IMG/VR virus record: IMGVR_UViG_3300033074_000977 | Coordinates: 1-64,000 of that record | Source: a virus | Lineage: Duplodnaviria; Caudoviricetes | Strand: one strand, 5' to 3' | Length of the DNA stretch: 64,000 bases | In this document: positions 1 through 64,000 of the stretch, one piece after another | Layout of the letters: each line of letters begins with the position of its first letter | How positions within the stretch are numbered: the first letter of the stretch is position 1 | Program-made: the position numbers and the translations under genes | The notes under the pieces: model-generated | Told to the model about the DNA's origin: nothing | The model's input: the letters and a program-made list of their open reading frames with translations, nothing else | The model's database searches: none

Positions 1-383
1 ATTTGTACTATTGTTATAACAATATACCTAATCCATCGTAAGTGCCCTAGTGGTTATTAAGATACTACTTCATACTTGCACTTACACTAGCAGGCGCGCA
101 GCAACACCGATCTCAGGTGTAATGCGTCCGTGCCTCAGTGAGATCGCCCAGGTAGCGCCCGCGGCCAATGTAGAGTTGATTGTGAAACTAAGCACAAGCT
201 AGGTATACTAGCAACCCCAGGTCGGATAGGCCAGCACAGGTATATTGTAGTATATGCTATTATAATCTAGTATACATAGCTAAGTTGTTGATTCTAAAGG
301 TAGTTACAGTATACTATAGTTTAATCCCCACTTCCTTCAGAGGGTTCTAGCGCGATTTTATTTCACTATACTAGACTTTTTGA

Positions 384-412
384 TTGACAGCTTGCCCGCT
401 AATCCCTATAGT
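384..412 (+). promoter_or_regulatory. sigma70-type promoter P1
   Basis: TTGACA (384-389), 17-nt spacer, TATAGT (407-412); -35 overlaps palindromic operator-like site 385-401. Confidence 0.8.
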
Positions 413-513
413 GTGCCCAGTTCGCAGCGAGAAACAACGCAGTAAGCCGAACTACAGCGAAGCCGATACTTCGCAGGGTTGCTTGAGAGTCAACAATAAT
501 TCTCACTTCCCTA

Positions 514-542
514 TTGACGGACAGACCGTCATTTGCTAAGAT
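514..542 (+). promoter_or_regulatory. sigma70-type promoter P2
   Basis: TTGACG (514-519), 17-nt spacer, TAAGAT (537-542); contains palindrome TGACGG-N5-CCGTCA (515-531). Confidence 0.7.
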
Positions 543-547
543 GGCTT

Positions 548-1187
548 CGCGATTGGGACACAACCCAAGCGAGCAAGTTTACAATTCGCGCATAGGTTGC
601 AGTAGGCACGGGCGGCAGTAATGCTGTACTCCTATGAATGAAGTTGCGCGACTGTAGCTGGTTTGAGTTGGTTCCACTGTTCAGATAGTTAGTAAGCACG
701 CGCCGAATAGCACAACCCGACTGAGCATGAGCATACGCTAAAGTATGCCGCTCTATAGTCACACTGATGCTGGCGTAGGCTAAACCAGTAGTATGCGGCA
801 ACCGAAAGTTGCCAGTCAGTTAGCTAGTTCATTGACAATTTAATAACCGATCAATGGCCTACAACCGATGTTTGCTGTAACCCGCAAGCGCATAGGGCAT
901 TTTGCCTGCTAAAGCGGGGCTTGATCGGGCAATGCGATAACACGCAGGGGATTTAGACTAACCCTATTGTGTGCTGGTAGGAGTGACAGCCTACGGTGCA
1001 AGCGCGCGTGCTAACCCGAATGGGTTGGATGAGTATATGGGTGGGACGGGAGTGGATTGTTGCGATGCACAATCAATCGGTTATTACATAGGCTATGTAC
1101 ATAGAACCTATGGCTGGCTAGGGAGTGGAACAGCGCAAGGCTTGGTAACAAGTAACCGCGAAGAACCTAGTTAATTGATTGTGCATC
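548..1187 (+). ncRNA. candidate large structured ncRNA (~640 nt; ROOL/GOLLD-like size class, family unconfirmed)
   Basis: No convincing ORF. More than 12 helices read by eye, e.g. 586-592/645-651, 731-736/743-748, 797-802/808-813, 892-897/962-967, 1011-1017/1022-1028 and a perfect 14-bp 1064-1077/1174-1187; GNRA loops; starts at the expected +1 of P2. Confidence 0.6.
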
Positions 1188-1225
1188 GGAGCAATTACGC
1201 TTCCATAACAAAGGATGAACAGATT

Positions 1226-1417
1226 ATGAAACTTACAAAGGCCGAAGTACTAAATTTTGAGGCTTCAGCATATAACGACACTTTGACACTGCAAGATGCT
1301 ATTCGAAAAGCTTATGGTTGTGGTATTTCGCCAGAGACGGCTTTAAGAATAATAGCAGATTGGAAAGCTTTGCGCAGGGACGTTAGCGGAATTACGCAGG
1401 CAGCACCTATGTCGTAG
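1226..1417 (+). CDS. hypothetical protein (63 aa)
   Basis: ATG 1226 downstream of AAAGGA SD; same frame as ORF 1175..1417. Confidence 0.6.
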   Translation: MKLTKAEVLNFEASAYNDTLTLQDAIRKAYGCGISPETALRIIADWKALRRDVSGITQAAPMS

Positions 1418-1458
1418 GTGTTGCTTGGGCAATTTCGCCCTAAACAAAGGATGAAACA

Positions 1459-2382
1459 ATGGCACAAACACAAGTAGATAACATGCGTTCGCGCTTGCTT
1501 AATAGCAATGCGCCCGATCCACGCGGCAGGGTAGCAGCTACGGCTACACTCACCGCGAACCAATTGAATAAATCTGGTGGCAGACTCAAACGCCCACCAT
1601 CCGCTGCAACCGTAGCCCAGCAAGCTAACGGCACGGATATTAAGTTTGACGATGGCACGTTCTATGCTGAAACGTTGCTTGATGATAACAATGGTTTCGT
1701 GGCTAACAAAGCTAAGACACAGCATACCTACCACGCGGTCAAGAAGTTTGAACTAGGCGACGAAGCCGCACCAACCCGCGCGGATGGCAGTCAATTGATT
1801 CAGTCGAAGCATACATTAGTGTTCGCTACTCCTGAATACCTTGCAGCCAAATCAAAGGACGCTGAATTGAAGCGGTGGCGCAATTTAGCTACAGCCATCG
1901 GCAAAGGCTTGGCTGACAGCAGCAACAAAGGTGTGACCATTGACGATGTGTCGAATTGGATACTTGGTCAACGCACTGACCGTCGCTGGCTGTTCAAACG
2001 CTACGATGGCAATGGGGTTGTATTCTGCAAGGCTGACGATAAAGGCGCGGTTGAATGGGATGATGTGCCGGATGCACAGCAGAAAACCATTCACAAGCAT
2101 CTGGCCGCAGCGAAGAAACGTCAAGGCGTGGACGGTGAGACAGATACCAGCACCGATATTAACGCTAAAATCGCGCGGCTGACGGTGCTGCTTGAACAGT
2201 ATTCCCCTGAGAAAATGGCGGAAATTGTGGAACGGCACGGTGCAGATAGTATGGTGGTGGACGCTTTGAATAAGGCTAAGGCTGCTTATGAGAAGGAACT
2301 GAAGCAAGCCGTGAAGACCCGTGACAACCAAGTGGCGAAAGCGTTGGCGAAAGGTGCGGCGGGGAAAGGGGCGGGGAAGTAA
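1459..2382 (+). CDS. hypothetical protein (307 aa)
   Basis: Long ORF, AAAGGA SD, no motif recognised. Confidence 0.8.
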   Translation: MAQTQVDNMRSRLLNSNAPDPRGRVAATATLTANQLNKSGGRLKRPPSAATVAQQANGTDIKFDDGTFYAETLLDDNNGFVANKAKTQHTYHAVKKFELGDEAAPTRADGSQLIQSKHTLVFATPEYLAAKSKDAELKRWRNLATAIGKGLADSSNKGVTIDDVSNWILGQRTDRRWLFKRYDGNGVVFCKADDKGAVEWDDVPDAQQKTIHKHLAAAKKRQGVDGETDTSTDINAKIARLTVLLEQYSPEKMAEIVERHGADSMVVDALNKAKAAYEKELKQAVKTRDNQVAKALAKGAAGKGAGK

Positions 2383-2388
2383 CCAGCG

Positions 2389-2526
2389 ATGGCGTACCAA
2401 AAACCCTACCGTTATAAACCATGCCGTAGGCTAACTACGGCTGAACATTTGATAAGGCTGGCTCTAGGGCTGGCCTTTATTTTTGGCGCAGCTTGGCTGA
2501 TTGCTAATGTTGTGCCGATGAATTGA
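2389..2526 (+). CDS. small membrane peptide (45 aa)
   Basis: Hand-translated; hydrophobic stretch LIRLALGLAFIFGAAWLIANVV. Confidence 0.45.
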   Translation: MAYQKPYRYKPCRRLTTAEHLIRLALGLAFIFGAAWLIANVVPMN

Positions 2527-2538
2527 GGAGAAATACGG

Positions 2539-2835
2539 ATGCCGTTATATCTTGAGCTATTTCACGGGCGTGACTATCCAGACGAGCAATTAGATGACTG
2601 GGGTAAGCAGGGACCAGTCTTAGGACCATTTGACTATGTGCATATTACGTACCTTACACACATACAAGCACGGTATAGCAATTCGGATAAGGTATTGGAT
2701 ATGGACGAAATTCGCATTGTTAATGACCTGATTCTGTACGCAGGTGTTTATTACGGTGACTGTACAATTCATTCAGAAGAGACTGTAAAAAGCTCCGAAG
2801 TTTTACAGAAGCTGTTGGTTGAAGTCCAACCGTAG
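2539..2835 (+). CDS. hypothetical protein
   Basis: ORF with GAGGAG SD. Confidence 0.75.
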   Translation: MPLYLELFHGRDYPDEQLDDWGKQGPVLGPFDYVHITYLTHIQARYSNSDKVLDMDEIRIVNDLILYAGVYYGDCTIHSEETVKSSEVLQKLLVEVQP

Positions 2836-2916
2836 CTTGCCGCTCGCAGCTAGTATGGGGTAGGGATAGCGTGATTCTATGCCTATGCTGTGGTAGCTGC
2901 TTGCGGGCGGTTATTT
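2833..2916 (+). promoter_or_regulatory. intergenic RNA hairpin, TAGCTTGC...GGTTATTT family
   Basis: CCGCTCGC pairs with GCGGGCGG; long imperfect stem with G-U pairs; ends 5 nt before ATG 2922. Confidence 0.55.
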
Positions 2917-2921
2917 AGATT

Positions 2922-3125
2922 ATGATTACAAAAACTGATTACACTAACCGTATCTTGAAATTGTGCAGCGATAGCGATGCAGCTAAAGCTGAGATACTAA
3001 AAGCATACACAAGGCTGTACCATGAGCATCCAAAGCAGCCAAATGAATCCGACGAGGAGTTTATTACGCGCTGTGCGAAGCTCGACCACGCAGATGGGGA
3101 GGATAATTTGATGTTCGCAGTTTAG
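2922..3125 (+). CDS. hypothetical protein
   Basis: ORF in the early + strand run. Confidence 0.65.
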   Translation: MITKTDYTNRILKLCSDSDAAKAEILKAYTRLYHEHPKQPNESDEEFITRCAKLDHADGEDNLMFAV

Positions 3126-3139
3126 GGGGTTTAAGCTTT

Positions 3140-3391
3140 ATGAACAAACCAACCAACCCAACCAACCCGACAGTCATAATCCACATTGGCGGTGGCTGTC
3201 TACGTCAGGTAATTAGCAACATCGCCAATTTAGAGTATGTGCTAATTGACGAAGATAACCATAGTGAATCCTGCGACGAGGGGGAGTGTTATTGTGATCT
3301 TGGGGCAGAGCGTCAGGATTCAATGGAGTATTGGGAAACTACTGAGGCTGCGGTGGAACGCGGTCGTATGATCTTGCAAGGAGCTGACTGA
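3140..3391 (+). CDS. hypothetical protein
   Basis: ORF in the early + strand run. Confidence 0.7.
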   Translation: MNKPTNPTNPTVIIHIGGGCLRQVISNIANLEYVLIDEDNHSESCDEGECYCDLGAERQDSMEYWETTEAAVERGRMILQGAD

Positions 3392-3413
3392 TTTCTTGGG
3401 GGAGGATTAGTTG

Positions 3414-3462
3414 GAGTAACTTGCGGCCAGCCCATCAAAAGTGGGTTGGTCGGAGGTTATTT
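3414..3462 (+). promoter_or_regulatory. RNA hairpin sequestering SD (GGAGG) of next gene
   Basis: GAGTAACTTGCGGCCAGCCCAT-CAAAA-GTGGGTTGGTCGGAGGTTATTT; pairs nearly end to end with G-U wobbles. Confidence 0.65.
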
Positions 3463-3466
3463 AGAT

Positions 3467-3742
3467 ATGACTGAACAATTAAACGCTAATGATCTTGAAT
3501 ATGCTCGCAGCGTAGTCAAGGGCTACTTCAAAGAGGTGGCTGATTCACGCAGCAAGCGTGCAGCGGTTAATTTGTACGACATAGCCAACCAAGCTGCTTG
3601 GCGAGATATGCACGAAGCTGGTGTTATCAAGGATTTAGGTACTGGTAATTTTGAGTATCTAGGTGATGTGTTTAGATTGATGCCTGGGAATGGTGATTGT
3701 GAGGAATGGTTGGTTTGGGTTGGCAGATCGGAGGTTATTTAG
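3467..3742 (+). CDS. hypothetical protein
   Basis: ATG 3467 after GGAGG SD; in frame with ORF 3446..3742. Confidence 0.7.
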   Translation: MTEQLNANDLEYARSVVKGYFKEVADSRSKRAAVNLYDIANQAAWRDMHEAGVIKDLGTGNFEYLGDVFRLMPGNGDCEEWLVWVGRSEVI

Positions 3743-3744
3743 TT

Positions 3745-3942
3745 ATGGCAATGACTCATACATCTAAGCTACGAAGATACCGTGTATGGACGCGGAATTT
3801 CAGTGTGCGACAGCCGTATAGCTGTATGACTGATTGGCAAACACGCAGAGCTTGTGAGAAGTACTGCATCGGACGCTGGGGCCACATTCCAGGGTTTGTG
3901 ATTATCAGTGCTGCTCAAAGTCCTAAGCGATTCTTACAGTAA
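3745..3942 (+). CDS. hypothetical protein
   Basis: ATG 3745 after GGAGG SD; in frame with ORF 3706..3942. Confidence 0.6.
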   Translation: MAMTHTSKLRRYRVWTRNFSVRQPYSCMTDWQTRRACEKYCIGRWGHIPGFVIISAAQSPKRFLQ

Positions 3943-3959
3943 GAAGGGTTGGTGATCGA

Positions 3960-4121
3960 ATGACAATCCGCCAACTAATCGCAAACAATTATGCCTACCA
4001 AGATACCTACGCAGATCGCACAACCGCGTTATGTTACCGCGACGAATGGCGACGTAAGGGCTACGCCGCAGAGGTAGTGTACATGCCGTTGCGGGGGAAT
4101 TATCAATTATGGGTGAGGTAG
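3960..4121 (+). CDS. small hypothetical protein (53 aa)
   Basis: Hand-translated open frame filling the gap, AAGGG SD-like upstream. Confidence 0.45.
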   Translation: MTIRQLIANNYAYQDTYADRTTALCYRDEWRRKGYAAEVVYMPLRGNYQLWVR

Positions 4122-4160
4122 GAGAGGCGGGAAAGGTAGGAAAGGTAGGAGGGTAAATAT

Positions 4161-4328
4161 ATGGAAACACAGACATTAACGTTCGAGCTAGACCCCCTGT
4201 TAGTGATCGGTGGGTTTGTGTTAATCATCGGCGTCACTTTGGGGATTTTAATCGAGGGTGCAAGGATAGAACGGTCGTATCATAAACGGCAACGGTGGGT
4301 AAAGGAGAATCAGGAGACGAAGGGGTAG
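4161..4328 (+). CDS. small membrane protein (55 aa)
   Basis: GGAGGG SD; TM segment LLVIGGFVLIIGVTLGILI. Confidence 0.6.
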   Translation: METQTLTFELDPLLVIGGFVLIIGVTLGILIEGARIERSYHKRQRWVKENQETKG

Positions 4329-4378
4329 GTAATGTAGTATAGAGTTTCATTCAGCAAGCTAATTTATTCATCCTTTAG

Positions 4379-4438
4379 TAGCTTGCGGCTACCCTACGTC
4401 GAACTCACTGGGAGACGCGGGGTGGTCGGAGGTTATTC
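4379..4438 (+). promoter_or_regulatory. RNA hairpin sequestering SD, TAGCTTGC...GGAGGTTATTC family
   Basis: TAGCTTGCGGCTACCCT pairs with GGGGTGGTCGGAGGTTA; same base as 3414-3462. Confidence 0.6.
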
Positions 4439-4441
4439 AAA

Positions 4442-4636
4442 ATGAAATACGTAATCGCACAAGGAAACCCATTTGATTGGGAACAACCGGTTAGACTAAC
4501 CGGGACGTTTAATTCCATTCGGGAATGTGACGAGTATGCCCAGTTGTATAGTTTAACGAACTATTGGGCAGTGCCGGTGGATTCGCCAGGGAGTTTGTGG
4601 GTGGATGCCGATGCTGATGCTGCTGTCGAAGAATAG
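4442..4636 (+). CDS. hypothetical protein
   Basis: ORF with GGAGG SD. Confidence 0.7.
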   Translation: MKYVIAQGNPFDWEQPVRLTGTFNSIRECDEYAQLYSLTNYWAVPVDSPGSLWVDADADAAVEE

Positions 4637-4645
4637 GTTTACTAC

Positions 4646-4739
4646 GTGCGCGTGACGAAATTGGTAATAGTGGGCGGGCCTAACAAACTCGCCTGAGTTT
4701 TTAATTAAGCTCTTGCAGGTTCGAGTCCTGCCGCGCACA
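4646..4739 (+). tRNA. atypical class II tRNA-like element (Leu-type body, extended anticodon arm, loop CU-AAC-AA)
   Basis: Acceptor GTGCGCG/CGCGCAC plus A discriminator; D-loop AATTGGTAA; T-arm GCAGG-TTCGAGT-CCTGC; long variable arm GAGTTT/AAGCTC; 21-nt anticodon arm instead of 17; no encoded CCA. Confidence 0.7.
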
Positions 4740-4742
4740 TTG

Positions 4743-4830
4743 CAACGGGTCAACAGAGTTGAACGCTTCCCAACTTTACCAGTGAAGCAGGAGCTATAAA
4801 CTCAGTGCTGGTGTAGCTGTTGGCCTGTTG
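4743..4830 (+). other. structured RNA element downstream of the tRNA-like gene
   Basis: 14-bp closing helix 4743-4756/4817-4830 (two G-U); inner GCTTC/GAAGC; possible pseudoknot ACCAG/CTGGT. Confidence 0.5.
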
Positions 4831-4851
4831 CTCAAATGGAGGTTATTCAAA

Positions 4852-5103
4852 ATGAACAACGTAGAAACACAATATCGCTTCAATGAACTTCCAGACGAAC
4901 TGGAAAACTGGCTAGTACCACCAAAATTCCTAGGTATGATGTCTGGGGCTAAGTACGCTAAGCAGAATAAACTGGGTGTGATTACCCTAACCTACGAAGA
5001 TGACATGACTGAAAGTGTTAGCTCTGACAGGGATTTGTTAACAGAATTTGGAGGGTTCCTGGAAGTGGTAAGCTATGTGCAAAGTTTTAGAAGTGTCGTC
5101 TAG
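4852..5103 (+). CDS. hypothetical protein
   Basis: ATG 4852 after GGAGG SD; in frame with ORF 4828..5103. Confidence 0.7.
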   Translation: MNNVETQYRFNELPDELENWLVPPKFLGMMSGAKYAKQNKLGVITLTYEDDMTESVSSDRDLLTEFGGFLEVVSYVQSFRSVV

Positions 5104-5536
5104 CGTGCAATCCACCCCACCCAAACTCCCACCCCGCCGACTCCTCCGCTACACCTACCACCTCTGTGAACGCTGCGGCTCGGAGTTGGATCCACGCTCA
5201 CGCTACTTCTGCCCCAGCTGCCGTCTCAAAGCACGAGCCGCCAACCGCCGACATGTGCAGCAACTCATCGCTGAGGGCAAATGCCGCAGCTGTGCTACCA
5301 CTCGTGAGCAACTGGATAAAACCTTATGTAACAACTGTTTACAGGAGTTACGCGATAACCATAAACGACGTAAGCAGGCGCGGATTGACGCTGGGCTGTG
5401 TGTGTTATGTGGGAAGGTGAATGTACAGGTGGCCGGTGGGAGATACCTGCGGTGTTTGGGATGTCGGGATAAAGAAGCCGCACAACAGCGAGCGGGGAGG
5501 TTGCGGAAGCGTAGAAGTGCATCCACAAATCGCTAG
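5075..5536 (+). CDS. Cys-rich multi-zinc-finger protein
   Basis: Six CxxC pairs with basic helices; start uncertain (GTG 5105 possible). Confidence 0.7.
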   Translation: MCKVLEVSSSVQSTPPKLPPRRLLRYTYHLCERCGSELDPRSRYFCPSCRLKARAANRRHVQQLIAEGKCRSCATTREQLDKTLCNNCLQELRDNHKRRKQARIDAGLCVLCGKVNVQVAGGRYLRCLGCRDKEAAQQRAGRLRKRRSASTNR

Positions 5537-5586
5537 TAAGCAGTAAGTTTAATCAATCAACCAAACAGAAAGGATGAAGTAAAGTT

Positions 5587-7563
5587 ATGCCTGATGAAGT
5601 TATGCCTGTGCCCACACCAGATGAGCTAGAACCTGATGTCGGTAAGCTGGAGTTGGATCCCGAACCTGATACCGACGCTAACACCGAACCGTATCTCGAA
5701 TGTGACAACTGCCATGACATAATCCCAGCAGGCGCGGACACTTACGAAATGTCCGACCCGCCCAACCAAACTTGGTGCGTGGACTGCTACAACGACGAAG
5801 GTAGCCACTGTGAGGGCTGTGGCAACTATGTCGAAGTCAGCAGCTTAACTGAAGTCAGTTACCTTAACTGCGGTTTTACAGGGTGGAGCACTCGTGAGGT
5901 ATGTGAGAGCTGCTTAAACAGCGATTACCGCCAATGCGAACACTGTGACGATACTTGGTTCAATAGGGACCTCCGTAACTGGGCTGGGGATGAAGCCTGC
6001 CCAAGATGTCATAATAACGCAGCCTGTAGCTGCGACGACTGCGGTGCTGAATACTGGGATGGAGACAACCATTATGCATTCTGCGAAGGCTCACCCGATG
6101 ACGACAGTGACAGTTCAGCAATCCACGCGTGGGATTACGAGGTATTAAATACCTTAAACTTCCTCGGCCAACCCGCTGACAAACTATGGCTGGGTGTGGA
6201 ACTGGAAGTAGAGTGCAAGAGTGATAGTGGCTGGCATCGGGGCGAGCTGGCTGATGAAGTAGCCTATGCGATGCGCGACTTTGCGGTACTTAAATCCGAT
6301 GGCAGCCTCGATAACGGGTTCGAGATTGTCACCGCACCGGCCACTATAGAAATCCACCGTACTGAATGGACTAATCGCTTTTACGGCAAGTCCTTCATCA
6401 AGGGACTACGCAGCTGGGATGCGGGCACCTGCGGCTTGCACGTCCATATCTCGCGCAAACCGTTATCCAAGCTCACCCAAGCTAAGATCGTAGGGTTCTG
6501 TAACATCGAGGAAAACCGCACCTGGATGGAGAAACTAGCTGGGAGGACATCCAGTTACGCTGAGTTCAAGGATGTTGAGCAGCTGGGCAAGCAGTGGCGG
6601 CGGCAAAGTTCCCGCTATCGGGTAGTCAATGTCGAAAACGACGACACCCTGGAGTTCCGCATCTTCAAAGGCAGCCTCCGCCCGGAACGTCTCTGGCGTG
6701 CGCTGGAGTTCGTCCATAGTTTAGTAAAATTCTGTGAACAGACTTCCTTGGAAAAGTTACAGGCTAGCCAGTATTTGGAATGGCTGGGTAAGCATAAAAA
6801 GCTCTATCCCAGCTTGGCTGCGTTTTACTTTCCGAAAGCGGCAGCGGCTAAGCGCAACCCGAAGCAGCCAGGGTTATTTACGGTGGCGGCAGATAGTTGC
6901 CAGGGGGATGATAGTGGTAAGGGAGTTGTTACCTATGACGCTGAGCAGGAACTTGCAGCGCAACGTAAGATCGAGGAGCGTGTAGCTGAGCAGCGGCGGG
7001 CGCGGAAGGAGCGGGAACGGGAGTTGAAGCGACTGGAACGGGAACGGCTGGATGCTAGAGCAGCGGCTAGGGAGCCGGATTGGTATGGCAGTCGTGAACC
7101 TGTTGATGTGGTTGCGAGGGCGGCGGATGCCGAATTCCAAGCCTACGCTACTCCTGAGCGGATAGCTCAACGACGCGCATTTTACCAGCTGCAAATAGAT
7201 GAAGGTTCGCGGTCGGACTGGGAGGAAGTGCGTAGTTGTACACGGGGCTGTACCTGTCTAGACTGCCGTTTGATTGTGTATGTGGCTGAGTTGGTTATCC
7301 AGGAGCAGCGGGATGCAGAGGCTCAGACTGCGTATGACTACTCAGTGATGGAGGCGGTGCGGCACCTACGGCACGTAAGTGCTGCTTTTGTCAGTGTTTT
7401 ACCTGTTGAATCAACCGAACCTGCTAATCAAACCCTGACACCAACCTCAGACCTTACTGAAGCGGCTGCTGAACCTGAGCATCGGGAGGGTGGTGGAAGT
7501 GGTGTGGATAGAACCTTAACCTATGAAATGTTGGAGAACCTGTATCGGGATCTTCGATGGTAG
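5587..7563 (+). CDS. putative amidoligase (COOH-NH2 ligase, glutamine synthetase-like fold) with N-terminal Zn-ribbon repeats
   Basis: Motifs LGVELEVE, DGSL...FEIVTAP, TCGLHVHIS, RY..VN, TLEFRIFKGS; N-terminal CxxC repeats. Confidence 0.85.
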   Translation: MPDEVMPVPTPDELEPDVGKLELDPEPDTDANTEPYLECDNCHDIIPAGADTYEMSDPPNQTWCVDCYNDEGSHCEGCGNYVEVSSLTEVSYLNCGFTGWSTREVCESCLNSDYRQCEHCDDTWFNRDLRNWAGDEACPRCHNNAACSCDDCGAEYWDGDNHYAFCEGSPDDDSDSSAIHAWDYEVLNTLNFLGQPADKLWLGVELEVECKSDSGWHRGELADEVAYAMRDFAVLKSDGSLDNGFEIVTAPATIEIHRTEWTNRFYGKSFIKGLRSWDAGTCGLHVHISRKPLSKLTQAKIVGFCNIEENRTWMEKLAGRTSSYAEFKDVEQLGKQWRRQSSRYRVVNVENDDTLEFRIFKGSLRPERLWRALEFVHSLVKFCEQTSLEKLQASQYLEWLGKHKKLYPSLAAFYFPKAAAAKRNPKQPGLFTVAADSCQGDDSGKGVVTYDAEQELAAQRKIEERVAEQRRARKERERELKRLERERLDARAAAREPDWYGSREPVDVVARAADAEFQAYATPERIAQRRAFYQLQIDEGSRSDWEEVRSCTRGCTCLDCRLIVYVAELVIQEQRDAEAQTAYDYSVMEAVRHLRHVSAAFVSVLPVESTEPANQTLTPTSDLTEAAAEPEHREGGGSGVDRTLTYEMLENLYRDLRW

Positions 7564-7607
7564 TAAGTTACTCCCAACAAACAAGAAAGGATGAAACAAC
7601 AACAACC

Positions 7608-8576
7608 ATGTGTGTAATTATTCATAAACCAGCCGGGATCCAACTCGGCAAGAACAGTTCCGACCTCCTGCGCATCCTGCAAGATGCCGCTGCCATGAAC
7701 CGTGACGGGTTTGGCATCCAAGCCTGGGATAAGCGGGAAGGTAGCGGCAGGCTAGTCACCAACTGGAAACACGCTACTGACCAAGCGAAAATCTTAGAAG
7801 TAGCCTACACCAACCTTGACCGGATTGACTTAGAAGTAGTCGCGCACTGGCGTTTGGCTACGCACGGCGAGATCATCGAAGCTAACTGTCATCCGTTTCC
7901 GATTAACAGCAAGCTGAGCTTCTTCCATAATGGCGTGCTGAGTGGGTTTGGCAGCACGGTGAAAGGTGCGGAGAAATCCGATACCTTGGATTTCGTGGAG
8001 TCGGTATTACGTCCGCAGTTTGGTAGATGGCGCAGTAAGCCTAGTGAATGGCATAGCAAGCTGTTAGCTAAGTACGCGCAGGGGCAGCGGTTTGCCGTGA
8101 CAAATCATCGCGGTGAGGTGTGGCGGTTCGGGAGTTGGGTGGAGCAGGATGGTGTGTGGTATAGCAATGATTGGTTGCTGGGAGATACGTACAGCTATGT
8201 CAAAGGCTGGAGGCGACGGGATTGGCGGGATGAGCTGGATTACCTGGATGCTGCGGCAGCTGATTATGATGAGGATATGGAGGATGAGCTGGAATGGGAT
8301 AGTGAGCTGCATGAGTACGTGCCGGTAAAGTCCGTGCGTTGTGAGTGTTTTGGGGATATTTGTGGCGGGGAGCATGATTTGGTGTATGGCTGTCAGCGCC
8401 GCTCGAAGTATGAGGTTACGTTAACGGGCTGGAATGGGGATAAATATCGTAGCTACAGTTGTGCGGAATGCGCATGGCTGGGTGGGGTGGAAGGGGTGAG
8501 TGCGCCGACACAGCTATCGGGGCGCACAATTAAAGAGTCTGGTGAAGAAGTGGAGGTGATTTATGCCAGAAGTTGA
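7608..8576 (+). CDS. class II (Ntn) glutamine amidotransferase
   Basis: ATG 7608 gives N-terminal MC; motifs N.DGFG, HWRLATHG, NCHPF, HNG, SDT. Confidence 0.85.
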   Translation: MCVIIHKPAGIQLGKNSSDLLRILQDAAAMNRDGFGIQAWDKREGSGRLVTNWKHATDQAKILEVAYTNLDRIDLEVVAHWRLATHGEIIEANCHPFPINSKLSFFHNGVLSGFGSTVKGAEKSDTLDFVESVLRPQFGRWRSKPSEWHSKLLAKYAQGQRFAVTNHRGEVWRFGSWVEQDGVWYSNDWLLGDTYSYVKGWRRRDWRDELDYLDAAAADYDEDMEDELEWDSELHEYVPVKSVRCECFGDICGGEHDLVYGCQRRSKYEVTLTGWNGDKYRSYSCAECAWLGGVEGVSAPTQLSGRTIKESGEEVEVIYARS

Positions 8577-9258
8577 GCTTGAAGGTAAACTGATGACCTA
8601 CGAACAATACATCACCAAACATAACCTCCACCTGGATCTCACCTGGAAAGGCTTTGAGGTTGAACCTGCTACGGGCAAAGGTGCAGTAGGAAGTGAGTGG
8701 CCGTGTTTCAAATGGATCTATGAAGTACGCCGACAAACCCAGCATAGTAGCTCGTTGACTCTGCGCGGGGATTACACCCAAGGCATCGGACACGCACATA
8801 CAGATAAAGATTTGTACGCTAATGGAAAGCTGGATTATGACCCCAAAGTCGGGTTGTACTTCAGACTGCCACCCAGTCACCGTTGCTACTCAGTAGTATC
8901 TCAAGGGATGGAGTCACCTATCACAGAACAGCAAGCGTGCAGAGACGGTCGTTTGAAAGCTCGCACAGCTGAAGAATGCCGCCCGTGGTTTAAGTTTGAG
9001 GATCCAGATAGCCGGTTCCGAGGCCCGCAATACTTCGTTACCCGCCCTACCTTCCCCGATATATTAGATAGCTTACGCTCCGACGTCGAATGTGCTTACC
9101 CTACGTTCGAGGAGTTTGCTGCTGAGTTAGGTTATGCACCAGACAGCCGCTCCGCTGAAAAGATCTACCTAGCCTGCTGTGTCATAGAACGTAAGCTGCG
9201 TGGATTGGTAGGTGGGAAAGGGATGGTGGAGTTGTTGGAGGAGGTTGAGCGGCTATGA
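8563..9258 (+). CDS. hypothetical protein
   Basis: ORF overlapping upstream stop; C-terminal FEEFAAELGY..DSRSAEKIY segment typical of small phage proteins. Confidence 0.75.
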   Translation: MPEVELEGKLMTYEQYITKHNLHLDLTWKGFEVEPATGKGAVGSEWPCFKWIYEVRRQTQHSSSLTLRGDYTQGIGHAHTDKDLYANGKLDYDPKVGLYFRLPPSHRCYSVVSQGMESPITEQQACRDGRLKARTAEECRPWFKFEDPDSRFRGPQYFVTRPTFPDILDSLRSDVECAYPTFEEFAAELGYAPDSRSAEKIYLACCVIERKLRGLVGGKGMVELLEEVERL

Positions 9259-9461
9259 GCAAGGATCAACTACATAAGGAATACATAGTTACAGATGACG
9301 GTCGAATCGACTTGCGTTGCAGCAGTTGTTCAAAGTTCAAGGAAAGTGTGCGCTGGTATAGGCGCTTGGTCAGCCTGGTTCCAGTTAAGCTTGCGCACGA
9401 GAAATTTTGCAAGAAGTGTGTTGACCGGCTTAAAGCGGCTGGTGAAGATTGGAGGTTATAG
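9255..9461 (+). CDS. hypothetical protein with CxxC pairs
   Basis: ATGA overlap with upstream gene. Confidence 0.6.
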   Translation: MSKDQLHKEYIVTDDGRIDLRCSSCSKFKESVRWYRRLVSLVPVKLAHEKFCKKCVDRLKAAGEDWRL

Positions 9462-9486
9462 TAGAGCGGAAAGGAGCTAAAGAATT

Positions 9487-9795
9487 ATGCCAACCCATAA
9501 ATTCCAAGTCGGTGATTTGGTTAGGATCCGGGCGGATGTAACTGAAGAGGAGCTATGGCACTACAGCTTGAGCCAGTACGTCCCTCGTCAGGGCATCATA
9601 GAACTCGTCCGGGATTATGACGACTTAACTGAAGAAACTGGCTGGGGATACTTAAAACCTACGCCCTACGTAATAAACGGCTGGGTCTACCCTGAACACA
9701 TCTTGGAACATGCGTGCTTGAATTGGCAGCTGCATCGGGAGTTGCGGAGAGTGGCGGCTGGGTCAGCTACGACAATAACTGAGGAGGTATATTAA
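9487..9795 (+). CDS. hypothetical protein (SH3/KOW-like start KFQVGDLVRI)
   Basis: AAGGAG SD; N-terminal motif. Confidence 0.7.
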   Translation: MPTHKFQVGDLVRIRADVTEEELWHYSLSQYVPRQGIIELVRDYDDLTEETGWGYLKPTPYVINGWVYPEHILEHACLNWQLHRELRRVAAGSATTITEEVY

Positions 9796-9797
9796 CG

Positions 9798-10013
9798 ATG
9801 CCCAGACAAGCTAAACCAACCCCAAGCGCAACTACAACCACAGTCTACGTGTTGCGTAACAAATACATTGTAATGATCGAAGCTGTTACTACCGATAAAG
9901 TAGTAGCAGCCGCGTGGGAGCAGTCTGACGATTACCGATATAGCGTGCCATTGATAGTGGATGACCCTGCCGCGTTGAAAGCTGTTAAACAACTCATCAA
10001 GGAGGCTAAGTAG
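9798..10013 (+). CDS. hypothetical protein
   Basis: GAGGAGG SD; begins MPRQAK. Confidence 0.7.
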   Translation: MPRQAKPTPSATTTTVYVLRNKYIVMIEAVTTDKVVAAAWEQSDDYRYSVPLIVDDPAALKAVKQLIKEAK

Positions 10014-10015
10014 CT

Positions 10016-10426
10016 ATGCCCAGACAAGCTAAACAGTTCATCCCGTGGTCGCAGCGGCAGCTATTACCCAGCGAGGAAGATCTACGTGTACTCGCAGCTT
10101 CTTTGTTACAGGACTGTCCCAGATTACTGGCAATCCCCGTCCCTACTACAGCACGCGTGCAGTGGTATTATAACGGGCCGCTGCAACTGGAGGCACTTTC
10201 ACCGACCATTCACGCCCTACTATACGGTCGCCAACTTAAATCCGCCCCCCTGCACCCAGGTCGTACTGACACTTGGCACCGAGGTTTGCAGCTTGCTACC
10301 GACGTAGACTTCACGGATCCCGGTTGTGCTGTGTGGTGGGAGAGGGAGTTAGCCGCGTGTGCAAGGACAGTGGGTGTGGAGTTACGAGTTCGAGTTCAAA
10401 TCGTAAACTTAACTAAAGGAGAATAA
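10016..10426 (+). CDS. hypothetical protein
   Basis: AAGGAGG SD; also begins MPRQAK. Confidence 0.7.
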   Translation: MPRQAKQFIPWSQRQLLPSEEDLRVLAASLLQDCPRLLAIPVPTTARVQWYYNGPLQLEALSPTIHALLYGRQLKSAPLHPGRTDTWHRGLQLATDVDFTDPGCAVWWERELAACARTVGVELRVRVQIVNLTKGE

Positions 10427-10432
10427 CTATCT

Positions 10433-10594
10433 ATGCGCTACATCCCTAAAACCCTTCCCACCATGCCAGCCGGTCAATGGGCTGTTTGGGACACTAAATT
10501 TGAACGCTGGCTGGTCTACGGAGGTGAGCCACCTATTCCAACCAACACCTGGGAGGTAATTAACCAGCGGTGTCAGGAGTTAAATAAAGGATAA
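10433..10594 (+). CDS. small hypothetical protein (53 aa)
   Basis: Hand-translated; AAGGAG SD. Confidence 0.55.
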   Translation: MRYIPKTLPTMPAGQWAVWDTKFERWLVYGGEPPIPTNTWEVINQRCQELNKG

Positions 10595-10596
10595 CT

Positions 10597-11034
10597 ATGG
10601 ACTACAAAGATGCTTTAATTGCAGCCGGTGCCGAAGTACTGGCTTACGAAACTTTCGGCAGCTACCAGGGTGACTGGTGGGCGAAGGTTAACTACGAAGG
10701 CAAACAGTTCTGGGTTAGGGGATCATATGGTTCATGCTCAGGGTGTGATGCATTGCAACATGACTTTGGTTGGAGGCTATCAGCTGGCTGTGAAGATCAT
10801 GAATACACCTACGATGACAAAACCATTGCGGCGTGTTCAGCTTGTCAGGCAGTGTTAGCGGACAACGAGGGCAAGTTTGCAGCCTTTGGCAAGGGTTACT
10901 TAACCGACGAAATCTATGACCAAGCAGGCGCGGAGGCGAAGGCTGCTGAGAACCTGGATTGGGATCAAGATGCCCGCCAGATGTGGGACTTTTTGCGTAC
11001 AAATTCCATTGACAGCCTGCCCGTCATCAAGTAA
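10597..11034 (+). CDS. hypothetical protein
   Basis: SYQGDW and YGSCSGCD motifs seen in small phage proteins. Confidence 0.75.
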   Translation: MDYKDALIAAGAEVLAYETFGSYQGDWWAKVNYEGKQFWVRGSYGSCSGCDALQHDFGWRLSAGCEDHEYTYDDKTIAACSACQAVLADNEGKFAAFGKGYLTDEIYDQAGAEAKAAENLDWDQDARQMWDFLRTNSIDSLPVIK

Positions 11035-11037
11035 ACT
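11009..11037 (+). promoter_or_regulatory. sigma70-type promoter upstream of parB-like gene
   Basis: TTGACA, 17 nt, TAAACT; operator TGACAG-N5-CCGTCA at 11010-11026, inside the 3' end of the upstream CDS. Confidence 0.7.
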
Positions 11038-11114
11038 GCATCCCGTGAAATCAAACTAACTGGTTCAACCGTCTAGGTAAACCAATTCAACTTTAACAAC
11101 TTAAACGAGGTCAT

Positions 11115-12095
11115 ATGGAAACTGCAACTGCAACCGCGCCTGTGAAACAAACCTACATCCCAGGCCGCGAATACACCTACTCCGCCGACGATCTACTCAT
11201 CCCCGAGAAAGGGGATCCGCTGTTCATCGAAGGCCGTACCAACTCCAACGAGGGGGTAGATAAACTCGAAGCTTCAATGAAAGATCAAGGCTGGGGGAAT
11301 ATCCCACCGGTGTTGGTGATTGAAGTCCAGCCCGGTCAATTCAAAGTCGTGGCCGGGATCCGCCGCACGAAAGCCGCGCGCAAAACCAACACCCCCGCAC
11401 AGATTCGTGTGCTGGATCCGGGTATGCCGGTGACTGAGCAATTGTCGCTCAACATCGAGGAAAACGAAAATCGGACAGACACCAATGCCATTGCTAAGGC
11501 GCACAGCTTTCAAAGCTTTGTCACCGAATACGTCAAGCAGGTACTTACTGAGGAGTTCCCGGACGCTACCGAATACACCGCGAAGGCCATTGCGAAAGCC
11601 ACTGTCCAGGCCAAGAAAGTCTTAGGTCTGCGGCTGAAGCTCACCGCTCAAACCGTGGATGAATATCTCCAGTTGGTGAATCTTATCCCCGCCGCCCGTA
11701 AAGCTGTCGCAGAAGGTACACTAACCCGCACCGCAGTGATCGACCGTGGCGCGGGGTTGACCCGGATGCTCAAGGAGGATGGTACACCGGATGTGGAGAA
11801 GCAAACCGCTGCGTTGGAGAAGCTGATGAAGCATAGCGAGGCTGCGGGGGGTAAGACTGTGAGCCGTGCGGCTGCTAAGCAAGCTGCCACCACCGAAGCA
11901 GTTGGTTACAAACCATCCGCCTGGGAGATTCGTCAAATGACTGTCAACATGGAAGAAGCTGGTGAGTATGCTGAACAGCTGGCATTGATCAACTTCCTGC
12001 GTGGTGATCTGACGCTGCGCACTGCGAAGAAGCGGTTGCCCTGGTTGAAGGATGTGTTCGTGGCGAAGGCGGGGCCGGGGGCGGCGGAGGAGTAA
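11115..12095 (+). CDS. parB: ParB/Srx-like N-terminal domain protein
   Basis: LEASMKDQG...PPVLV...VVAGIRRTKAA...NIEENENR, then helical/HTH-like region. Confidence 0.75.
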   Translation: METATATAPVKQTYIPGREYTYSADDLLIPEKGDPLFIEGRTNSNEGVDKLEASMKDQGWGNIPPVLVIEVQPGQFKVVAGIRRTKAARKTNTPAQIRVLDPGMPVTEQLSLNIEENENRTDTNAIAKAHSFQSFVTEYVKQVLTEEFPDATEYTAKAIAKATVQAKKVLGLRLKLTAQTVDEYLQLVNLIPAARKAVAEGTLTRTAVIDRGAGLTRMLKEDGTPDVEKQTAALEKLMKHSEAAGGKTVSRAAAKQAATTEAVGYKPSAWEIRQMTVNMEEAGEYAEQLALINFLRGDLTLRTAKKRLPWLKDVFVAKAGPGAAEE

Positions 12096-12271
12096 CCGGT
12101 GGAAGATGCGGATATACTGTTAACAATCATAGCCTGTGTAGTGGTATTAGTAATCGGTAGCTGGCTGGTCAGAGTCACCTCCGATAAATCCACCCGGTTG
12201 CGTTGAGCTAAGTTAAGCTAAGTTGAGCTAAGCAGCTGCCGAAACCGTGCCCCTCCCAGCTGCTAACTGCC

Positions 12272-12335
12272 CGGGAGTCAGTACCTTACGCACCAGCTAG
12301 GCAACTGTGGTAAGGTCGTGTTAAACTGGCTCCCG
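12272..12335 (+). other. long bulged RNA hairpin
   Basis: 12272-12282/12325-12335 and 12283-12289/12310-12316 pair; one-sided 8-nt bulge. Confidence 0.55.
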
Positions 12336-12390
12336 TTGCAACGATGTGTGACTAACGAAGTTAATTAACTAACCAAGGAGATAAAACACA

Positions 12391-12570
12391 ATGCCCAAAT
12401 ACAACGTAAGTTTGACCAATGTGAAACCCGGTAAAGATGGCAAGTTGCCCGAGCCGGTAGTGATCGAAGCTCCCGACGCGCCTGCTGCTAAGGCTAAAGC
12501 GATTGCCCAGCTGAAGCCGGAAGTGAGTCAGGATGTGGAGGTGGTTGAAGTGGTCGAAGCTACGGCCTAG
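12391..12570 (+). CDS. small hypothetical protein (59 aa)
   Basis: AAGGAG SD; hand-translated. Confidence 0.65.
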   Translation: MPKYNVSLTNVKPGKDGKLPEPVVIEAPDAPAAKAKAIAQLKPEVSQDVEVVEVVEATA

Positions 12571-12585
12571 ACTTATCCACTGTGT

Positions 12586-12658
12586 AGGAGCGTCGGTTAA
12601 TTGGCTAAACCCCTGGATTCCAAACCCAGTACTCAGAGTTCGAGTCTCTGCGCTCCTG
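12586..12658 (+). tRNA. trnW: tRNA-Trp (CCA)
   Basis: Acceptor AGGAGCG/CGCTCCT; D-stem GGTT/AACC; loop TT-CCA-AA (anticodon 12620-12622); T-arm CAGAG-TTCGAGT-CTCTG; discriminator G; CCA tail not encoded. Confidence 0.9.
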
Positions 12659-12663
12659 TTGGT

Positions 12664-12793
12664 AGGGCAATGGCGGAACTGGTAGACGCGCAGGATAATA
12701 CAGGAAAGCGGGAAGCTGTCTAGTTAGTTAATAGCTAACTAGGCGGGCCAGATAAAACTCTTCCCATTGTGGGTTCAAATCCCACTTGCCCTG
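12664..12793 (+). tRNA. tRNA-like element (130 nt) with no canonical anticodon arm and a large internal insert
   Basis: Acceptor AGGGCAA/TTGCCCT; Leu-type D-arm TGGCGGAACTGGTAGACGC; T-arm GTGGG-TTCAAAT-CCCAC; between them 78 nt with GGGAAG/CTTCCC and CTAGTTAG/CTAACTAG helices. Confidence 0.7.
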
Positions 12794-12795
12794 TT

Positions 12796-13445
12796 AACCC
12801 CACCCAAGCTCTTTAACATAGTTATCCTTATCAACCCCATCCGGGGCAACCCATTGGGGGAGTGATAGCTTACTTAACGGGCGGGAAAACAACAACGTCA
12901 ACAACAATCATTCGCTGGAACTCTGACCAACCGATAAGCATCCTAGGGTGACAGCACACGAGTTTGATTGTGGGGTGGGGTTATTCGATTATGGCAGCTA
13001 TAACCTAGCTAGGTAGTGGTAGTCATGACACCGCTAAAGCTGCCACCAACATTAGCAGCACGTTCGCTATACTGCTAATCATAGACCCAGGGTAGCTAGT
13101 TAAACCTTGTTATACCCCGCGTATCTATGTAGCTCTTTGTCTTGTAGGATTTACACAGCAAGCTTTAAGGTACTTAACCAATCAGCGTAATCAACTTGAC
13201 TGATGCAGAAACCGTAGCGTCTGGTGAAATTGAATTGTCTTGAGGAAGTTGTTCAACGATAGCCAGCTGCCACAGTAGAATGCTGACGTGCAAGGGTCGT
13301 CAATTTGGAGTAGATAGAGGATTAGTATTGATTACATTGATTGGTGTGACGGTACTCGGACGCTTACTATAATTATCTTCAAGACGTTTGTGCGAACCCC
13401 TGGATCTAACTCCGGCTGATTGTTACTAAATCAGGTTTACTTTAC
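12796..13445 (+). ncRNA. candidate structured ncRNA region (one or two RNAs)
   Basis: No ORF over 60 aa; helices 12796-12804/12974-12982, 13051-13058/13072-13079, 13080-13085/13124-13129 and 17-bp 13178-13194/13328-13344; weak terminator-like stem 13416-13434. Confidence 0.55.
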
Positions 13446-13539
13446 CTGTCTTACTGGTTTAGCGAACAGCGGACATTGAAGTTGGCTCCGGGGGTTATTT
13501 ACCCGGCTACCTAACTTACCTAACTTACCGAACTTGCCA

Positions 13540-13785
13540 ATGGCAACACCTAACCATAACTCCAACGCAAAGTTAATCCAGCAGCTTCGTGCAGTAAAAC
13601 CTGTCCGTCCAGTCAAACCTTCCATTCCAGCTATCCACTGCCCAGAATGCGGTGAGCATATTGCGGGTAAGTTGGCCAAGCTGTATGTACCCGAGCTGAT
13701 TAAACTCGGTCGGATGCTGGTGCGGAAGGTTAACAAGGCCAACAAAACGGCGGCGGCGGCGGCGAATGGTGACGGGGGTGGGTAG
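13540..13785 (+). CDS. small hypothetical protein with CPEC zinc knuckle
   Basis: ATG 13540 in frame with ORF 13534..13785. Confidence 0.55.
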   Translation: MATPNHNSNAKLIQQLRAVKPVRPVKPSIPAIHCPECGEHIAGKLAKLYVPELIKLGRMLVRKVNKANKTAAAAANGDGGG

Positions 13786-13885
13786 CCTGATCACAGGATC
13801 CAGGGATCCGTTTATCTCCCCATACCCCTGGCAGCTTAGCTCAAAGCTTATACCCTAATCGTCTCACAAGATAAGGATATGAACA

Positions 13886-15517
13886 GTGGCGATGATAACT
13901 TTTGATGCACATGCACAGAACTCTTCCATAGTAACTCAGGAGGTTGAAGGAAATGACAGCAATGGCAGTAATAGCTATAGTGACAATCTTAATGGGGGTA
14001 TTGGCTGTACTAGCGCTTGTAGCAATGCAGCTACAATACTTGGCGAATATCCTAGCGAGCCGGATAGATCTAGTGAACATCAACCTGGATCTGATCCACA
14101 ACGCCCAGGAACGGCAGTTGTTGGAATTCAAGCAGTGGAACGAAACCCTGGAGGGGATCAACCAGGGCTATCCATCCTCTCCCCCGCCACCCTCGCAGCC
14201 CAACGCTTAATCGCCCAGATCCACCACCTCGCCGACCAGTACTGGGAAGAACCTGACCACGAAGCCTTAAACGTAGTACTAGCCTTCATCGCCAGCTACT
14301 TCCTGCACGAACGCAACCCCTTATGGTTACACATCGTAGGCGAATCCAGCAGCGGTAAAACCGAACTCGGTATGGCACCGGTCGCGCTGGACTATGCCGA
14401 ATTCCACCACCTTGATGATCTCACCTCCAACACCTTACTATCCGGCCTCACCAAAGGTAAAGATTCCGGTAAACGCAACAGCTTCCTGCACCGGGTAGGG
14501 ATCTTCGGCTTAGTCTACCAGGAGGACTTCACTACCTTCCTCGAAAAAGACGAGCGGATGGTCGGTGCAGTGGCAGGGCAGTTACGTAAAGTCTACGACG
14601 GTCAGCTTACCAAGGAAACCGGCGTGGAGACTCGTGACGGTAACGGTGGCTGGCAAGGTAGGATAAGTTGGATCACAGCTATGACCCCGGGCGCTGAACG
14701 GAAATGGGTGCGCCATAACCCAATGGGTGAGCGGTTCAGTATCGTGCGCTGGCGGGCCGCGCGGAATCACGAGGCCGTAAGTAAGAAGGTATTACTCCAG
14801 TCAGCGGTTGAAGCCAAGCTCACCTACCTAGACGCTGATAAACAAATGAACCAGCAGATCGCTGGCCCCAGGAAATGGATCGGTTGGCTGACGCAGATGC
14901 TGATAGAAGGTGAGCGATATGCTGGGCAGCTACCTGGGAATGGGATTAACGAGGGGTTATTACGAGAGCTGGTGAATCAACTGCAAGGGTTGGATTTAAC
15001 TCCGAAGCCGGATAGCCCTAGTGAACGGCTGGTGTATGACGGTGGATTGTACGCGCTGGCTGAGGTGGTAACGCAGCTGCGCACGATACCTAACCGTCCA
15101 GACGGCAGGAATATAGGTCAAGTGTTGGATAGGGAAAGCTCCGGTAGGTTGCAGCACCAGCTGATTAAGGTCGCCCGCGGGTGGGCCTACTTACACAGGC
15201 GCGAGGTAGAGGCTGCGGATATGCGGCTGGTGCAGCGAGTCGCTGAGGACAGCATACCGATCAGTAAGAAACCTATCGTGGATGCGCTGTATAAAGCGGG
15301 CCGGTCGGGTATGTGGATGGATGTGGATAGTTTGCGGCAGGAAGCTGGGTATCAGACTCAAGCGGCGCTGGTGTGGCAGTTGCAGGAATTGCTGGCGGTG
15401 GGGGTAGTGATGACCAGTGATGGGGATATACAGCGGAACTGGGAGAATCCTTACACGGAATGGAAATTAACTGAGCAGTTCGAGGAACTGTGGAGGAAAG
15501 GGGGATTGGGGAAGTAA
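13886..15517 (+). CDS. P-loop/AAA+ ATPase, probable replicative helicase (MCM/SF3-like)
   Basis: Walker A GESSSGKT; Walker B-like YQEDF; sensor/Arg-finger-like MGERF; low-complexity acidic N-terminus. Confidence 0.7.
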   Translation: MAMITFDAHAQNSSIVTQEVEGNDSNGSNSYSDNLNGGIGCTSACSNAATILGEYPSEPDRSSEHQPGSDPQRPGTAVVGIQAVERNPGGDQPGLSILSPATLAAQRLIAQIHHLADQYWEEPDHEALNVVLAFIASYFLHERNPLWLHIVGESSSGKTELGMAPVALDYAEFHHLDDLTSNTLLSGLTKGKDSGKRNSFLHRVGIFGLVYQEDFTTFLEKDERMVGAVAGQLRKVYDGQLTKETGVETRDGNGGWQGRISWITAMTPGAERKWVRHNPMGERFSIVRWRAARNHEAVSKKVLLQSAVEAKLTYLDADKQMNQQIAGPRKWIGWLTQMLIEGERYAGQLPGNGINEGLLRELVNQLQGLDLTPKPDSPSERLVYDGGLYALAEVVTQLRTIPNRPDGRNIGQVLDRESSGRLQHQLIKVARGWAYLHRREVEAADMRLVQRVAEDSIPISKKPIVDALYKAGRSGMWMDVDSLRQEAGYQTQAALVWQLQELLAVGVVMTSDGDIQRNWENPYTEWKLTEQFEELWRKGGLGK

Positions 15518-15729
15518 TGGATATTTATAAATTGTGTAAGTGTCTCTGGGCAGTGGCTACGTTTTTAGTAATCTATGGTATGTACGGTACCTTAGCACAG
15601 GGTTATCCGTTATCCACGAAGTTGATTGATCTGCCTGCGGATCTGGGGCTGGCTCTAGCGATTTCAATAGGGCTGAATACGATAGTCGTGATAACCTTGT
15701 CGCTGCATGGTATGGGAAGCGACGACTAA
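15517..15729 (+). CDS. small two-TM membrane protein
   Basis: ATG overlapping upstream stop; two hydrophobic segments. Confidence 0.6.
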   Translation: MDIYKLCKCLWAVATFLVIYGMYGTLAQGYPLSTKLIDLPADLGLALAISIGLNTIVVITLSLHGMGSDD

Positions 15730-15737
15730 TTTCTCAA

Positions 15738-15766
15738 TTGACAGCCTGTCCGTCAACTGATATACT
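15738..15766 (+). promoter_or_regulatory. sigma70-type promoter for the recombination/replication operon
   Basis: TTGACA, 17 nt, TATACT; operator TGACAG-N5-CCGTCA at 15739-15755. Confidence 0.8.
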
Positions 15767-15776
15767 TACAACCATT

Positions 15777-16091
15777 ATGAGCAATCAATCCGGCGCTAGG
15801 ACCGCCCTTACAACCATCCTTACTTCGTCAAGTGCTGCCGTGCCAACAACCACCGACCAACGCGTCCGGGTCTTTCGACTCCGCGTACTCAACTGCACTG
15901 ACTTCGACCATTACACCACACTCTACTGCCGCGCGGGTCGTAACCAATTCGAGCACGACATCTACTTCAACCCTGACACCGAGGAGAAGTTATTCGATGC
16001 GGTGCGGGCCGGGAAGGTGCCGTTGGATAAGGTATCGGTAGGGGAGGTGATTGGGTGGCTGATGGAGCGGGGGATTGAGAGTTTAGGTTAG
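15777..16091 (+). CDS. hypothetical protein (near-leaderless)
   Basis: ATG 15777 in frame with ORF 15738..16091, whose TTG start is the promoter -35. Confidence 0.65.
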   Translation: MSNQSGARTALTTILTSSSAAVPTTTDQRVRVFRLRVLNCTDFDHYTTLYCRAGRNQFEHDIYFNPDTEEKLFDAVRAGKVPLDKVSVGEVIGWLMERGIESLG

Positions 16092-16104
16092 GGAGTGTAG
16101 TGTT

Positions 16105-16311
16105 ATGACTCCGTATCAAAAGTTAAAAGCTAGACGCGAGCGTTTGAAAGCCGAAGGCCGCTGCATAGATTGCACAGAGGATCGGGGAGCTGATGGAACA
16201 TCAACCCGTTGCCGTAAATGTGCGGATAAGTGCAACCACGCAACGGGCATAAAACCCGCAGCGAATCTGTACGTATGTTTCGATGATGTAGATAGATTAG
16301 TTACCAAGTAA
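16105..16311 (+). CDS. small zinc-finger protein
   Basis: EGRCIDC...RCRKC; resembles the repeats of 5075..5536. Confidence 0.65.
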   Translation: MTPYQKLKARRERLKAEGRCIDCTEDRGADGTSTRCRKCADKCNHATGIKPAANLYVCFDDVDRLVTK

Positions 16312-16324
16312 GGAGATTCACCTG

Positions 16325-17749
16325 ATGTTAGCGATTAGAAAAGAACTACCTGTGATCTACACAGACCGTAGCCGGATTGAAACCGGCCAGCGCTGCCTAC
16401 GTAAGCGCTATTGGGAGTACCATTACCAACTGCCCACAATGCTACACGCTGGGCTACAACCCGCTAAGCCAGCGCTGGAGCTGACGGTTGGGTCGGCGGT
16501 GCATAAGGGGGTGGAGCTGTTACTTCAAGCAGCCATGACCTTGGATTACACACCCCCACTAAATAGTATAGATTTAGATACGGCTATCTTTGCGGGGTTG
16601 GCCGACTTCGATGCAGCTTGGCAACCCTGGCTGGAGCAATCCGATGCCTTCCAGGATAGCAGTGAAAGTAACCAGCTGCTATCCTACCAACTCACCGAAG
16701 CACGCGCGCTAATAGAAGCTTTAATCGCAGCGTTCTACTACGCACCGACAGGCTTACAACTACTCACAGAAAACTACGAGATCCTGGCAGTTGAACAGGA
16801 GATCGCGGTACCCCTTACCGACTGGCTGGTATTGAACTCTCGCCCGGATGCTATCCTGCGTCACCGTCGCACCGGGCAGTACTTCCCGTGGTCGTTGAAG
16901 ACCGCTAAGTCATGGGATGATCGTACCAACCAGCAGGCTGATGTAGATAACCAAGGGATCAGCGAGAGTGTTAGCACCGAATACTGGTTGAATCGCTATC
17001 CCGCTCCGCAACTCGAAGGTGCTGGTGGAGATTACACCGTCGCGGGGGTGCTGATGTGCTACCTCATCAAAGGCGAAAAACGCGCGGACGACTTCGGTAT
17101 CTACCGCACCAACTCTCCGTTGATCCGCCCCTACTTCAACACCGGTGCCTTCGACCCTACCGACCTAGCCCAGTACGCACCGTCCAATAAATGGACTTGC
17201 ACTGAGGAACACGAATGGAAAGGGGCGCGATTTGGCTACACAGTCAACGGCAAGAACGGTTGCCCGGGTGGTAAGAACCATATGCGCGGGGATAGCTGGC
17301 AGCAGGTGAATATCTGGGAACAGGGTGTGCGTGTGCAGGATTGGGTGAAGGAGCTATTCGAGCAGCAGCCTGAGCTGGGTGAGAAGTTCGTGCAGGTGCC
17401 TGCACCGTATCGGAGGGAGCGGGAGGAGCTGGAAAGCTGGATAGCCGAGCGAATCTTCCAGGAGCGTAGACTGGCGGATGGGACTGAAGTGATACATACT
17501 GGGTTATTATCAGATGTTACTACCATTCCTGGGTATGAAACTAGAAGTATCCTAGCTTCGCACTTTCCGATGTCACGCACGAGCTGCGTGTACCCTTGGA
17601 AGTGCAATGCACACTCTCTGTGCCATGCGGGAGGAGGTAGTAGATTGCTAGATCCAAACCTATTCTATGGCGAAAATTTGCTGGAATCTGAAAGTATCCC
17701 ACAGGAGTTAGGTTATGCTTCACGAGTCCCAAACCATCCCGAAACCTAA
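16325..17749 (+). CDS. Cas4/RecB-like PD-(D/E)xK exonuclease
   Basis: S.I.....C.RK.Y, GSAVH, AVEQE, RPD, SLKT; C-terminal C-x5-C-x5-C Fe-S-type cysteines. Confidence 0.75.
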   Translation: MLAIRKELPVIYTDRSRIETGQRCLRKRYWEYHYQLPTMLHAGLQPAKPALELTVGSAVHKGVELLLQAAMTLDYTPPLNSIDLDTAIFAGLADFDAAWQPWLEQSDAFQDSSESNQLLSYQLTEARALIEALIAAFYYAPTGLQLLTENYEILAVEQEIAVPLTDWLVLNSRPDAILRHRRTGQYFPWSLKTAKSWDDRTNQQADVDNQGISESVSTEYWLNRYPAPQLEGAGGDYTVAGVLMCYLIKGEKRADDFGIYRTNSPLIRPYFNTGAFDPTDLAQYAPSNKWTCTEEHEWKGARFGYTVNGKNGCPGGKNHMRGDSWQQVNIWEQGVRVQDWVKELFEQQPELGEKFVQVPAPYRREREELESWIAERIFQERRLADGTEVIHTGLLSDVTTIPGYETRSILASHFPMSRTSCVYPWKCNAHSLCHAGGGSRLLDPNLFYGENLLESESIPQELGYASRVPNHPET

Positions 17750-18464
17750 ATTTGAACTATTTGTTGGTGCGAAAATAGGTCGCCTCACCATTATTGGTGA
17801 ACGTGTTAGGTATAAAGAGACATTTAAGCACCCTTGTAGATGTATTTGCGGTAAAGAAGTGCTGATAATTCAGCAAAATCTTCGTACCGGGAAGGCCCAG
17901 TCATGTGGGTGCAGAGCAATTGAGGGTCGCACAAAACACGGACATCGAATATCCGGTAAGCGAGATCCAGAGTACTATACCTGGGTGTCAATGAAAGATC
18001 GTTGTTTGAATCCACGCAATAAACAATACGCTAACTATGGCGGGCGCGGAATATCTGTGTGCGAAGAATGGGTCGCTAGCTATGAAGAATTCTTAAATGC
18101 TGTGGGTAGACGGCCCTCTAATAAACACTCCTTAGATAGATACCCTAACAACGATGGTAACTACGAACCCGGGAATGTGCGTTGGGCCACTCAAACTGAA
18201 CAAGCCCGTAATAGGCGAAATAATGTACTAATCGCATTCAGGGATCAAGCAAAGTGTTTGATGGATTGGTGCAGGGAATTCAACTTGCCTTTTCCGGTCG
18301 TGCGTGTGCGGTTGAGTGAACTTGGCTGGACCATAGAAGCTGCACTTACGACTCCCATAGATGCGGTTAATAGATCAGACAGCTCAAGAAAGAGTTGGAT
18401 AACTAGAAAGGCTAACTTAGCCAAGTTAAAAGAGAGCGAGGTAACAACCGATGTCAACAGCTAA
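17715..18464 (+). CDS. HNH-type putative homing endonuclease
   Basis: Y..W.SMKDRC.NP....Y.NYGGRGI.VC..W...SLDR..NNDGNYEPGNVRWAT. Confidence 0.85.
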   Translation: MLHESQTIPKPKFELFVGAKIGRLTIIGERVRYKETFKHPCRCICGKEVLIIQQNLRTGKAQSCGCRAIEGRTKHGHRISGKRDPEYYTWVSMKDRCLNPRNKQYANYGGRGISVCEEWVASYEEFLNAVGRRPSNKHSLDRYPNNDGNYEPGNVRWATQTEQARNRRNNVLIAFRDQAKCLMDWCREFNLPFPVVRVRLSELGWTIEAALTTPIDAVNRSDSSRKSWITRKANLAKLKESEVTTDVNS

Positions 18465-18759
18465 GAACATAATGTCTATCACCTCCCTACGCCGCACCAT
18501 CCAGCGTATGGAGCAACTAACCGCACCCGTCGCCGGAACCAACTCCGAACGTCGCAAGCGTCATCGCCGCTGGCAGATGTTACTAGGTAAACTAGGCGAG
18601 GAAGCTAAGGCGCTCGCGCATCAACAGGTGTTAGACATCTTCTACAGCAGCGGCTCCATCGACGCACAAACTGCCTGTAATATGTACATCTACGGAAAGG
18701 AAGCAATCGAAAATGCCAAACCCATCGGAACTGAACCAACACATCCTGCAAGTAGCTGA
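18451..18759 (+). CDS. hypothetical protein
   Basis: ORF within the operon. Confidence 0.6.
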   Translation: MSTAKNIMSITSLRRTIQRMEQLTAPVAGTNSERRKRHRRWQMLLGKLGEEAKALAHQQVLDIFYSSGSIDAQTACNMYIYGKEAIENAKPIGTEPTHPASS

Positions 18760-19057
18760 CCAGCAGCACATCGACAACCCAGCTCACTTGCTGGTCGAAT
18801 CAATGGCCTCGCCGCAACTCGTGGCCAACTCAGAAGCTGGTCGGAATAACTTCGACGCGGAGGCTATTCGGAAACTCAAGGGCGCGGGCCATAACTACGA
18901 CGATACGTTAACCTTGGAGCAGAACTTAGCGAAGCTGCACCCCAGTAAATCTAAACCGGAAGACCTGGAGCGGTTGAACAGTCAGCTGGGGAACACTGTC
19001 GTCGTAGATGAACACATCTCAGGCGGCGGCGGGAACTTTTGGACTGCGCGCTGGTAG
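18713..19057 (+). CDS. hypothetical protein
   Basis: AAGGA SD; overlaps previous ORF by 47 nt. Confidence 0.6.
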   Translation: MPNPSELNQHILQVADQQHIDNPAHLLVESMASPQLVANSEAGRNNFDAEAIRKLKGAGHNYDDTLTLEQNLAKLHPSKSKPEDLERLNSQLGNTVVVDEHISGGGGNFWTARW

Positions 19058-19064
19058 TTTAGCT

Positions 19065-19172
19065 ATGCCAGCTACTATCTGTGAACTCAAAGGACACGCC
19101 TACCGATTACTCAAAGGATTCGGCAGGTACTACTGGAAGTGCGACCGTTGTGGGAAAGTACTAAATAACTAA
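19065..19172 (+). CDS. small zinc-ribbon peptide (35 aa)
   Basis: Hand-translated C...GH...W.C.RCG pattern. Confidence 0.5.
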   Translation: MPATICELKGHAYRLLKGFGRYYWKCDRCGKVLNN

Positions 19173-19186
19173 GGAGACTAACCCAA

Positions 19187-20200
19187 ATGCCCGAAGTAAC
19201 AGAACAACAAAAAATCAATAACTCCCTAATGATGTATAGTTATAGTGGCTGCGGCAAGACACGCGAATGCGGTGCTATCGCAGATTATTATTACTTCAAA
19301 ACAGGTGGCAAGCGCGTTCGCTACATCACTGCCGACACAGGCGGCTGGCAGCCGATTCAACCTTACATCGACGCCGGAATGATCGACGCTGTTAGTATCG
19401 CCGGACACCCGGACTTTCTCCATGTCCTACGCGGGTTATCAGAAGGCTACTGGCTAACCACTGAAGGTAAGTTGATCCCTGAGAAGGGCCGCCTAGCTGA
19501 TACTGGGTTAATCATCATCGAATCCCTCACCTCCATCTGCCAGGAGATCATGGGTTACTACCAGGATAACCGCTTGAAATTCGCGCAGGATCTGGTAGCG
19601 GTGCAGCAAGTGCGCTCCCACGACCCTGAGTTGGATAAGATTCTTGGGGCACAGACGATTTCAGCAGTAGCACAGGCGCATTATTCAGGGTTGCGGGATG
19701 AATTGTTTGGTAGGATCCGAGATTTCCAGCGACTAATTGCACAGGGCGTAGATGGATTGGTGTTCACCTCGCACGAGAGTTCAGGGCAGGAGTCAATCGC
19801 CGGGATCAAACGCACCCAGCTGGGTATTGGCGCATTGGGTCAAGCGATTAGCCCAGCCCTACCGCAGCGCTTCGGGGATCTGATCCACCTGGACACGATC
19901 ACGGTGAATAACAAGCTGGAGTATCGGGCGTACTTCCAACCACACCAGGATGCTGAGCTGCGCCGTGAATGGCCTGCTCGGTTGCGCACGGATGCCAGCT
20001 TGAACAAAGCGATACTTGAACATCCCGATTTCAAGCAGGGGTATTTGGTACTGACTGATGAGGCGGATCCCACTCAGCGGCAGGGGATTACCAAGCTGTT
20101 GAGATTCAGGGATCAGTTGCAGAGTAACGCGGCGGATAAGATTCGTGCACGGATGGCTGCGGCGAAGACAGCTACTGAAGGAGCTGTTACTAATGGCTAG
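19187..20200 (+). CDS. AAA_24/Sak4-like ATPase (putative recombinase)
   Basis: P-loop YSYSGCGKT; IIIESLT Walker B-like; FTSHE; beside the exonuclease and SSB-like genes. Confidence 0.7.
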   Translation: MPEVTEQQKINNSLMMYSYSGCGKTRECGAIADYYYFKTGGKRVRYITADTGGWQPIQPYIDAGMIDAVSIAGHPDFLHVLRGLSEGYWLTTEGKLIPEKGRLADTGLIIIESLTSICQEIMGYYQDNRLKFAQDLVAVQQVRSHDPELDKILGAQTISAVAQAHYSGLRDELFGRIRDFQRLIAQGVDGLVFTSHESSGQESIAGIKRTQLGIGALGQAISPALPQRFGDLIHLDTITVNNKLEYRAYFQPHQDAELRREWPARLRTDASLNKAILEHPDFKQGYLVLTDEADPTQRQGITKLLRFRDQLQSNAADKIRARMAAAKTATEGAVTNG

Positions 20201-20450
20201 TGTAGAGTTGTGGCTAGATGTCATCTACAAGCTAACTAATGACGAAGCCCGACTAATAGGCTTAGCATTAACACATACAGCTAATGATGAAGCTTATAAG
20301 CTGTCCAGAAGTCAGGACAAAGAGGCTATGGCTAGCTTAAACAACAGGCTACTGGAGCTGCGTAAATTGAAGTTACTGGAAGCGGTTAAAGTTACGGAAG
20401 CCGCGCAGCAGCGTATAGCGAAAGCTGCTGAAGGAGGTGATGCCAAGTGA
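20193..20450 (+). CDS. hypothetical protein
   Basis: ATG 20193 after AAGGAG SD. Confidence 0.65.
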   Translation: MASVELWLDVIYKLTNDEARLIGLALTHTANDEAYKLSRSQDKEAMASLNNRLLELRKLKLLEAVKVTEAAQQRIAKAAEGGDAK

Positions 20451-20585
20451 ATGAAATTAGCATAGTCCCAAAGACCATTGGGCTTTCCCGGGGGATACGC
20501 ATCCGGTAAAACACGCTAAACCGATACAACTCAACTCGATTAACTCGATAACAACCAACAACGATAACAAAGGACAACAACAACC

Positions 20586-21362
20586 ATGAACAACTTAGAT
20601 AACAACACAACCGATTCGTTCGACATCAACAACCCCAACCTCGCCGCCGAAGGCGAAGGCATCGAAGGCTTTGACCCGAACGCCGACTCCAACGCCCCGC
20701 CGAAACCTCCCAACGCCGGAGCCTACCTCCTCCAACTCGACTTCGCTGAAGCTGAAGTAGAGAAGCGGTTCAAACATGGCAGCAAGGATGACCCTACCAA
20801 GGATCAACTGATGACTTCCTTCACCGCCACCATCGTAGGCTGCGACAAGCAGGACTACGAGGAGAAGCATTGGCAGGGTCGGAAGATCGGCGGGAAGTCC
20901 GGGTTCATCGTGGGTAGCTGGACCGTCCGTGGCCAACGTGGTACCTCCGGCTACGGCGATCTGCTCAAGGCTTACGGGTTGAAACCCAAGCAACTGGCCG
21001 GGTTGGCAGGCGCGGGTGGACAGAAGCGCTGGGAGGATACCCCGGTCGAAGAGCTGATCACTGACTGCGTACTGTCCGGTCAACCAGTCCGAGCCTACTG
21101 CGACTGGGAGTGGGCTGGTTCCACCAAGGAACTGATCGACCCCAACACTGGTAAACCTTACTACATCCGCTTCGACTACAAGGACGATCAGCTGAAGAAC
21201 GTCCCGCAGGGGATGAAGGCGGCGAAGGATGATGGTAAGGGTGGGAAGCTGCACCAGCAGACTTTCCACTTCCAGTCACCGGATGGTGAGGGTAGTGAGG
21301 ATGTGCAGCTGTTTGCGAGTCTGCGGGTGGAGCGGTTTATGCCGCCGAAGGCTGGGCAGTAG
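20586..21362 (+). CDS. ssDNA-binding-like protein (DUF669-like)
   Basis: Acidic N-terminus, P..G.Y OB-fold-type start; position in the recombination module. Confidence 0.5.
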   Translation: MNNLDNNTTDSFDINNPNLAAEGEGIEGFDPNADSNAPPKPPNAGAYLLQLDFAEAEVEKRFKHGSKDDPTKDQLMTSFTATIVGCDKQDYEEKHWQGRKIGGKSGFIVGSWTVRGQRGTSGYGDLLKAYGLKPKQLAGLAGAGGQKRWEDTPVEELITDCVLSGQPVRAYCDWEWAGSTKELIDPNTGKPYYIRFDYKDDQLKNVPQGMKAAKDDGKGGKLHQQTFHFQSPDGEGSEDVQLFASLRVERFMPPKAGQ

Positions 21363-21425
21363 GGTAGCTGCCGGATTAACCGTCAACGACTTACCATCAC
21401 AGTTCCTTCTCTCGTCTAACTAAAA

Positions 21426-21480
21426 AGATCCCAGGTTAGGTTAGCTTCACAACCTACCCCAGCCTGGGATCTGATTTTTT
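21426..21480 (+). terminator. intrinsic terminator-like hairpin
   Basis: AGATCCCAGGTT/AGCCTGGGATCT, inner AGGTT/AACCT, followed by GATTTTTT and preceded by an A-run. Confidence 0.65.
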
Positions 21481-21502
21481 CCTACTCAGAGGTATCTCAC
21501 CT

Positions 21503-24052
21503 ATGGAAACCCAAGAAATCATCGACCATTTCGAGCGGCTCCGCTGCACTGCCAAGTACCCTGTCTTCTACTTAACTGGGCAGGCAGGCACCGGCAAAAC
21601 GTACACCATCAAACAAGCTATCGAGCAACAACCGAACTTCGCGCAGCTCGCAGCATCCACCGGTATCGCAGGCGTGAACCTGGGCACCACCACCATCAAC
21701 CAAGTGCTGAAATATTTCAACACTGACTCGCTGCTGGACTCCTACCAATCCGGGCAGCTGACTATGAACTTACGTAAAGTGCGCAAGTTCAACCGCTTTC
21801 TGGTGATCGACGAAGCATCAATGATCCCCTATCAACAGCTGGATATATTCCTCTGGGCGTTGGATGAGATCAATGCTGATGTGGAGGATGACGCGCGGTT
21901 AGGTTTAATCCTCATCGGAGATTTTTGCTTGGGTTACGGCACTAAAGTGATGATGGCCGATGGTAGCCTAAAAGTTGTTGAAGACATTAAAGCAGGCGAT
22001 CAAGTAATGGGACCGGATAGCAAGCCCCGCAATGTGCTCAGAACTACGACAGGATTGGATACTTTGTATCAAGTTAACCAGACTAACGGTGATTCTTATG
22101 TAGTTAATTCTAAACACCCAATTGTACTGCGGCGTAGTAAGGATGGTAAAGCTTCGTGCGATGGGCGTTGGCCCAGATACCCTGACTACGCTGATAACTT
22201 AACGTTAACTGCGCCGGAACTGCTGTTAAAATCCGATAAATTTCGTTCGTGTTTCTTTGGGTATAAAGCAGGCGTGGTTAAGTTTCCTGTGCGACAGGCA
22301 CCTACTTTAGATCCGTATTTTGTAGGCTTATGGCTAGGCGATGGCGACAAAGATGCGCCTCGAATAACTACGGCTGACCCGGAAATTGTAGATTACTTGG
22401 AATCCTTGTCGAATGTGTACGGATTGAATCTCACAATTAGTGGGTGGGATAGAACATCCGCAGTACGGATAGGAATTACACATGGGAAATCCAAGGGTAA
22501 TATTCCCAACCCTATACGAACCAAACTAAGCGCGTTAAGCTTGTTCAATAGCAAGCACATACCTGATGATTATTTGTATGCCATAGAAGCTGCTAGGTTG
22601 GATCTACTTGCAGGACTTATAGATTCTGACGGAAGCTTTACAGGTAATCGTTACACCATTGCTTGTGGGATAGAAAAGTTGGCTCACCAAATAAAACAAC
22701 TAGCTGATCAATTAGGTTTCAGGTCTACTATTCAACCAGTAAAAAGCGGGCCATACGCCAACAATCCAAATAAGTCTATGTGGAGGATTTCAATTGGGGG
22801 TGACACTTGGAGAATCCCCTGTAAGGTTGCCAGAAAAGTATCCAACCCTAGATCACTTGGACGCACGCGCATAGAGTCTAAGGTTTCAATTGAACGGTTA
22901 GGGCGCGGTTTGTATGCAGGATTTGAAACCGATGGTGATCATTTGTTTCTGCTGGCAGACGGTACTGTTACCCATAACTGCCAGCTCCCCCCAGTCCCGG
23001 GCAATCTCATCGTCGCGGGCAAACCAGTCCTAACCAAAGATGGTCAGCGCAACGTCAAGGAACCTACCCCCTGGGCGTTTAAGTCTGAGTTGTGGAGTAG
23101 GTTCGAGGAAGAAGGCCATATTATTAAGCTGGAAAAGATCTACCGACAATCCGATCCGACCTTCCTCAATGGTATTAACGCCATCCGCAAGGGACTGGGT
23201 AAATCAGGAGTGAGTTACCTCGCCGCCGCTGGGGTTGAGTTCACGCGCGAGCTGGATAACTACTTCGACGGCACCACCATCGTAGGCAAGAACGAGGAAG
23301 TAGATCGGATTAACAAGATCCGGTTGAACCAGCTGGAAGGTAAGACCCAGCAGCTACCTAGTACACGCTGGTGGGCAGGGGAAGTGTTGGGCTGGAAACA
23401 ACCCAGCGAATGGCAGTACATCCCCGAGCAGTTGGAGTTAAAGCTGGGTGCGTATGTGATGATATTGAGTAACTTGAAGGATCCGCTGACAGGGCGGATG
23501 GAAGCTGCGAATGGAGATTGTGGGTGGGTCAGGGAGATCACTCAGCTGCGTGTGCCTGTGTATGGTGCGCCAGATCCTGAGTCTGATGATCCCACAGCAC
23601 CTCCTACGATTATCTCAGAGGAGATCCAGTGGGTGGTGCGCGTAGAGTTAGTCCGCCGCCCTGATGAACTCGTCACCATCCCAGTAGTCAAACGCAACAT
23701 CGAATCTCGGCATGACGTTGACGACGTACTTAAAACACATCCTAAATTCAACCGCGACGAAGCTGGCAACCCTAAGAAGATCCGTAATTCAATGGGTCGG
23801 TCGGTCTGGTGTTTAGGCACGATTGAATACTTCCCATTGCGGTTGGCTTACGCTACTACTACACACAAGTCGCAAGGGTTGTCATTGGACAGGATCCAGA
23901 TTGATCCGCGCGGGCACTTTATGGGACAACCGGCTATGGCGTATGTAGCGTTGAGTCGCGGGCGCACGCCGGAAGGGATTAAGATCGTGGGGAATAGTAG
24001 TTTATTTGCGGAGCGGGTGCGGCTTGATGAGGCTGTGCGGCGCTTCGTTTAG
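21503..24052 (+). CDS. Pif1/RecD-like SF1B helicase interrupted by an intein
   Basis: TGQAGTGKT, ASTGIAG, IDEASM, GDF^CQLPPV, AYATTTHKSQG, YVALSRGR. Confidence 0.9.
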   Translation: METQEIIDHFERLRCTAKYPVFYLTGQAGTGKTYTIKQAIEQQPNFAQLAASTGIAGVNLGTTTINQVLKYFNTDSLLDSYQSGQLTMNLRKVRKFNRFLVIDEASMIPYQQLDIFLWALDEINADVEDDARLGLILIGDFCLGYGTKVMMADGSLKVVEDIKAGDQVMGPDSKPRNVLRTTTGLDTLYQVNQTNGDSYVVNSKHPIVLRRSKDGKASCDGRWPRYPDYADNLTLTAPELLLKSDKFRSCFFGYKAGVVKFPVRQAPTLDPYFVGLWLGDGDKDAPRITTADPEIVDYLESLSNVYGLNLTISGWDRTSAVRIGITHGKSKGNIPNPIRTKLSALSLFNSKHIPDDYLYAIEAARLDLLAGLIDSDGSFTGNRYTIACGIEKLAHQIKQLADQLGFRSTIQPVKSGPYANNPNKSMWRISIGGDTWRIPCKVARKVSNPRSLGRTRIESKVSIERLGRGLYAGFETDGDHLFLLADGTVTHNCQLPPVPGNLIVAGKPVLTKDGQRNVKEPTPWAFKSELWSRFEEEGHIIKLEKIYRQSDPTFLNGINAIRKGLGKSGVSYLAAAGVEFTRELDNYFDGTTIVGKNEEVDRINKIRLNQLEGKTQQLPSTRWWAGEVLGWKQPSEWQYIPEQLELKLGAYVMILSNLKDPLTGRMEAANGDCGWVREITQLRVPVYGAPDPESDDPTAPPTIISEEIQWVVRVELVRRPDELVTIPVVKRNIESRHDVDDVLKTHPKFNRDEAGNPKKIRNSMGRSVWCLGTIEYFPLRLAYATTTHKSQGLSLDRIQIDPRGHFMGQPAMAYVALSRGRTPEGIKIVGNSSLFAERVRLDEAVRRFV
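21926..22978 (+). mobile_element. intein with LAGLIDADG homing endonuclease (351 aa)
   Basis: Starts CLGYGTKVMMADG, ends VTHN before Cys+1; motifs VGLWLGDG and LAGLIDSDG; inserted in helicase motif III. Confidence 0.92.
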
Positions 24053-24066
24053 GGGGAGGCAATACA

Positions 24067-24504
24067 ATGAAACTATCAGAAATCGAACACCGTATTTTGG
24101 CGCTTGAACATGCGCTGAGTAACTTACAACAATGCCCAGCGGATCCGTGTCATGTGCATTACGCAGCAGCGGCGGAGGCTGAGGCTGAGGCTGAACCTAA
24201 GTACGATGTCACTCAGGAGAATTGGCGAGTAGGCTATGTAGGAGATTCCGGGGTACTAGTAACTAGTGTAGACCCCATCAAACCACTGCAAGTTTGCCAA
24301 GCCCCGGAATCCTGGATGCGCGGACGCAAGCATTGGCCCCAACGCAGGGCGCTGATCGCCCACGCACCGGAGATGTACCGACAGTTAGATAACCTCGAAC
24401 AACTCATTCGCTATGCCCCAATGACCTCCAAGCTAATGCAAGCTTACACAGGTTTACGACAGTTACTGGACACCATTCAAAAGGAGCTAAAAGAAAATGA
24501 ATAA
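24067..24504 (+). CDS. hypothetical protein
   Basis: GGAGG SD. Confidence 0.7.
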   Translation: MKLSEIEHRILALEHALSNLQQCPADPCHVHYAAAAEAEAEAEPKYDVTQENWRVGYVGDSGVLVTSVDPIKPLQVCQAPESWMRGRKHWPQRRALIAHAPEMYRQLDNLEQLIRYAPMTSKLMQAYTGLRQLLDTIQKELKENE

Positions 24505-24892
24505 CAACCAACCCGCACAACCATCGCAGTCACCTAACATCAACCCTGACTCTAACCCTAACCTACGCTTCATCCAACAAGCCCTATCCAACACCTTGGA
24601 ACCATCCGTCCCACCCATAGAACGCGTGGACATGCTGGCAGCTATCGCTTTGGTCCTGCTGGAAAAAGCAAAACTCTCCGGTGAGGCAGAATCAACCTTC
24701 CTTGAACATATTATGCTAGCGCAGTATGGAACGTCTGCGGAATGGGCGGAGCATCGGAATTGCATAGCCAAGTTGCACATGGCTACTGCCGAGATTGCGA
24801 TGCAAAGGCTTACTGCTATGGAACAGGCCGACAATTCTAACAACGACACCACTGATAACTTTGAATTTCCGGAGGAGCTTAATACATTATGA
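24497..24892 (+). CDS. hypothetical protein
   Basis: AAGGAG SD; overlaps upstream stop. Confidence 0.7.
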   Translation: MNNNQPAQPSQSPNINPDSNPNLRFIQQALSNTLEPSVPPIERVDMLAAIALVLLEKAKLSGEAESTFLEHIMLAQYGTSAEWAEHRNCIAKLHMATAEIAMQRLTAMEQADNSNNDTTDNFEFPEELNTL

Positions 24893-25149
24893 CTACCGAC
24901 CAATCCACCCAACTACCGCAACCACCCGCCCACTCCGCTGTCAACATAACCACCGAGCGCGTCATCCGCCTCGACGCACCGAATTTCCTCAAGGATCCAC
25001 TCGGGTACACGCGTGCTTTACCCAAGCAGATCCCGGTCGTGGTGCCAGCTGAACCCGTCCATTTTAAGGAATGGCTGGACGCAGAGATCGGGCAGCTGGT
25101 TAAATGTGAGGATTTCTTCGATTACCTGGATCGGTTTCTGGAGGAGTAA
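24889..25149 (+). CDS. hypothetical protein
   Basis: ATGA overlap; GGAGGAG SD. Confidence 0.7.
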   Translation: MTTDQSTQLPQPPAHSAVNITTERVIRLDAPNFLKDPLGYTRALPKQIPVVVPAEPVHFKEWLDAEIGQLVKCEDFFDYLDRFLEE

Positions 25150-25155
25150 CTATTT

Positions 25156-25329
25156 ATGTATATTCTTTACTTAATTATTGGTTCGGTCTGTTTGGCAGCA
25201 GCCAAGGCACATCATACCGAAACTCATAGCCACGACATCTATCTAATCATAGTAACGACGGCTTGCTACTTCATGGCAGGCTGTAACTTACTCGCCGATG
25301 CTGTAAACCAGCGAAAGGATAGGCAGTGA
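25156..25329 (+). CDS. small membrane protein (57 aa)
   Basis: Hand-translated; GGAGGAG SD; two hydrophobic stretches. Confidence 0.55.
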   Translation: MYILYLIIGSVCLAAAKAHHTETHSHDIYLIIVTTACYFMAGCNLLADAVNQRKDRQ

Positions 25330-25333
25330 ACCA

Positions 25334-25477
25334 ATGACACCTAATAACACCCAACTACCGATTCAAGTTAAACCACCCAACGACGGCTTAGGCTGTGCGT
25401 TGATTATCATCGCTGCCTGCGTAGGCACAGCGCTTTTGATATGGGCTAATCAGGGGTTTCCGGGGGTGGGGAGATGA
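25334..25477 (+). CDS. small membrane protein (47 aa)
   Basis: Hand-translated; one TM segment; ATGA overlap with next gene. Confidence 0.55.
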   Translation: MTPNNTQLPIQVKPPNDGLGCALIIIAACVGTALLIWANQGFPGVGR

Positions 25478-25710
25478 GTAACATCTACAGCACTAATGAG
25501 CGTAACCCAGAGGCCGACAACACTGAGGCATCTCAACTACTCAAGATCATCTACGATGAGTCTGAATGCGAGTTAGGTTATGACAGTGAGCTACTAACTA
25601 ACTGGGAGCGTGAGTTCCTGGAGTCGGTAGACAGCAACCTAGCTCGGGGTTGGAACGTAACCCAGAAACAACTTTTCAAACTCCGTGACATAAAGGATAA
25701 ACTTCTATGA
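25474..25710 (+). CDS. hypothetical protein
   Basis: LTNWEREFLES...TQKQ motif; ATGA overlaps at both ends. Confidence 0.7.
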   Translation: MSNIYSTNERNPEADNTEASQLLKIIYDESECELGYDSELLTNWEREFLESVDSNLARGWNVTQKQLFKLRDIKDKLL

Positions 25711-28478
25711 CACCAAAACCTCACACTTGCTCGTCGTGCCTTTTAGCTGACACCCCCGGCTGCACCGGCTTCATGCCAGCCCCCGAGGGTAAAGGTTTAA
25801 TCCCGCTTCTCGTAACGGCAGAGGCTTTAGGCGAGAATGAGGCACGCGATTCAAAACCGCTACGTCCCTATGCGGAATCTGGATCTCTATTTGAACGTGC
25901 GTTACGTTCAGTAGGAATCCAGCGCGAGCAAATAATCGTAACCAACATCATAAAATGTCGGCCTCCGGCTAACCGGCTCGCTGGCGAATACTACGAGCAG
26001 CCAGCTATTGAACACTGCCGACAATACTTCGACGCCGAAGTATCCCAATACAAACCCAAAGCTATCCTGGCAATGGGTGCGATACCATTCAAGTATCTAA
26101 CCGGGATGTCAGGTCACAAGCAAAACCTCGAATACGTGCGTGGCTACCCGGTAGAATCTATCTGGTATCCAGGGATCCCCGTGATCGGCACGTTCCATCC
26201 GTCGTATATCCGACGTGGCGCATCTGAGATGTTTCCGGTGTTGGTTCACGATCTGCATAAAGCGTTACAGATTGCCAAAGGAAAATTACCCTGGACAACT
26301 GCGCCTGAACAGGTAACTTACCAGCTAGGCGGAGTAGCTGAATTAAAGCAGATGTTGGATATACTTAGATCCCAACCTGACAGACTGCTGGCCTACGACA
26401 TCGAAACCCGTGAGTCAGCTAAAACCAACGAAGACGAATACGATTCGTTGTCGCCTAACGCTGAGATCGAATTAGTCCAATTATCCATCGCCCCAACCAC
26501 CGGGCTGGCTGTGTATTGGAACAGCGATACTATCCCCTTACTTAAAGAGATCTTCGCTACCGCTAACCCCAAATCAGCCTTCAATGGATGGTTATTTGAT
26601 AATAGAGTCCTTGAGGCTAAAGGTTTAACCCTCAACGGAGAACTCCGTGACGCAATGGCAGCATGGCATCATTTGCAACCAGACTTACCAGCTAACTTAC
26701 AATTCGTCTCATCGTTCTACGGTATGCCTCGTCCTTGGAAACACGAGATGGGTGCGGATTTAGTCACCTATGGGATCCGTGACGTGGATGCGGTGCAACG
26801 TATTGAGTCTAAGATTAACTCTGACCTAGCCCAAATGAAGATCCATGACGGCTATAAAAACTACGTAGTCGGTTTACGTCCTATCTTGAAAGCTATGGAG
26901 GAGCGTGGAATTGGCCGGGATCAACAAGCGATTGACGAATTAAAACTATGGATCGAACAGGAGAAGGTGAGGTTGAACGCTGAGATCCAGCAGTTAGCTC
27001 CAGCTGAGATTAAACCTGTTCAGAGATGGACTAGCTGGCCGCTAGACCTATCCGAAGCTCGCAAGACTTGGGCAGAAGCCAACCCCTACATCCCGATCTC
27101 CGTGAAAACTGGTAAGCCTTTGAAGGCTAGGATACCGGTGGTCAAGATCGAAGATCTGCGGTTGGCTGTAACCCAAGCAATGCATCCCGTAGGTGTGGGC
27201 GCACACGATATGTTAGCCACAGTTGAGAGATTAGGATATAAGTTCCATCCAACTAAACAAGAACTATGTAAAGAGCTACCGTTCCTTCCAGGATCCACGC
27301 AGCATCTAATGGCTTACCTACGTCACCAAGGTGTCGCAGTGCCTAAAGATCTGGACGGTAAAGATACCACCGGTCGTAGCGAGTTAGATAAATTAGTTAA
27401 AAAACTCAACCGCTCAACCAAACCCAACGAACAGGAAGCGGCCACGTTTATCAACAAGGTACTGGAATATCGCAAGCTGCATAAAGTTCTAGCTACCTAT
27501 ATCGAAGGCTGGAAGAACGGCCCGGACGGTCGGATCCATACTACGTTTACGTTCTTACCGGCTACAGGTCAGCTCTCCTCCCGCAACCCTAATGTTCAGA
27601 ACGTAGGCAAAGGTTCCGAATTAGCAAAGCGTTTTCGCAGAACTATCACACCAGCCCCGGGGCACGTGCTAGTCGAAGCTGATTACAAATCGTTCCACGC
27701 TTTGACATTAGGCTTCGAGGCGCAAGATCCAGACTATATGCGGTTAGCCCGACTGGATTGTCATAGTTTCGTGGCAGCGCATCTATTGAAACTACCCGAA
27801 GCTACATCGGGTAAACTGATTGAAATGTCCGACGCTGAAATGTTGGACTTCTTCAAATGGTTCAAATCAGATCCTGAACGCAAGCTGATCCGTGACAAAA
27901 AGGCGAAGCCTAGCATTCTCGGTATAGGTTTCGGCTTAGGCAAACACAAACTCTACACAATGAACGAAGATTCGTTCGCCAACGAAGCCGAAGCTGGCAA
28001 GGTCATCACGTTAATCCGTGGAATCTTTCCTAAAGTGTTTGAGTTCCAGGAAAACGTTAAACAACTAGCTTATCGTCAAGGTTGGTTACGGTCACGCTGG
28101 GGTTTTGTGCGTAGGTTTTCAGATGTGTATCGGTACAACTCCAGATCTCAAGGGTTGACTGCGGGAATGGATGCTGAAGCTTGTATCGCATTCCTACCAG
28201 CTAATTCAGCGTTCGGCAAAGTGCGTGAGGCAATGTTGGACTTCGAGCGCGAGGGGTTGAACGTTAGGTATAACTGCGTGTCCAGCGTTCACGATTCGAT
28301 TATATTTGACGTACCTGGAACGTTGATCGACGAAGCGTTGCCTAAGATCAAGGAGATAATGGAGCGGCCTGGAAGTATGTTGGTGGATCCGGTTGTGGCA
28401 CCGAATGGTTTACATTGTGAGGTTGAGTTGTCTATTTCGGACAGATCCTGGGCTGATCTACAGGAGGTGAAAGTATGA
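25707..28478 (+). CDS. polA: family A DNA polymerase with N-terminal UDG-family-4-like and 3'-5' exonuclease domains; divergent active site
   Basis: UDG-like: CxxC, AEALGENE, NIIKCRPP.NR, HPS. Exo: YDIET, N...FD, YGIRD. Pol: TGQLSS.NPNVQN, ADYKSFH, AK...LGIGFG, VHDS. Confidence 0.88.
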   Translation: MTPKPHTCSSCLLADTPGCTGFMPAPEGKGLIPLLVTAEALGENEARDSKPLRPYAESGSLFERALRSVGIQREQIIVTNIIKCRPPANRLAGEYYEQPAIEHCRQYFDAEVSQYKPKAILAMGAIPFKYLTGMSGHKQNLEYVRGYPVESIWYPGIPVIGTFHPSYIRRGASEMFPVLVHDLHKALQIAKGKLPWTTAPEQVTYQLGGVAELKQMLDILRSQPDRLLAYDIETRESAKTNEDEYDSLSPNAEIELVQLSIAPTTGLAVYWNSDTIPLLKEIFATANPKSAFNGWLFDNRVLEAKGLTLNGELRDAMAAWHHLQPDLPANLQFVSSFYGMPRPWKHEMGADLVTYGIRDVDAVQRIESKINSDLAQMKIHDGYKNYVVGLRPILKAMEERGIGRDQQAIDELKLWIEQEKVRLNAEIQQLAPAEIKPVQRWTSWPLDLSEARKTWAEANPYIPISVKTGKPLKARIPVVKIEDLRLAVTQAMHPVGVGAHDMLATVERLGYKFHPTKQELCKELPFLPGSTQHLMAYLRHQGVAVPKDLDGKDTTGRSELDKLVKKLNRSTKPNEQEAATFINKVLEYRKLHKVLATYIEGWKNGPDGRIHTTFTFLPATGQLSSRNPNVQNVGKGSELAKRFRRTITPAPGHVLVEADYKSFHALTLGFEAQDPDYMRLARLDCHSFVAAHLLKLPEATSGKLIEMSDAEMLDFFKWFKSDPERKLIRDKKAKPSILGIGFGLGKHKLYTMNEDSFANEAEAGKVITLIRGIFPKVFEFQENVKQLAYRQGWLRSRWGFVRRFSDVYRYNSRSQGLTAGMDAEACIAFLPANSAFGKVREAMLDFEREGLNVRYNCVSSVHDSIIFDVPGTLIDEALPKIKEIMERPGSMLVDPVVAPNGLHCEVELSISDRSWADLQEVKV

Positions 28479-28993
28479 CACGTGAAATATGGAAACCCAT
28501 TCCTTGTACTAAAGGTTGCTACGCCGCGTCTAATTTAGGGCGCGTGCGTAGTATTCTAGCTATCGGATCCAGACGTACTGGCAAGGTGCTAAAGACGCAA
28601 CAAGAATCTGACGGCAGGTATCGAGTGTCGTTACATTTGCCGTGGGTAGGTAAATGGGGATTGAAACGATTCTTGGTACATAAGCTGGTGATAGAAGCTT
28701 TCAAAGGAGAATGCCCAGTTGGTTATGAGGTTAACCATAAAGATGGCGTGCATACTAATAACCGATTGACTAACTTGGAATATATTCCTAAGCGAAAGAA
28801 CTACGATCACGCAGTCGAGCATAAGCTATATGCTCACAGCGAAAAACGTGGGCTGTCAAAGCTGACTACGAATACGGTTAAGGTGATTCGTAAGTCGGAG
28901 TTACCTGGAAAGGTTCTGGCAGAGATTCATGGAGTAAGCACCGCAGCTATCTCTGCTATTCGTAAACGTAAGATATGGAAGTATGTTGATTAA
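28475..28993 (+). CDS. NUMOD4-HNH putative homing endonuclease
   Basis: WKPI....Y..SNLGRVRS; VHKLV..AF; VNHKDG...NNRLTNLEY. Confidence 0.88.
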   Translation: MTREIWKPIPCTKGCYAASNLGRVRSILAIGSRRTGKVLKTQQESDGRYRVSLHLPWVGKWGLKRFLVHKLVIEAFKGECPVGYEVNHKDGVHTNNRLTNLEYIPKRKNYDHAVEHKLYAHSEKRGLSKLTTNTVKVIRKSELPGKVLAEIHGVSTAAISAIRKRKIWKYVD

Positions 28994-29050
28994 CAATGTA
29001 AATGGTCAGGTGGAAGCTTGGCCGGAAAGTGTAAGGGGGTTAATAAGCTG

Positions 29051-29533
29051 ATGAAGAAGGTAAAAGTTGCGGGTACGTGTCCCGTGTGTCAGAAAGAGTT
29101 TTATACCAATTATCGTAAAGCAGTCGCACGCCATATGCGCAATCATCCCGGGTATCTGTCGGCGGGGCGTAAATGGTTTCCGGGAGCTGCCATAGCAGAC
29201 TACGACTTTGAGTTACTCCGAAATTCTTTTAGATCGTTAACTGCCCGAGAACGAGCTGTTATGGAAGGCGTGGAGGTTGTAACGGCTGACCCGGATCCAG
29301 TCGACCCAACCGTTCAACACCCCATCCACTACGGCGGCGCAGACGACCCCTACGAAGCTATCAAAGTTATCCATGCCTGGGGATTAGGGTTCGACCTGGG
29401 TAATGTACTGAAGTATATCCGCCGTGCTGACCTCAAAGGCACACCTATCCAAGACTTGGAGAAAGCTAAGTTCTACCTGGAGGATGAGATTAAGCGGCGG
29501 AAGGAGGTGGCCAGCTTTGATGCTCAAACCTAA
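29051..29533 (+). CDS. DUF3310 domain protein
   Basis: V.HP.HY...EAI...F.LGNVLKYI.RA..KG...DLEKA.FYL; start 29051 or TTG 29018. Confidence 0.8.
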   Translation: MKKVKVAGTCPVCQKEFYTNYRKAVARHMRNHPGYLSAGRKWFPGAAIADYDFELLRNSFRSLTARERAVMEGVEVVTADPDPVDPTVQHPIHYGGADDPYEAIKVIHAWGLGFDLGNVLKYIRRADLKGTPIQDLEKAKFYLEDEIKRRKEVASFDAQT

Positions 29534-29699
29534 ACAACGGCACAAAACCAGAATTACCAATATAGAATTCGATCCCTACCGCCACCCATACCAGGATCCT
29601 GCGCTACGGCAGGCGCGGGCTGAGCTAGTGATCGACATCTTAGCGGCACTGGGAGTAGGTTGTATCGCAGCTGCCTTGGCAATGTTACTAGGCAGTTAA
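29520..29699 (+). CDS. small membrane-anchored protein
   Basis: ATG 29520 in frame with ORF 29424..29699; C-terminal TM. Confidence 0.5.
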   Translation: MLKPKQRHKTRITNIEFDPYRHPYQDPALRQARAELVIDILAALGVGCIAAALAMLLGS

Positions 29700-29716
29700 C
29701 TAACTTCCCGCTGCCT

Positions 29717-30430
29717 TTACTGTAATTTCCACCCCATCCCCATCATCGCCCCAATCGCCCAACCGGTGTGCTCACCCCTAGCCGGTCCATTCGGCTGAGT
29801 GTAGTTAGTCCGTTGCGTGAACACCTTCATGCGCACCAACCACTTACTGCGCTCAGCCAGGGGCAGATAAATATCCAATCCAAATCTATCACTGGCCACC
29901 TGATTCTGAGTTTGATTCTCTCGCAAGTAATGTTCCCAGGTGACTGCGTACTGATCGTTAAAGTTTATTCCCGCGCCTGCCACTCTGAACCACGCAGTTT
30001 TACTGTATCCACCTACCCCTGTGGTATGGTTATTAACTGCGGCCACACCGCCCAGCAGCAATGGACTTATCCTACGCTGCGGCAGCACTAACCATCTAAC
30101 CTGCCCCCAACCGCGCGTAGCAGTACCGTTCCCCAGGTAGCGTTTAGCGGCCAGCTCAAACTGCGCACCTCCCACCAACCGGATACTTTCAAACTCTTTA
30201 GGAACACGGACCACTCCCTCAAGGGTAATCCCTACGCCATCTGCATGCCCCGTACCGGGTGAGTGTGAATACGTAACCCCCGCCGTCACCGAGGGCTGCT
30301 GGGCACATACGTGACCAACAAGCGCAGTACCGCCGATACACACCCAACTAACCAGCAGGAGCAACGCAGCGATTCGGGAAGTAACTGCCGGTCGGACTCG
30401 CCTGCGGTTCTGTAGTTCGCTTGAGATCAC
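29717..30430 (-). CDS. putative outer-membrane beta-barrel protein
   Basis: Signal-like h-region (IAALLLLVSWVCIGG, VCA-QQ); alternating Gly/aromatic amphipathic strands; C-terminal GMGWKLQ. Confidence 0.6.
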   Translation of the reverse strand: MISSELQNRRRVRPAVTSRIAALLLLVSWVCIGGTALVGHVCAQQPSVTAGVTYSHSPGTGHADGVGITLEGVVRVPKEFESIRLVGGAQFELAAKRYLGNGTATRGWGQVRWLVLPQRRISPLLLGGVAAVNNHTTGVGGYSKTAWFRVAGAGINFNDQYAVTWEHYLRENQTQNQVASDRFGLDIYLPLAERSKWLVRMKVFTQRTNYTQPNGPARGEHTGWAIGAMMGMGWKLQ

Positions 30431-30446
30431 TGATCACCTTCCTTTG

Positions 30447-30716
30447 CTAAGCTTTGGGTTGACGTGCTTTAAGATTCTCATACGCAAGGTTAAGCAGAAT
30501 CGTGATCCACGTCCCGCGCAGCTCACCATACCGCTCCTTCGCCAGCGCAAACGCTTCATCGGCCCACATCTTAAACTCAGCGTTGTTATGCTTGGTCATT
30601 AGCTGCCCAACCAGCATAACCGCATCGTCAATATACTTCTCCAGAAACTGTTGCATCCCCGGGCGGGTGTACAGCTTCTTGAAGAAATTCCAGATTGCCT
30701 TAAATGGATTAGCCAT
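30447..30716 (-). CDS. hypothetical protein
   Basis: ATG 30716 (MANPFK) in frame with ORF 30447..30749. Confidence 0.65.
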   Translation of the reverse strand: MANPFKAIWNFFKKLYTRPGMQQFLEKYIDDAVMLVGQLMTKHNNAEFKMWADEAFALAKERYGELRGTWITILLNLAYENLKARQPKA

Positions 30717-30720
30717 AAGC

Positions 30721-31032
30721 TTACCTATTCTCCTTATCCAGCTGGTCAATCAGCTGATCGTTCTTTAGTTTAGATTTCAGATCCTCTGGTGAGGATCCTT
30801 CGGGTAGGTTGAGCGCGGTAAGCAGCTGGTTCAAATGCAGCTTACCCAGCGCGTACTTCTCCAGTACCGACCAAACCACCGCTGCCAGGAATACCGGCAG
30901 CAGCGTGGCAATCTGGCCAGCGGTGGATTCGTCTACGATTTGTTTGGTAAGTAACCATGTGCTAACGGTGAGTAAGAGGTTCCGCAGCACGCCGGTTACG
31001 ATGGACATCAGGATAGATTTTACTAGGCTCAT
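30721..31032 (-). CDS. putative holin
   Basis: Two TM segments; R..LLTV..WL...D......LL......WS..EK pattern as in Pam3 gp28-type holins; ATG 31032. Confidence 0.6.
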   Translation of the reverse strand: MSLVKSILMSIVTGVLRNLLLTVSTWLLTKQIVDESTAGQIATLLPVFLAAVVWSVLEKYALGKLHLNQLLTALNLPEGSSPEDLKSKLKNDQLIDQLDKENR

Positions 31033-31070
31033 TGGGGGAGTCACCTTTGTGTTTAGGTTGTCAAGTCTAT

Positions 31071-31817
31071 TCAATACGGTCTAAAGATCGACATAAGTAT
31101 AGCGGCGAGTTGTGCAAACTGCAATGGTTTCTGGAATCTGCGCGCCTGCTTGGTAATCGGTGGCAGTTCGGCAGTAGCAGCGTCTAAGTTAGCAGTTATC
31201 CCGGCAGCATGTTGAGTAGTGCTTAACGCCGCCGTTACCAAATCATCCAGCTTCGGATCCGCCAACCGCTGGTTCACCGTCTGCACCGTCACATCGCCCA
31301 TCGCTACTAAATGATTCAACGCACCGATCACCTGCTCCACCGATGCACCCGTGCCTTGCGCGATAACATTAACCCCATCCACCAGCTTCGTCACAGACTT
31401 CGTACCAGCCACAATCTCAGGCAACAGCTCCTGGTTAACTCGTGTGTTTGTATCTGCTACCAACCTACTTCCCTCACCAACCAACCCTTCCAACCGATCC
31501 GTTGCGGCGGTGCTAGACCTCAACTGCGCCAACACAGCTGGTATCACTTGTGTGTTAATCAACCTACCCGTTGCTTGATAAGTCGCGCCGACCGCCAGTG
31601 CCGCCTCAACAGCCTTTTGGTTCTTGGTCGATTCCAGTACCTGTCTCTGTGCCACCCAATAGTCATTAAACTCCTTTGAAGTGTTACGGAGGTTTTCCGT
31701 GGTGCCGCGTAGGTCACGCAGCAACCCGCGTAGGTTCCACCAGAGATTACCTATGACGATCAAGCTTAACAATAGCAACCCTACCTTCAGCCAATCTTTT
31801 ACCTTATTTATATCCAT
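31071..31817 (-). CDS. membrane-anchored helical/coiled-coil protein (possible lysis accessory)
   Basis: N-terminal TM, long helical body, hydrophobic C-terminus; adjacent to the holin. Confidence 0.6.
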   Translation of the reverse strand: MDINKVKDWLKVGLLLLSLIVIGNLWWNLRGLLRDLRGTTENLRNTSKEFNDYWVAQRQVLESTKNQKAVEAALAVGATYQATGRLINTQVIPAVLAQLRSSTAATDRLEGLVGEGSRLVADTNTRVNQELLPEIVAGTKSVTKLVDGVNVIAQGTGASVEQVIGALNHLVAMGDVTVQTVNQRLADPKLDDLVTAALSTTQHAAGITANLDAATAELPPITKQARRFQKPLQFAQLAAILMSIFRPY

Positions 31818-34800
31818 TACTTATTCACACTCCCTGCCGCTGCCTTCCGCTGCTGCATCAACTGCAACTGCTCCTCTGCCAACGTCGGCCTACCCGCACG
31901 CTTACGTTCCTTATCCTCCACCCGACGCTCCCAACGATTGAACTCCCCAGCATCCTCCAGCTTCCGCTCCACCTCGGGATACCGGCTCAACACTTCTTCG
32001 AATGCATCATCTGCCACCGCCCGCGCGACATCATACGTATCCACGATCTTCTGGTCGATGTCCATGTGCTGCTGAGTAGCTTCCAAATCAGCGGTACGTT
32101 CCTTCATCAGCCTACCTATAGTAGCTACGAGATCCCGGTCTACCTCTGTTACACCCGTGAACGGGATCCAGTCGGTGAGCTTGATCCCCGCGTGCTGGAA
32201 GATCCGTGCCGGGTAGGATTGCTCGGGTAGGACAGTAAACCCGGTGATAGCTTTAATAGCTGGTAAGTCAGTACGATGTACCGGCATCCCGGTGTACGGG
32301 TCGATCTTATCGGAGAGTTGCTCACGCGCAACTGGCACACGGTTAAGGATCGGCGCGAATAAACTCCCTGCACCCATGCCGTAGAGATCTTTCACGTCAC
32401 GCATTGAAGTGAAGTATTGTGCACCGATGTCGGTGTACATATTCAGCGGGGTTAGGTACCTACCGAACCAATCACTGAACGCGGTCGCCGCAGCTTCAGC
32501 AGCCTTGGTGCCCTTGTTCCCGGTTTGATCCTGCGCAGCGGTTATTAAATCATCCAGCCATTTGAACGTGCCCGTGATATTCCGCATATCCAACCCGGCC
32601 AGGATGTTGAAGAACTCCAGTGCTGAGTCAGCTTCCGGCGCGGCTAACCCCCGGCGTTGACGCGCGATGTAATCAGCCACATATAACGGAGCTACCAGCT
32701 GTGGGACGTTACGCACCGACACCCCGCCTACACTATGCCACGAACCAACCGGCTTGCCTGTGCGTTCAGCCTCGTCGTATTTATCTTCGATCATTGCTGC
32801 CACTGCCACGTATACTGCGGTACCCAGGGTAGCTTTGATCAGCTTCTGGTGGTTCTCGACGGTCGGGCCGGACTCACCCGCGCCTACCAGCGCAGCTTTG
32901 ATAATCGGTAACGGTGAGTAATCCAGTACCATCTTGGCGTAGTTGCCCATAAACCCGACAAATGGAAACACAGCTGAAGTTAACACCGCAGCCGGGTCAT
33001 TGGACTTGGCATACCAGTTATACGCTTGCGCAGTTAGTGACCCCGGTTCCGGTCGGGTTGCATATGTATCCTGCAACGCTTGGTTAACCGCACGCTCTAC
33101 CACCGCAGCCGGTAGTTTATGGATCTCATTCGCAGTATCCAGCTGCTCCAGATCCAACCCATACCTAGCTGCTTCGGTTTCTAAATTACTCACTAAACTA
33201 ATCGTCCGCACGAACCGCTCACCCATCCGCGCGAGGGTTAGGTATTTATGCAGTCCGCGTGAGGCTTCGTGCAGTACCTTCGGCAACCAGCGGTCAGATT
33301 TAGCTAACCTAGCCTCAGCTTCTTTAATCCGTGCCAGCCGCTGAAACTTATCTGCCCCTGCGGGCATATTCGTGACTTGGTTTTTCAGTAGAGTTAAAGC
33401 ATCCCGCTCAGCTTGCACGGCCTCAGCATGCGGTAACAGATGGATCTGGATCACATCATCGCTAAGCTGGCTATCGAACTTCCGCATTAACTCCGGCTGG
33501 AAGTTATGCAGCTCCTGCGCTATGCGAATAGACTTCTCAGCTGGACGGTCAGCGGGGTCGTTCAGCGTTCCATCTTTTAACTTGCCGTGCGCGAACCAGT
33601 ACGGATTATTAAGTATATCCTTGGTTACGTTGCTCGCTGCGAACACCGGTGCCAGCACCGTACTTAACGGCGGCACCGAATTCTGTTCAAACTTGCTTGG
33701 CTCCCCCGGCCCACCTGTTAGCTCGCGCTTGCTCCCAATCGCCCGCTCAATCACCTGATCAGCTAGGTTGATAATGCTTCTAACTCCGGTGGCGTTCACC
33801 AACCCAGTCACCACGTTAGGGGTTTGCGTAGCCAGTTGCGCAATCGTCGCCCCTATATTCAAGTTCACCAGCTGCCGCGCGATACTCGGCCCATTCGCAA
33901 TCGCGTCGATCTCCTGCATCGTCGGCGGGCGGGAGTTGATCCAATCGTCGAGTTCGGGCGACAACCCACGAAGTTTATTGATCTCACGCTGCTGGCGGGC
34001 GAAGATGTTAAGGTCGCGGCCAGCGGCGGAACCGAACTGCCGGAAGCGCTCGAACAGTTCAACCGTATCTTTTAACCCGTAACGCTTGGCTACTTCGTCC
34101 AGCTGGGGCACGGTGGTACGTCCGGTACGCATGGCGTTGATCAGCTGATCCGTAGTGGACATTTCGCTGCTGTCAAGTAGCGGCACATCCGAAGCTATCA
34201 ACATATCCTTAGCTACGTTGGCTAGGAAGTTCCCGTATTCGTTGGACATCCGCACTTGGTCTAGCGGCGCGTCAATCGGTGGAAGTTGATCACCGTTGGC
34301 CAACCTACCTTTAGCCGCCAGCTTCGCTTCAGCACGTTTCCGCGCGGTGTTATCCCCTAGTTGTCCGGCTAACTCACCCTTGAGTACGCTACCACGACTT
34401 CGCAGCTCACGGAACTTCTTCACTGCTGCAACGTGCTGTTGCTTTAACTCAGTACCTAGCTGTTGGATCTCAGCATCCAACTCAGGCTGCGGTAGTCCAG
34501 CATCCTGCTGCATTTTAGTCGCAGCGGCGGCGAGGTCGTTATTGCGGCGGATTCGCGCGCGCAGGTTAGCTATCTCACGGTAAGCTTTACGTTCAGCTTC
34601 GCGTTGGGTAGCTACCTGCTGCGAGATCTCTGACGATGCGTTGGTTTTACGGAGGTGAGTGATGTCTGGATCCAGCTCCAGCTTACCTGCTGCTTCGTCA
34701 GCGGCTTCCCCCGCTGGGTTGGCGGCGTCGTAATCAGGATCCGGTTGGATGTTCAATGGGATAGCTTGACCTTGGTAGAGGACGGCTTCGCGCATTGCGG

Positions 34801-37800
34801 GGGTGATGTCGAATGCGTATCCTTTCAAAGATACATCCTTGTTGACTGTAAACGACTCCGCAAATCCGTGCAGATCTGGATCTAACAAGGCAAAAATATC
34901 TTCAATGTCATCAGGGGTTGCAAGAGATTGCTCAGTTGTATCCGGCTTGTGGAACTCATCAACCTTCCCACCGAATTTCTTCAGAATATTATTCGTCGTA
35001 TTGATCAAATTCCGATCATAGAACCACCCCGACTTCCCACCCACCGACTTATCTGCATCCTCCCCACGTACCCATGCCACCCGATCATAACCATTCTCAG
35101 CAGCGTAGCGGATCATCCGCCGCATAGCTAACTCAGGCCAGGTCTTTTTGAAGGGGCCGTCCGGGACTTTTAGATCTGAATCACGCTTCATTCTGTTTAA
35201 CTTGGTAGTTAACACGGCTGCTTGTTTATTTAACTCTTCATAACGAGCGTATATTTCATCTGTAGGGTTACGCATGTATTCTACATAGGCTTTATCAGCT
35301 AACTCAATAGCCTTAGTTCGCTGATTATCCAGTTCGTCCAAAGCTTTATTATCACCTATGTATCCCTGCTTCGCCCCAGCCTGATGCCAGTCACTCTGCA
35401 CTTCCTCGATAAACAACACCTTCTCACCGTTGCTGCCAGTGCGGTCGGTCATGCGCACATGGGCTAGGATGTTCGGTTCATCGAAGTGGCTTGAGCGGTA
35501 GTTATCATCGGCTGCCGGAATTCTAGGATCATCCTCAGCAATCCAACGATCATCTACGCCGCCCTTCTCAGGTAATGTAAGTAACAACTCCCGGTAGTTC
35601 GAGGATTCACCGGGTTGGACATAGGTGGAATACTTAGTTGTATCTTTACTCAGCTTCTGTTCTAGGGCTTCCCGTTGACGATTAAGTTCAGCCAACTCCG
35701 CGTTTTCTTCGTCTGTCAGTAATCTGGCTAACCTTCCATCAGGATAAAACTCATTGTACCAACTATCAATTGCGGCATTTACTTTACGCAATTCAACGAA
35801 GTCTTGTTGATCCCTACCTTTCCAAACCTCCTTCACCTCAACCTGCCTCCGTGCCACCTCCGCCAACACCTCATCCCTAGTAACCTTCCTCCCGCCCTGC
35901 TCCTCCAACCAATCCTGCACCCCAGTCCATTCCAACTCCCCTGGGCGTAACCCTGCATTCTTTAACTGTGCTTGAAGTTGTTTCGCGGGCACCGGCCCAT
36001 TGACCTTACTCTTAATATACCGCTCCAGCCCGCTGTACCAAGTTGGCGCGAGGATATCTGCGTCATAGTTTGGATCTTGTTGCTTGCTAAGATGCGGCTG
36101 ACGGTTCACACCATACCCATTGTCAGGTAGCCGCTCCGGGAACTTCGGCGTTTCCACTCCCCGCCATTCCAACCCCAACCGCTTACCACTAACCGGATCC
36201 CGCGAATAACGCACTCGATTAGCTTCATATAGTCTCTTGAAAGCTACAGCGGCTACCTCCCGATCCATCCGCCCCACCCACACCTGCTCCATCACCCCCG
36301 GCCCGTGTTTATCCATCACCGCCGCAAAGTAATCCCCGACCAACACCCCGCGCTCCTGCTTACTCAACCCCAACCCAGGATCCGGCCCAGGCTGCGCGGC
36401 ATATGCAATCGCCTCATTCGTCCATTCCACCGGGTCGTACCCTTGCAGCGGCGACTTACTATCCCCTATCCCTAAAATAACCTTCGCGCCAATCGGATGA
36501 TCCGCCAGCCACCCAGGGCTGACCGTAGCCCGCGGGTCCACCCCCAGCTCCTTGGCGATTTTATCCGTCTGGACATGGATGCTCTCGTGCCCGGTTACGG
36601 TTTGATCGAACGCACGTGCTACTGGGTTAGCCGGATCCGCCGCTTTCTGCTTATTCAACACCCGTAACGCTGCGGATCGTTCACCGCCAGCTGTGGCAGC
36701 TTGTAGATGTTCAGCTAAACTCTCGAACACCACCGCGCCCGTGGCTAGGTCATTCAACTTCGGATCACCATTCGGTAGCTGCTTGATAGTTTCCTTGAAC
36801 TGTGCTGCCTTCTCTAGTAAATGCTCCGCTACCAGCCCGGCATCACGCGCGGGTAAACTCATCCCCTGCGCCACCCCGGACATTATCTTACTGCCGGGTA
36901 ATACTGCCTGACTTGCACGGTCAATCACTGCCGCCGCTTGTGGGTTAAGGTACAGCACGCCTTCCGGGTCGGCTGGATTATCCACCAGTTGCACGCGTGC
37001 TTTATTAAGTAATCCAACCGTGACCCGGTTATCCCAGGGCAGATCCTGCGGTTGCCAGAAGTCCTGTCGCAAGGCAGCTAAGTTATCTGGAGGTAGGTCT
37101 AAGTTGTAGCTACTCGGATCCAACTCACCGCTCATCCGTGTCGCAGCCTGGGTAGCCTTGCGTGACCTGCCACTCCCGCCCAATACCACCGGGTCCATAA
37201 TCACGTTCGCCACACCGCCGTGTAAGTAATCCAGCCAGTCCGGCGCAGGCTGACCTGGATGTAACATTCCATCCACTCCAGTCTGTGCTATCCCACCTAC
37301 CAGCTGCGCGCCTGCCTGTGCGGCTACGGGAGACTTCTTCAACAGATCCACCACCGGCCCCGTGCGCGGAGTCTTCCGTATCACATTCGCAGTCTTACCC
37401 AACGCTGACAGCAGCACCCCTTCCGCCGCCCCTTGCACGAATGCACCAGCTAAGGTGGCAGGATCCTGCTCACCAGCTGCGTGTAGCGACTCCGCTTTGT
37501 AAACCCCGAACCCAGCTGCTGGACCAAGTAGCTCCGTCGCCACTGCCATCTGTGGGAGTTGGATACCCAGCTGCGTCAGAAATCCCACCGTGCGATCCAA
37601 CGCTCCACGTTCTTTAATCGGTCGCGCAATGTCGTAATTCTCGAATGTCGGTGCAGATTCCTTGGCGATGTTACTAAGCGCCTTCCCCAGATCGCCCAGC
37701 ACGGTTGGCATGTCATCTGACCCGAACACGTCCTGTAGAACTTGACCAGTTAAGGCTAGGCTGTTGTTCAACCCTTGGTAGCCGTAGCGCATTATTGAAC

Positions 37801-38236
37801 TTAGCACCAACCCAGATCCAGGTTGAATTGCACCGGTAGCCGATAACGTAATATCCGGCACCGTAGTCAGCTCCTCGAACCGACGTGCCTCCGCCTCGCG
37901 CTCATCGCGTAGCCGATAATCCGCCAACTCAGCTGGAGTCATCCGGGCGTTCTCTATGAAGGCGTATACCCTGCGTGCACGCCAGTCGAATGGGTTAGCC
38001 GGATCCGCCGCCTGCATAGCCGGTTGATCAGCTAGCTTACGCGCTACCTTGCTTACCCGGGCACGCGGCTTAGCCACCGGACGCTTGCTCGCAGCTGCCA
38101 CCACCTTCTCAGCTGTAGTCTGTCCAGGGTTAAACGCGAGTTTCTTCAGCGGATCTACATAATCCTGCGGCTGGTCTAGGTCGCTGATGATCGCAGCTGG
38201 AATTACTTTGCGCTGCTTCTTGCTTTGTGGAGGCAT
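31817..38236 (-). CDS. large internal virion/ejection protein of polyvalent type (2139 aa)
   Basis: Position after two ejection-like genes; HESIH (36575-36589) plus NEAIA; SHF..PNILAHVR...LFIEEVQSDWHQ...YAAENGYD domain; helical C-terminal region with FPF motif. Confidence 0.7.
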   Translation of the reverse strand: MPPQSKKQRKVIPAAIISDLDQPQDYVDPLKKLAFNPGQTTAEKVVAAASKRPVAKPRARVSKVARKLADQPAMQAADPANPFDWRARRVYAFIENARMTPAELADYRLRDEREAEARRFEELTTVPDITLSATGAIQPGSGLVLSSIMRYGYQGLNNSLALTGQVLQDVFGSDDMPTVLGDLGKALSNIAKESAPTFENYDIARPIKERGALDRTVGFLTQLGIQLPQMAVATELLGPAAGFGVYKAESLHAAGEQDPATLAGAFVQGAAEGVLLSALGKTANVIRKTPRTGPVVDLLKKSPVAAQAGAQLVGGIAQTGVDGMLHPGQPAPDWLDYLHGGVANVIMDPVVLGGSGRSRKATQAATRMSGELDPSSYNLDLPPDNLAALRQDFWQPQDLPWDNRVTVGLLNKARVQLVDNPADPEGVLYLNPQAAAVIDRASQAVLPGSKIMSGVAQGMSLPARDAGLVAEHLLEKAAQFKETIKQLPNGDPKLNDLATGAVVFESLAEHLQAATAGGERSAALRVLNKQKAADPANPVARAFDQTVTGHESIHVQTDKIAKELGVDPRATVSPGWLADHPIGAKVILGIGDSKSPLQGYDPVEWTNEAIAYAAQPGPDPGLGLSKQERGVLVGDYFAAVMDKHGPGVMEQVWVGRMDREVAAVAFKRLYEANRVRYSRDPVSGKRLGLEWRGVETPKFPERLPDNGYGVNRQPHLSKQQDPNYDADILAPTWYSGLERYIKSKVNGPVPAKQLQAQLKNAGLRPGELEWTGVQDWLEEQGGRKVTRDEVLAEVARRQVEVKEVWKGRDQQDFVELRKVNAAIDSWYNEFYPDGRLARLLTDEENAELAELNRQREALEQKLSKDTTKYSTYVQPGESSNYRELLLTLPEKGGVDDRWIAEDDPRIPAADDNYRSSHFDEPNILAHVRMTDRTGSNGEKVLFIEEVQSDWHQAGAKQGYIGDNKALDELDNQRTKAIELADKAYVEYMRNPTDEIYARYEELNKQAAVLTTKLNRMKRDSDLKVPDGPFKKTWPELAMRRMIRYAAENGYDRVAWVRGEDADKSVGGKSGWFYDRNLINTTNNILKKFGGKVDEFHKPDTTEQSLATPDDIEDIFALLDPDLHGFAESFTVNKDVSLKGYAFDITPAMREAVLYQGQAIPLNIQPDPDYDAANPAGEAADEAAGKLELDPDITHLRKTNASSEISQQVATQREAERKAYREIANLRARIRRNNDLAAAATKMQQDAGLPQPELDAEIQQLGTELKQQHVAAVKKFRELRSRGSVLKGELAGQLGDNTARKRAEAKLAAKGRLANGDQLPPIDAPLDQVRMSNEYGNFLANVAKDMLIASDVPLLDSSEMSTTDQLINAMRTGRTTVPQLDEVAKRYGLKDTVELFERFRQFGSAAGRDLNIFARQQREINKLRGLSPELDDWINSRPPTMQEIDAIANGPSIARQLVNLNIGATIAQLATQTPNVVTGLVNATGVRSIINLADQVIERAIGSKRELTGGPGEPSKFEQNSVPPLSTVLAPVFAASNVTKDILNNPYWFAHGKLKDGTLNDPADRPAEKSIRIAQELHNFQPELMRKFDSQLSDDVIQIHLLPHAEAVQAERDALTLLKNQVTNMPAGADKFQRLARIKEAEARLAKSDRWLPKVLHEASRGLHKYLTLARMGERFVRTISLVSNLETEAARYGLDLEQLDTANEIHKLPAAVVERAVNQALQDTYATRPEPGSLTAQAYNWYAKSNDPAAVLTSAVFPFVGFMGNYAKMVLDYSPLPIIKAALVGAGESGPTVENHQKLIKATLGTAVYVAVAAMIEDKYDEAERTGKPVGSWHSVGGVSVRNVPQLVAPLYVADYIARQRRGLAAPEADSALEFFNILAGLDMRNITGTFKWLDDLITAAQDQTGNKGTKAAEAAATAFSDWFGRYLTPLNMYTDIGAQYFTSMRDVKDLYGMGAGSLFAPILNRVPVAREQLSDKIDPYTGMPVHRTDLPAIKAITGFTVLPEQSYPARIFQHAGIKLTDWIPFTGVTEVDRDLVATIGRLMKERTADLEATQQHMDIDQKIVDTYDVARAVADDAFEEVLSRYPEVERKLEDAGEFNRWERRVEDKERKRAGRPTLAEEQLQLMQQRKAAAGSVNK

Positions 38237-38241
38237 AGGGT

Positions 38242-39795
38242 TTATTTCTTCCGCACTAATAACTTGCTGCCGTCGCTACTCACCGACAACACCAGAAACA
38301 CACCGCGTTCCGTGGTGACAGTCTGACCTTTCGTCACAGCTCCAGGTTTAATCCCGAACCCTTGTGGATTCAGTAGGAAGATCTTAGGATCACCATACAC
38401 GCGCGCGAGCGAACGAATCGGCGCATCTGGGGGTGGAGTTGATTCGTCGTCGATGTAGTAGTCGTGTTGAGTGTATTGTGTGTCCGCTGTGGTGGTAGTT
38501 TGTTCCTGACGCAGCACACGGTCAAGGTCTAATTGCTGACCACCGGTACCTCCACTAACTCCTCTAGGGACTGATTTACTCACGGTACTCTTGGCTTGTT
38601 TCGCAGCCGCTAACTTAGTCTGCGCAGCAGTTAACGCAGCCGTTACCTTACGGTACTCCTCAACCTCGCCCTTCGTACTCTTGCGATTGAACATCTCAGC
38701 TTCGATACGTTCAGCCGGGGTATTGGGTAACTTACTCCGCCAGTTATTCCAGATGTTATCCTTGAGCTGTTGCAGTCGCTGCACTTCAGCCATAGCCTCA
38801 GCCTCATCCTGCTGCGCTTTAAGCACATCGGTACGATCCTGGCGTTGAATCGTAGCCGCCTGCCCACCCGTAACCCCACCCCGCCCAGCATTCGCCAACG
38901 CTTCAGCAGTCTTAGCCTGCTTATACGGCACCCCTAACTCCGCCGAACTAGCCTGCGACTCCTTGACCCGGGCAATCATCTGCCGTGCGCGCAAGGTATA
39001 CGCCTTCATAATCGGATCATCTTCACCGACCGCATCCAAATCCAACCCTTCGTTAGCTGCTAGCGCGCGAGCTATGGAAGCTTCCTGGCGGCGGGTAGGG
39101 TCGGAGGCAGTTGCCTTGCCGCTGCTACGAATCGTAGCGATGTTCTCTTTTTCAGTGCTACCTCGCCGAATCGGCTTCTCGTGAATCTCGCCAGTCTTCT
39201 GATCGTACAACTGCACGTACCGCTCACCAGTATCCGGGTCAGTGATAATCCCTAACGGTTGGTACTTGCCATCTGATGGGAATTGGAACTTCCCGGATGG
39301 TGGCACATACCCAGCCCCTTGTTCAGCCACTGACCGTACCCGACTAGCCGGTTCCTCACCTTGCTGCTGGGCTATCTCGGATTCATTCGGCAGCAATTCT
39401 GCGAACTTACCTAAGAACTGTGCCTGCGCAGTATGATCCGCCTGGGGGTTCCAAACTTCCTTCCAGCCTCTCTGGGTTTTCGGATGAAGGATGCTGGTTA
39501 GCAGCTGTAGCTTCTTGGGCGTGTTCTCAGGTGAATCCGGGATCGCATCCAGTATCGCCAAGCTTTGCTGAATCGCCGCGTCATCCTGTGACTTAGCTTC
39601 TTCCCGGCGACGATTATGCTCACCGATAACGCCCGCCATCAATCCCTGAAAAGGAGTCTGGGGTGCTGCGGCAGTAGCCTGCTGTGGTGCGTAGTTATCC
39701 CGCACCTGCCCAGCGCGCTGTGCAACCTGCTGCAACACCTGCATCAGCTGGGATAGTGACTGGGCACCGTATTTCGCGTTTGATACTGATGGCAT
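38242..39795 (-). CDS. internal virion (ejection) protein
   Basis: Gln/Ala-rich helical protein in the typical podovirus position. Confidence 0.6.
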   Translation of the reverse strand: MPSVSNAKYGAQSLSQLMQVLQQVAQRAGQVRDNYAPQQATAAAPQTPFQGLMAGVIGEHNRRREEAKSQDDAAIQQSLAILDAIPDSPENTPKKLQLLTSILHPKTQRGWKEVWNPQADHTAQAQFLGKFAELLPNESEIAQQQGEEPASRVRSVAEQGAGYVPPSGKFQFPSDGKYQPLGIITDPDTGERYVQLYDQKTGEIHEKPIRRGSTEKENIATIRSSGKATASDPTRRQEASIARALAANEGLDLDAVGEDDPIMKAYTLRARQMIARVKESQASSAELGVPYKQAKTAEALANAGRGGVTGGQAATIQRQDRTDVLKAQQDEAEAMAEVQRLQQLKDNIWNNWRSKLPNTPAERIEAEMFNRKSTKGEVEEYRKVTAALTAAQTKLAAAKQAKSTVSKSVPRGVSGGTGGQQLDLDRVLRQEQTTTTADTQYTQHDYYIDDESTPPPDAPIRSLARVYGDPKIFLLNPQGFGIKPGAVTKGQTVTTERGVFLVLSVSSDGSKLLVRKK

Positions 39796-39819
39796 GGTTT
39801 GAGTAAACTCCTTATCAAC

Positions 39820-40584
39820 TTAGGCCAACACAATCCCCGAATAATCCGGGCCTTTCAACCCAGCCGTACTTCCCCCGCCGCCGCCCTTGCCAGCTTTGAT
39901 CTGACCCATAATATCCGTCAGCAACGGCCCTAGCCCCTGCAACACCCCAGCCATCCCCTGATCCTTGCGAGCTTTATCCGACATCTGCCCAGTCAGCATT
40001 GAAGTGATCGCCTGCAATACCGCAGACGCTTGCTCGGTGGATAAATTTCCCCACTGGATAGCTTGGTTGCCGGTAGCTTGACCGGTCTGCAACGCCCCAG
40101 CAGCTGCTTGCGCGCGTGCTTGTGGGATGAGTTCCATCAGCGCACGGTTACGGTCAAACCCAGCATTAGCCAATCGTTGGTTCCGCCCGCCGCCCCTGGG
40201 TGCGAACATCCCGATCTGATTCAGCAACCCTTGGAATTGGTCGTTCACAGCGGTACGTTGCGGGCCTAGGACGCTGTTCAATGCGGTAGGGTTATCGTTA
40301 GATAGGATACCCTGGTAGTAGTTGGACGCAGCGGTCAGATTGGGTAGCGCGAGGTCATACATCGCGTTCTGTTTGTCGCGCGACTGCCCGGACCAGTTCA
40401 TTAAGTTGTTAAGGCTGGGGTCGATTTTATTCTCCAGCTGTTTCTGGAGCTTCGACTTCCCACCCGTGAACAACCCGGCAATCCCACCGATCCCTGCACC
40501 AATCGCCATCCCCACTGGACCGCCGATAGCACCGATCTGCGCGCCGGTTGCTGCACCGCCCAAAGCGCCTGACAAACTTGGCAA
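39820..40584 (-). CDS. DNA pilot/ejection protein
   Basis: TTG 40584 after AGGAGG SD; N-terminal glycine zipper GAATGAQIGAIGGPVGMAIGAGIGG; Gln/Ala-rich. Confidence 0.7.
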   Translation of the reverse strand: MPSLSGALGGAATGAQIGAIGGPVGMAIGAGIGGIAGLFTGGKSKLQKQLENKIDPSLNNLMNWSGQSRDKQNAMYDLALPNLTAASNYYQGILSNDNPTALNSVLGPQRTAVNDQFQGLLNQIGMFAPRGGGRNQRLANAGFDRNRALMELIPQARAQAAAGALQTGQATGNQAIQWGNLSTEQASAVLQAITSMLTGQMSDKARKDQGMAGVLQGLGPLLTDIMGQIKAGKGGGGGSTAGLKGPDYSGIVLA

Positions 40585-40595
40585 ATTACACCTCC

Positions 40596-40964
40596 TTAGA
40601 AAACCTGCACCCAAGTGGCAGTTTCGTTATCCGAATAAACACATTCATAAATAGCTGGGGTGTTGGGTAAGTACCATTTACTCCCAGCTGTGTAACCAGA
40701 TGATAAGTTATCAGCGGTAGTAGGGGCGGCGGTTGCATTTAGGTTCCGCACGCGCGCTATTTGAGTTAACCCTAAGTCAGTCAACACCTGATCAGGTAAG
40801 GGTTGCGGTTGGGGTTGTGGCGGTATGGGAATGAACTCAACCGGGGGCGTGGCGGCGGCACGGTTAGACAGCTCGCCAAGTTTACTTGCTACGTCACGCA
40901 GGTAACGTTGAAGTTGAGTTGGATCCTTTACTTCGTTTGGAGTTATTTCACGCATAGTTATCAA
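40596..40964 (-). CDS. small tail-associated protein (needle/knob-like)
   Basis: DP.QL.RYL N-terminus; APT..D..SGY..GS.W...Y.C...A.W fibre-type motif; follows the nozzle. Confidence 0.5.
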   Translation of the reverse strand: MITMREITPNEVKDPTQLQRYLRDVASKLGELSNRAAATPPVEFIPIPPQPQPQPLPDQVLTDLGLTQIARVRNLNATAAPTTADNLSSGYTAGSKWYLPNTPAIYECVYSDNETATWVQVF

Positions 40965-41173
40965 CTTCCCAGCTGCCTGAAGTATTCTCGCTTAAACTCT
41001 GTCAACGTAGTACATCTGCCTACCTCTATCTTGATCGGATGACACGGGCAACTAGCCAGATTACTATGCTCAACATCAACATCCCGATGCACCCAGACAT
41101 CCGTATCAGGTGAACTGGTGTAGTACAAATCCGCCAACGCATCTCCGAGTTCGGTGTAATGATTCTTTGGCAT
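40961..41173 (-). CDS. hypothetical protein
   Basis: ORF overlapping the neighbour by ATGA-type junction. Confidence 0.55.
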   Translation of the reverse strand: MPKNHYTELGDALADLYYTSSPDTDVWVHRDVDVEHSNLASCPCHPIKIEVGRCTTLTEFKREYFRQLGS

Positions 41174-41178
41174 AGCTG

Positions 41179-44100
41179 TTAAATCTCCGCTCCCGCTTCC
41201 ATCCCAGTCGGCCCACCAAACGGCGTCACCGTCCGATACGCCTGCTCGAAGCTCCTACCCCAATCCGCCACCTTCACACACGAGCTATTAAACACCCGCA
41301 CACCGTCTGTATTCGCTAATCTAAACTGGTAGATTTTACCCTTGGTAGGGTCTAACCTCAAGTAATATCTTGCCATTACGCCCCCGGTGCTGGGGATTGG
41401 ATACGTATATGCCACCCCGTCTATCGTTACGGTAAGCGTAGTCTCGGAGTCACTCTCCAGGTCAATGTAGCTCTCCGCCACATGCTTCCACCCACAACTC
41501 CCAAGATCAGTCGGCGCGGTTTCCCAGACAGTCGCGGACTCGGGATACGGCGTGACAATCCAGGTAACATTATAGATCCGCCAGGGATCCGCATCGGTAG
41601 GTACAATCCTTACCAACCTGCTCTTACCCGGTACCTCCAGCGAGAAGCTCCGGGGATCCCCCTGGCCATCCTGCTGGGTAGTAAAGCTCCCTAACGTGGC
41701 CTCACCATCCCCCTGCACTTCAAAAGTGCGACTTACGCCCAGTGTGTCTGCCTCCAGCACAAACCCCAACACACGCTTCGTGCCCGGTGTCCCACAGTCA
41801 TCCCAGTCAGTTACACGTAGGTTACTCAGCTCGGGCCGCAGTAGTAAACTAGGTTCCCAGGTATACCAAACAAACCCGCCCCCGAACGCTGACTCGAATG
41901 TAAACCGTGCCCCCAGGTTGATCGCAAATAAATCTTCTGGCAGATCAAACCTGGGCCGATTGCGGCCGATCTCCAAGGTTATGGTATCGGTCTGGATTAG
42001 GTTAGTGAATTCGTTAGAGTATATCGCAACTTCCAGCTGATCACCCACGTCAGTAGCATCTAAGTTGCACTCGTAATCACCCCAGTGTTTCTGCGCACGA
42101 AACTCCCCAGCGTTGTATGCCATCGTATCCCATTGACACTCGAAGGCATCGCCGTAGTCTTGCGTTAGCACACCAGTTAACGTCCCGACTTTGCTAGCGG
42201 TAGCGCACACCATTCGGTAGTCGGAGCTGTTCGCACCGATAGCTGGGTAGCGACAGCGCACGCCCTGATCAGCGTATTCATCGTACATCCAGGCACCACG
42301 TTGGATGGTGAGTACTAGCGTGGCCATGTCGATGACCAGCTCATTTGGGCGATCTTGAATGAGGTAGTCGAAGTATAACATTCCGGATAACGCGCTGAGC
42401 CGGAGATACATATCCTGCGTCATATCCGGGGCTGGGATCTGGTTAATATCCTTGCCCGGGATCCCGTCATGCGGGAATAGTTCGTATAACGCTTCAGTGG
42501 TGAGGGAGGTAGGCTGCCCACCTTCCGAGTAGTAGATGCCATCCTTACTTACAAAATAGATCAGCTTATCCACACACAACGCCCACGGAGCTACCAGCCC
42601 GCGTGAGTTGGCGATTTCCTGTGGGACATAGGTGAGCGCGCCGGTGAGGTCGCGGGAAGCTGTCACCTGCCACATACGCTCACTGCTAAACACAAACACC
42701 CTGCCGTCGTACACGCAGCCGTTGATCAGCGGTTCGTTGGGTGGAGTTACTTCGATGTAGTTAGCGTCGGTAGTGGTGTTGGGGTCGTTTTCGTTGGTCC
42801 AGTATAAATAGCCCGGGTTAACTGGATCACCGCAGGCGAAATAGACCAGTGCTTCAGCTCCGGTTCCATACGGGCCAAACACGCGCGACAGTGGTTTTCC
42901 CAGTCTAATTGGCGAAGGGAAGTAGAAAGATGTTGTTGTAGCAGCTCCAGCTGAGGCGGCAAGCTCGATGTGGGTAGTGTCAGCGGGTTGCTTGTAGAGT
43001 AAATGCGTTTTTCCATTGATCACAACCTCCGTCCCAGGTGCCCAGGTGGTATCGAAAGTATCCCCAGACAGCCAGATCATTTTATTGCCTACAATCCTGC
43101 ACGTCCCACGCGCGGGTCGGCCAGCCGTAGCGAACGGTGCGTATAAGTTAAACCGCAGCAGTTGATTATTCGCTATACTCTCATCAGGTAAGTTATCGGT
43201 GAAAGTCGTAGTCGCACCTGCTGGGTTATCCACCTGTCCAACATACAACCATTGCTTCAGCGTGCCACCATAGCGGTAGATATTAAGTTTCGTAACCTGC
43301 GGATCCGGGTGTTTTGCCAGTTGGATTTGGTTCTGCTGCCGCCGTGACAAGACACCAACTCGGGTGGCGGGACTCGGCAGGGATTCATCGCCAGTCGTAT
43401 CATTCCAACCAGTATAGCGATAGTAATAAGCATCAGAGAAAACTGTCGGAGAGCTGTAGCTATCCAACGCATATCCACCTCCAATCCACCAACTGCTAAT
43501 GGCACAGTCAACCGTAGCAGGCGTGGCCAGCTGCGTCAGCTGGAAGCTCGCCATAACCGCCGTGACATTCTTCAACGTCCGCGAACGATCCGTACCTACC
43601 CGCTGGAGATCCTTTACCTTGACGGTAAGTTGGTACCACTGCTCCTTACCAGACCCGATCTGAAACAACGGTTCGTTCTGATCGTTAACTGATACCCCAT
43701 ACCGATCCTGGAACTTCTTGAGGATTTCCCGTTTGTTCCCTGCGAATAGCCCTTTGGTCGTATCACCGAACCCAGACTTCAACGCACGAAAATCTGCTAA
43801 TGCCTGGTCATAGCTGATCAGCTTCCCGGTTTCGTTATCGCGGACTAAAGTGTTCGGTCCAGCGTTGAACTTATCGTAAATGGATTTCTGGATCCGCCCG
43901 GGAGTGGCACCGACCAACGAGGTGGCCAGCTGAAAGTCAGCGTAGGATTGTAAGTCAGCAGCGCGGGCTGCGTAGAAGTAGTAGTTACGGGAAAGGTCAG
44001 TACCCGCGTAGGTATTTAGTATAGTTCCCGGATCCACGTCGAACCACAACCTTACCTCAATCAGCCGGTTGATGTCCTGGATGTATAACCCAATACTGAT

Positions 44101-45243
44101 CTCATCATCCTCGGTGATGGTCTTGCCGCCGACCTGGGTGATGTCGCGCGGGGCGTTAAGGCGGATATTCCCGATCCCCGCGGGTGTGCCCACAGTTGGG
44201 TCAATAGTGGTCTGGATGGATTTGCAGACCAACGTATGCGCAGCTGCTAAGGTTGTAGTAGTGTAGCAGCGGAACGCCCCGAGTCCGACGACTGTGTGCC
44301 CAGCCGCAATGGTCGTAGTCGTACTAACCCGAATACAAGGTATGTTGTCAAGTCCGTCGATAACTTCGAGCACGCGTACTGGCTCAACGGCGTTGAGTAA
44401 CAGCATTGAGTTTGGTTGCAAGCCTGCGGTAGCTGCGGTAAGTTGTATCGTACAGAGTCCGGTCGTGCCGGTATCATACTCAATCGCCTCCACGGTAGTA
44501 TCTGAAATCGCAGGCAACACCTGTTCAACCAGTACATACTCAGCTGAATTAGCGAACAATCGCATGTTCGGCTGGATGTCTTTGCCCATCGCAGCTGGTT
44601 GGATTAGGCAGTACCCCGTAGTGCCCGAGTCGTAAAGTATTCGCGTGATGGTAGTGTTGGTTCGGTTAACCAACGACAGCGCGCCCGCTCCGACTGAATT
44701 ATTCCAAGTCGCACCATCCTGGGTTAAGTTGGTGCAGTCAGTAACACTTAACATCTTAGCTGGGTCAGGGTTGAGCAATGTCGGTCCCTGCATTGGCGGC
44801 GCAATACCCCAGTTACGCACAGAGCTATCACTCCCTACCGCGACCATCTTGTTCTCGTCACCTACAAATAACCAGGGATCCGGGGTACGTTCAGGTCTAC
44901 CCACCACTCCGGTTAACGGATGTCCTGAGAATCCGGTAGCGACTGGCGTAACCAGATCGTCACTGGTGAATAAGTTCGTGCCTGCGCCGTAGATAAACGG
45001 ATACTGTGAGTTGTAGTTATCTTGTAGCTGGAAGATCGAATGCACGCCCGCCAGCTCATGGAGTAACTCCAACCCCGGACGAGGCTGTAACCCGCCCCGG
45101 TTGTAGCTGCGGATGTTTTTCACATAGGGGTGCCGGTCGTCAGCGAGCTGGTCGATGGGGTTGGTTAGGTCTAACCCCTTGCCAGCTTTGACCGTCGCAC
45201 GTTGAAATGGTTGGCCGATCCCACGACCGAACTCTCTGCCCAT
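41179..45243 (-). CDS. tail nozzle/DNA stabilisation protein (P22 gp10/T7 gp12-like) with insertions
   Basis: Beta-propeller-like segments (YFVSKDGIY, RVFVFS, YWTN); size and position after the adaptor. Confidence 0.6.
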   Translation of the reverse strand: MGREFGRGIGQPFQRATVKAGKGLDLTNPIDQLADDRHPYVKNIRSYNRGGLQPRPGLELLHELAGVHSIFQLQDNYNSQYPFIYGAGTNLFTSDDLVTPVATGFSGHPLTGVVGRPERTPDPWLFVGDENKMVAVGSDSSVRNWGIAPPMQGPTLLNPDPAKMLSVTDCTNLTQDGATWNNSVGAGALSLVNRTNTTITRILYDSGTTGYCLIQPAAMGKDIQPNMRLFANSAEYVLVEQVLPAISDTTVEAIEYDTGTTGLCTIQLTAATAGLQPNSMLLLNAVEPVRVLEVIDGLDNIPCIRVSTTTTIAAGHTVVGLGAFRCYTTTTLAAAHTLVCKSIQTTIDPTVGTPAGIGNIRLNAPRDITQVGGKTITEDDEISIGLYIQDINRLIEVRLWFDVDPGTILNTYAGTDLSRNYYFYAARAADLQSYADFQLATSLVGATPGRIQKSIYDKFNAGPNTLVRDNETGKLISYDQALADFRALKSGFGDTTKGLFAGNKREILKKFQDRYGVSVNDQNEPLFQIGSGKEQWYQLTVKVKDLQRVGTDRSRTLKNVTAVMASFQLTQLATPATVDCAISSWWIGGGYALDSYSSPTVFSDAYYYRYTGWNDTTGDESLPSPATRVGVLSRRQQNQIQLAKHPDPQVTKLNIYRYGGTLKQWLYVGQVDNPAGATTTFTDNLPDESIANNQLLRFNLYAPFATAGRPARGTCRIVGNKMIWLSGDTFDTTWAPGTEVVINGKTHLLYKQPADTTHIELAASAGAATTTSFYFPSPIRLGKPLSRVFGPYGTGAEALVYFACGDPVNPGYLYWTNENDPNTTTDANYIEVTPPNEPLINGCVYDGRVFVFSSERMWQVTASRDLTGALTYVPQEIANSRGLVAPWALCVDKLIYFVSKDGIYYSEGGQPTSLTTEALYELFPHDGIPGKDINQIPAPDMTQDMYLRLSALSGMLYFDYLIQDRPNELVIDMATLVLTIQRGAWMYDEYADQGVRCRYPAIGANSSDYRMVCATASKVGTLTGVLTQDYGDAFECQWDTMAYNAGEFRAQKHWGDYECNLDATDVGDQLEVAIYSNEFTNLIQTDTITLEIGRNRPRFDLPEDLFAINLGARFTFESAFGGGFVWYTWEPSLLLRPELSNLRVTDWDDCGTPGTKRVLGFVLEADTLGVSRTFEVQGDGEATLGSFTTQQDGQGDPRSFSLEVPGKSRLVRIVPTDADPWRIYNVTWIVTPYPESATVWETAPTDLGSCGWKHVAESYIDLESDSETTLTVTIDGVAYTYPIPSTGGVMARYYLRLDPTKGKIYQFRLANTDGVRVFNSSCVKVADWGRSFEQAYRTVTPFGGPTGMEAGAEI

Positions 45244-46613
45244 TACTTCCTACCTCCCACACTAACCATCCCAGTTTCGTCCAGCTTACCTTCATCCTGC
45301 CACCGAGGTTTAGACTGTTGATCCGTAGTAGCACGTTTCTTGAATAACCATAGATCCGTCACGCGTGCTTGTAACCGTTGGTTGAACTCCATCGCGGCTT
45401 CGAGTAAATCCTTATAAGCACCAATAGTCATGGCGAACTCTGCACCGGAAGTTTTCAACAGCGCTAGGTGGTGCGCGAAGTCCACCAGCAGCTCATGGTA
45501 CTCCCTGGGCAGCTGCACTGTGTCTGCATCATCGACCAGCAACGGCGGCTGCGACTGCACTTCCACTGTCAACGTCAACGGTGTATTCGCCAACTGCGCA
45601 CTGGTTGGTTGCGGCACCACGATCAAATGATTCCAGCTAACCATCCCCACCACCGCAGGCAACCCCGGTGTGTTATGCCAGCGTGGCCGACGCGCCGCCA
45701 CATCTTTCACTCCACCTACCACAATTGGCCGACCATTCAACCAGCAGTTATACACCGATGGATAATTCCGTCCCAGCACTAAGCTATCTTCATACCTGCG
45801 CGCGCAGTATTCAGCCCGGTGTGGATCCCGACACTGCCCATCGAATTCAAACTGATCTTGCAGCATCGAATACTTCAATACCCAATCCAACGATGGTGGG
45901 ATAGGTAGCGGGTCCGCGTCTAGGTCATCCTGCGTAGGTAGCTGTAAGTTGAATATCGCTAGCTTGCCTATATCCTCTGGTGGGGGGTACAGACGCACCG
46001 AGTTAACCGGCTGCGTCAAACTCACATATCCACGTGGTTGACCGTTGGTAAAGTAGGTAGTGTAGTTAACCTGATCCGATTGCGTCTCACGTAGTTCAGT
46101 GTAGTAATGCGTCGCAGGGGTGGGCGTAGGTTCGGCTTTCCATTCCGCATGCCGTAGTTCCAGATTCCGCTCGGGCAACGCTACCACTTCCTGTCCAGCT
46201 AACTCCTGGTAGGTGGTGATCAACCCAGTATCACGTAGCCATTGTTCGTAGTTCGCGCGCAACGCGAACTTCATCCCATCTATCTGCGGGCTAGGGTATT
46301 GATCTAAGAACGTAGCCAGAGTAGCCGGTTCCAGCATTACCTGCTTGGCGCGTGCGATTAAGCTATCTGATAAGGCTGTATAAGCCAGCGGTGATGCAGT
46401 TAGGGTAGGTAGGTCGTAGATGGCTTGACCAGCTACTAACGGTATATCGTAACGTTCAGTCCAGTACCCACTGAACGCCTGCCATGTAGTCAACGATTCA
46501 TTAAGGTAGCCAGTTAGTTCATCCTCCACCCAAAACACCATTCCGGGATCGCCTAACTTTCCAGCTAAACGCTCCCGGAGGGTTTGTAGAGTTACTTCAG
46601 TATACACACTCAT
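45243..46613 (-). CDS. head-tail adaptor protein
   Basis: TLQTLRERL...D....W..DEL..YLNE N-terminal helices; P.EYHELLVDFA..LA C-terminal motif. Confidence 0.65.
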   Translation of the reverse strand: MSVYTEVTLQTLRERLAGKLGDPGMVFWVEDELTGYLNESLTTWQAFSGYWTERYDIPLVAGQAIYDLPTLTASPLAYTALSDSLIARAKQVMLEPATLATFLDQYPSPQIDGMKFALRANYEQWLRDTGLITTYQELAGQEVVALPERNLELRHAEWKAEPTPTPATHYYTELRETQSDQVNYTTYFTNGQPRGYVSLTQPVNSVRLYPPPEDIGKLAIFNLQLPTQDDLDADPLPIPPSLDWVLKYSMLQDQFEFDGQCRDPHRAEYCARRYEDSLVLGRNYPSVYNCWLNGRPIVVGGVKDVAARRPRWHNTPGLPAVVGMVSWNHLIVVPQPTSAQLANTPLTLTVEVQSQPPLLVDDADTVQLPREYHELLVDFAHHLALLKTSGAEFAMTIGAYKDLLEAAMEFNQRLQARVTDLWLFKKRATTDQQSKPRWQDEGKLDETGMVSVGGRK

Positions 46614-46614
46614 G

Positions 46615-46968
46615 TTAAGGCTTCGTCGGTCGATCCAACGCTCGCTGTACCAACCCAGTCAACGTTTGCATATTCTGTCCCAAGCTACCCAGCTTCAATT
46701 CCATAATTGTCTGCAAGCTCGCCACCTCCCGCGCCAGATCAGTCTTCGTCGCCGTATCAACTGCCTTAGCTTTCAGATCCACAATATCCCGCTCCAACTG
46801 GCTCACCTTATTATCCAACCCTTGTAACTTGGACTGTAAGTAAATACGTTGTGCCAACGCACCTACCGTACCCGCCAGTGACAACTTAACCACCTCTTCT
46901 ACACCGTCGCTCCAGGTCATAAGTAAGTGAGGTTCCTTATAATAAGTAAGCTGCGGTTGCCGTTGCAT
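46615..46968 (-). CDS. hypothetical coiled-coil protein (holin-like/lysis-associated?)
   Basis: AGGAGG SD; weakly hydrophobic segment followed by coiled coil. Confidence 0.55.
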   Translation of the reverse strand: MQRQPQLTYYKEPHLLMTWSDGVEEVVKLSLAGTVGALAQRIYLQSKLQGLDNKVSQLERDIVDLKAKAVDTATKTDLAREVASLQTIMELKLGSLGQNMQTLTGLVQRALDRPTKP

Positions 46969-47010
46969 ACTGATCGCCTCCTTCGTGGGGGAGAAGTTAG
47001 CGGGGGATTA

Positions 47011-47514
47011 TTACGTAGCTAAGTAGACTTGGACCGTACCACCGCCAGCAGTGATAGCGGTAATACGGATCCGTACCTTACCGTATCGGCCTGGGATGTT
47101 TACCTGCTGCCATTTGGGGGAAGCTACAGAACCGTCGTCGGTAAAGTCGATGGTGGTTACTTGCGCCCAGCTGGCACCGGAAACCGCGAAGGGTGCGGTT
47201 TCGACGGCGATGGTATAGGCGGATACACCGGTGGAGGAGTATACCGCTACGGTGAGGTTGGGCTGGTTGCTGGCGTCATAAATGTCCGAGGTAACGGTCG
47301 TGCCGAAGTCGGAGGTCGCGCCACTGTTGACCTTCTTCCAGCTTGACCAGATGAGGGGTGGGGTGGCGTTGGTTTGGGCGTGGGCTATGGAAGTAACGCG
47401 CGCGTCCAACTCAGCTATTTTCTTGGGTACCCACGCCTGAAATGCGGCTACTAAACTAATAACCAGCACGCAAATTGCCACAAACTTTGCTACTTTATAT
47501 TTCTCTGGCTGCAT
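47011..47514 (-). CDS. exported/membrane-anchored beta-sandwich protein
   Basis: h-region FVAICVLVISLVAAF; later AHA-QT; beta-rich body. Confidence 0.6.
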   Translation of the reverse strand: MQPEKYKVAKFVAICVLVISLVAAFQAWVPKKIAELDARVTSIAHAQTNATPPLIWSSWKKVNSGATSDFGTTVTSDIYDASNQPNLTVAVYSSTGVSAYTIAVETAPFAVSGASWAQVTTIDFTDDGSVASPKWQQVNIPGRYGKVRIRITAITAGGGTVQVYLAT

Positions 47515-48050
47515 TACTGCTTACCTCCTTGGAGTTCCGGTTCCGCAAACGACCACTTGCCATCCTTATCCTGACTCGCTTCGCAAGTAGCACACTTGAA
47601 CTCTTTGCGCTGTGCCAGGATCCATTCGTTGATCTGCTTCATCGACGTAGCGAATTGACTATACAGTTTGCTCTGCCGATCAAACACCGCTGCACGGATG
47701 GTTTCATCCTGTGACTCGTAGATCTTGGGATCCGAGATATAGTTGAGCAACGCACGCTCGGAGAGGTTACGCTGATCTACTAACTGGGAGATCTTGGTAG
47801 CCAGGGCTTCGGGGAGGGGGTAGGATTTGCGGGCCGGAGCCAACGCTGAAACCGTGGGAGTAGGTAATGGGATGGTGGACGACACACTGTTATTTGACGG
47901 GCCGCTAACTACTGGTTTGTTATCCTGGGTCGCTGCGCCCACCCCCACTGGCTCACCCTTCGCCCACACGAACGCAATCACAGCCATTACGATGATCCCC
48001 AGGATCAACATTCCAATTTCTCGACGGGTTTGTTTATTTGACGTAGACAT
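47514..48050 (-). CDS. membrane-anchored protein (possible spanin-like)
   Basis: N-terminal TM, Pro/Ser linker, helical domain; directly after the endolysin. Confidence 0.5.
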   Translation of the reverse strand: MSTSNKQTRREIGMLILGIIVMAVIAFVWAKGEPVGVGAATQDNKPVVSGPSNNSVSSTIPLPTPTVSALAPARKSYPLPEALATKISQLVDQRNLSERALLNYISDPKIYESQDETIRAAVFDRQSKLYSQFATSMKQINEWILAQRKEFKCATCEASQDKDGKWSFAEPELQGGKQ

Positions 48051-48066
48051 TTCTATTCGACCTTCC

Positions 48067-48669
48067 TTATGTACTTGTTGTTGCAGTTAGCGGCGTCAGG
48101 GTAGGCGTCTGCTGGATACCGCTATCCAATCCCAACGCCGCCTTAGCCTTCTTAGTTCGTTCAATTCTATCACCGAGGCCATTACTTCCGCCATTGATTT
48201 TACGCGTAAGCCCAACAATATCATCAGCATCGGCAAATTTATTACAGTTGTTATCCTGCCAGAACAACCCCGCAGCTCTAAATCCATGCTCTGGAGTACT
48301 TAGCAGTTCCGGGTGGGCTACGCAGTCGATCTGTAATGCCTTGGCTACACGGGTATAGTTAGCCCGACCGGTGGTTTGAATCGGCCCACGCCCCATATAC
48401 CGCTTGCCATCCCCAGCCACCACGTTCCCCAGATCCAACCTGCCTTCATAGCGTAGCTGTGCCTTGGTTGGCCCCCATAGCTCTACCCAGTATTTCAGAT
48501 CCATACTCTCGTGCGCGAGCTGCCCGAGAAAATGAGCCGCGCGGAGGGGTGTGTTAATCCCAAACTCCTCCAGCGCGGCGTTCAACGGATCCAGGTATTG
48601 CTTAGCACGGGGTCGATCCAACCCCCGCATTGAACGGTAAAGTTGTTCTTCGGTTAGTTGGAAGGACAT
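48067..48669 (-). CDS. glycoside hydrolase family 19 endolysin
   Basis: R.AHFLGQLAHES; Y.GRG.IQ.TGR.NY; A..FW; TRKINGG.NG..DR. Confidence 0.9.
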   Translation of the reverse strand: MSFQLTEEQLYRSMRGLDRPRAKQYLDPLNAALEEFGINTPLRAAHFLGQLAHESMDLKYWVELWGPTKAQLRYEGRLDLGNVVAGDGKRYMGRGPIQTTGRANYTRVAKALQIDCVAHPELLSTPEHGFRAAGLFWQDNNCNKFADADDIVGLTRKINGGSNGLGDRIERTKKAKAALGLDSGIQQTPTLTPLTATTST

Positions 48670-48796
48670 AGTTAGTTAAGCTCCTTTGATACGTTAATTA
48701 CGTCACCACAGTAATCGTCTGTGCTTCTTCAGCCAACGGCATACAGATCCATTTCGTGCCGTCACAAACGATATGCCAGATGTTACTATCTGTGTG

Positions 48797-49810
48797 CTAA
48801 TTCTGTGTGGCAAAACAGCGCCACACACCATTGAGCCGGACAGCAAGTGCCCCATTGCCACCTGACGTGCAGGTATTGTCTGCTCCGCTTGTTACCTGAC
48901 AATCGGTGCAGATCGCAAACGTGTTTGCGGCTGTGCCTAAATTGGCAAAGGCTACACCGTTGTCATTGCCTAGAACTCCGGTTGCCCTCACGCTAAACCG
49001 TATATCACCCGATGCTGTGCCGCCGCGCACAGACAGCAGCTTGCGATTTACGATTGAACTTAACGTTCCATTATTGGGGTCGCTTGCACTGTCTGTGCGA
49101 AACGCGGCAAGATCAAGCAGTCCGAAAGTTGATGAGTCGCTAGCGTCACTAGCGGCGCTTGTCATTGCACGAAATTGAAACCCTGACTTATCCGCATCCA
49201 CCTGATAACCAGCAGCCATCGCTACTAACGCGGCATCGGTGCTAGTGGCATTGCCTAAATACAGGGCGTTATTTCCTGCGTCGCTAACTGTGCCTTTGAG
49301 AATTTGCTCGCGTATGCCCGACCCGGAGCTAATTGTGACTAATACCGAGCCGGTGCCTTTTGGTGCAAGAATTAAATTTTCATTGCTCCCGCTGCTTGTG
49401 ACTCCAAGGGTTATACCACTCCCCGCCGCCGCCCCCGTCACCTTCACCCCAGTAGCTTCACTTGCTACCGAGCAATCCACGGCAAACGTTGGATTCGTGC
49501 TCCCATTCGGCCCCACCGCCATACAAGGGTTACTGGTACTCGTAACGATAACCGGTGTGCTGAATGAGCTGCTACCCGAGAACGTTACAGTCACCGTCTG
49601 CCCAGCCCTCGTCAAACTCCCATTCGGAAACACCAACGTCTGCGTCCCAGGCACATTTGGAGATCCATCTACCTCTTTAACACGCACGCCACTACCTGCT
49701 GGGTAGTTTCCTCCCCCTGATTGTTGGGCATAACTGGATAGCGGTAAAAGTACTGCAATCATAAATAGATTGAGTACTGCGGTAATTAAGTGTCTGTACA
49801 TAAAAATCAT
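48797..49810 (-). CDS. tail-fibre-like protein with N-terminal signal peptide
   Basis: ATG 49810 after GAGGAG; LITAVLNLFMIAVLLPLSSYA-QQ; Gly/Ser/Thr beta-rich fibre segments. Confidence 0.6.
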   Translation of the reverse strand: MIFMYRHLITAVLNLFMIAVLLPLSSYAQQSGGGNYPAGSGVRVKEVDGSPNVPGTQTLVFPNGSLTRAGQTVTVTFSGSSSFSTPVIVTSTSNPCMAVGPNGSTNPTFAVDCSVASEATGVKVTGAAAGSGITLGVTSSGSNENLILAPKGTGSVLVTISSGSGIREQILKGTVSDAGNNALYLGNATSTDAALVAMAAGYQVDADKSGFQFRAMTSAASDASDSSTFGLLDLAAFRTDSASDPNNGTLSSIVNRKLLSVRGGTASGDIRFSVRATGVLGNDNGVAFANLGTAANTFAICTDCQVTSGADNTCTSGGNGALAVRLNGVWRCFATQN

Positions 49811-49824
49811 GAGCTGACTCCTCA

Positions 49825-51828
49825 TTAGTTTTGAATTACAGTGGCTCGTACTGTCGCAGCCGCAGGATTTGAGCCATCAGCACTGATGACGCAACGCCGC
49901 ACGCTGACGGTATTTGGAGCCGAGCGCCATGCAGTGAAGGTGGCAGTCGAGTTATGGCTTTGCAGCGCATTGGGTACACCAAGTAAAATCGTGTCGCCAT
50001 CTGCCGCGCTAGTTACGGTGAGAGTAAGCGTTTCGCAAGTGTTTGCGCTTGCCTGGGCATAATCAAGCGAGCCTGTGCCAGACAGGATCGTTGATACATC
50101 CGCCCCCGATGACCCAAGCTTCAGCTTGCCACCTGAAAAGGTTACGCGGTTGTTGGCAAGGTCGGGAATAAACCCCACCTCTGCGTAGTTCGTGCCCGCT
50201 GCCCCACCGTTCCAAAGCAGTGTCTGACCACCAATCGCAAATGGCGAGGTGTATGTTCCCGGTGCCGGGCCACCGTTCTGAGTCGTTACAGCATATGCCC
50301 CTATGCCACCCCCACTGTTTGGTCCACCATTACGATAGTAAACGTTACCATTTATTGTGAGACGCGAATTGGCGACATTTATTCCAGCGCCTTTCAGCCA
50401 GTCTGCCCTAGTAAAGTAATTTCTCTGAAAGCTCTGACTAAATACCGTGCCAATTCCATTGTCTATCTCGACCCGTCCAAAACCGAATTGGTTTAGCCGG
50501 AAGTCGGCCATCCCCGACACGTATACTTCGTTGTAGTCATACTGCATCCACGTCACGGTGCCATCCGTAACGATGGCACCAATCCGGTAGGTCGCGCCTG
50601 AAACTGTTGTCCCTGCCGCTGCTCCCAATGTCCACTGGCTGTCGTTGGTGTAGGTCGCCATGGTAGTATAGAGGTTCGCCCCTGCCACCCCGGCCCCATT
50701 GACCACGATGCCGTAATTTAGATAACTGCTATACAAGCTCCCGCAACCCGCACAGGTAAAAGTAGTACCTGATGCGGTTATTGCACCGTTAGCCTCGTAA
50801 GCTACATTTGTAGCTGGCCACGACGGTTCACTAGCCGCCGAAGTACCCGAACCGATACAGATGTAGTATTTCCCATTGCCATTGCCCGAGGTTTTCCCTT
50901 TGACAAGTGTGCCTAGCGAATAGGCGGTTGATTGTGCCCACTCATTTATACCTCCAGCAATGATGTTGTTATTCACCACGTCTACCGTGTGGTAGGCCGA
51001 TACATACAGAAACGCTGCCGACTCGCTCCGACAATCTCGAATAGAAGAATGGTCGTTAGCCGACTCCTGAATCCGAATATCCCAGCCGCCCGCCTCTAAG
51101 GCAGCCCGCACGCCGCCATTGGCATTCTGGAACCCGACCGAGTAGACGTTCACCGAACCATAAGCGACATCTATCCCGTATTTACAGCTTTGGAAATTGC
51201 CTCCAACGAAGGTGTTTTGTAAGGCGTTGGCTCCGCCAGAATAGAAGCCTGCGGACAGTGCGGACTGAAAGTGACAGTTGATAAAGAGATTCTCCGACCC
51301 TTGTGCCTGTCCACCCCCCGTGCGCGTTACGGCAAAGGCATGTGTGGCCCTGCTTGCCGCATCAAAATAACAATCTCGAAACGTATTTCCCTGTGTGCCG
51401 ACATGATTGGAGCCGTCATAGTCTCCGTCTAATTCAACACATGCCCCGGTACGATTATCAAGCACCAGAAAATAAATGCCTTCAAAGGTGCAATACTGCG
51501 CGCCGTTGGTTTGTAGGGCAGGACTGCCGCCAAAGCCAGCCAATACCGAATTGTAGCGGCCCGACCCTTTCAGCTTCACTCCATAACCCAGCGTAAGAAC
51601 TGCATTGGCTTTGCAGGTGCGTGGCGGGAAAAGGACTTCCCCGCCACCCGCCGCGACTGCCGCTGCAATGGCTTTATTGACGGCTGTGGTGTCGTTCGTG
51701 GAGCCATCGCACTTGGCACCGTACTTAACAACATCATAGGTCTTGTAGGTGGACTGCGCGCCCGTGTCACCTGTATAGACGAGGGTCACTAGCAGCATGA
51801 TCCCGATTAAGATAATAAATTGCTTCAT
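49825..51828 (-). CDS. tailspike/depolymerase (pectate lyase 3-type beta-helix) with N-terminal signal peptide
   Basis: YDVVKYGAKCDG..NDT.A...AI.AA...GG..V.FP motif, beta-helix repeats; MKQFIILIGIMLLVTLVYTGDTGA-QS. Confidence 0.75.
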   Translation of the reverse strand: MKQFIILIGIMLLVTLVYTGDTGAQSTYKTYDVVKYGAKCDGSTNDTTAVNKAIAAAVAAGGGEVLFPPRTCKANAVLTLGYGVKLKGSGRYNSVLAGFGGSPALQTNGAQYCTFEGIYFLVLDNRTGACVELDGDYDGSNHVGTQGNTFRDCYFDAASRATHAFAVTRTGGGQAQGSENLFINCHFQSALSAGFYSGGANALQNTFVGGNFQSCKYGIDVAYGSVNVYSVGFQNANGGVRAALEAGGWDIRIQESANDHSSIRDCRSESAAFLYVSAYHTVDVVNNNIIAGGINEWAQSTAYSLGTLVKGKTSGNGNGKYYICIGSGTSAASEPSWPATNVAYEANGAITASGTTFTCAGCGSLYSSYLNYGIVVNGAGVAGANLYTTMATYTNDSQWTLGAAAGTTVSGATYRIGAIVTDGTVTWMQYDYNEVYVSGMADFRLNQFGFGRVEIDNGIGTVFSQSFQRNYFTRADWLKGAGINVANSRLTINGNVYYRNGGPNSGGGIGAYAVTTQNGGPAPGTYTSPFAIGGQTLLWNGGAAGTNYAEVGFIPDLANNRVTFSGGKLKLGSSGADVSTILSGTGSLDYAQASANTCETLTLTVTSAADGDTILLGVPNALQSHNSTATFTAWRSAPNTVSVRRCVISADGSNPAAATVRATVIQN

Positions 51829-51831
51829 AGA

Positions 51832-54800
51832 TTAGAACCGCGATATTACATACCAATTAGTCCCATTTGATTGGATAGCTACACCCTCATAAGCCGAGGA
51901 AAGGACAATGGTAAGATTACCATCTATTGTTTCCGTAGAATTACCGTCAATCGTAACTGTGTTGACTCCACCGTCTATCTTCTTCACTACCAGGATTCGG
52001 CCCGACATTGTAGAAGCGGCAGGCAGATTTACAGTCTGACTGGCGGAGGTCGGGTCGCAAAGAATTGTCGTATCAGTTGTTGTCGCTGTTACGGTGGCTG
52101 ACGTGGACGAGCGCAGCCCTACACCAAACCCCTGACTGACTGACAATGAGCCGGTGATAGCCACCCCGGTGGACGATGCAGCCAGGGTATCAACATTCGT
52201 TGAGCCTGACGTTTTAGTTCGTAAAATTACTGTTGCATTGTCGTTAGGGTAGATATTGGCTAAATAGGCTTTTGTATTGCCTGTAGCATCGTAGCTGAAT
52301 TCCAGGCCGTAGGAGCTAAGCACTCCGCCGATTTGCGTAGTGGACGAGATAAAGCCCGTGCCAACAACGTGCAGTTTTGTGGATGGCGATGTCGTACCAA
52401 TGCCCAATCCAGTGGCATTCAAAGTAGTCAGCGCTACGTTATTAACACCGTTAGTTATTTTTGCACCGGAGGTATTCGCATTGATGAAGATCCCGGCAGT
52501 TGCCAGAGATTCAGATTGGATGAACACCTGTTCAGCTACGGTTGGGCCTGATGTTGCAAATCCCGATGAGCGAATACCTACGCGTAGATAGTTGCCAGTG
52601 TCGTTGACAAAATCAAATTCTGATGTAGCCGCATTGCCGTTTGAAGAGTTTGTAAAACTGGGGCCAGTAGCTGCGTTGGAAGAAACCGTCGTGGCAGTTG
52701 CCAATAACGTACCGCTGGTTGGCAGTGTTACATTTGTGTTATTGGTAGTAGTTAAAGTTAATGAATACGCACCAGATGTAGCAAATGCGCCTGCGGTAGT
52801 AAACGCTCCAGCAGTAGTTAGCGCACCAGTGGTAACTAAATCTCCGCCTAGAGATAACCGCCGCGCGGCGTCTTGGACTTGGATGGTTAAGATACGATTG
52901 GCGGTTAGGGTTTCGTTAGCCAGAAAGCGAATCGAGAAAGCTCCAGTACCGGAGTTAAAGGTGGATAAATTAGTAACAGCTGTGATTGATCCACCCGTGA
53001 TAGTTGGAGATGTGCCAAAGACCAGCGCACCAGAGCCGGTTTCGTCAGATAAGGCACCTGAAATACCTGCTGATGTGGTTAGTCCTGTGAAGGCTGATGT
53101 ACCGTTGCCGAGCAAGATGCCCGTTAGAGTCGCTGCGCCAGATCCACCGCGACTAACTGCCAATGTACCCGCCCAGGTCAATACATGTGCCGAACCGCCA
53201 CTTACGATTGTAACGTTCGTGTCGTTGGTAAAAGTCTGCGGATCGGCTGTCAATCCATTTAGCGTGGTAATACCAGTGCCACCTGCACCTGTCTGATCCG
53301 TGCCACAAGAAAACGTCTGTGTTCCGTTATCGTATAAAAGCTTCGAGGTAGTCGCATTGGAACATGACGGTAAAGTCTTCAGTGCCCCGGTATTAACTCC
53401 AGTCCCTACCAGCACCTCGTTTGCTGCCCAAGTACCCTGACCCGTGCCGCCTCTAGTTAATCCTAACGTACCGGTAGTTAGTGCGGCAGTGCTGATTCCC
53501 CCAGTACCCACAGCTGTTACGACACCCGTGGTACTCATTCCGATTCCGTTAGATCCGTTTACGATTTGTAGCGGCGTAGTAGAGTCAGTTGATATCGTAA
53601 AGGTGGTTGAATTGAACCCTAGTTTACCATAGGTGGTGTTGGTATTGTCATTCCTTACATAGATAGATCCAGGCCCGACGTTAACTTCCGACCAACGGAG
53701 CGCCGAAGTCCCCAGCGCGTATAAGTTATCTGAAGTTGGGTTAATGGATGTGGTGGATAGCGTGGAAGTAAAAGTCTTAGCCCCGGCGTAGGATTGGGTG
53801 CCGTTGTTAACCAACCCTTGGGCGCAGGTTGTGCAGGCGTCGTTGAGGTTGAGCGTGATGGTACCCGAGCCGGTGATCGGGTTGGTACCGGATAAATTCG
53901 GCGCAGTGCCGGTAGTGCCCAAGGCCAGCCCAACCGACGTAACTGTTCCCCCGCCGCCTCCGCCCCCTCCGCAACCGAAGCTATTAACCACACCGTTAGC
54001 GTCGACACAGACTGTGCGGGTGCCCGTACCGATCCCATTTACCAACGTCAATACCGCGTTCGATTGCAGTGTCCCACCGCGTAACTCGGTGATCGGTTCG
54101 TCTTCATCATAGGTAGCTTTGGTGCCGTAGAGTAACCTGAAATTCGCCACCCTAAATACTGCCGCGTTTGCGCCCTGGCCGCATTCGATCTGGACTTTCA
54201 GGGTACGGCCGGTGCCCGCTCCGATTCGCGTGGTAATGGATCCACGTTCCCAACGCTCGATGATTCGACCCTGCGCAGCTGAAGGGTTGTAGCCAAATTG
54301 TCCGGTAGTACCTACGGATGGGATAAGTTTAACCCGCAGCTCGTTATAAGTAGCCCCAGAAGTAATCGCATCCGCGCCACGGCTTACAATGTAGAAATCA
54401 AACCCGAGTGTGACTGTCTGATGTTCAGCCACCCCATCCGGTACATTGATCGTCTGCGACATCTGTTCGGCATAGGCATTCCCGCCCCCAGTGGTGGGTG
54501 CGACTTCGATATAGCGCAAGCCCCGGTCTGTGCCAGCGTTAACGGCAGTCAACGCCCCTGGAGCAGTTTGTGTCCATGATGTCAGTCCACGCGCGAACGC
54601 ACCGTTAAGCAGCAACCCACGCCCGAATACAGTGCTATAGAGATCGGCAGTGTCGTAGGCTGGTCCGGAGTTGGTTCCTTCCAGGTAGCGCACGCCAAGG
54701 CCGATCTTCGGTGGATAGAAATCCGGCGTCGAGTCAATGGTGTTGCCATAAAGGATCGACTGCGGTGAGGTGAGGGTGGTGTTGTCTACGGTAACCCCAC

Positions 54801-56961
54801 GCGTGCCGTTTTCCAGATAGATGTCCGCTGCGGCGTCACCAGCTGTGCCGATATAGCTACCTTCGTCGATCTTAGCCCCCTGGACGTTGTTCAACCGCAA
54901 CCCGATAGTATAACCGGTAGGGGTACCGTTCGCGCCAACGTTCGAGTTTAGGAAGCTAAACCCACGCACTGAACTGGCCATCACTGCTGCGCCACCTGAA
55001 CCACCGTTCCCTTCCACCCAGATCGATCGATGTGTAATCTGGTCGGAGTTCTCGTACAGCGCTGCGTAAACCTCATCGCCAGTGGTGGAGTTCGTCCAGT
55101 TCCCTTGCCAAGTGCCACCGTCGATGGTGATGTTATTAGCGTTGTTGGTGTAAACCTGCGCGAACGCGCGTGGGTAGAGGGTAGCTGTGAGTCCGGTTGT
55201 GGCAATCCACGGGGGTTGCGATACCTCAAAGGATGTGCTGCTGATAATGCGTGTGATTAAGGCAGTGTGCTCGGTTTGGTTAACTGACGCACCAGTGATC
55301 TTGACCAGCCGGTAGAGGTCGGTTGAGCTGACTGAGCCGGATGTAACAGTGATGACATTGGACGCCGTACCAATGGTTACGCCGGAGGTGTTATGTGCGC
55401 CTGCTGTGGTGACTGTAATAGTACGACGCTGGTTTGACGGCAGCACTGTGGAGTACTGAAAAAACGTATCTCGGATTGTGTTGGCGTTAGGTTCGGTTTG
55501 TGATCCCAAGCCTCTTACATTGGACGTGGCTGGAAGAAAAATCCCGTTGTTACAGTAATAGCAGCTAAAATCCTTGATCGAACTAGACTGCATGTTATCC
55601 GAGATAATCCCATACTTGAACCCAATCCCGCGCACCTTGTCGAGCTTAACTGCGGTTGCGCCAGACTGCGGCACCCCCTCCGAGTTGTACTGATCCGATT
55701 GCAGATATAGCGCAGCACCGGTATCAGTGTAATCCGGAGTTTGCAACTGGTAGCGGTTCGCGTGAAACAGGCCGATATTGCGCAGGTTGAGATTAAGTAA
55801 GTTAGTTCCGGCTGCTTTAAGTAAATGGCCTGGACCCGTCATGATAAACGCAGACCGGTATTCAGCCGACCCTTCGATTATCCATTGTTCGTTGCGGGCT
55901 TCGGAGGGACTTGGGATGGCTAGCGCGTAAGGGTGCGCGGAGTCATAGTCGTAGAATGAACTAACTGGAATCCAGCCATCTGGTAATTGAAGCGTGCCGG
56001 AAGTATATGTATTGAAGAACACTCGCAGCGCTGCGGTGTCATCGTGCTGAATAAAGTCAATCGAATTTGCGTTACTAACTGCGGGCGTAAAGGTTAAGGT
56101 ATTCCCGCTGACCGCCGTAACCGTTGCAATTAGATCCACCCCATTGCTCACCCCATCCGGTATGCGGATCCCTTGACCCACTTTCCATGTGTTAAGTGAG
56201 TTGGCGTAGTAGCGTAAGGGGTAGTAGGATTGGGTGGAGGTATCTGCGGTCGGTCCAAGATTAACAGTCTCCGCAGTAATCCCGGTCATCGTGACTGAGG
56301 TAGCACCTACCGCAATCAACCCGGTCACTAGGTATAGCCGGGGATCTGCTGACACCCCCAGATCAGTGACCGCGTTATACACCCCGGTCGGAGTGCGCTT
56401 CGTCGACAAGCTACTTGCGGTACGGGCAGCATCATCCACCGCCGTCAGAAAAGGATTCGGCAGGTCGATCTTATTCCGCTGGGGATCCAGAGTAGTACCT
56501 AGATTGCTCAGCTGCAACGTCCCGGCACCCAATGCCAAATCTGTCCGCCAGAAGAATGGTGTAGTTATATTATTTGGTGCGGTACCGCCACTTAACTGCA
56601 CATCAAGTCGCTGCGCAACGGAGCTGTAGAACTCGAAGTAGCCATTTGCATCGGCTGTGAATGGATTGGACTTAGCTCCATACGAGCTATTACTATAGAT
56701 AGTTTGCAGCGTCGAAGTGCCTGTTCGGTAAACTGTAACAGTACAGCTCGGGTAGGATTTCTGCACCGTAGTCGTGCTGGTCTGACCTGCTGTAGTAACT
56801 TTCTGCCCGCCCCGTTCGCAGTAACCGGATACCTTTTCGACGGTAGTTTGGGCATGGGCAACCGTTGCAAGGGAGGATGATCCGAGGGGGATGTTACACG
56901 TGAAAGAGACGGTTAAAAGTAATACACAGGCTATGAGCAGCCAGCACAGACTACGGTACAT
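51832..56961 (-). CDS. long tail fibre/tailspike (1709 aa) with beta-helix domain and N-terminal signal peptide
   Basis: NPFTADANG..FY attachment-type segment; HDDTAAL..F beta-helix start; GGTG fibre repeats; C-terminal T..LPAA...G....K.......IDG...DG.NW domain; N-terminal h-region ending AHA-QT. Confidence 0.75.
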   Translation of the reverse strand: MYRSLCWLLIACVLLLTVSFTCNIPLGSSSLATVAHAQTTVEKVSGYCERGGQKVTTAGQTSTTTVQKSYPSCTVTVYRTGTSTLQTIYSNSSYGAKSNPFTADANGYFEFYSSVAQRLDVQLSGGTAPNNITTPFFWRTDLALGAGTLQLSNLGTTLDPQRNKIDLPNPFLTAVDDAARTASSLSTKRTPTGVYNAVTDLGVSADPRLYLVTGLIAVGATSVTMTGITAETVNLGPTADTSTQSYYPLRYYANSLNTWKVGQGIRIPDGVSNGVDLIATVTAVSGNTLTFTPAVSNANSIDFIQHDDTAALRVFFNTYTSGTLQLPDGWIPVSSFYDYDSAHPYALAIPSPSEARNEQWIIEGSAEYRSAFIMTGPGHLLKAAGTNLLNLNLRNIGLFHANRYQLQTPDYTDTGAALYLQSDQYNSEGVPQSGATAVKLDKVRGIGFKYGIISDNMQSSSIKDFSCYYCNNGIFLPATSNVRGLGSQTEPNANTIRDTFFQYSTVLPSNQRRTITVTTAGAHNTSGVTIGTASNVITVTSGSVSSTDLYRLVKITGASVNQTEHTALITRIISSTSFEVSQPPWIATTGLTATLYPRAFAQVYTNNANNITIDGGTWQGNWTNSTTGDEVYAALYENSDQITHRSIWVEGNGGSGGAAVMASSVRGFSFLNSNVGANGTPTGYTIGLRLNNVQGAKIDEGSYIGTAGDAAADIYLENGTRGVTVDNTTLTSPQSILYGNTIDSTPDFYPPKIGLGVRYLEGTNSGPAYDTADLYSTVFGRGLLLNGAFARGLTSWTQTAPGALTAVNAGTDRGLRYIEVAPTTGGGNAYAEQMSQTINVPDGVAEHQTVTLGFDFYIVSRGADAITSGATYNELRVKLIPSVGTTGQFGYNPSAAQGRIIERWERGSITTRIGAGTGRTLKVQIECGQGANAAVFRVANFRLLYGTKATYDEDEPITELRGGTLQSNAVLTLVNGIGTGTRTVCVDANGVVNSFGCGGGGGGGGTVTSVGLALGTTGTAPNLSGTNPITGSGTITLNLNDACTTCAQGLVNNGTQSYAGAKTFTSTLSTTSINPTSDNLYALGTSALRWSEVNVGPGSIYVRNDNTNTTYGKLGFNSTTFTISTDSTTPLQIVNGSNGIGMSTTGVVTAVGTGGISTAALTTGTLGLTRGGTGQGTWAANEVLVGTGVNTGALKTLPSCSNATTSKLLYDNGTQTFSCGTDQTGAGGTGITTLNGLTADPQTFTNDTNVTIVSGGSAHVLTWAGTLAVSRGGSGAATLTGILLGNGTSAFTGLTTSAGISGALSDETGSGALVFGTSPTITGGSITAVTNLSTFNSGTGAFSIRFLANETLTANRILTIQVQDAARRLSLGGDLVTTGALTTAGAFTTAGAFATSGAYSLTLTTTNNTNVTLPTSGTLLATATTVSSNAATGPSFTNSSNGNAATSEFDFVNDTGNYLRVGIRSSGFATSGPTVAEQVFIQSESLATAGIFINANTSGAKITNGVNNVALTTLNATGLGIGTTSPSTKLHVVGTGFISSTTQIGGVLSSYGLEFSYDATGNTKAYLANIYPNDNATVILRTKTSGSTNVDTLAASSTGVAITGSLSVSQGFGVGLRSSTSATVTATTTDTTILCDPTSASQTVNLPAASTMSGRILVVKKIDGGVNTVTIDGNSTETIDGNLTIVLSSAYEGVAIQSNGTNWYVISRF

Positions 56962-57028
56962 GGGGGATCTCCGTGAGGTAAGTCAGTGGAACGCTATGTG
57001 ATAGCTGGAATTTTACTGTCCGCAGCTA

Positions 57029-57358
57029 TCAGCGCCAATTAAACGATGTATGCTTCGGTGAATCAATCGGATCCGTCATACCGCGCTCGCTGTTGCCGAC
57101 CTTCTCGAACGCAGCACCGGGCATTGCCAGCGGTTCCACGTCGATGGAGTCAATCGCGGACATCGCAGCCTTACCACTGTAGGGTACCATTGTGACTACT
57201 TGGTTAGGGTCTTGCACCGGAATGGACAGCGGCGCGGCGGGCATCGACGGGAGGTTAGTAGCTCCCGGGACGCCATTCGTGTGGTTCGGCCAATCTTTAA
57301 CCGGGAACGGCATCTCGGTCATCTTGGAATCTTCCCAGCCGTATGGTTTCAGTGACAT
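57029..57358 (-). CDS. hypothetical Pro-rich protein
   Basis: AAGGAG SD. Confidence 0.6.
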   Translation of the reverse strand: MSLKPYGWEDSKMTEMPFPVKDWPNHTNGVPGATNLPSMPAAPLSIPVQDPNQVVTMVPYSGKAAMSAIDSIDVEPLAMPGAAFEKVGNSERGMTDPIDSPKHTSFNWR

Positions 57359-57380
57359 AGTAAGTAACTCCTTTGGTTGA

Positions 57381-57442
57381 AAAATGGGGTAGCAACACAG
57401 TGTTATGAAGCTAACTCTTTGGAACCCACCCGTTGCTACCCC
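57381..57442 (-). terminator. terminator-like hairpin (- strand)
   Basis: 11-bp arms GGGGTAGCAAC/GTTGCTACCCC (57386-57396, 57432-57442), 35-nt interior, followed by ATTTTT on the - strand. Confidence 0.55.
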
Positions 57443-57512
57443 TTATCAGGAGGTTCACCCGTGGAGAGAATTATCGTGCAAGGGACATGCTGGAGTCAAG
57501 GGGTTTACAAGG

Positions 57513-58673
57513 TCAGCCTGGGTAGCCACCGATAAACACCCGGTTGGGATCCAGCATAAAACTACCGTCACCGTACCCTTGCGAATTCGGGCGTGGTGGT
57601 TGCAGAGCTTCCATGCCGTATCTCCCCTGACCAGGATCCATATTGCTATCCTTCGACCATAACTCGTCATCCTGCATGATCGCTTGGTCGAGGAGTTTGG
57701 TGTAGCGCAGAGTGTCCACTTGGATATGTTTGAACCAGTCGGTAGATTTTAACTCCATCCGGGTGGCTTTGTTACGGTCGCACCATTGGGCAGCTTTTAC
57801 CCTGGCTAGCGAGAGAATTAGGTCGGTAGTAAAGGGCGCTGGTAAGGTGCCTTCGCGCGAGTTGTAAACCTCGCTCAGCTCGCCGCCGTTGGTCATGTAC
57901 TGGCATTCGTAAATTAGGTTCGCGCTGCCGTTATATGCTGGATAGATTTGGAACCTAGGCATACCCGCATAGAGCGGCCCGTCTACAGCTACACCCGGGA
58001 AGTCTGGCCCAACCGGGTCGAGTGGATGCAGGGATCGTGGGTAAGCCGTAGCTTGATAGCCAGGGGAATTTGGTGCGGCAGCTGGAATGTAGTATAGCTT
58101 ATCCTGCGCCGTGGTGGAACTGCTACTTACCTTACGGATAGTAATGAAATGCCGGAAGGTCCAATCCTCACGGATGCCGTAGGTGTCGCCTACTGCCGGT
58201 GGGGTAGCTTCATCGAATTCAGGAATGGAGTAGTACGGTGCGAGACAGTAAGCTTTTACGATGCTAAACGACGCGCTTGCGGCGGTATCACCGAAGTATG
58301 GTCTATCCAATACTACCTTCAAGTCAGCGCTGTACCACCTAGCAATATGGTAAGGTCTGCCATCCGGTGCAATGATCGTCATTCGGGCAGCTTGGAGTTG
58401 CGGTAACGCGTCTAAGTAAGTCTGCGTGGCAGCGTTTACTACCACTAACCGGGATCCGCTGGTGAAATTCGCCGACCCTGACGTAAACCCAGCTGGAAAA
58501 CTCAGCCAACCCACGCGCTTTAACCCATACCACGGACGCTCAGCACACAGCTCCCGATAAGCTTCTTGAACTAATGCAAGATCCAGTTCCGGGGGTAGGG
58601 AATTGGCAAAGTCCTGGCGTAACCGGCTACCAAGGTTAATCAGTGGACTGTTACGTGTAAGTTCTATTGCCAT
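57513..58673 (-). CDS. second head-tail adaptor-like protein with inserted beta domain
   Basis: Helical N-terminus (LVQEAYRELC..RPW); SGS..FTSGS..V insert; PAPF...L....A C-terminal motif. Confidence 0.5.
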   Translation of the reverse strand: MAIELTRNSPLINLGSRLRQDFANSLPPELDLALVQEAYRELCAERPWYGLKRVGWLSFPAGFTSGSANFTSGSRLVVVNAATQTYLDALPQLQAARMTIIAPDGRPYHIARWYSADLKVVLDRPYFGDTAASASFSIVKAYCLAPYYSIPEFDEATPPAVGDTYGIREDWTFRHFITIRKVSSSSTTAQDKLYYIPAAAPNSPGYQATAYPRSLHPLDPVGPDFPGVAVDGPLYAGMPRFQIYPAYNGSANLIYECQYMTNGGELSEVYNSREGTLPAPFTTDLILSLARVKAAQWCDRNKATRMELKSTDWFKHIQVDTLRYTKLLDQAIMQDDELWSKDSNMDPGQGRYGMEALQPPRPNSQGYGDGSFMLDPNRVFIGGYPG

Positions 58674-58708
58674 AATTCCGCCTTGAAGAACTGGATCCTT
58701 GCTTAGCT

Positions 58709-58812
58709 GTGCGCAAGGTTAAGGATTATATTTCTATCCGTGAATTCGCTCATCCCTGCAACGTAGACTCGCGCGTTCTCGGCCTCCCCAGGAATCCTTA
58801 ACCTATGCGCAC
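58709..58812. repeat. long inverted repeat (19-20-bp arms) between the capsid block and the adaptor gene
   Basis: GTGCGCAAGGTTAAGGATT (58709-58727) vs AATCCTTAACCTATGCGCAC (58793-58812), one bulged base. Confidence 0.8.
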
Positions 58813-58854
58813 GGGGATTGGTGATGGTTATACGAGGTAGTATAGCGGTTACGC

Positions 58855-59193
58855 TTACGCCCCGTGAACAACCATCTGAAACGTAATCGCGGACAGGTCG
58901 GTTGTGGCAGCAGCTTCCTCGCCGTCAGCCATATCGGTAACGATAACCTTACCGTCATCCTGACCTTCCCCGCGACCATTCGGCATATACAAATCAGCTT
59001 TCCACAATCCTTGACCGGATGCGTTATAGCCGATTGCTGTAGTGGCTCCCCAGAACCACACCAAGCCGAAGTTTCGCGCGTAGACCGTTTCCCCGTACTG
59101 TGTGTACGAGGCCGGTCCTTTGAACGAAACCAGAGCGTGTTGTGCCCCAGGGCTACCCTTGACCATTTTATGGATCTTGACATCAGTTAACAT
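58855..59193 (-). CDS. small structural protein
   Basis: GGAGG SD; GP..Y...GE motif; follows the decoration gene. Confidence 0.6.
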   Translation of the reverse strand: MLTDVKIHKMVKGSPGAQHALVSFKGPASYTQYGETVYARNFGLVWFWGATTAIGYNASGQGLWKADLYMPNGRGEGQDDGKVIVTDMADGEEAAATTDLSAITFQMVVHGA

Positions 59194-59210
59194 AGTGCTT
59201 CAGATCCTCC

Positions 59211-59885
59211 TTAGATCATGCGGAGTTTCGGTTGGATGTAGGTCCGCACCAAGCCGCCGTTGGAGAGCGTGGCGATAACCTTACCAACTTCGGTGCCCAG
59301 GATCAGGTTAGTGACTGCGGTGGCATCAGCCAAGCCATCAATCACACCCAAGCTGGAGTCGCTAACGGCGTAGACCGGTTTGCCTGCCGTGGATGCGTTC
59401 GTGACCGTAGCCTTGCAACGTGCTTCCACGTCACCCAGGTTGACGATCAGGCAGTAGTCGCCTTTGTTAGTCGGGGTCCAGAGATATACGCCGACAGCGT
59501 TGCCAACGTTAGTATCAGGGTCAGGTGTTACAACGAACCCGGTACGATCCGACATAAACGCCAGCTTACCCGCTGCCGGCGCACCGGTGGACGATGACAA
59601 CCCTTTGACGAGCTGGATCCGGCAACCGCCGAAGTTCAGCAAGGTAGCCTGTTCAGCAGCTGTCAGGGATTTGTAAATCTCAGCCCGCACCGCTGCGGCT
59701 GAGAACATCCCACCAGTTTGACTACCAACCTCGAATTCCTGCCCTAACGCACCGGGGATCCAATCACCGGATACGCGTGTCGCGGCACCCGTAGCATACG
59801 CGCCTTGCGGCAGGATACCGGTACCACCAATTGCACCCCAATTCCCCGGGGCCGGGAGTTTCAAACTACGAAGTGAAATCAACAT
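59211..59885 (-). CDS. capsid decoration/cement protein (putative)
   Basis: Directly after MCP; beta-rich, Ala/Gly-rich. Confidence 0.55.
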   Translation of the reverse strand: MLISLRSLKLPAPGNWGAIGGTGILPQGAYATGAATRVSGDWIPGALGQEFEVGSQTGGMFSAAAVRAEIYKSLTAAEQATLLNFGGCRIQLVKGLSSSTGAPAAGKLAFMSDRTGFVVTPDPDTNVGNAVGVYLWTPTNKGDYCLIVNLGDVEARCKATVTNASTAGKPVYAVSDSSLGVIDGLADATAVTNLILGTEVGKVIATLSNGGLVRTYIQPKLRMI

Positions 59886-59922
59886 ATAAACTAACTCCTT
59901 TACTCCAAGTTATTGTGGTTAA

Positions 59923-61110
59923 TTAGATCACCGGTTGTAGACCGTAACCTTGACGGTTCAGGCGTGGTTCGAGGCAACGCGCGTTACCCGCGAAGTGGAT
60001 GCGACCGATTACGCGAGTCGTTAACGGATGCGTCATCCAGCCCGAGAAACCCATCGAAAACAGCGGAGATGCAGAGATGTCGAACAACCAAGAATCGCTG
60101 TTCAAAGCCCACATCGTATCGCCTACGGTGAGGACGGTACTGGTAGCGGGTTTTTGGAACGCAAACTCAGCGCTGATGTTGTCATAAGCAGTACCCGCAC
60201 CTGGGAGGGTGACAGTTTTGTTCAGGGTGTTGAAGTTACCGTAACCGACATCCGCACCGCGCAGGCCCGGAGCGTACTCATCAGCTACGATCAAGGCTTG
60301 CTGGAACTTGGTGCCGCCGATCACACCCCAGTAAGGATCGCGCTCGGATTGGACCAGCTGCTTGCCTTCGAGGACTGACCGGATACCGGCTGTGACGCCT
60401 TTGGTGGTGACGATCAGATCGGGGGATTGAGAACCCACGGTCGGGCCGTTGTAGCCGCCAGTGTACAGAGCTTCCAGTTCCTCGTAAGTCAGACGCTTGG
60501 TGCCACCGTTCGTGTCGCCCATCCAGCGGGGGATGGAGTTGAGGGCACGACCGACTTCCGAGCGGGACTGACCGCCATAGCTGGTCCAGACATTCGCGTC
60601 GTAGCCAGGAGTAACACCGTCGTTCAAAGCTTCTGGCATACCGTTGATATGCAGGCTGCGGTCTTCGACAGTCGCACCAAAGCTACCTGCGGAAGTGACG
60701 TTCTGACCGTGGAGATACATCATCACGCCGAGACGGGCAGAGAGCGAACTGATCGCAGCGCCGACCTGGACATCCAAAGTATTAGCCACGTTCAGCGATG
60801 AATCGCCCTGGACAACTTCGAGATTTTCGAGAAGATCCAGCAGCAACGCCACGTAGAACTTCGGATAGAAGTTATTGCTGGCGATGATCTGACGGCGGAT
60901 GGGGGTAAATTCACTGCCCGCGCGGTAAGCATCGGTCTGCACCGCGTCGAACAGGAACTGTTGCTGGATCGTGGTACCGCCCTTGAAGGCGCGGATCATG
61001 CCCTTCGCGCGCATATACGCGAGCAGTGGGGAATTCCCCAAGAAGAAATTATCGCGGATCTTGTTCGGGAAGATCAGCCTGCGAGTTACAATACTAAGTT
61101 CATCTAACAT
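59923..61110 (-). CDS. major capsid protein (HK97 fold)
   Basis: ATG 61110 after AAGGAG; D.FF..SPLL.Y...GG..I; GM..ALNDG; YGG..R; PDLIVT; position after the scaffold. Confidence 0.8.
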   Translation of the reverse strand: MLDELSIVTRRLIFPNKIRDNFFLGNSPLLAYMRAKGMIRAFKGGTTIQQQFLFDAVQTDAYRAGSEFTPIRRQIIASNNFYPKFYVALLLDLLENLEVVQGDSSLNVANTLDVQVGAAISSLSARLGVMMYLHGQNVTSAGSFGATVEDRSLHINGMPEALNDGVTPGYDANVWTSYGGQSRSEVGRALNSIPRWMGDTNGGTKRLTYEELEALYTGGYNGPTVGSQSPDLIVTTKGVTAGIRSVLEGKQLVQSERDPYWGVIGGTKFQQALIVADEYAPGLRGADVGYGNFNTLNKTVTLPGAGTAYDNISAEFAFQKPATSTVLTVGDTMWALNSDSWLFDISASPLFSMGFSGWMTHPLTTRVIGRIHFAGNARCLEPRLNRQGYGLQPVI

Positions 61111-61185
61111 TAAACGGCTCCTTATGTTAAGGGGGAGAGCCACCTGGGGGATCAGGGGGAGTTGCGTTATTTTACAGCAGCTACC

Positions 61186-62469
61186 TTAAACCATCCCGGG
61201 CGCTCCCATTGGTCGGGTTGGGTCAAACCGTGAGTTAGCAAATCTGCCAGATGCTAACGCAGCTGCCGCGGCTTCCAGGCCGGTTGTGTCAGCAGGATTC
61301 GGCGGTGGTGTGGCCGGTTGTTGTTGGGGTACGGTTGTTGCAGCAGGAGCCGCTTGGGGAGTAAGCGGTTGTTGGGAAACATTACTACCTGGGGATGTAT
61401 AAGCTTGTCGCAGGCCGTTCGGACGTGCGGCGATGGCGTCGAAGAGAGGCGTACTGCCGGGGTTCGACGGAATGCCATTGCGGAGACTGCCAGCGGTGGT
61501 CATTTCAGCTAGGCGCTGCTGGAGTTTCTGCTCAGCCGCAGCGTCCACCGCAGATTGAAAATCAGTAGTACGTTTGGCCTCGCGCGCTTCCGAGAGCTTA
61601 AACCGGTCTTCCAGGAATTCATTAAACTGTTTGCCCGAGTTAACGAACTCTTGATTCAACTGGCGCGGGTCGATGTCTTCGCCTTTTAGGGCTTTCCACT
61701 CGGCTGCGAAACCTTGCATTTCCAATGCAGTTTGCGAGGATGCGCCGTAGACTTGGGCCAGCGCAGCGGGTAAGACTTCGCCTAATGCGGCCTGCACGCG
61801 CGCGTTGACCAGGGCTTCAAAGTCGGGAGCAGCTGCGGCAGCAGGTTGCGCTGGAGCTACTGCTGGTTGATATTGTGGTTGCGCGGCAGCCGGTGCCGTC
61901 ATGGGTAAATACCACTGACCATTCTGCCATACCGGCATCGGAGTACCAGCTGGCGGTTGTTGTCCATTTCCATTAGGTGTTGCAGGATCAGGCATTTGAT
62001 TATCCTCTGGGATGGTAGCCGAACTAGCTAGCTGGCTCAACCCCCTAAACTGTTGTACTTCGTCGCTGTCTAAAACTAACTCAGTCAGATCCATCTCGTC
62101 GAGTCGAGTCCGTAAGGTATCGACCCATTGTGCACGGTTGCGAATGTCAATCAGTTGTTGCTGGAGCTGATCGTATTCGCTACGGGCTACGGCGTTCGCT
62201 TGCAGGTGTTGCAGTTCCTGTTCGCGTTGAGCTAGGGCAGTAGCTTGCTGTTGCAGCTGGGTAGCCTCAGCTCGTTGCTCCGAGATAATCCGGCTGTAGT
62301 CTCGATGGAGAAGTACTCCGTTGTCAAGAAACTTTTGCGCTTCGGGTGGAGTATTTTGAATTAGCTCTCCGAAAGTCGCAGTGAATTGCTGCGCTAGGGC
62401 TGGATCAGGGATCTTAGCTGCCGCAGCAGTGATGAAATCGGTAAAAGTTGTTGCAGGTTGTTTCGGCAT
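61186..62469 (-). CDS. capsid scaffolding protein (putative)
   Basis: Coiled coil plus Pro/Gln/Ala low-complexity sequence, directly before MCP. Confidence 0.65.
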   Translation of the reverse strand: MPKQPATTFTDFITAAAAKIPDPALAQQFTATFGELIQNTPPEAQKFLDNGVLLHRDYSRIISEQRAEATQLQQQATALAQREQELQHLQANAVARSEYDQLQQQLIDIRNRAQWVDTLRTRLDEMDLTELVLDSDEVQQFRGLSQLASSATIPEDNQMPDPATPNGNGQQPPAGTPMPVWQNGQWYLPMTAPAAAQPQYQPAVAPAQPAAAAAPDFEALVNARVQAALGEVLPAALAQVYGASSQTALEMQGFAAEWKALKGEDIDPRQLNQEFVNSGKQFNEFLEDRFKLSEAREAKRTTDFQSAVDAAAEQKLQQRLAEMTTAGSLRNGIPSNPGSTPLFDAIAARPNGLRQAYTSPGSNVSQQPLTPQAAPAATTVPQQQPATPPPNPADTTGLEAAAAALASGRFANSRFDPTRPMGAPGMV

Positions 62470-62483
62470 TACGGGTTAATTCC

Positions 62484-62879
62484 TTAGACAATACTCCTTG
62501 GAATACCTCCTTCGGAGAACTTCGCAGCGATCTGCTGCATACAAGCCATCACTTGGCTACCCGCCGCCTTGAGCTGCTCATCCAGTTCCGGGTATTTCTG
62601 TGCGAGGCCAGCTAAACCTTGGAGTACTGGCATGAACTCCGCGCCGATGGACTGTTGCTGTTGCTGCACGCCTGCTGGATTAACTACAGACGGCGGTAGC
62701 ATCGGCGAGTTGGCCGGAGCCTGTGGTAAGTAGTTAGTCGGATTCCGGGGAGGCACCTGTTGCGGGGCGTATTGAGGTGGCCCAGGCTGCGCAAGGGCGG
62801 GGTCAGGTGCTGCTCCAGGGGTCATCACCGGTTGGCCGTTGGTGGTGAGGGAGTTGTAACGGTCTAGGTATTGTTGCAT
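62484..62879 (-). CDS. Pro/Gln-rich hypothetical protein
   Basis: ORF between portal and scaffold. Confidence 0.6.
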   Translation of the reverse strand: MQQYLDRYNSLTTNGQPVMTPGAAPDPALAQPGPPQYAPQQVPPRNPTNYLPQAPANSPMLPPSVVNPAGVQQQQQSIGAEFMPVLQGLAGLAQKYPELDEQLKAAGSQVMACMQQIAAKFSEGGIPRSIV

Positions 62880-63097
62880 TAGAACCTTCCTTCCAAAGCT
62901 ACTGCCGCATTTGCGGCCATTCTAGCTTCAGCTAGCTTGCGTATAGCTACGGTAGCACCGGGACCAGCAGGCATCACAGCGTCAATTTGCTTGGCACATT
63001 CCAGCATTGCATCATTGATAAGTTCGTATTTGATACGCTGAGCTTCTGTCGGCGCGTGGTAGCAAAAAATGTCTTCGAGTTGTTCGTGCGTCATCAT
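62879..63097 (-). CDS. Acb2/Tad1-like helical hairpin protein (putative nucleotide-signal sponge)
   Basis: F.YHAP...Q...Y..I....L.....I....P......A..KL.EA.M.ANAAVA pattern. Confidence 0.55.
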   Translation of the reverse strand: MMTHEQLEDIFCYHAPTEAQRIKYELINDAMLECAKQIDAVMPAGPGATVAIRKLAEARMAANAAVALEGRF

Positions 63098-63101
63098 AGT
63101 T

Positions 63102-64000
63102 TTAACTTCCTGATTCTGAAATTACCTGTCGGGTGGTACCGTCAGGATTGACTTTGTTGATCAGCTGCGGTGGTTCCGCACCAGAACTCGGTCGGCCCGG
63201 GCCTCTGCCACTTCCTGCTGCCATACCCAGCGCTGCTCCGCCACCTTCACCTCCACCCTGTTCCCCAGCCAGCTGCTGCGCTGCCATCATCAGCTGTTGT
63301 TCAGGCGTAATCGCACCTTCCCCCTGCAATTGCTGTGCAGCAATCCCTTGTGCTGCCTCACCTTGGACCATCGCCACCATTTGCGCGACGATCTGCTTCT
63401 GCATCGCTTGGATTTGCAGGTCAGTTGTGAACTGTGCAGTCATCCGCTGCTCCTCAACCCAACGTTCGATAATGGTATTACCTGGGAGTGTGCCGTAACC
63501 TTCAATGCCCATCACCTCAGCCAAAGTCTGGGAATCCATTTTGAAGTTCGGTTCGCGGAACAGCTGTAGCATTACCATCTTCCGCTTCCAGTCGGTTAGG
63601 TTGAAGATAGATTGCGGGGTAATGAAGAATCCTATCCGGCGCGCGATGTAACGTAAACGCCGGAAGAAGCTGCTGTTGTCGAGATCCGACGCACCCGGTA
63701 TCTCGGCTGGTACGATATTCCCTGGTTGCCAGTCAACTTCACTGTCGAGCATCCCGGTTGGGCCGTTAACACGTAAGCGGCGCGCGGTAGTATCGAACTG
63801 CATCCAAAGCCAGCTGCATTGGTAGCCAAGCTGGGTCATGGATTTCTCCAAGGAGGCGGCGTAATCACTCATCAACGGACCCATCGCCTGCATGAGTTTC
63901 TCGATACCGTCTGCGTCGGGGATCTGGTTGAGCTTGGCAAGGCTGGAGAAATCCTCCGCACCGATGTTGTGATTCATGAAGGTACGGATGTATTCAGCTA
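63102..64000 (-). CDS. portal protein, C-terminal part (truncated by the window edge)
   Basis: Frame stays open to 64000 (AEYIRTF before MNHN); Gln-rich crown and Gly-rich tail; upstream of scaffold and MCP. Confidence 0.7.
   Translation of the reverse strand, partial: AEYIRTFMNHNIGAEDFSSLAKLNQIPDADGIEKLMQAMGPLMSDYAASLEKSMTQLGYQCSWLWMQFDTTARRLRVNGPTGMLDSEVDWQPGNIVPAEIPGASDLDNSSFFRRLRYIARRIGFFITPQSIFNLTDWKRKMVMLQLFREPNFKMDSQTLAEVMGIEGYGTLPGNTIIERWVEEQRMTAQFTTDLQIQAMQKQIVAQMVAMVQGEAAQGIAAQQLQGEGAITPEQQLMMAAQQLAGEQGGGEGGGAALGMAAGSGRGPGRPSSGAEPPQLINKVNPDGTTRQVISESGS

Follow-up and report, generated by a model that had tools for sequence, protein, structure and literature searches.

A conserved four-domain structured RNA between the early promoters and the first early genes of an uncultivated phage

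Comparative sequence analysis confirms that positions 549-1205 of the phage DNA described here encode, on the plus strand, a real, conserved, structured RNA of ~650 nt that folds as four domains. The whole stretch analyzed, 64,000 nt and called the window below, runs from base 1 to base 64000 of an IMG/VR phage record that is 73.7 kb long and rated complete. Early and middle genes occupy the plus strand up to ~29.5 kb and late genes lie on the minus strand; the leader region sits between these divergent arms. The explanation that we favor, with moderate confidence, is that the RNA is a new kind of elaborate 5′ leader, of a family absent from Rfam, that is transcribed from the tandem promoters P1 and P2 and probably processed at its last domain. 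A first-pass annotation, made without database searches, had proposed a large, ornate, multi-helix RNA on this strand starting at 548 behind an early promoter, and covariation among relatives now supports such an RNA, starting at ~549. The features of the region are as follows.

384-412, + strand: promoter P1, TTGACA, 17 nt, TATAGT (11 of 12 consensus positions matched)
514-542, + strand: promoter P2, TTGACG, 17 nt, TAAGAT, with the palindrome TGACGG..CCGTCA; predicted start at ~549
549-665, + strand: domain 1 (D1), hairpin 553-557/564-568, then a long irregular stem
570-574/661-665, 579-583/653-657, 586-592/645-651, 602-606/631-636, and 610-612/628-630, + strand: helices of the D1 stem
614-617/622-625, + strand: GNRA hairpin capping D1, with a 4-bp stem
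666-694, + strand: variable D1-D2 linker, an insertion hot spot
695-781, + strand: domain 2 (D2), nested helices 700-704/772-776, 709-712/768-771, 719-722/757-760, and 723-726/750-753, with hairpin 731-736/743-748
797-813, + strand: hairpin with a CGAAA loop and a covarying stem (GGCAAC/GUUGCC versus UUCAGC/GCUGAA; an 8-bp variant in L003)
826-846, + strand: A/U-rich linker, kept in all relatives and also found after D1 in L007; contains TTGACA without a usable -10
847-1028, + strand: domain 3 (D3), version 1, multi-branch, closed by 847-853/922-928 and 929-936/1005-1011
946-949/962-965, 977-981/990-994, and 1012-1017/1022-1027, + strand: hairpins of D3 version 1
1029-1055, + strand: G-rich linker, varying in length and sequence among relatives
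1056-1195, + strand: domain 4 (D4), a long hairpin with a hypervariable upper stem (1064-1077/1174-1187)
1188-1228, + strand: hairpin-SD cassette (GGAGC, loop AAUUAC, GCUUC), then the SD AACAAAGGAUGAA and the start codon of gene 1
1226-1417, + strand: first early gene, 63 aa, optional (missing from L002, L004, L009, and L011)
1459-2382, + strand: second early gene, 307 aa, always downstream of the leader

The product of the second early gene served as the query for finding relatives; it has 15 homologues at 48 to 88% identity and three more at 27 to 32%. A long gene-free leader lies upstream in all of the contigs recovered, i.e., L002 to L009, L012, and L013, found by the 307-aa gene, and L010 and L011, which were added by a metagenome scan with an invariant leader motif, and one further contig has a 2.5-kb gap without genes at the same position. 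The same leader was recovered from at least nine related metagenomic phage contigs. These leaders are homologous yet mosaic in blastn and nhmmer comparisons, and the fold is kept in L004, whose 307-aa protein is 48% identical, and marginally in L012 (32%). Our models of D1 and D2 (R1 and R2) find a single copy of the RNA in the genome; neither these models nor blastn gave a match at 12.8-13.4 kb. A blastn search with 1-1500 found no relative among cultured phages, tblastn with the phage polymerase returned only remote matches among them, and scans of IMG/VR with two proteins and two motifs found nothing. The sequencing runs that share words with the stretch come mostly from wastewater and sludge, and our best reading is that the leader RNA family is common to a small group of related, uncultivated phages from wastewater and sludge. 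A single motif match in a Flavobacterium metagenome-assembled genome, from a scan of genome collections, was set aside as a chance match in AT-rich coding sequence; it has no R1 match.

Positions 1-1225 contain no ORF longer than 90 aa and no conserved ORF, in agreement with the first-pass view that the two ORFs called within 548-1187 look spurious. A putative leader peptide at 639-689 was dropped, as it is not kept in L003. No Pfam family was found for the 63-aa or the 307-aa protein.

The four domains emerged from section-wise alignments analyzed with RNAalifold and pair counting, with shuffled and slid alignments as controls, and the compensatory changes exceed those of both controls. In D1, 92.8% of cells are paired, and 13 pairs changed on both sides compared to 5.3 in shuffles (none of 500 reached this number) and three to five in slid controls. 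The D1 stem holds an invariant 10x10 internal loop, and its capping stem differs among the window, L009, L003, and L004, with the loop remaining GNRA throughout (GUAA, GCAA, GAAA, or GCGA). Model R1 matches L003, L004, and L011, with a marginal match to L012. The figures for D2 are similar, with 93.3% of cells paired and two-sided changes at 11 pairs, compared to 3.8 in shuffles (0 of 500) and one to seven in slid controls. The loop strands of D2 are nearly invariant and make up the most conserved sequence of the leader, and model R2 matches L002, L003, L004, and L011. Across D1 to D3 there are 89 G-U cells versus 16 A-C cells, and GNRA loops occur on the plus strand only; this excess, together with the loops, places the RNA on the plus strand.

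About eight of the 12 helices drawn in the first-pass annotation hold. Helix 553-557/564-568 is supported by the alignment of relatives; 586-592/645-651, 731-736/743-748, and 797-802/808-813 covary, as does the entire stem of the GNRA hairpin; 977-981/990-994 covaries by eye in L002 and L007; 1011-1017/1022-1028 is supported and invariant; and 1064-1077/1174-1187 has a different sequence in seven relatives and is always paired. Three others give way to better-supported partners: 631-636 pairs with 602-606 instead of 591-596, 830-835/851-856 is displaced by 847-853/922-928, which shows compensatory change, and 962-965 pairs with 946-949, with covariation, instead of the proposed 892-897/962-967. 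For the inner helices drawn within 1087-1170, the only other copy is the nearly identical one of L011. A suggested long-range pairing between 628-634 and 978-984 is not conserved. The motif GCTAAA(G), thought to recur in loops, occurs nine times compared to 8.2 expected, and only the copy at 737 is a conserved hairpin loop.

Folding energies no better than those of dinucleotide shuffles had been named in the first-pass annotation as a refuting outcome, and this check gave a divided answer. The 640-nt stretch has a minimum free energy of -221 kcal/mol (z = -2.0, 20 shuffles), with z = -4.2 for the reverse strand, and the separate domains, at 60 to 100 shuffles each, have z = -1.9 (D1), -1.95 (D2), +0.2 (D3), and -5.9 (D4), compared to -0.3 to -1.1 for coding controls. 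Single-sequence folding energy is thus equivocal for the whole and for D1 to D3, where it is weak evidence, and strong only for the last hairpin. Because thermodynamics alone is insufficient, the claim of a structured RNA rests on the comparative evidence.

The leader is modular. The D1-D2 linker carries ~90 extra nucleotides in L011 and 366 nt, including a called 80-aa ORF, in L007; the ORF in the L007 insertion (238-603) has its own SD, and the insertion follows a copy of the conserved linker motif (826-846 in the window). D3 exists in two versions. Version 2, found in L003, L005, L009, and L011, cannot be aligned to version 1 and has its own covarying fold of 60 pairs, and compensatory pairs are present within each version. 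D3 and D4 versions assort independently among relatives, L011 combining a version-2 D3 with a D4 close to that of the window. We found no conserved helix joining the 5′ and 3′ ends of the leader; one candidate falls in the variable interior of D4. Given the insertions, the shuffled D3 and D4 versions, and the missing end-joining helix, the RNA looks like separately folded beads on a string, and its modules look as if they had been exchanged by recombination at the conserved linkers. An apparent tandem duplication of D1 in L005 (926-937) proved to be an assembly artifact, in which two allelic D1 versions of mixed strains are joined across a run of Ns.

D4 is a long hairpin with 22-nt arms that are 91% complementary, and every relative has its duplex of 20 to 22 bp in an unchanged register. 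The arms are invariant over the first nine pairs, where position 7 is a conserved G-G mismatch. The next 11 to 14 pairs occur in seven completely different sequence versions that are always complementary, with U-G wobbles on the plus strand; the interior is as short as 10 nt in L004 and reaches ~96 nt, and the L011 hairpin equals that of the window except for a single base. A processing hairpin of the RNase III type is marked by a mostly unbroken duplex of roughly two turns (≥20 bp) that depends little on sequence, and D4 has such a duplex in all relatives, free in sequence and with one conserved mismatch. Because length, register, and mismatch are fixed while the sequence is free, D4 fits a candidate processing site for a double-strand-specific nuclease of this type.

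The 3′ arm of the D4 base overlaps the hairpin-SD cassette, and the D4 base helix and the small cassette hairpin are mutually exclusive. The cassette is present in every relative, with pair changes among G-U, A-U, and G-C, and it adjoins the leader whichever gene comes first, be it the 63-aa ORF, another small ORF, or the 307-aa gene. A second copy, without D4, precedes gene 2 at 1426-1461 (GGGC, loop AAUUUC, GCCC), and the cassette also precedes other early genes of the relatives. No T-run (intrinsic) terminator was seen between 549 and 1226, and the RNA has no 3′ end of its own, merging instead into the ribosome-binding cassette. The self-contained noncoding RNA gene of the first-pass annotation is therefore not supported, since its last helix overlaps the cassette with its 3′ strand. 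Being contiguous with this cassette, the structured RNA is, in physical terms, an untranslated 5′ leader to the first operon.

At the other end, P1 and P2 keep their position and both hexamers across relatives, P1 being conserved in L002, L003, L005, L009, and L011 and the P2 -10 element changing only within TAnnnT. Together with copies at 11009-11037 and 15738-15766 (plus strand), they form a four-member family with an unusually conserved GC-rich spacer and the consensus TTGAC(A/G), spacer, TAnnnT; three of the four copies carry the palindrome TTGAC-N9-GTCA, and in P1 its right half is GCTA. P1 and P2 are sigma70-like and would be used as sigma70-type promoters. The conservation of the family exceeds what sigma70 needs; a regulator of the phage or the host may use the extended sequence as an operator, or it may be the site of a specialized sigma factor. 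P1 lies 130 nt upstream of P2 and would add a 5′ extension of that length to some transcripts, so that the RNA, described earlier as the first transcript of the early arm, is not strictly the first. The TTGACA at 832 was considered as a third promoter and rejected, with no acceptable -10 at 16 to 18 nt in any version.

An element upstream of P1, at 30-78 (CCATCGTAAGTGCC ... TAAGATACYACT), is invariant even in the most distant relative, with counterparts at 262-312 in L002, 2631-2680 in L003, and 576-630 in L004. Several independent assemblies start 100 to 550 nt upstream of it, and it may mark a genome terminus, a packaging site, or another type of promoter. It is followed by a GC-rich island with possible helices at 100-170. 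Positions 1-380 are not found elsewhere in the record as a terminal repeat.

These observations suggest the following course of events. Host RNA polymerase would transcribe 549-1205 from P1 and P2, and the untranslated leader would fold into its four domains, each closed on its own, with A/U- or G-rich linkers in between. D1 to D3, the first RNA to emerge, would most likely act on their own transcript or on the transcribing polymerase, or be kept as a stable by-product. An RNase III-type cleavage in the D4 duplex would then let the 3′ arm refold into the small hairpin just 5′ of the SD, and this hairpin could give the early mRNA a defined, protected 5′ end. SD-like 4-mers (AGGA, GGAG, and GAGG) occur five times in 548-1205 compared to 11.7 expected and are depleted in the leaders of six relatives too, as a long untranslated RNA would be expected to show; the plus strand of the leader is also rich in G and poor in C. 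Both properties would make it easier for such an RNA to escape ribosomes and Rho. A role as ribosome sponge or standby site was considered and set aside as unlikely, given this depletion and the absence from the window of the SD-like AAAGGAUGAA found in the D1 loop of relatives.

The early region of phage T7 offers a parallel to such a leader in its layout. In T7 early RNA, the RNase III site R0.3 lies between promoters A1 to A3 and gene 0.3, and in both phages the early arm opens with >1 kb of noncoding DNA, has strong promoters of host type in tandem, and places a long hairpin directly upstream of the first ribosome-binding site. In contrast to T7, whose leader to our knowledge holds no conserved multi-domain fold, 500 nt of covarying structure precede the hairpin here, and blastn detects no sequence similarity. 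In lambda, nutL and an RNase III hairpin lie in the pL leader ahead of N, and the lambda pL/N and HK022 put elements, at 60 to 220 nt, are likewise structured RNAs right after early promoters, which act in cis; the RNase III-sensitive hairpin beside the SD of the first gene is also common to lambda and the leader, where D4 is only predicted to be one. Unlike in these systems, the boxA-like motif of the leader is not conserved and no partner protein is known. With four domains, 650 nt, and invariant loops, the fold is far more elaborate than any processing or stability leader that we know of, which hints at an additional, possibly trans, function. D1 to D3 appear too elaborate for a processing role alone; their target may be the nascent transcript or the polymerase, in cis, or they may persist as a stable RNA that works in trans.

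That last possibility can be carried further, to a free-standing, large, ornate noncoding RNA, cut from the early transcript at D4 or in the linkers, that targets factors of the host or the phage in trans, for instance as a decoy, scaffold, or multimeric assembly, as has been proposed for ROOL and GOLLD. We regard this as possible and hold it tentatively. The size, the several closed domains, the GNRA loop, and the invariant internal loops are typical of compact RNAs, the fold persists to L004 and marginally to L012 as described above, and this would be the first RNA made on infection. However, the RNA lacks a terminator or defined 3′ end and a conserved helix closing its 5′ to its 3′ end, and the separation of D1 from D2 by 366 nt, including a gene, in L007 speaks against one globular particle. 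The narrower proposal that D1 to D3 are a new class of large folded phage RNA, the first product of infection, released at D4 and acting untranslated, seems to us somewhat doubtful; examples of what such an RNA would be are an RNA-only decoy or scaffold against a host defense or nuclease, or a takeover factor directed at the polymerase or the ribosome.

Processive antitermination of the put or nut kind, in which D1 to D3 would bind the polymerase or Nus factors and cause read-through of downstream terminators, is unlikely in our estimation. It would suit a leader immediately behind early promoters, and no member of the promoter family occurs before 11009, yet there are terminator-like hairpins at 2454-2477 (with a T run) and 10973-10987; by eye, a CGCUCU-type motif in D2 also resembles lambda boxA. 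That motif, however, belongs to helix 723-726/750-753, which covaries, and L003 and L004 carry another sequence in its place. A nut/boxA site as such, with a single-stranded, conserved boxA beside a boxB hairpin, was rejected, the motif being paired and not conserved. Known put, nut, and EAR elements are moreover five to ten times smaller, and no N-like protein was identified. The 2454 hairpin itself lies within a conserved 45-aa membrane-protein ORF and could be a coding coincidence. The ORF (2389-2526) has a transmembrane-like segment, and the hairpin is kept in six relatives, either as such a coincidence or as a dual-use terminator.

A further explanation, which we consider very unlikely, is that the conservation reflects DNA-level signals, such as a promoter array, operators, a replication origin, or a packaging site, and that the helices are incidental. 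The location between divergent arms is where control regions sit, there are real promoters with palindromic spacers, some conserved sequences are not helical, and the element at 30-78 is strongly conserved. Nevertheless, compensatory pairs, a G-U strand asymmetry, and GNRA loops are unexpected for DNA sites, and pairing in D4 is kept where the sequence has been wholly replaced.

We searched Rfam 15 (4227 models) with the window at gathering thresholds, with 1-1500 at E ≤10 and permissive filters, and with seven relatives at E ≤1. The window gave three tRNA matches only, 1-1500 gave two sub-threshold chance matches, mir-1743 (minus strand, 1381-1446) and DUF2693-FD (508-558, over P2, 20.5 bits against a cut-off of 44.5), and the leaders of the seven relatives gave none. 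Nothing in Rfam 15 thus matched the leader as ROOL, GOLLD, OLE, HEARO, a group I or II intron, a known ribozyme, or a riboswitch, and with no match even at permissive thresholds an identity with ROOL, GOLLD, OLE, HEARO, or an intron is unsupported. In phages and prophages, ROOL often adjoins tRNA genes; the leader is phage-borne, and the nearest tRNA is at 4646. The first-pass annotation had suggested a distant kinship with ROOL or GOLLD, for which only the size, the phage origin, and a supposed likeness of short segments to ROOL speak. It can hardly be credited given these searches, which do not bear out the likeness, and given the position of the RNA behind early promoters rather than beside tRNAs.

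Of the two outcomes that annotation had offered, a distant member or a new class, the second is borne out with respect to Rfam 15, and the best reading is a new RNA family, new in the sense of being absent from that database. Large, highly structured RNAs are rare in bacteria and phages, and a function is known for only a minority of them. Any new family of large RNAs is an opportunity to find new RNA biochemistry, and the leader offers a clear, testable setting for it, with a defined promoter-proximal position and as the presumed first RNA on infection. It also shows that a long, seemingly “empty” control region where an early arm begins can harbor conserved RNA folds that routine annotation and Rfam miss.

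The leader resembles ROOL and GOLLD in being large (600 to 800 nt in these RNAs), multi-domain, phage-borne, and of unknown function (cryo-EM, bioRxiv 10.1101/2024.12.08.627333). It differs from them in having no covariance-model match, in being a 5′ leader behind early promoters, and in consisting of separable modules joined by linkers; unlike ROOL and GOLLD, it gives no sign of multimerization. Phage ICP1 makes an ~800-nt transcript without a predicted coding sequence in an ORF-less gap of ~1 kb that is not beside tRNAs, and its authors likened the length to GOLLD and ROOL (PMC7567579). That transcript, which we compared by description only, lies between gp139, which opens the lysis cluster, and gp140 and not at the start of an early arm. 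Fremin et al. reported 10,006 candidate phage RNAs in 2023 (PMC10690425), a catalogue with which the leader may overlap.

Two metatranscriptomic wastewater runs share ~30% of the words of the stretch. When four RNA-labeled wastewater runs were compared, as contigs only, to 1-4000, the stretch upstream of the promoters was also covered, and carry-over of DNA is possible. The contig breaks in these RNA runs, at 846, 1055, and 1188, coincide with strain-variable module borders.

The 307-aa protein that follows the leader is a candidate partner of the leader RNA or of the hairpin-SD cassette. Its predicted structure has a disordered basic N terminus, a five-strand sheet on a long helix, a C-terminal helical hairpin, and a Lys/Ala-rich tail. 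The sequence gave no match in the PDB and no Atlas lead, and the AlphaFold model (pLDDT 77) had no Foldseek match below E = 0.2. The list of VIA matches was filled by the C-terminal helical hairpin, and matches of the model to levivirus coat proteins, at E of ~1, were too weak to use.

Three other features of the window deserve mention. A PIF1/AAA_30-type helicase at 21503-24052 is interrupted by an intein with a Hint domain and a LAGLIDADG homing endonuclease. At 25707-28478 there is a family A DNA polymerase with an N-terminal domain of the uracil-DNA-glycosylase superfamily, and the nearest polymerases of cultured phages are ~23% identical. Right after tRNA-Trp, the 130 nt at 12664-12793 score 35.3 bits with the Rfam tRNA model and receive no ARAGORN call, consistent with a tRNA-like body that carries a large insertion.

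Follow-up and report, generated by a model that had tools for sequence, protein, structure and literature searches.

Skew blocks and genes in the window

The window, that is the whole stretch of DNA analysed (64,000 nt), belongs to an uncultivated wastewater phage whose genes lie on two converging arms, the + arm being the early/replication arm. The genes abut or overlap, and at 58 of the 81 gene junctions no more than 25 nt separate them. Near gene starts the silent codon positions of this phage, and of part of its clade, are rich in C (A/C), and near gene ends they are rich in G (G/T). The genes and segments carrying these blocks are the following.

5075..5536, + strand: 153-aa ORF with the clearest polarity; a G-block follows a C-block at nt 6-195, where the sense C>G skew reaches 0.42; third positions cCgG
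5587..7563, + strand: 658-aa amidoligase-like gene; about 160 codons C3-rich, then about 200 codons G3-rich; third positions.CCCC.c...gGGgG.
7557..8576, + strand: 339-aa GATase-like gene; first half C3-rich, second half G3-rich
13886..15517, + strand: 543-aa ORF; a reset inside it at 14167, a C-block at nt 271-450 (skew 0.46) and a long G-block
15738..16091, + strand: 117-aa gene; full C-to-G polarity, with resets at 15717 and 16129 on either side
19187..20200, + strand: 337-aa gene; third positions CCcgg..G
20586..21362, + strand: 258-aa gene, an example already in the initial annotation; C-block at nt 1-165, a 3' G-block, and resets at 20495 and 21370 on either side
25707..28478, + strand: UDG-PolA fusion polymerase; fourfold skew with a C-rich start, a G-rich end and an internal wiggle
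29717..38236, - strand: gene run, G3-rich over most of its length, the + strand thus being C-rich
34747..36150, - strand: segment of the 2139-aa gene, with internal resets at 34952, 35743 and 36150
51832..56961, - strand: 1709-aa gene, C3-rich throughout and without polarity

Because the - strand genes at 29717..38236 are mostly G3-rich, the + strand remains C-rich for about 8 kb beyond the point where the two arms converge. The uniformly C3-rich 1709-aa gene means that whole-gene skew states also exist.

A gene-anchored polarity at silent positions

The C-to-G skew polarity at silent codon positions of the wastewater phage is real. Over the opening 60 codons of genes the coding-strand G-C skew at fourfold-degenerate sites is -0.13; it reaches +0.07 in the middle part and +0.30 over the closing 60 codons, so that synonymous sites are affected as initially proposed, and by gene decile the third-position skew climbs from -0.04 to +0.29. 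Measured against 1000 synonymous shuffles, the mean third-position slope is 0.225 compared to 0.065±0.018 (z=8.9; none of the 1000 as high), and of 83 genes 56 slope upwards (p=4e-5). The initial annotation, built on six hand counts in 60-nt windows that are all exact on recount, would have given the pattern up had the slope vanished under amino-acid control; it persists at 8.9 SD above the shuffles. Local skew is also more variable than a binomial expectation (SD of G-C per 60 nt 8.0 versus about 5.6), most of this excess variance is unexplained by gene-relative position, and whole genes are G3- or C3-rich. The correlation length of third-position G/C is about 30-45 codons, and a k-mer comparison along genes revealed no single enriched k-mer that accounts for the C- and G-blocks.

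All three codon positions take part (slopes 0.154, 0.077 and 0.184 at first, second and third positions), and amino-acid use shifts towards gene ends, with R, E, V and W up and P, H and T down. The fourfold T-A skew rises together with the G-C skew (0.02, 0.10 and 0.19 along genes), the keto fraction goes from 0.47 to 0.63, and the window correlation between GC3 and TA3 is +0.25, compared to -0.05 to -0.11 in controls. By base, fourfold sites lose C (-0.10) and A (-0.055) along genes and gain G (+0.14) and T (+0.02). In the glycine box GGC falls from 0.40 to 0.18 while GGG rises from 0.20 to 0.36, and two-fold codons of the + arm shift strongly from start to end (AAG 0.38 to 0.65, GAG 0.35 to 0.56, CAG 0.39 to 0.65).

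Both arms carry the polarity, the + arm more strongly (z=6.8; skews -0.26/-0.01/+0.35) than the - arm (z=3.2; -0.05/+0.10/+0.27), and in the source genome gene starts deviate from each arm's own baseline as far as gene ends do, in the opposite direction. The strand symmetry stressed at the outset is thereby present, but it is not separate evidence, because a C-rich-then-G-rich unit is its own reverse complement in composition and the symmetry follows automatically. On the + arm the amplitude is similar across all gene-length classes. The three genes above 1000 aa have internal blocks without an overall gradient. Where a neighbouring gene lies no more than 25 nt away, the last 50 codons have a skew of 0.34; where the gap exceeds 80 nt or no gene follows, the value is 0.30, and the polarity therefore does not need an adjacent gene.

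There are 39 abrupt strong G-to-C resets and 34 abrupt C-to-G switches in 73.7 kb. Since the two are about equally common, the profile is block-like rather than a true sawtooth; what stands of the sawtooth originally described is its C-rich starts and G-rich ends. Start codons coincide with 41% of the G-to-C resets against 17% expected by chance, and others fall inside long genes, both as first noticed. Among seven resets named earlier, those at 11115, 14160, 31830, 41190 and 45245 are in the top 5% of a 150-nt left-minus-right skew statistic, but those at 38860 and 46680 are weak. The average reset is sharp, no more than about 20-40 nt from the start codon. In comparisons of reset size with intergenic gap, the upstream window turns non-coding.

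Several resets (14167, 15717, 16129, 20495, 25209, 29104 and 36150) lie 6-60 nt from recombination breakpoints, two of these resets being inside ORFs. The reset in the 543-aa ORF is 6 nt from a population breakpoint at 14173, the pair flanking the 117-aa gene coincides with cassette indel junctions (15512>15737 and 16099>16311), and the segment at 34747..36150 is the part replaced or diverged in the relative L004 (breakpoints 34747 and 36098). The two close relatives compared, L004 and L005, match the phage in a mosaic of identity whose breakpoints fall for the most part at gene borders. In wastewater libraries, strain variants omit whole small genes exactly at borders, and on the + arm variants with whole-gene cassette indels at borders occur. 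C-G transversions are rare among strain variants. By such sequence comparisons, the borders are real recombination junctions.

Distribution among relatives and published parallels

The polarity is a clade trait. It is found in the two close relatives, the only ones obtained from a metagenome scan, and in a sizeable part of a distant clade whose polymerases are UDG-PolA fusions, where loci have a mean z of 1.96 with 15 of 47 above 3, compared to a mean of 0.49 and 0 of 59 for random viral loci (MWU p=3e-5). It is not present in T7 or lambda. The effect is mainly at the 5' side in relative G002 and mainly at the 3' side in G001, and mid-gene fourfold skews of relatives span -0.28 to +0.45. The fourfold profile of the UDG-PolA gene is common to 33 orthologues at 30-46% identity and is conserved at saturated divergence, interior features included (pairwise r 0.25 versus 0±0.016). 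Searches with megablast and tblastn against cultured phages gave nothing closer than 25% identity, and a single-protein scan of viral contigs gave no matches. An N4-like phage was suspected first and rejected, as the scanned proteins include neither a virion RNA polymerase nor any further polymerase family.

Silent sites of phages are usually read as the outcome of host codon usage plus a uniform strand bias. Here they hold a strong signal of position in the gene which reshapes protein composition too and is inherited across a clade. The nearest published parallels are fungal genes and GRINS. In fungal genes the coding strand carries a C bias near its 5' end and a G bias near its 3' end, which reach fourfold sites and show in amino-acid usage, and the cause is undecided between mutation and adaptation. 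The same order (5' C-bias, intermediate middle, 3' G-bias) is found on both arms of the phage, as is the joint involvement of fourfold sites and amino acids. The phage differs in that its genes are packed in long operon-like arms with resets at translation starts or module borders, whereas fungal genes are transcribed singly by Pol II, with skews that reach into promoters and UTRs, and in that the T-A skew of the phage co-varies with its G-C skew. Whatever its cause, the polarity provides a compact and testable bacterial-virus counterpart of the unexplained fungal skew.

GRINS (2021, PMC8256042) resemble the phage in abrupt alternation of G/T-rich and A/C-rich coding blocks that is strongest at third positions, in shifted Gly/Val/Trp versus Pro/Thr/His usage, and in a link to recombination or gene conversion; third-position and amino-acid shifts of this kind are found here. 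GRINS are, however, defined as repeats above 500 bp with more than 80% identity within a cluster (PMC8256042), and the 64 kb contain no direct repeat of at least 40 nt and one 44-nt inverted pair at 70%. Their mean |GC| and |TA| both exceed 0.15 in 150-nt windows with r about 0.7, compared to genome-wide values of 0.155 and 0.113 here, and the GC-TA correlation, 0.70 in GRINS, falls here to 0.25 at third positions and to 0.06 when all sites are taken. No phase with gene starts or ends has been reported for them.

Replication-associated GC and keto skew, in which the leading strand is G+T-rich, shares the axis (G, T versus C, A) and the switching of sign at defined points, but has one switch per replichore, changing sign only at origin and terminus, whereas the phage has the 39 strong G-to-C resets and 34 C-to-G switches counted above, the resets being enriched at start codons. 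Ordinary replication skew and a uniform coding-strand skew are, as the initial annotation held, not the explanation.

Candidate origins of the polarity

Neither mRNA folding nor translation is probably what the gene-anchored polarity serves. The reading towards which we lean, tentatively and short of calling it probable, is that the polarity is the footprint of DNA mutation or repair that treats the two strands unequally and is anchored at gene and module borders prone to recombination. Breaks and recombination junctions would arise, or persist, at borders; 5'-3' resection would leave the strand with the 3' end single-stranded or resynthesised on both sides of a break, and this strand would drift towards G/T. 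Any one strand would then be G/T-rich just before a border and A/C-rich just after it, which is the observed sign, and the polarity would be independent of gene orientation. We infer both mutation, rather than selection, as the writer of the polarity and the resection mechanism.

Consistent with such a footprint, the pressure is at the nucleotide level, acting on all three codon positions and shifting amino-acid use, and the G-C and T-A skews move jointly. The symmetric 5' and 3' deviations, the independence from neighbours, the null folding tests given below, the resets near breakpoints, the stronger + arm with its cassette indels and the restriction to a clade were also counted in its favour. 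Against it, the 5' and 3' effects separate in G002 and G001, a split that one symmetric process would not predict, and C is lost mostly to G rather than T and C-G transversions are rare among strain variants, so that simple single-strand deamination gives a poor quantitative fit. The conserved PolA profile is equally well explained by selection, the sharpness of the average reset speaks against mutation and repair as well, and the breakpoints are confounded with gene borders, the close relatives compared being two. T7 and lambda recombine freely and yet lack the pattern, and a clade-specific factor would thus be needed.

More doubtful than the footprint itself is its extension to a phage clade in which a recurrent, border-anchored, strand-switching DNA process writes gene and module borders into silent sites. 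Candidate steps are breaks at cistron starts, made where the replisome runs into an uncoupled RNA polymerase; resection would come next, and then recombination-dependent repair involving the unusual UDG-PolA and hypermodified-base chemistry of the clade. If such a process exists, skew polarity would be a readable record of sites of break and recombination in phage genomes; if the polarity is mutational at all, it would point to a strand-specific process at gene borders and offer a sequence-only readout of recombination hot spots.

The main rival, possible although doubtful, is selection on nascent RNA composition tied to transcription-translation coupling. The cistron start would be ribosome-free in the pioneer round, and G-poor, C-rich RNA there may avoid R-loops or permit Rho-dependent polarity. 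In the 3' parts, an excess of G over C would protect the sense transcript from Rho, and RNA arising from antisense transcription or read-through would be strongly targeted by it. What chiefly determines targeting by Rho is the amount of C relative to G along 150 nt or more of a nascent transcript (Dierksheide et al. 2026, PMC13323073), C>G over such a length being an experimentally defined target feature, and G-rich sense strands yield C-rich antisense RNA that Rho can terminate (PMC13323073). That work describes a uniform whole-gene purine bias, not a within-gene switch with C-rich starts. In the phage, 14 sense-strand zones in 13 genes have a C-G skew above 0.37 and have the strong C excess over at least 150 nt of a rut region; such windows are few but cluster in the first gene quarter, usually from or near the start codon. 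G-rich windows, C-rich in antisense, make up 4% of sense windows, compared to 0.7% in random phage DNA, and 11-13% in the second half of + arm genes. The third-position correlation length is near a rut-sized unit, and the sharp reset at start codons, the C-rich + strand past the convergence point and the PolA profile kept across deep divergence fit as well. However, the most exposed RNA is the most C-rich, so that the 5' sign is opposite to what Rho avoidance predicts, and T increases in the 3' zones although T-richness favours Rho (PMC13323073). If selected, the polarity would represent an unrecognised operon-design rule (Rho, R-loops or coupling) of relevance for recoding or expressing phage genes.

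Unlike the border-anchored footprint, a passive mosaic would require no process tied to gene position, the blocks being modules from relatives with widely differing baseline skews. The range of mid-gene skews among relatives, the strongly mosaic identity to the close ones and the variance unrelated to gene position all suit it. It is nevertheless unlikely, as random import cannot yield a consistent C-to-G direction (z=8.9), the direction is the same in relatives, and the profile is conserved within one orthologous gene, PolA, for which persistence of the polarity across relatives in collinear, uniformly similar segments is already partly shown.

Slightly less credible is codon choice for translation, with A/C-ending codons (Watson-Crick, G34/U34 tRNAs) at starts and G/U-ending wobble codons at ends giving fast-to-slow elongation. 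The amino-to-keto axis at third positions fits this split, as do the + arm two-fold codons, but fourfold boxes swap C mainly for G, which is read by another tRNA species rather than being the wobble partner, first and second positions shift too, and T7 and lambda are without the pattern. The general published trend at gene ends is towards A-rich codons (PMC6892556), to which the polarity runs counter.

Fold-back of mRNA or ssDNA, first proposed at kb scale, would pair the C-rich 5' part of a unit with its own G-rich 3' part, or a G-rich end with the C-rich start of the next gene. It is very unlikely and, on the in silico evidence, largely refuted; five tests gave no support to predicted RNA folding as the cause. 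Compositionally, each half of a unit complements the other, and the + arm amplitude is similar across length classes, but native genes show no gain in whole-gene MFE over synonymous shuffles, whether global or local (z -1.7 to +0.8). Predicted long-range 5'-3' pairs exceed shuffles in two short genes alone, without MFE gain: in one, 68 pairs between the 5' and 3' thirds compare to 28±16 in global shuffles, with gradient-preserving local shuffles reaching 58, and in the other 52 compare to 36±14 in global and 23±12.5 in gradient-preserving shuffles (z about 2.3). Genes of 774 and 921 nt have no such excess. The initial annotation would have given up fold-back if 5'-3' pairing did not exceed that of shuffles, and this is in essence the outcome. 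Junction windows are predicted to fold no better than non-cognate, intragenic or swapped-order windows, and their cross-junction pairs equal those of intragenic windows. The related proposal of unstructured 5' and structured 3' ends fares no better, as local 90-nt MFE in 39 genes is flat along the gene (-22.4 native, -22.1 shuffled), and the predicted RBS opening energy is unchanged between native and shuffled flanks (9.84 versus 9.42 kcal/mol). A cause in the downstream RBS or translational coupling is rejected, the 3' G zone being equally strong without an adjacent gene. SD-like motifs increase and CCUCC decreases towards gene ends, roughly as composition predicts.

Silent-site polarity along genes

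Recounting the six 60-nt windows whose C and G content had been tallied by hand in the initial annotation returned exactly the same values. Across 83 genes, defined as the longest non-overlapping ORFs on the strand of their arm with starts taken as longest-ORF guesses, the coding-strand G-C skew climbs along genes at codon positions 1, 2 and 3; at third positions it moves from -0.04 to +0.29 by gene decile, with a positive slope in 56 of the 83 genes (p=4e-5). Measured by absolute distance, third positions hold 0.35 C and 0.22 G in codons 21-40 and 0.18-0.21 C and 0.33-0.39 G in the last 60 codons, and the skew at fourfold sites is -0.13 in the first 60 codons, +0.07 in the middle and +0.30 in the last 60. 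When synonymous codons are shuffled within each gene the third-position slope is 0.065±0.018, compared to the 0.225 observed (z=8.9), and the trend thus persists with the amino-acid sequence controlled. It is present on both arms, as first proposed (+ arm z=6.8, - arm z=3.2). From the first to the last third of + arm genes, CTG rises from 0.32 to 0.63 and CTC falls from 0.27 to 0.08, while GGC goes from 0.40 to 0.18, CGG from 0.14 to 0.39 and AAG from 0.38 to 0.65. The amplitude differs little between short genes (45-100 aa) and long ones (400-1000 aa). The gene-anchored C-to-G polarity is real, and it is not ordinary for phages.

Third-position slope in other phages and viral loci (z against synonymous shuffles)
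T7: z = -1.1
Lambda: z = -0.5
Random IMG/VR loci, ~80 (747 kb): slope averaging 0.025; skew at fourfold sites -0.09, -0.05 and -0.06 from gene start to end; z>3 in 0 of 59
Two close relatives, the only two compared (PolA identity 94%): z = 6.3 and 5.6
Distant clade with the UDG-PolA fusion, 47 loci: mean z 1.96; z>3 in 15; MWU p=3e-5 against random loci
Distant relatives, three complete genomes: both strands show the gradient, z 1.7-8.1

The same polarity has been described in fungal genes (PMC3315797), and full-text literature searches found no description of it for phages. According to published work (PMC6892556), genes in general favour A-rich codons near their ends; this phage does not match that trend. 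Among the random loci, positive slopes are slightly over-represented (mean z 0.49; above 2 in 10 of 59 and below -2 in none), and in several of the highest-scoring ones the most C-rich zone is the first 60 codons; the 5' effect could be common across phages in a weak form.

Blocks, resets and recombination borders

The pattern is block-like. The standard deviation of sense skew in 150-nt windows is 0.18, compared to 0.11 in T7 and lambda and 0.13 in random loci, and the G/C autocorrelation at third positions is positive out to ~45 codons. Abrupt switches from G to C (resets, 39) and from C to G (34) are about equally numerous, but a start codon lies within 75 nt of 41% of resets, against 17% expected and 6% of C-to-G switches. 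The mean reset is sharp and lies within 20-40 nt of the start codon, in A-rich surroundings. Seven resets had been listed by eye; five fall in the top 5% of the reset statistic, while the other two do not. Strand symmetry, also pointed out at that stage, is seen but carries no separate weight, since a unit that is C-rich and then G-rich is identical when read on either strand.

Identity to the two close relatives (L004 and L005) switches between 68% and 95%, with breakpoints mainly at gene borders, and strain variants in wastewater libraries omit whole small genes precisely at borders (for instance 10581>11008, 15512>15737, 16099>16311). By these sequence comparisons, gene borders are real recombination junctions. 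Several resets lie 6-60 nt from breakpoints, two of them within ORFs (reset 14167, breakpoint 14173; reset 36150, breakpoint 36098). Contigs of four wastewater RNA-library runs join across 2526-2831, 10581-11008, 15512-15737, 16099-16311 and 19058-19172; strains present together therefore lack entire small early genes or have replaced them, the junctions falling precisely at gene borders. At 13964-14173, contigs from three runs diverge fully from the window, with loose ends at either side, the N-terminal part of the 543-aa ORF (13886..15517, + strand) having been replaced.

Possible causes of the polarity

We tentatively rank first the footprint of a strand-asymmetric mutation or repair process anchored at borders. 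Resection would start from breaks at borders and would leave G/T-rich sequence before the border and A/C-rich sequence after it, on either strand, which predicts the observed sign. The T-A skew at fourfold sites climbs together with the G-C skew (0.02, 0.10, 0.19), the keto fraction goes from 0.47 to 0.63 along genes, and the windowed correlation of the two third-position skews is +0.25, compared to about -0.1 in controls. Known strand-asymmetric mutation runs along this joint axis, and so do GRINS (PMC8256042), which the pattern also resembles in its abruptness and link to recombination, although the GRINS repeats are not found here and the skew is less intense. Neither the 3' G zone nor the 5' C zone depends on the distance to neighbouring genes, which argues against coupling or RBS functions. 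The fourfold-site profile of PolA is common to 33 orthologues of 30-46% identity (correlation with this genome r 0.36 on average, 91% of values above 0; pairwise r 0.25 against 0±0.016 with permuted bins), which selection would account for equally well, and an interior G-to-C step lies near residues 366-522, where relatives have insertions or a split gene. The ends are separable among relatives, G002 having mainly the 5' and G001 mainly the 3' effect, and C at fourfold sites is swapped mostly for G and less for T; both count against a single symmetric process.

The main rival is selection on nascent RNA, ranked somewhat lower. An excess of C over G across at least 150 nt is the experimentally defined Rho signal (PMC13323073) and the C-blocks start at start codons, but the sign at 5' ends is the reverse of what Rho avoidance would give, and T changes in the wrong direction.

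Fold-back of C-rich 5' onto G-rich 3' ends, the explanation initially favoured, ranks lower still, together with wobble decoding and passive mosaicism. Whole-gene MFE is not below that of synonymous shuffles (z -1.7 to +0.8), and among the genes folded only two short ones have excess 5'-3' pairing, one matched by gradient-preserving shuffles and the other modest and with no gain in MFE. Nor is there support for unstructured 5' and structured 3' ends, as had also been suggested, the 90-nt local MFE being flat along genes and equal to shuffles. Folding at gene junctions is no different from that of non-cognate chimeras or of windows inside genes, and the opening energy of the RBS does not change. 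RNA structure as a cause is supported by none of the folding tests.

Genome and gene content

The record is 73,728 bp long and rated complete by CheckV, the window being its first 64 kb; no close cultured phage was found. About 45 + strand genes (971-29533) converge on ~40 - strand genes, which include three of 2139, 1354 and 1709 aa. Recognisable features comprise:

4646-4739: tRNA-Val, anticodon AAC, with an unusually long body of 94 nt (ARAGORN)
5587-8576: adjacent amidoligase-like (PHROG 16683/2443) and class-II GATase-like genes
12585-12659: tRNA-Trp(CCA) (ARAGORN), in a nearly ORF-free region (12.1-13.9 kb)
25707-28478, + strand: UDG-family-4/PolA fusion polymerase
Further functions: RecD/Dda-like helicase, PD-(D/E)XK nuclease, HNH endonuclease and SU10-type adaptor

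Pairs of amidoligase and class-II GATase are typical of thymidine-hypermodification clusters, and by this analogy the phage DNA may contain modified T. The UDG-family-4/PolA fusion is common to 63 metagenomic proteins. In relatives PolA is split or interrupted near residues 366-522: G002, for example, has separate ORFs of 394 aa and 624 aa, and G004 a frame of 1664 aa that contains additional segments. Within the helicase gene (849 aa), segment 21925-22982 has a low GC content (0.45) and no counterpart in the close relative L004; it is possibly a domain gained by insertion or exchange. Just beyond the convergence of the arms, the + strand is C-rich for ~8 kb (29700-38236; skew down to -0.26), and read-through RNA from the + arm into this region would be strongly C-rich and G-poor.

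Follow-up and report, generated by a model that had tools for sequence, protein, structure and literature searches.

A phage tRNA-Leu-shaped gene carrying a folded insert in place of its anticodon arm, and the structured RNA that follows it

To our knowledge, the non-decoding tRNA-shaped RNAs of phages T4 and T5 have been known for decades without a function ever having been found for them. One is RNA1 of T5 (AY543070, 30501-30644), annotated as a 'tRNA-like stable RNA with unknown functions', and another is species 1 RNA of T4 (rnaC; AF158101, 70908-71046), a stable RNA encoded at the end of a tRNA cluster. Literature searches returned no functional account of such phage RNAs, and no description of the class other than these T4/T5 stable RNAs and general papers on tRNA mimics. 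Two other tRNA-like units are involved in maturing the RNAs next to them. Plant mitochondrial t-elements, which are tRNA-like and have a conserved T-arm, direct cleavage by RNase P and RNase Z, which produces ends of mRNAs (PMC1920247), and excision of the tRNA-like mascRNA from the 3′ end of MALAT1 matures the long RNA (PMC11693755).

The window analysed here, a 64-kb stretch of DNA, is the first part of an IMG/VR virus record of 73,728 bp that is rated complete. The genes at ~1-30 kb lie on the + strand, and include those for a ParB-like protein, a PD-(D/E)XK nuclease, an intein-bearing helicase and a family A polymerase fused to a UDG domain. The helicase (21503-24052) is PIF1/RecD-like and is split by an intein with Hint and LAGLIDADG parts, while the UDG-superfamily domain of the family A DNA polymerase (25707-28478) is N-terminal. 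BLAST of the element region and 20 kb of the window found no DNA-level relatives in the phage collection, the only matches being generic D-arm similarity to tRNA-Leu genes. A tRNA-Trp(CCA) gene ends 5 nt upstream of the tRNA-shaped element that is the subject of this report (Table 1). From the upstream ORFs to the tRNAs, the + strand has no promoter-like site, so the transcripts need processing. The genome has a second odd tRNA at 4646-4739 (+), a 94-nt gene called as Val(AAC) with 33.1 bits, which combines a class II body and long variable arm with an A34 anticodon and a 6-pair anticodon stem containing a C-A mismatch.

Table 1. Features of the tRNA-shaped element and its immediate surroundings (positions in the 64-kb window)
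Feature	Position	Strand	Basis and remarks
tRNA-Trp(CCA)	12586-12658	+	Apparently canonical; ARAGORN; Rfam RF00005, 50.3 bits
Whole tRNA-shaped element, 130 nt	12664-12793	+	Rfam RF00005, 35.3 bits, anticodon arm skipped; acceptor/T-arm closure by script
Acceptor stem 5′ strand, AGGGCAA (A1-U72 pair)	12664-12670	+	7/7 Watson-Crick pairs with 12786-12792
U8, G9, leucine-type D-arm GCG-GAACUGGUAGA-CGC, G26	12671-12690	+	Read from the sequence
Purine-rich linker, 19 nt, in the place of the anticodon arm	12691-12709	+	Unpaired in minimum-energy and centroid folds
Insert domain, 56 nt	12710-12765	+	-23.5 kcal/mol; z = -3.8 (+ strand) versus z = -1.4 (- strand)
AUU spacer; its last base is U48, which forms the Levitt pair with A15	12766-12768	+	Read from the sequence; U here in 211/222 class members
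T-arm, GUGGG-UUCAAAU-CCCAC	12769-12785	+	Sequence, Rfam alignment, script closure
Acceptor 3′ strand UUGCCCU (12786-12792) and discriminator G (12793)	12786-12793	+	CCA not encoded
Conserved structured non-coding RNA, ~0.65 kb	12794-13460	+	Begins right after the discriminator; no Rfam match

The Rfam tRNA model (RF00005) scores the element above its gathering score of 29 (E = 3e-5 for the region), and aligns the acceptor stem, D-arm and T-arm at high posterior probability while skipping 17 anticodon-arm positions over a 68-nt insert. Within the 5′ half, U8 and G9 occupy 12671-12672, the D-arm proper (GCG-GAACTGGTAGA-CGC) 12673-12689, and G26 position 12690; the same D-arm is also present in annotated or ARAGORN-called phage tRNA-Leu genes. 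The partners of the tertiary core are all in place (U8, A14, A15-U48, G18G19 with the T-loop, T54-A58 and C56). The element is more than a chance match, and the tRNA-shaped gene is confirmed as real. Its decoding part is another matter. Between G26 and the T-stem lie 78 nt (12691-12768) that replace the anticodon arm, the 5-bp stem with a 7-nt loop and U33 is absent, and no TCCTG complementary to the CAGGA sequence occurs anywhere inside the element. Default ARAGORN makes no tRNA call, and a canonical decoding tRNA was ruled out on this result and on the arm skipped by Rfam. The discriminator is G73 and not the A73 of tRNA-Leu. In bacteria A73 is an identity element for LeuRS, and the G at this position weakens any idea that the RNA is leucylated.

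The insert domain has a 6-bp base helix (GGGAAG 12710-12715 / CTTCCC 12760-12765) enclosing a 14-bp hairpin with three G-U pairs (12716-12729 / 12733-12746) and a 13-nt internal loop (12747-12759). None of 200 shuffled sequences folded as well, and the difference in z-score between the two strands indicates that the structure is specific to the + strand RNA. The first-pass annotation, made from the letters alone, had described this architecture, and the description was confirmed at every coordinate, including the tRNA-Trp spacing, the missing TCCTG and the lack of a G3-U70 pair. Its further argument, that the helices of the insert are a sign of selection, is weakly supported, by thermodynamics and strand asymmetry; the insert has no homologue in which covariation could be seen and the closest relative of the window lacks the element. 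Judged from its sequence, the element is best explained as a tRNA-Leu-derived gene that no longer decodes and that keeps all the parts recognised by tRNA-processing enzymes.

Several known identities were rejected. A tmRNA is excluded by the pair at position 3-70, which is G-C and not G-U, by a D-arm that is full and not degenerate, and by the tmRNA mode of ARAGORN (-m), which finds nothing; the first-pass annotation was right to set a tmRNA tRNA-like domain aside. For a miniature tmRNA-like molecule that enters stalled ribosomes, the tRNA-like top half without an anticodon would be suitable, and two frames, read from the sequence, stay open from the D-arm to stops within the hairpin. About ten open codons are given by chance alone, however, and with the same pair, D-arm and ARAGORN result against it this reading is scarcely credible. 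A YrlA or Y RNA tRNA-like domain, whose permuted topology puts the ends at the position of the anticodon stem, was ruled out since the element ends in its acceptor stem and has no such Rfam match, and the skipping-rope tRNA-like RNA families tLRNA-1 to -3 differ from it in connectivity. With E allowed up to 10, the region 12100-13900 matched no further Rfam family. The idea of a phage attachment site at the DNA level was also rejected, as both tRNA halves are present and pair with each other, and the element is internal to a complete genome of 73.7 kb.

Homologues of the ParB-like protein encoded upstream and of the 543-aa protein encoded downstream led to syntenic relatives, giving seven lineages including that of the window. 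In all seven, the first feature in the gap between the two genes is an element with acceptor-stem and T-arm closure, ranging in length from 59 to 130 nt. The window element, with its 78-nt insert, is the longest at 130 nt. The others are a 72-nt element having an anticodon arm with a 6-nt loop or tetraloop (L232), a 73-nt element with the odd loop UCUAGUA (L124), a 108-nt element with a doubled D-arm (L125), a 128-nt element with a long unrelated middle (L129), a 59-nt element from which the anticodon arm is wholly absent (L230), and a 101-nt element with a leucine-like D-arm and a hairpin insert (L233). In the L125 element (7126-7233 of that locus) the order is acceptor 5′ strand, first D-arm, partial arm, second D-arm, anticodon arm (loop UCGCUAA), T-arm and acceptor 3′ strand. 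The middles are unrelated across the seven lineages, and what is constant is the acceptor/T-arm module, usually with a D-arm.

The same seven lineages share a second feature. A perfect long-range helix of 9-12 bp has its 5′ strand 0-2 nt after the discriminator and its partner ~110-240 nt downstream (7/7). The paired strands differ in sequence from lineage to lineage, for example TAACCCCACCC/GGGTGGGGTTA, TAACCCCAACCT/AGGTTGGGGTTA and TTGAAAACCTTA/TAGGGTTTTCAA, and yet they pair, so the helix is supported by covariation. In the window this helix (12795-12805 / 12973-12983) closes the first part of the non-coding RNA listed in Table 1. Compared with L232, that RNA lies in 1.2 kb of 93% identity and is near-identical over long stretches; at ~13050-13085 one hairpin has been swapped for a different hairpin. 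It is a candidate for a new large phage RNA. The linker, loop and hairpin of the element are no more complementary to the downstream RNA than expected by chance, 96-153 of 200 shuffles being equally good, and an antisense role was rejected.

The closest relative of the window, L232, is 89% and 93% identical on the two sides of the slot, and the homology breaks inside it. In place of window positions 12555-12768 (214 nt, comprising the end of a small ORF, tRNA-Trp and most of the element), L232 has 107 unrelated nt, which hold a single odd tRNA of 72 nt. New at this locus is the synteny of slot and helix, in which tRNA-like cassettes abut a conserved RNA.

The reading put forward here, with a probability of roughly 45%, is that the element serves as a tRNA-derived processing module, which RNase P and RNase Z would excise, thereby generating the downstream RNA's 5′ end. 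It would be transcribed jointly with the upstream genes and tRNA-Trp. RNase P would then cut at 12663/12664, and a 3′ endonuclease would cut after the discriminator, at 12793/12794; this second cut is assigned to RNase Z because CCA is not encoded. The latter cleavage would place the 5′ end of the ~0.65-kb RNA at the foot of its first helix. The excised 130-nt RNA would be a by-product, perhaps stable and perhaps given CCA, and its insert a tolerated or stabilising cargo that is unselected at this locus. On the simplest account, selection at the slot would act on recognition by tRNA-processing enzymes.

Slot synteny, the abutting first helix, the exchange of cassettes between the window and L232, and the missing promoter all count for the processing module, as does the contrast between an anticodon arm that is gone and a perfect set of everything that RNase P, RNase Z and the CCA-adding enzyme require. 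The plant t-elements may serve as a precedent by analogy. The intact top half, the conserved slot, its interchangeable contents and the abutting helix are established, and it is from these that we infer the cleavages and their role. Since the tRNA-Trp upstream can supply recognition by RNase P but not the cut at 12793, the argument rests on the 3′ cut. Among the options listed in the first-pass annotation, an elbow mimic for RNase P/CCA processing and a processing tag for the downstream RNA are the ones that the synteny favours. For processing, however, nothing more than a plain tRNA or a minihelix would be required, which leaves the leucine-type D-arm and the strongly folding 56-nt domain unexplained by the module.

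Exact scans of viral and metagenome contigs for the D-arm/insert junction, the T-arm/acceptor and acceptor/D-arm segments and the hairpin gave no related match, and a related-locus search seeded with the 543-aa neighbour protein returned no loci. The wider architecture is another case. The first-pass annotation had proposed searching for homologues by D- and T-arm patterns with variable spacing, and the approach succeeded in showing that the architecture is common in uncultured phages, while the element's own insert stayed unmatched. If the T5 RNA1 type is taken as an architecture class and not as a homology family, the element is a sequence-unique new member of it on four features: it is phage-encoded, it lies beside a tRNA, its tRNA top half includes a leucine-type D-arm, and a large insert stands where the anticodon would be.

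A pattern joining a leucine-type D-arm to a T-loop 60-90 nt away had at least 119 matches in viral contigs. Among the 119 matches listed, 100 have at least 6/7 acceptor pairs, and 83 of these 100 have A73. Scanning with the commonest 5′ half (AGTCAGG plus the D-arm) returned middles of every length from 23 to 119 nt. A general finder gave 222 elements at 165 loci, about 200 of them without a canonical anticodon arm. Across the 222, U8 is present in 100%, U48 in 95%, A73 in 90% and the A1-U72 pair in 71%, the last being the pair found in the window element. Canonical tRNA-Leu genes make up 20 of the 222; they come from the same loci, differ from the rest in acceptor stem and D-arm, and have regular anticodon and variable arms. 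A convincing tRNA call was obtained for none of the AGTCAGG-type elements in the finder set. Most class elements lie between co-oriented ORFs, away from tRNA clusters, and start codons are enriched 10-29 nt downstream of them (26% versus 10% in the control). ORF clustering within 3 kb of 100 class members revealed no shared family of neighbour proteins beyond close relatives.

The class also bears on a suggestion of the first-pass annotation, that the element might be a real tRNA whose anticodon arm is restored by splicing out a small unconventional intron. The intron mode of ARAGORN does give a single weak solution for the element, a tRNA-Phe(AAA) with a 56-nt intron at 12697-12752, but the stem that it restores, CAGGA/UCUUC, contains both a C-C mismatch and a G-U pair, a leucine-type body does not fit with a variable loop of 5 nt, 56 nt is far under group I size, and no intron family, group I included, is matched in Rfam at E up to 10. 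We know of no use in bacteria of an AAA anticodon with A34. Run on the first 100 class elements, the same mode returned 34 different and unrelated anticodons, which rules out a common spliced tRNA, and the suggestion was dropped as very improbable. A tRNA-Leu(UAA) of the type that carries a group I intron was separately ruled out, there being no Rfam intron match, an insert of 56-78 nt, and a CAGGA without its complement.

Class middles are 80-100% identical between loci whose 400-nt flanks are unrelated. In the pairs L007 and L008, L145 and L076, and L225 and L033, the insert domains are identical or 93-97% identical and the 400-nt flanks are dissimilar, so that these modules are either mobile between phages or very strongly constrained. 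Covariation analysis of an insert subfamily was uninformative because its helices are invariant. In one phage contig there are at least 10 copies, and their middles differ. Arrays occur in L219 (980-3300, an IMG/VR contig), L186, L204 and L215, with up to at least 10 tRNA-Leu-shaped elements interleaved with small ORFs; the elements have a common acceptor (AGTCAGG/CCTGACT) and unrelated middles, and many of them end 15-25 nt upstream of an ATG, with an A-rich leader that has no Shine-Dalgarno sequence. Unannotated elements of the same architecture are also carried by the cultured cyanophage Pam2 of Pseudanabaena (ON014754, ~111.7-111.9 kb; 1501-1655 of locus L121), where the acceptor is GGGCGAG, the D-arm is leucine-type and the middle is ~100 nt, making it a possible bench system, and by Burkholderia phage FLC9 (L122).

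The same architecture is found in many bacterial assemblies. Those of a Saccharibacteria, a Phycisphaerales and an Amylibacter (L242, L250 and L257) have apparent chromosomal tRNA-Leu genes with a normal variable arm, in which an 8-12-bp helix and a long hairpin take the place of the anticodon arm; CCA is encoded in one. These may be the bacterial counterpart of the phage class.

Such a class raises the question of whether the excised 130-nt RNA is itself the functional product, a tRNA-scaffolded RNA acting in trans. Its top half would then give processing, CCA addition, stability and access to tRNA-binding proteins, and the insert would be the working part; alternatively, the RNA could act as a non-decoding sponge or decoy, the target of which might be a synthetase, a modification enzyme or a tRNA-targeting nuclease of a defence system. 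The first-pass annotation had likewise listed a synthetase, T-box or defence decoy as possible roles. The abundance of the architecture argues for this, and so do the positions kept across it, the different acceptor stems and D-arms of the canonical tRNA-Leu genes at the same loci, the multiple copies with different inserts in one phage, the strand-specific folding of the window insert, and the example of T5 RNA1, an annotated stable RNA of the same architecture. Conservation of inserts amid flanks that share nothing suggests that the excised RNA is functional in many phages, and most members of the wider class do not lie upstream of a large RNA; both facts weigh against the processing module. 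For the window itself, however, the insert has no homologue in the exact scans, the nearest relative L232 manages without it and gives no hint of having compensated for its absence, G73 is unlike the A73 of most of the class, complementarity to phage transcripts is at chance level, and there is no conserved partner protein. A trans-acting product is doubtful at this locus. The corresponding proposal for the class as a whole, a very large family of phage RNAs that use the top half of tRNA-Leu as a chassis for type-specific cargo domains acting in trans, is also unlikely. If it were true, the chassis would give processing, CCA addition, stability and perhaps charging, the cargoes could be decoys against tRNA-targeting defences or binders of host proteins that handle tRNAs, and the place of the element before a large RNA would be secondary.

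Rapid turnover of the slot, absence from L232, the singleton status of the element in the exact scans and its G73, off the class norm, would all be expected of a decaying tRNA-Leu pseudogene, in which an insertion or rearrangement had destroyed the anticodon and variable arms and the remainder had so far escaped erosion. Set against this are the 7/7 acceptor pairs, the 5/5 T-stem pairs, and the intact D-stem, U8, A14, A15-U48, G18G19 and T-loop, together with an insert that is unusually well folded, on the transcribed strand only, and a selective pattern that recurs in about 200 elements. Decay is disfavoured because only the decoding part is damaged and all other pairs are preserved, and a pseudogene is improbable. 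The processing module is retained as the working interpretation of the locus.

The locus amounts to a natural experiment, in that related phages swap tRNA-like cassettes in a single slot where the acceptor/T-arm module is flush with the first helix of the RNA that follows. This suggests a testable idea, that the element is a punctuation mark for RNase P and RNase Z. It is also of practical relevance to annotation, as standard tRNA finders miss such genes and leave unexplained gaps in phage genomes or, in intron mode, produce spurious calls of intron-containing tRNAs.

Of the systems described previously, T5 RNA1 was overlooked by the first-pass annotation, as were other known members of the architecture. 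At 144 nt it is close in size to the element, and it too is a phage gene among tRNA genes with an acceptor stem, a leucine-type D-arm (UGCCGGAAUUGGUAGACGG) and a T-arm, to which the Rfam tRNA model aligns only by skipping an insert (47 nt) at the anticodon loop. The two inserts have no sequence similarity. RNA1 differs in that it still has an anticodon stem, a weak one, and its variable arm forms a hairpin of its own. Its score of 24 bits is under the Rfam cut-off, compared with 35.3 for the element, and it is followed by other small stable RNAs where the element is followed by the 0.65-kb RNA. The likeness to T4 species 1 RNA is looser. Its 3′ domain has an acceptor-like helix, a perfect T-arm and a non-canonical middle, but it has no leucine-type D-arm, its acceptor stem is 8 bp, it carries a 46-nt 5′ extension, and it reaches only 17.5 bits, with the tRNA-Sec model. 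Among bacterial RNAs, tmRNA and YrlA resemble the element in keeping the tRNA elbow and the acceptor/T-arm while the decoding part is replaced. Unlike the element, tmRNA needs G3-U70 and has a degenerate D-arm, and the connectivity of YrlA is permuted; ARAGORN and Rfam place the element with neither of these RNAs.

For the proposed role, the nearest parallels lie outside phages. The plant t-elements resemble the element in being tRNA-like with a non-canonical cloverleaf, and are cut by RNase P and RNase Z to give the ends of neighbouring RNAs (PMC1920247). They belong to another domain of life and share no homology with it, and their ends were mapped experimentally, whereas the link suggested for the element comes only from the position of the downstream helix. 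The mascRNA is likewise a tRNA-like unit at the boundary of a long non-coding RNA, but it is eukaryotic, it stands at the 3′ end of the long RNA so that the RNase P cut is the one that matters, and its anticodon-arm mimic is shortened and not replaced. The architecture of the element is already known from T5 RNA1, and novelty is modest in that respect; it is moderate for the arrangement of slot and helix.

Follow-up and report, generated by a model that had tools for sequence, protein, structure and literature searches.

A monophyletic clade of phage UDG-family A DNA polymerase fusions with glutamine and histidine at the Arg668 and Glu710 positions

A phage-encoded fusion of a UDG-like domain, a 3'-5' exonuclease and a family A DNA polymerase carries glutamine in place of Arg668 and histidine in place of Glu710 (Klenow numbering), and it belongs to a monophyletic clade in which this pair of residues is kept without exception. 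Textbooks treat Glu710 and Arg668 as fixed in the family A polymerases, the former as the ribonucleotide gate and the latter as the minor-groove 'fork': Arg668 reads the minor groove at the primer terminus and Glu710 is packed against the C2' atom of the incoming nucleotide. The clade bearing glutamine and histidine (Q/H) is a lineage described by neither the 2023 PolA classification nor the 2026 work on UDG-PolA enzymes, and no description of it was found in the searchable literature. Its members are probably working polymerases that copy ordinary DNA by way of a different pocket.

The gene lies in a window of 64,000 nucleotides, which is the whole stretch of DNA analysed (positions 1 to 64,000 of IMG/VR record IMGVR_UViG_3300033074_000977); the source is an uncultured wastewater phage. 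The open reading frame (Table 1) translates without a stop into 923 amino acids and passes the Pfam cut-offs for both UDG (61 bits, cut-off 24.3) and DNA_pol_A (102.3 bits, cut-off 34.3). An AF2 model of the fusion has a pLDDT of 93.1 and a pTM of 0.88, and Foldseek matches it to Klenow (8oo6) and Bst (E 1e-23, target-normalised TM 0.77-0.82). The equivalents of both catalytic aspartates, D705 and D882, and exonuclease motifs I to III are retained, as the first-pass annotation had held and as alignment and codons confirm; the Exo I DxE is kept in all 243 family sequences of an HMM alignment. The fusion is probably the phage's replicative, proofreading DNA polymerase.

Table 1. Features of the polymerase gene and its upstream module (positions in the window)
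Feature	Position	Strand	Basis
PD-(D/E)XK nuclease-domain protein	16325..17749	+	Pfam/PHROG
ATPase, ~340 aa	19187..20200	+	Pfam/PHROG
258-aa protein	20586..21362	+	replication module
SF1 Dda-like helicase carrying an intein	21503..24052	+	Pfam/PHROG
UDG / 3'-5' exonuclease / family A DNA polymerase fusion gene (P0001)	25707..28478	+	ORF, translation, Pfam
N-terminal family-4 UDG-like domain	25707..26291	+	phmmer to family-4 UDGs
UDG motif A AEALG, E39 codon	25821-25823	+
N80 codon (UDG domain, before KCRPP)	25944-25946	+
UDG motif B FHPSY, H164 codon	26196-26198	+
3'-5' proofreading exonuclease domain	26304..26906	+	aligned to E. coli Exo I-III
Exo I, D231/E233	26397-26405	+	codons checked directly
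Exo II, N293..D298	26583-26600	+	codons checked directly
Exo III, Y355..D359	26769-26783	+	codons checked directly
Polymerase domain (thumb, palm, fingers)	27264..28475	+	Pfam DNA_pol_A; phmmer to Bst, Taq, Klenow; Foldseek
Gln622 (CAG) in TGQLSS = Klenow R668 (TGR arginine)	27570..27572	+	phmmer, both MAFFT alignments
Motif A DYKSFH: catalytic Asp659 (27681-27683), His664 (CAC, 27696-27698) = E710	27681..27698	+	alignments
Motif B / O-helix KPSILGIGF: Lys734 = K758, Leu738 = F762 (B3), Phe742 = Y766 (B4)	27906..27932	+
Motif 6 AFLPAN: Ala828 = N845, Ala832 = Q849, Asn833	28188..28205	+	alignments
Motif C HDS: His862, catalytic Asp863, Ser864 = E883	28290..28298	+	alignment

Residue equivalences were drawn from four alignments. 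One is a phmmer alignment to Bst Pol I, two were made with MAFFT (E-INS-i for nine reference PolAs, L-INS-i for 30 viral loci), and the fourth aligns 243 family members to an HMM, 242 of them with coverage at the Q/H positions. The codons were also read straight from the DNA and agree with the positions in Table 1. All four alignments place His664 at the site of the steric-gate glutamate (A2, five residues after the motif A aspartate) and Gln622 at that of the TGR arginine, so that the two substitutions first noted by eye are borne out and the canonical residues are present at neither site. The alignments also confirm the changes of F762 to L, Y766 to F, N845 and Q849 to A, and E883 to S (HDE to HDS), while D705, D882 and K758 have their equivalents in D659, D863 and K734. 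Motif A has a canonical secondary structure in the AF2 model, a strand (653-660) followed by a helix (663-671).

Only part of this list is unusual. The equivalents of R668 and E710 are unchanged in nine of nine reference PolAs, N4-like and SPO1-like enzymes included. According to one account the gate glutamate is conserved throughout the family A polymerases (PMC3715850); the TGR variation noted for 19 PolA clusters consists of a single T to A change in cluster 14, and in the text of the 2023 classification no cluster is reported to differ at the TGR arginine or at the gate glutamate (PMC10201439). HDS, Leu762 and Phe766, on the other hand, are known or common variants. HDS, HDA or HDQ is found in six of the nine references (YS40, BCPG1, CPAS-15, N4, PG28 and vir526), leucine at B3 is a natural variant of SPO2-like, KPP25-like and phiJL001-like enzymes and of phiVC8 DpoZ, and phenylalanine at B4 has been described as special to two DpoZ clusters (PMC10201439, PMC6302109). 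The present protein scores 20.7 bits against the NCBIfam DpoZ model (cut-off 500), and PurZ, which DpoZ phages carry, is absent here.

Glutamine at the R668 position and histidine at the E710 position occur together in 242 of 242 family sequences, which are 33-58% identical to this protein; the family comprises more than 150 clusters at 50% identity. The catalytic aspartates of motifs A and C are equally constant (242 each in the HMM alignment) and the O-helix lysine is present in 239. The other positions vary: B3 is L in 212, H in 22 and F in 3; B4 is F in 175, L in 39, N in 20 and Y in 8; the N845 position is A in 223; the Q849 position is A in 162, Q in 44 and S in 29, with N in 185 at the next residue (Asn833 here); and the E883 position is S in 133, A in 61, E in 22 and D in 19. 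Because residues 762, 766, 845, 849 and 883 vary within the clade, its fixed signature is the glutamine and the histidine only, and the alanines at the minor-groove sensors, although present in this protein, form no part of it. The constancy of this pair, of the catalytic aspartates, of the K758 equivalent and of DxE shows strong purifying selection on a working enzyme, consistent with the first impression that the polymerase is functional.

The two substitutions are perfectly coupled. Among 18 Q/H rows and 22 rows with arginine and glutamate (R/E) there are no mixed states, and the joint occurrence of glutamine and histidine is far beyond chance. A phylogeny, run as a check, recovers the Q/H clade as monophyletic (SH-aLRT 100) with the signature columns removed; a 117-row tree recovers it again. 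The clade nests among UDG-PolAs that retain R and E, and BCPG1, which represents the SPO1-like enzymes, lies far from it. Of the 'concerted loss' put forward by the first-pass annotation, the changes are indeed concerted and define the clade; they are better described as an invariant replacement under strong constraint than as a loss. A stepwise route by way of histidine at B3 was considered and rejected, as that histidine has appeared or reverted no fewer than 10 times within the clade and is non-basal. Tunturi 1 (PP887698) was considered as a cultured model and set aside when no homologue of the 923-aa polymerase was found in it.

The N-terminal domain is a fused UDG-like domain with the AEALG motif noted at first reading. 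It matches the family-4 UDGs of T. maritima and T. thermophilus by phmmer (E 1e-19), and it scores 76 bits against NCBIfam TIGR00758 (family-4 UDG), below that model's cut-off of 125.3, while the Pfam UDG cut-off is passed. The cysteines C8, C11, C84 and C104 are present and a 4Fe-4S cluster is predicted. E39, N80 and H164 are retained in 220, 227 and 229 of 243 family sequences, respectively (HMM alignment). Two changes are specific to the clade, namely GEAPG to GEA(L/S)G and a two-residue 'RP' insertion after the stacking phenylalanine. In SP15-like UDG-PolAs the glutamate, asparagine and histidine are catalytic and template dU is excised ahead of the polymerase; the pair E39/H164 corresponds to E53/H178 of phiLo (PMC13697223). 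By analogy with these enzymes, the Fe-S UDG domain probably scans the template, while it is still single-stranded and before it reaches the active site, and takes out uracil.

Several features place the Q/H enzymes among known UDG-PolAs without assigning them to any described group. N4-like UDG-PolAs (cluster #17, PMC10201439; N4 gp39 and roseophage DSS3phi2) have the same domain order and a length of ~860-920 aa, and share with this phage the position of the gene after an SF1 helicase, a podovirus-style genome of ~70 kb and a convergent block of giant virion proteins. However, they keep R668 and E710 (SGRLSS, DFxSLE) and phenylalanine at B3, where Q/H and leucine are found here, and they have lost the UDG catalytic residues that this protein retains (PMC10201439). 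Identity between the two is 28-30% over part of the polymerase domain only, and in the tree N4 and DSS3phi2 sit on a long branch of their own, away from this protein. The SP15-like and SPO1-like enzymes (YerA41, phiLo, SP-15, SPO1; Missoury et al. 2026, PMC13697223) also have a UDG domain fused to the polymerase in which the catalytic Glu and His are kept, and dU excision by the SP15-like group provides the best model at hand for the UDG domain here. They differ in having a canonical steric gate and O-helix phenylalanine, and the SP15-like group has large inserts and a C-terminal domain; YerA41 is 1306 aa long, against 923 aa here, and judging from this difference Insert 1, Insert 2 and the ~80-aa C-terminal domain are unlikely to be present. 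SP15-like and SPO1-like phages further combine T-hypermodified DNA with PolX and a ligase, whereas ThyA-like proteins and ATP-dependent ligase are absent from 21 Q/H genomes. Nearest in the tree are the R/E-type UDG-PolAs, which come from uncultured phages (loci L041-L051) and from Methanomicrobiales virus vir526 (BK063670; joint node SH-aLRT 95). These share the architecture and an SFLPQS-type motif 6 in which N845 is already missing, but keep TGR, the gate glutamate and the canonical UDG motif A GEAPG, and several have histidine at B3. Compared with E. coli Klenow and the Bst large fragment, the exonuclease and polymerase fold, catalytic aspartate pair, O-helix lysine and DEDD residues are the same; identity is ~18-25%, R668, E710, F762, Y766, N845, Q849 and E883 are all changed, and the UDG domain here replaces the 5'-3' exonuclease.

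What the altered pocket would mean for function we infer from its better-studied relatives. In Bst, the equivalents of R668, E710, Q849 and D882 are close neighbours with electrostatic interactions between them (PMC10520511), and exchanging R for Q together with E for H takes away one charge of each sign. Since R668 and E710 interact, a coupled, charge-balanced swap in which histidine still gates is the likeliest explanation. Histidine is as bulky as glutamate, and glutamine can still form hydrogen bonds, so that a relaxed discrimination of sugar or base, as first put forward, is conjectural. The pair would have been swapped once, as a unit, and kept thereafter without exception. His664 would still occupy the space beside the sugar C2' and exclude ribonucleotides, Gln622 would retain a hydrogen bond to the minor groove at the primer terminus, and the remaining pocket (Leu or His at B3, Phe or Leu at B4, alanine at N845 and Q849, Asn833) would have adapted around the new pair. 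Ordinary dNTPs and ordinary DNA would thus be handled by a different structural solution. Klenow Y766F behaves like the wild type (PMC3715850), so phenylalanine at B4 is likely benign. Klenow E710Q, though conservative, is a mutator with impaired fingers closing (PMC3715850), and unaltered properties are therefore not to be assumed for an altered pocket.

All four positions around the incoming sugar (668, 710, 762 and 766) are non-canonical, the UDG base pocket changes in exactly the same clade, and the primase found beside the polymerase in the R/E sisters is missing; a different substrate chemistry may be involved. Both pockets may have adapted to a non-canonical nucleotide, supplied by an unknown pathway or by the host, with the UDG domain policing the replaced canonical base; a candidate would carry its alteration at the sugar or on the minor-groove edge of the base. 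Sensors 668, 845 and 849, UDG motif A and the insertion beside the phenylalanine all change in the same clade, phages with UDG-PolAs of the SPO1/SP15 type have T-modified DNA (PMC10201439, PMC13697223), and the majority of clade genes are without assigned function, so that an unrecognised modification pathway may be encoded. We nevertheless consider this explanation unlikely. Neither this genome nor 20 other clade genomes encode ThyA-like proteins, PurZ or DpdA/TGT, and this one also lacks ThyX, dUTPase and QueC; the tolerance of modified bases initially proposed finds no support in its original wording, and no known DNA-modification pathway is encoded in the 21 genomes. The replication module upstream of the polymerase (16325..24052, +) is conserved in clade genomes, neighbourhood clustering of 25 Q/H loci recovering the ATPase at 16 of them, the helicase at 14 and the nuclease at 13. 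Among the conserved neighbours of the polymerase, none has a Pfam match or resembles a nucleotide-modifying enzyme. The Amidoligase_2/GATase_4 genes (5587..9258) were considered as a DNA-modification module linked to the polymerase signature and rejected; their Pfam matches are weak and the amidoligase is missing in the 20 other clade genomes. Moreover, the phage DNA turns up in ordinary shotgun runs of several studies on wastewater, sludge and freshwater, and many clade genomes, of 57-100 kb, assemble complete with terminal repeats from such standard libraries, unlike hypermodified YerA41 (PMC13697223).

Alternatively, the pocket may have altered sugar selectivity, His664 tolerating or hydrogen-bonding a 2'-OH, so that the polymerase could make or lengthen its own RNA primers, or embed rNMPs, and replace a primase; this we regard as decidedly unlikely. 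The gate glutamate is gone, and none of the four positions that contact the sugar is canonical. In T7 RNA polymerase, a related enzyme, 2'-OH recognition is aided by a histidine (H784). A phrog_14296 primase is carried by four complete R/E sister genomes and adjoins the polymerase in all three whose flanks were compared; it is found in 0 of 21 Q/H genomes, which also lack Prim-Pol and Toprim_2. The absence of all three tested primase families from these 21 genomes is a weak circumstantial hint of the self-priming raised in the first-pass annotation. On the other side, histidine is close to glutamate in bulk whereas RNA polymerases have glycine at this site, so steric exclusion should persist, and we know of no de novo initiation by a proofreading, replicative PolA fold. 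An unrecognised primase may also sit among the ORFs without annotation, of which there are many. None of the Q/H and R/E genomes searched carries RNase H, FEN or an ATP-dependent ligase, which does not discriminate between the two groups but points to dependence on the host for lagging-strand work; the host primase may be used just as well. A 543-aa ORF (13886..15517) with a P-loop was considered as a candidate primase and set aside; its Atlas leads are weak and its AF2 model has a pLDDT of 42. The fuller proposal, in which the Q/H polymerases form a natural lineage whose sugar recognition has changed and which uses ribonucleotides or 2'-variants to start or extend its own primers, would explain the dropped primase but appears more doubtful still.

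It is very improbable that the clade represents a naturally low-fidelity polymerase, with weaker minor-groove checking, a higher mutation rate and an exonuclease that offsets this in part. R668A, N845A, E710A and E710Q do reduce the fidelity of Klenow (PMC10520511, PMC3715850), and the N845 and Q849 equivalents are mostly alanine in the family. However, absolute conservation of Q/H fits a precise requirement better than relaxed checking, nothing is missing from the exonuclease, a deep clade maintains genomes of 57-100 kb, and Asn833 with Gln622 could re-create minor-groove contacts. That the polymerase site is degenerate, leaving a UDG, an exonuclease or a scaffold, is scarcely credible: the protein lacks two residues that are reported to be conserved in PolAs, but both catalytic aspartates, the O-helix lysine and His862 are invariant, Q/H is invariant over the family's many clusters, the AF2 model is highly confident, and the phage's own genome holds no other match to the polymerase.

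Efforts to turn Taq, Klenow, Bst and Pol theta to RNA or XNA synthesis begin with mutation of Glu710 and Arg668. A deep and abundant natural clade that replaces both residues and still replicates genomes of 57-100 kb is a ready-made experiment on how the pocket can be rebuilt, and a new scaffold on which to engineer polymerases. The clade adds a lineage to the 2023 PolA classification and to the 2026 UDG-PolA work, and tests the reach of rules of sugar and minor-groove checking that have been taken as universal. If substrate use is altered, an unrecognised nucleic-acid chemistry or mode of priming would be present in common phages of wastewater and soil.

The window corresponds to the opening 64 kb of an IMG/VR record that is 73.7 kb long and complete according to CheckV. 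The polymerase gene, which encodes a UDG/3'-5' exonuclease/family A polymerase (PolA) fusion called P0001 here, lies between an intein-containing SF1 (Dda-like) helicase gene upstream and an HNH endonuclease gene downstream. The UDG and DNA_pol_A domains of P0001 both exceed their Pfam gathering scores, and in phmmer searches residues ~6-190 match family-4 UDG structures while the C-terminal half matches Bst, Taq and Klenow polymerases. An AlphaFold2 model built on 64 family sequences (mean pLDDT 93.1, pTM 0.88) aligns structurally with the Klenow and Bst large fragments at target-normalised TM scores of 0.77-0.82. About 47% of sampled words of this gene occur in two wastewater metatranscriptome (cDNA) runs, which is consistent with transcription in situ, DNA carry-over being the alternative source.

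Four independent alignments gave the same residue equivalences for P0001: phmmer against Bst; MAFFT E-INS-i with nine reference PolAs (E. coli Pol I, T7 gp5, Thermus phage YS40, N4 gp39, roseophage DSS3phi2, SPO1-like Bacillus phage BCPG1, Methanomicrobiales virus vir526, Vibrio phage PG28 and Clostridium phage CPAS-15); a second MAFFT run (L-INS-i) that covered 30 viral loci; and a 243-sequence HMM alignment of the family. The replacement of R668 by Gln and of the steric gate E710 by His, read from the sequence by the first-pass annotation, is thus confirmed, and codon 27696 does encode the gate residue, His664. All three exonuclease motifs are intact. Two further substitutions in the original list are present in P0001 but are less distinctive. 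For HDS in place of HDE, six of the nine references have counterparts (HDS, HDA or HDQ), and a member of one lineage of this kind, Tt72/YS40, has been characterised biochemically (PMC9324360); natural PolAs with Leu at the F762 position (B3 of the O-helix) are well known (PMC6302109, PMC10201439).

Klenow residues, their P0001 equivalents and residue counts in 243 family sequences, 242 of them covered at polymerase positions
Klenow	P0001	Family
Exonuclease DxE		243/243
R668 (TGR)	Q622	Q 242
D705 (catalytic Asp)	D659	D 242/242
E710 (A2, steric gate)	H664	H 242
K758	K734	
F762 (B3)	L738	L 212, H 22, F 3
Y766 (B4)	F742	F 175, L 39, N 20, Y 8
N845	A828	A 223, S 17
Q849	A832	A 162, Q 44, S 29
H881	H862	
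D882 (catalytic Asp)	D863	D 242/242
E883	S864	S 133, A 61, E 22, D 19

A word-indexed search recovered 393 relatives of P0001, all UDG-PolAs, usually on contigs of 57-77 kb and in many cases with inteins. When the family profile was run exhaustively against 1.84 billion cluster representatives, ~67,000 PolA representatives were hit, and at least 150 of these, each standing for one 50%-identity cluster, score above 847 bits. Gln together with His is a clade signature, not decay. Because the residues at the F762, Y766, N845, Q849 and E883 positions vary, the fixed core of the substitution set is Gln plus His only, and the others form a variable entourage.

The family profile recovered 55 viral loci, and in this set every full-length polymerase with at least 30% identity to P0001 has Gln and His except L041, which at 30% identity retains Arg and Glu, as do all more distant UDG-PolAs. 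No mixed state (Gln/Glu or Arg/His) occurs among the aligned viral loci. In a maximum-likelihood tree from which the two signature columns were left out, the 18 Gln/His (Q/H) rows form a single clade (SH-aLRT 100) on a stem of length 0.7, so that the Q/H sequences are monophyletic. Its sister group consists of Arg/Glu (R/E) UDG-PolAs of uncultured phages (joint node 95); vir526 branches next, with the N4-like and SPO1-like/YS40 branches further out. The same split was recovered in a 117-row tree, in which His at B3 toggles at least 10 times within the Q/H clade; B3 is therefore plastic, while Gln and His are frozen. PolA B3 is normally Phe, Tyr or Leu, and the R/E sister loci L042, L043, L044, L046, L049 and L051 have His there (KAKRIVHGSNYGM), a residue that recurs in 22 Q/H members.

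Published work on related enzymes suggests a possible reason for the coupling of Gln and His. In Bst polymerase the equivalents of R668, E710, Q849 and D882 neighbour one another and interact electrostatically (PMC10520511). In the closed complex Y766 is paired with E710; Klenow E710A and E710Q are mutators with impaired fingers closing, and Y766F resembles the wild type (PMC3715850). A change at 710 alone is therefore costly, and for this reason the pocket would have changed as a set and then been frozen. Exchanging Arg for Gln and Glu for His at once would remove one positive and one negative charge and keep two polar side chains of similar reach, and such a charge-balanced double swap may be the simplest account of the perfect coupling. 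The coupled replacement is real and defines a clade, which makes the observation of the first-pass annotation stronger than it was first stated; its reading as a loss of gate and sensors is only partly supported, and a compensated rebuild is better supported.

Other functional readings fare less well. Altered substrate chemistry, including the modified bases suggested at first, is unlikely. The complete genome encoding P0001 has no ThyA-like, ThyX, dUTPase, PurZ, DpdA/TGT or QueC genes, 20 other Q/H genomes (most complete or nearly so) have no ThyA-like, PurZ or TGT genes, and the Q/H polymerase has no modification-enzyme-like conserved neighbours. DNA of P0001's phage is moreover present in ordinary shotgun runs of several wastewater, sludge and freshwater studies. 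These results speak against known pathways and bulky hypermodification, although they are still compatible with a small, as yet unrecognised modification. Ribonucleotide use or self-priming by the Q/H polymerase is quite improbable. In the R/E sister group, four complete genomes carry a phrog_14296 primase, which in the three with flanks compared comes immediately after the polymerase gene; it is found in 0 of 21 Q/H genomes, which also lack Prim-Pol and Toprim_2 domains. This correlate of the priming idea is real but weak: RNase H, FEN and ATP-dependent ligase are absent from Q/H and R/E genomes alike, so that all rely on host replication functions, and many ORFs are unannotated. Lowered fidelity, conceivable from the Klenow mutant data, is very unlikely given the absolute conservation of Gln and His and the intact exonuclease, which point to precise function.

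The UDG domain of P0001 has C8, C11, C84 and C104 together with E39, N80 and H164, all conserved across the Q/H clade, and should be active by the criteria used for SPO1-like/SP15-like enzymes. Czernecki et al. 2023 reported intact UDG residues in the SPO1, SP-10 and SP-15 enzymes and, in N4-like cluster #17, a UDG-PolA fusion with an inactivated UDG and Phe at B3 (PMC10201439); P0001 differs from the latter in its UDG catalytic residues and its B3 Leu. Missoury et al. 2026 determined structures of the UDG-PolAs of YerA41 and phiLo and demonstrated that template dU is excised ahead of the polymerase by the UDG domain (catalytic E53 and H178 in phiLo) (PMC13697223). The UDG pocket is altered in the Q/H clade only, with canonical motifs in the R/E sisters: motif A GEAPG becomes GEA(L/S)G (AEALG in P0001), and a two-residue insertion, 'RP', directly follows the uracil-stacking Phe, a position held by Leu52 in P0001. 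Three clade members (L020, L021, L025) have lost the UDG Fe-S cysteines (e.g. 'WY-RPP' for 'KC-RPP', N-terminal CxxC absent) and nonetheless keep the motif A Glu and motif B His.

Features of the window
Feature	Coordinates	Strand	Remarks
Amidoligase-like, glutamine amidotransferase-like and phrog_4273 genes	5587-9258	+	three adjacent genes
P-loop protein	13886-15517	+	543 aa; Walker-A, family consensus VVGxSGSGKT
HNH homing endonuclease, second	17715-18464	+	
SF1 Dda-like helicase with intein	21503-24052	+	849 aa
UDG-PolA gene (P0001)	25707-28478	+	923 aa
HNH homing endonuclease (NUMOD4 + HNH_3)	28475-28993	+	overlaps polymerase stop codon (ATGA)
2139-aa ORF	31817-38236	-	start of convergent structural arm

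The helicase intein comprises a Hint domain and a LAGLIDADG homing endonuclease (about residues 142-414), and related phages have homologues of ~450-520 aa that lack it. Many clade polymerases are likewise broken by one to three inteins, the profile matching in 2-4 stretches; those of 1150-1717 aa include P0004, P0007 (with recorded Hint/LAGLIDADG Pfam domains), P0008, P0022, P0191, P0193, P0204 and P0239, among others. In L052:4013-7435 and L053 (R/E-type UDG-PolA, 1140 aa) an insertion of ~360 aa with an HNH-like segment separates the catalytic Asp from the gate Glu within motif A and is probably an active-site intein. The polymerase is split into two ORFs, UDG plus exonuclease (~385-420 aa) and polymerase (~520-620 aa), in L028, L031, L032, L035 and L036; candidate causes are a frameshift, an intron, an inserted endonuclease and a genuinely split gene. 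The free-standing endonucleases and inteins suggest heavy selfish-element traffic in the replication module.

Elsewhere in the window, the amidoligase-like protein (658 aa; phrog_16683, weak Amidoligase_2 match) is encoded beside a class-II glutamine amidotransferase-like protein (339 aa) and a phrog_4273 protein (231 aa); the amidoligase/GATase genes are not common to other clade genomes, the amidoligase being absent from 20. For the P-loop protein neither Pfam nor PHROG gave a match; with homologues in 4 of the 20 related genomes and an AF2 pLDDT of 42, it may be a replication initiator or helicase. The sole recognisable segment of the 2139-aa ORF is endolysin-like (residues 877-1058, phrog_7348), and its product is probably a virion protein, internal or ejected, that carries a cell-wall hydrolase; a virion RNA polymerase of the N4 type was not recognised.

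Of the conserved positions marked in the 2023 classification, B3 varies most, and the text notes a single TGR variation, T to A in one cluster (PMC10201439); Hohlbein et al. 2013 described E710 and Y766 as 'universally conserved within A-family polymerases' (PMC3715850). The searchable literature yielded no account of a PolA lineage in which Gln replaces the TGR arginine or His the gate residue, and His at the 762 position appears likewise undescribed. The Q/H enzymes constitute a large and deep monophyletic PolA clade that appears to be undescribed, and the best supported reading is that they are probably normal replicative, proofreading, uracil-scanning polymerases in which the sugar and minor-groove pocket has undergone a compensated rebuild.
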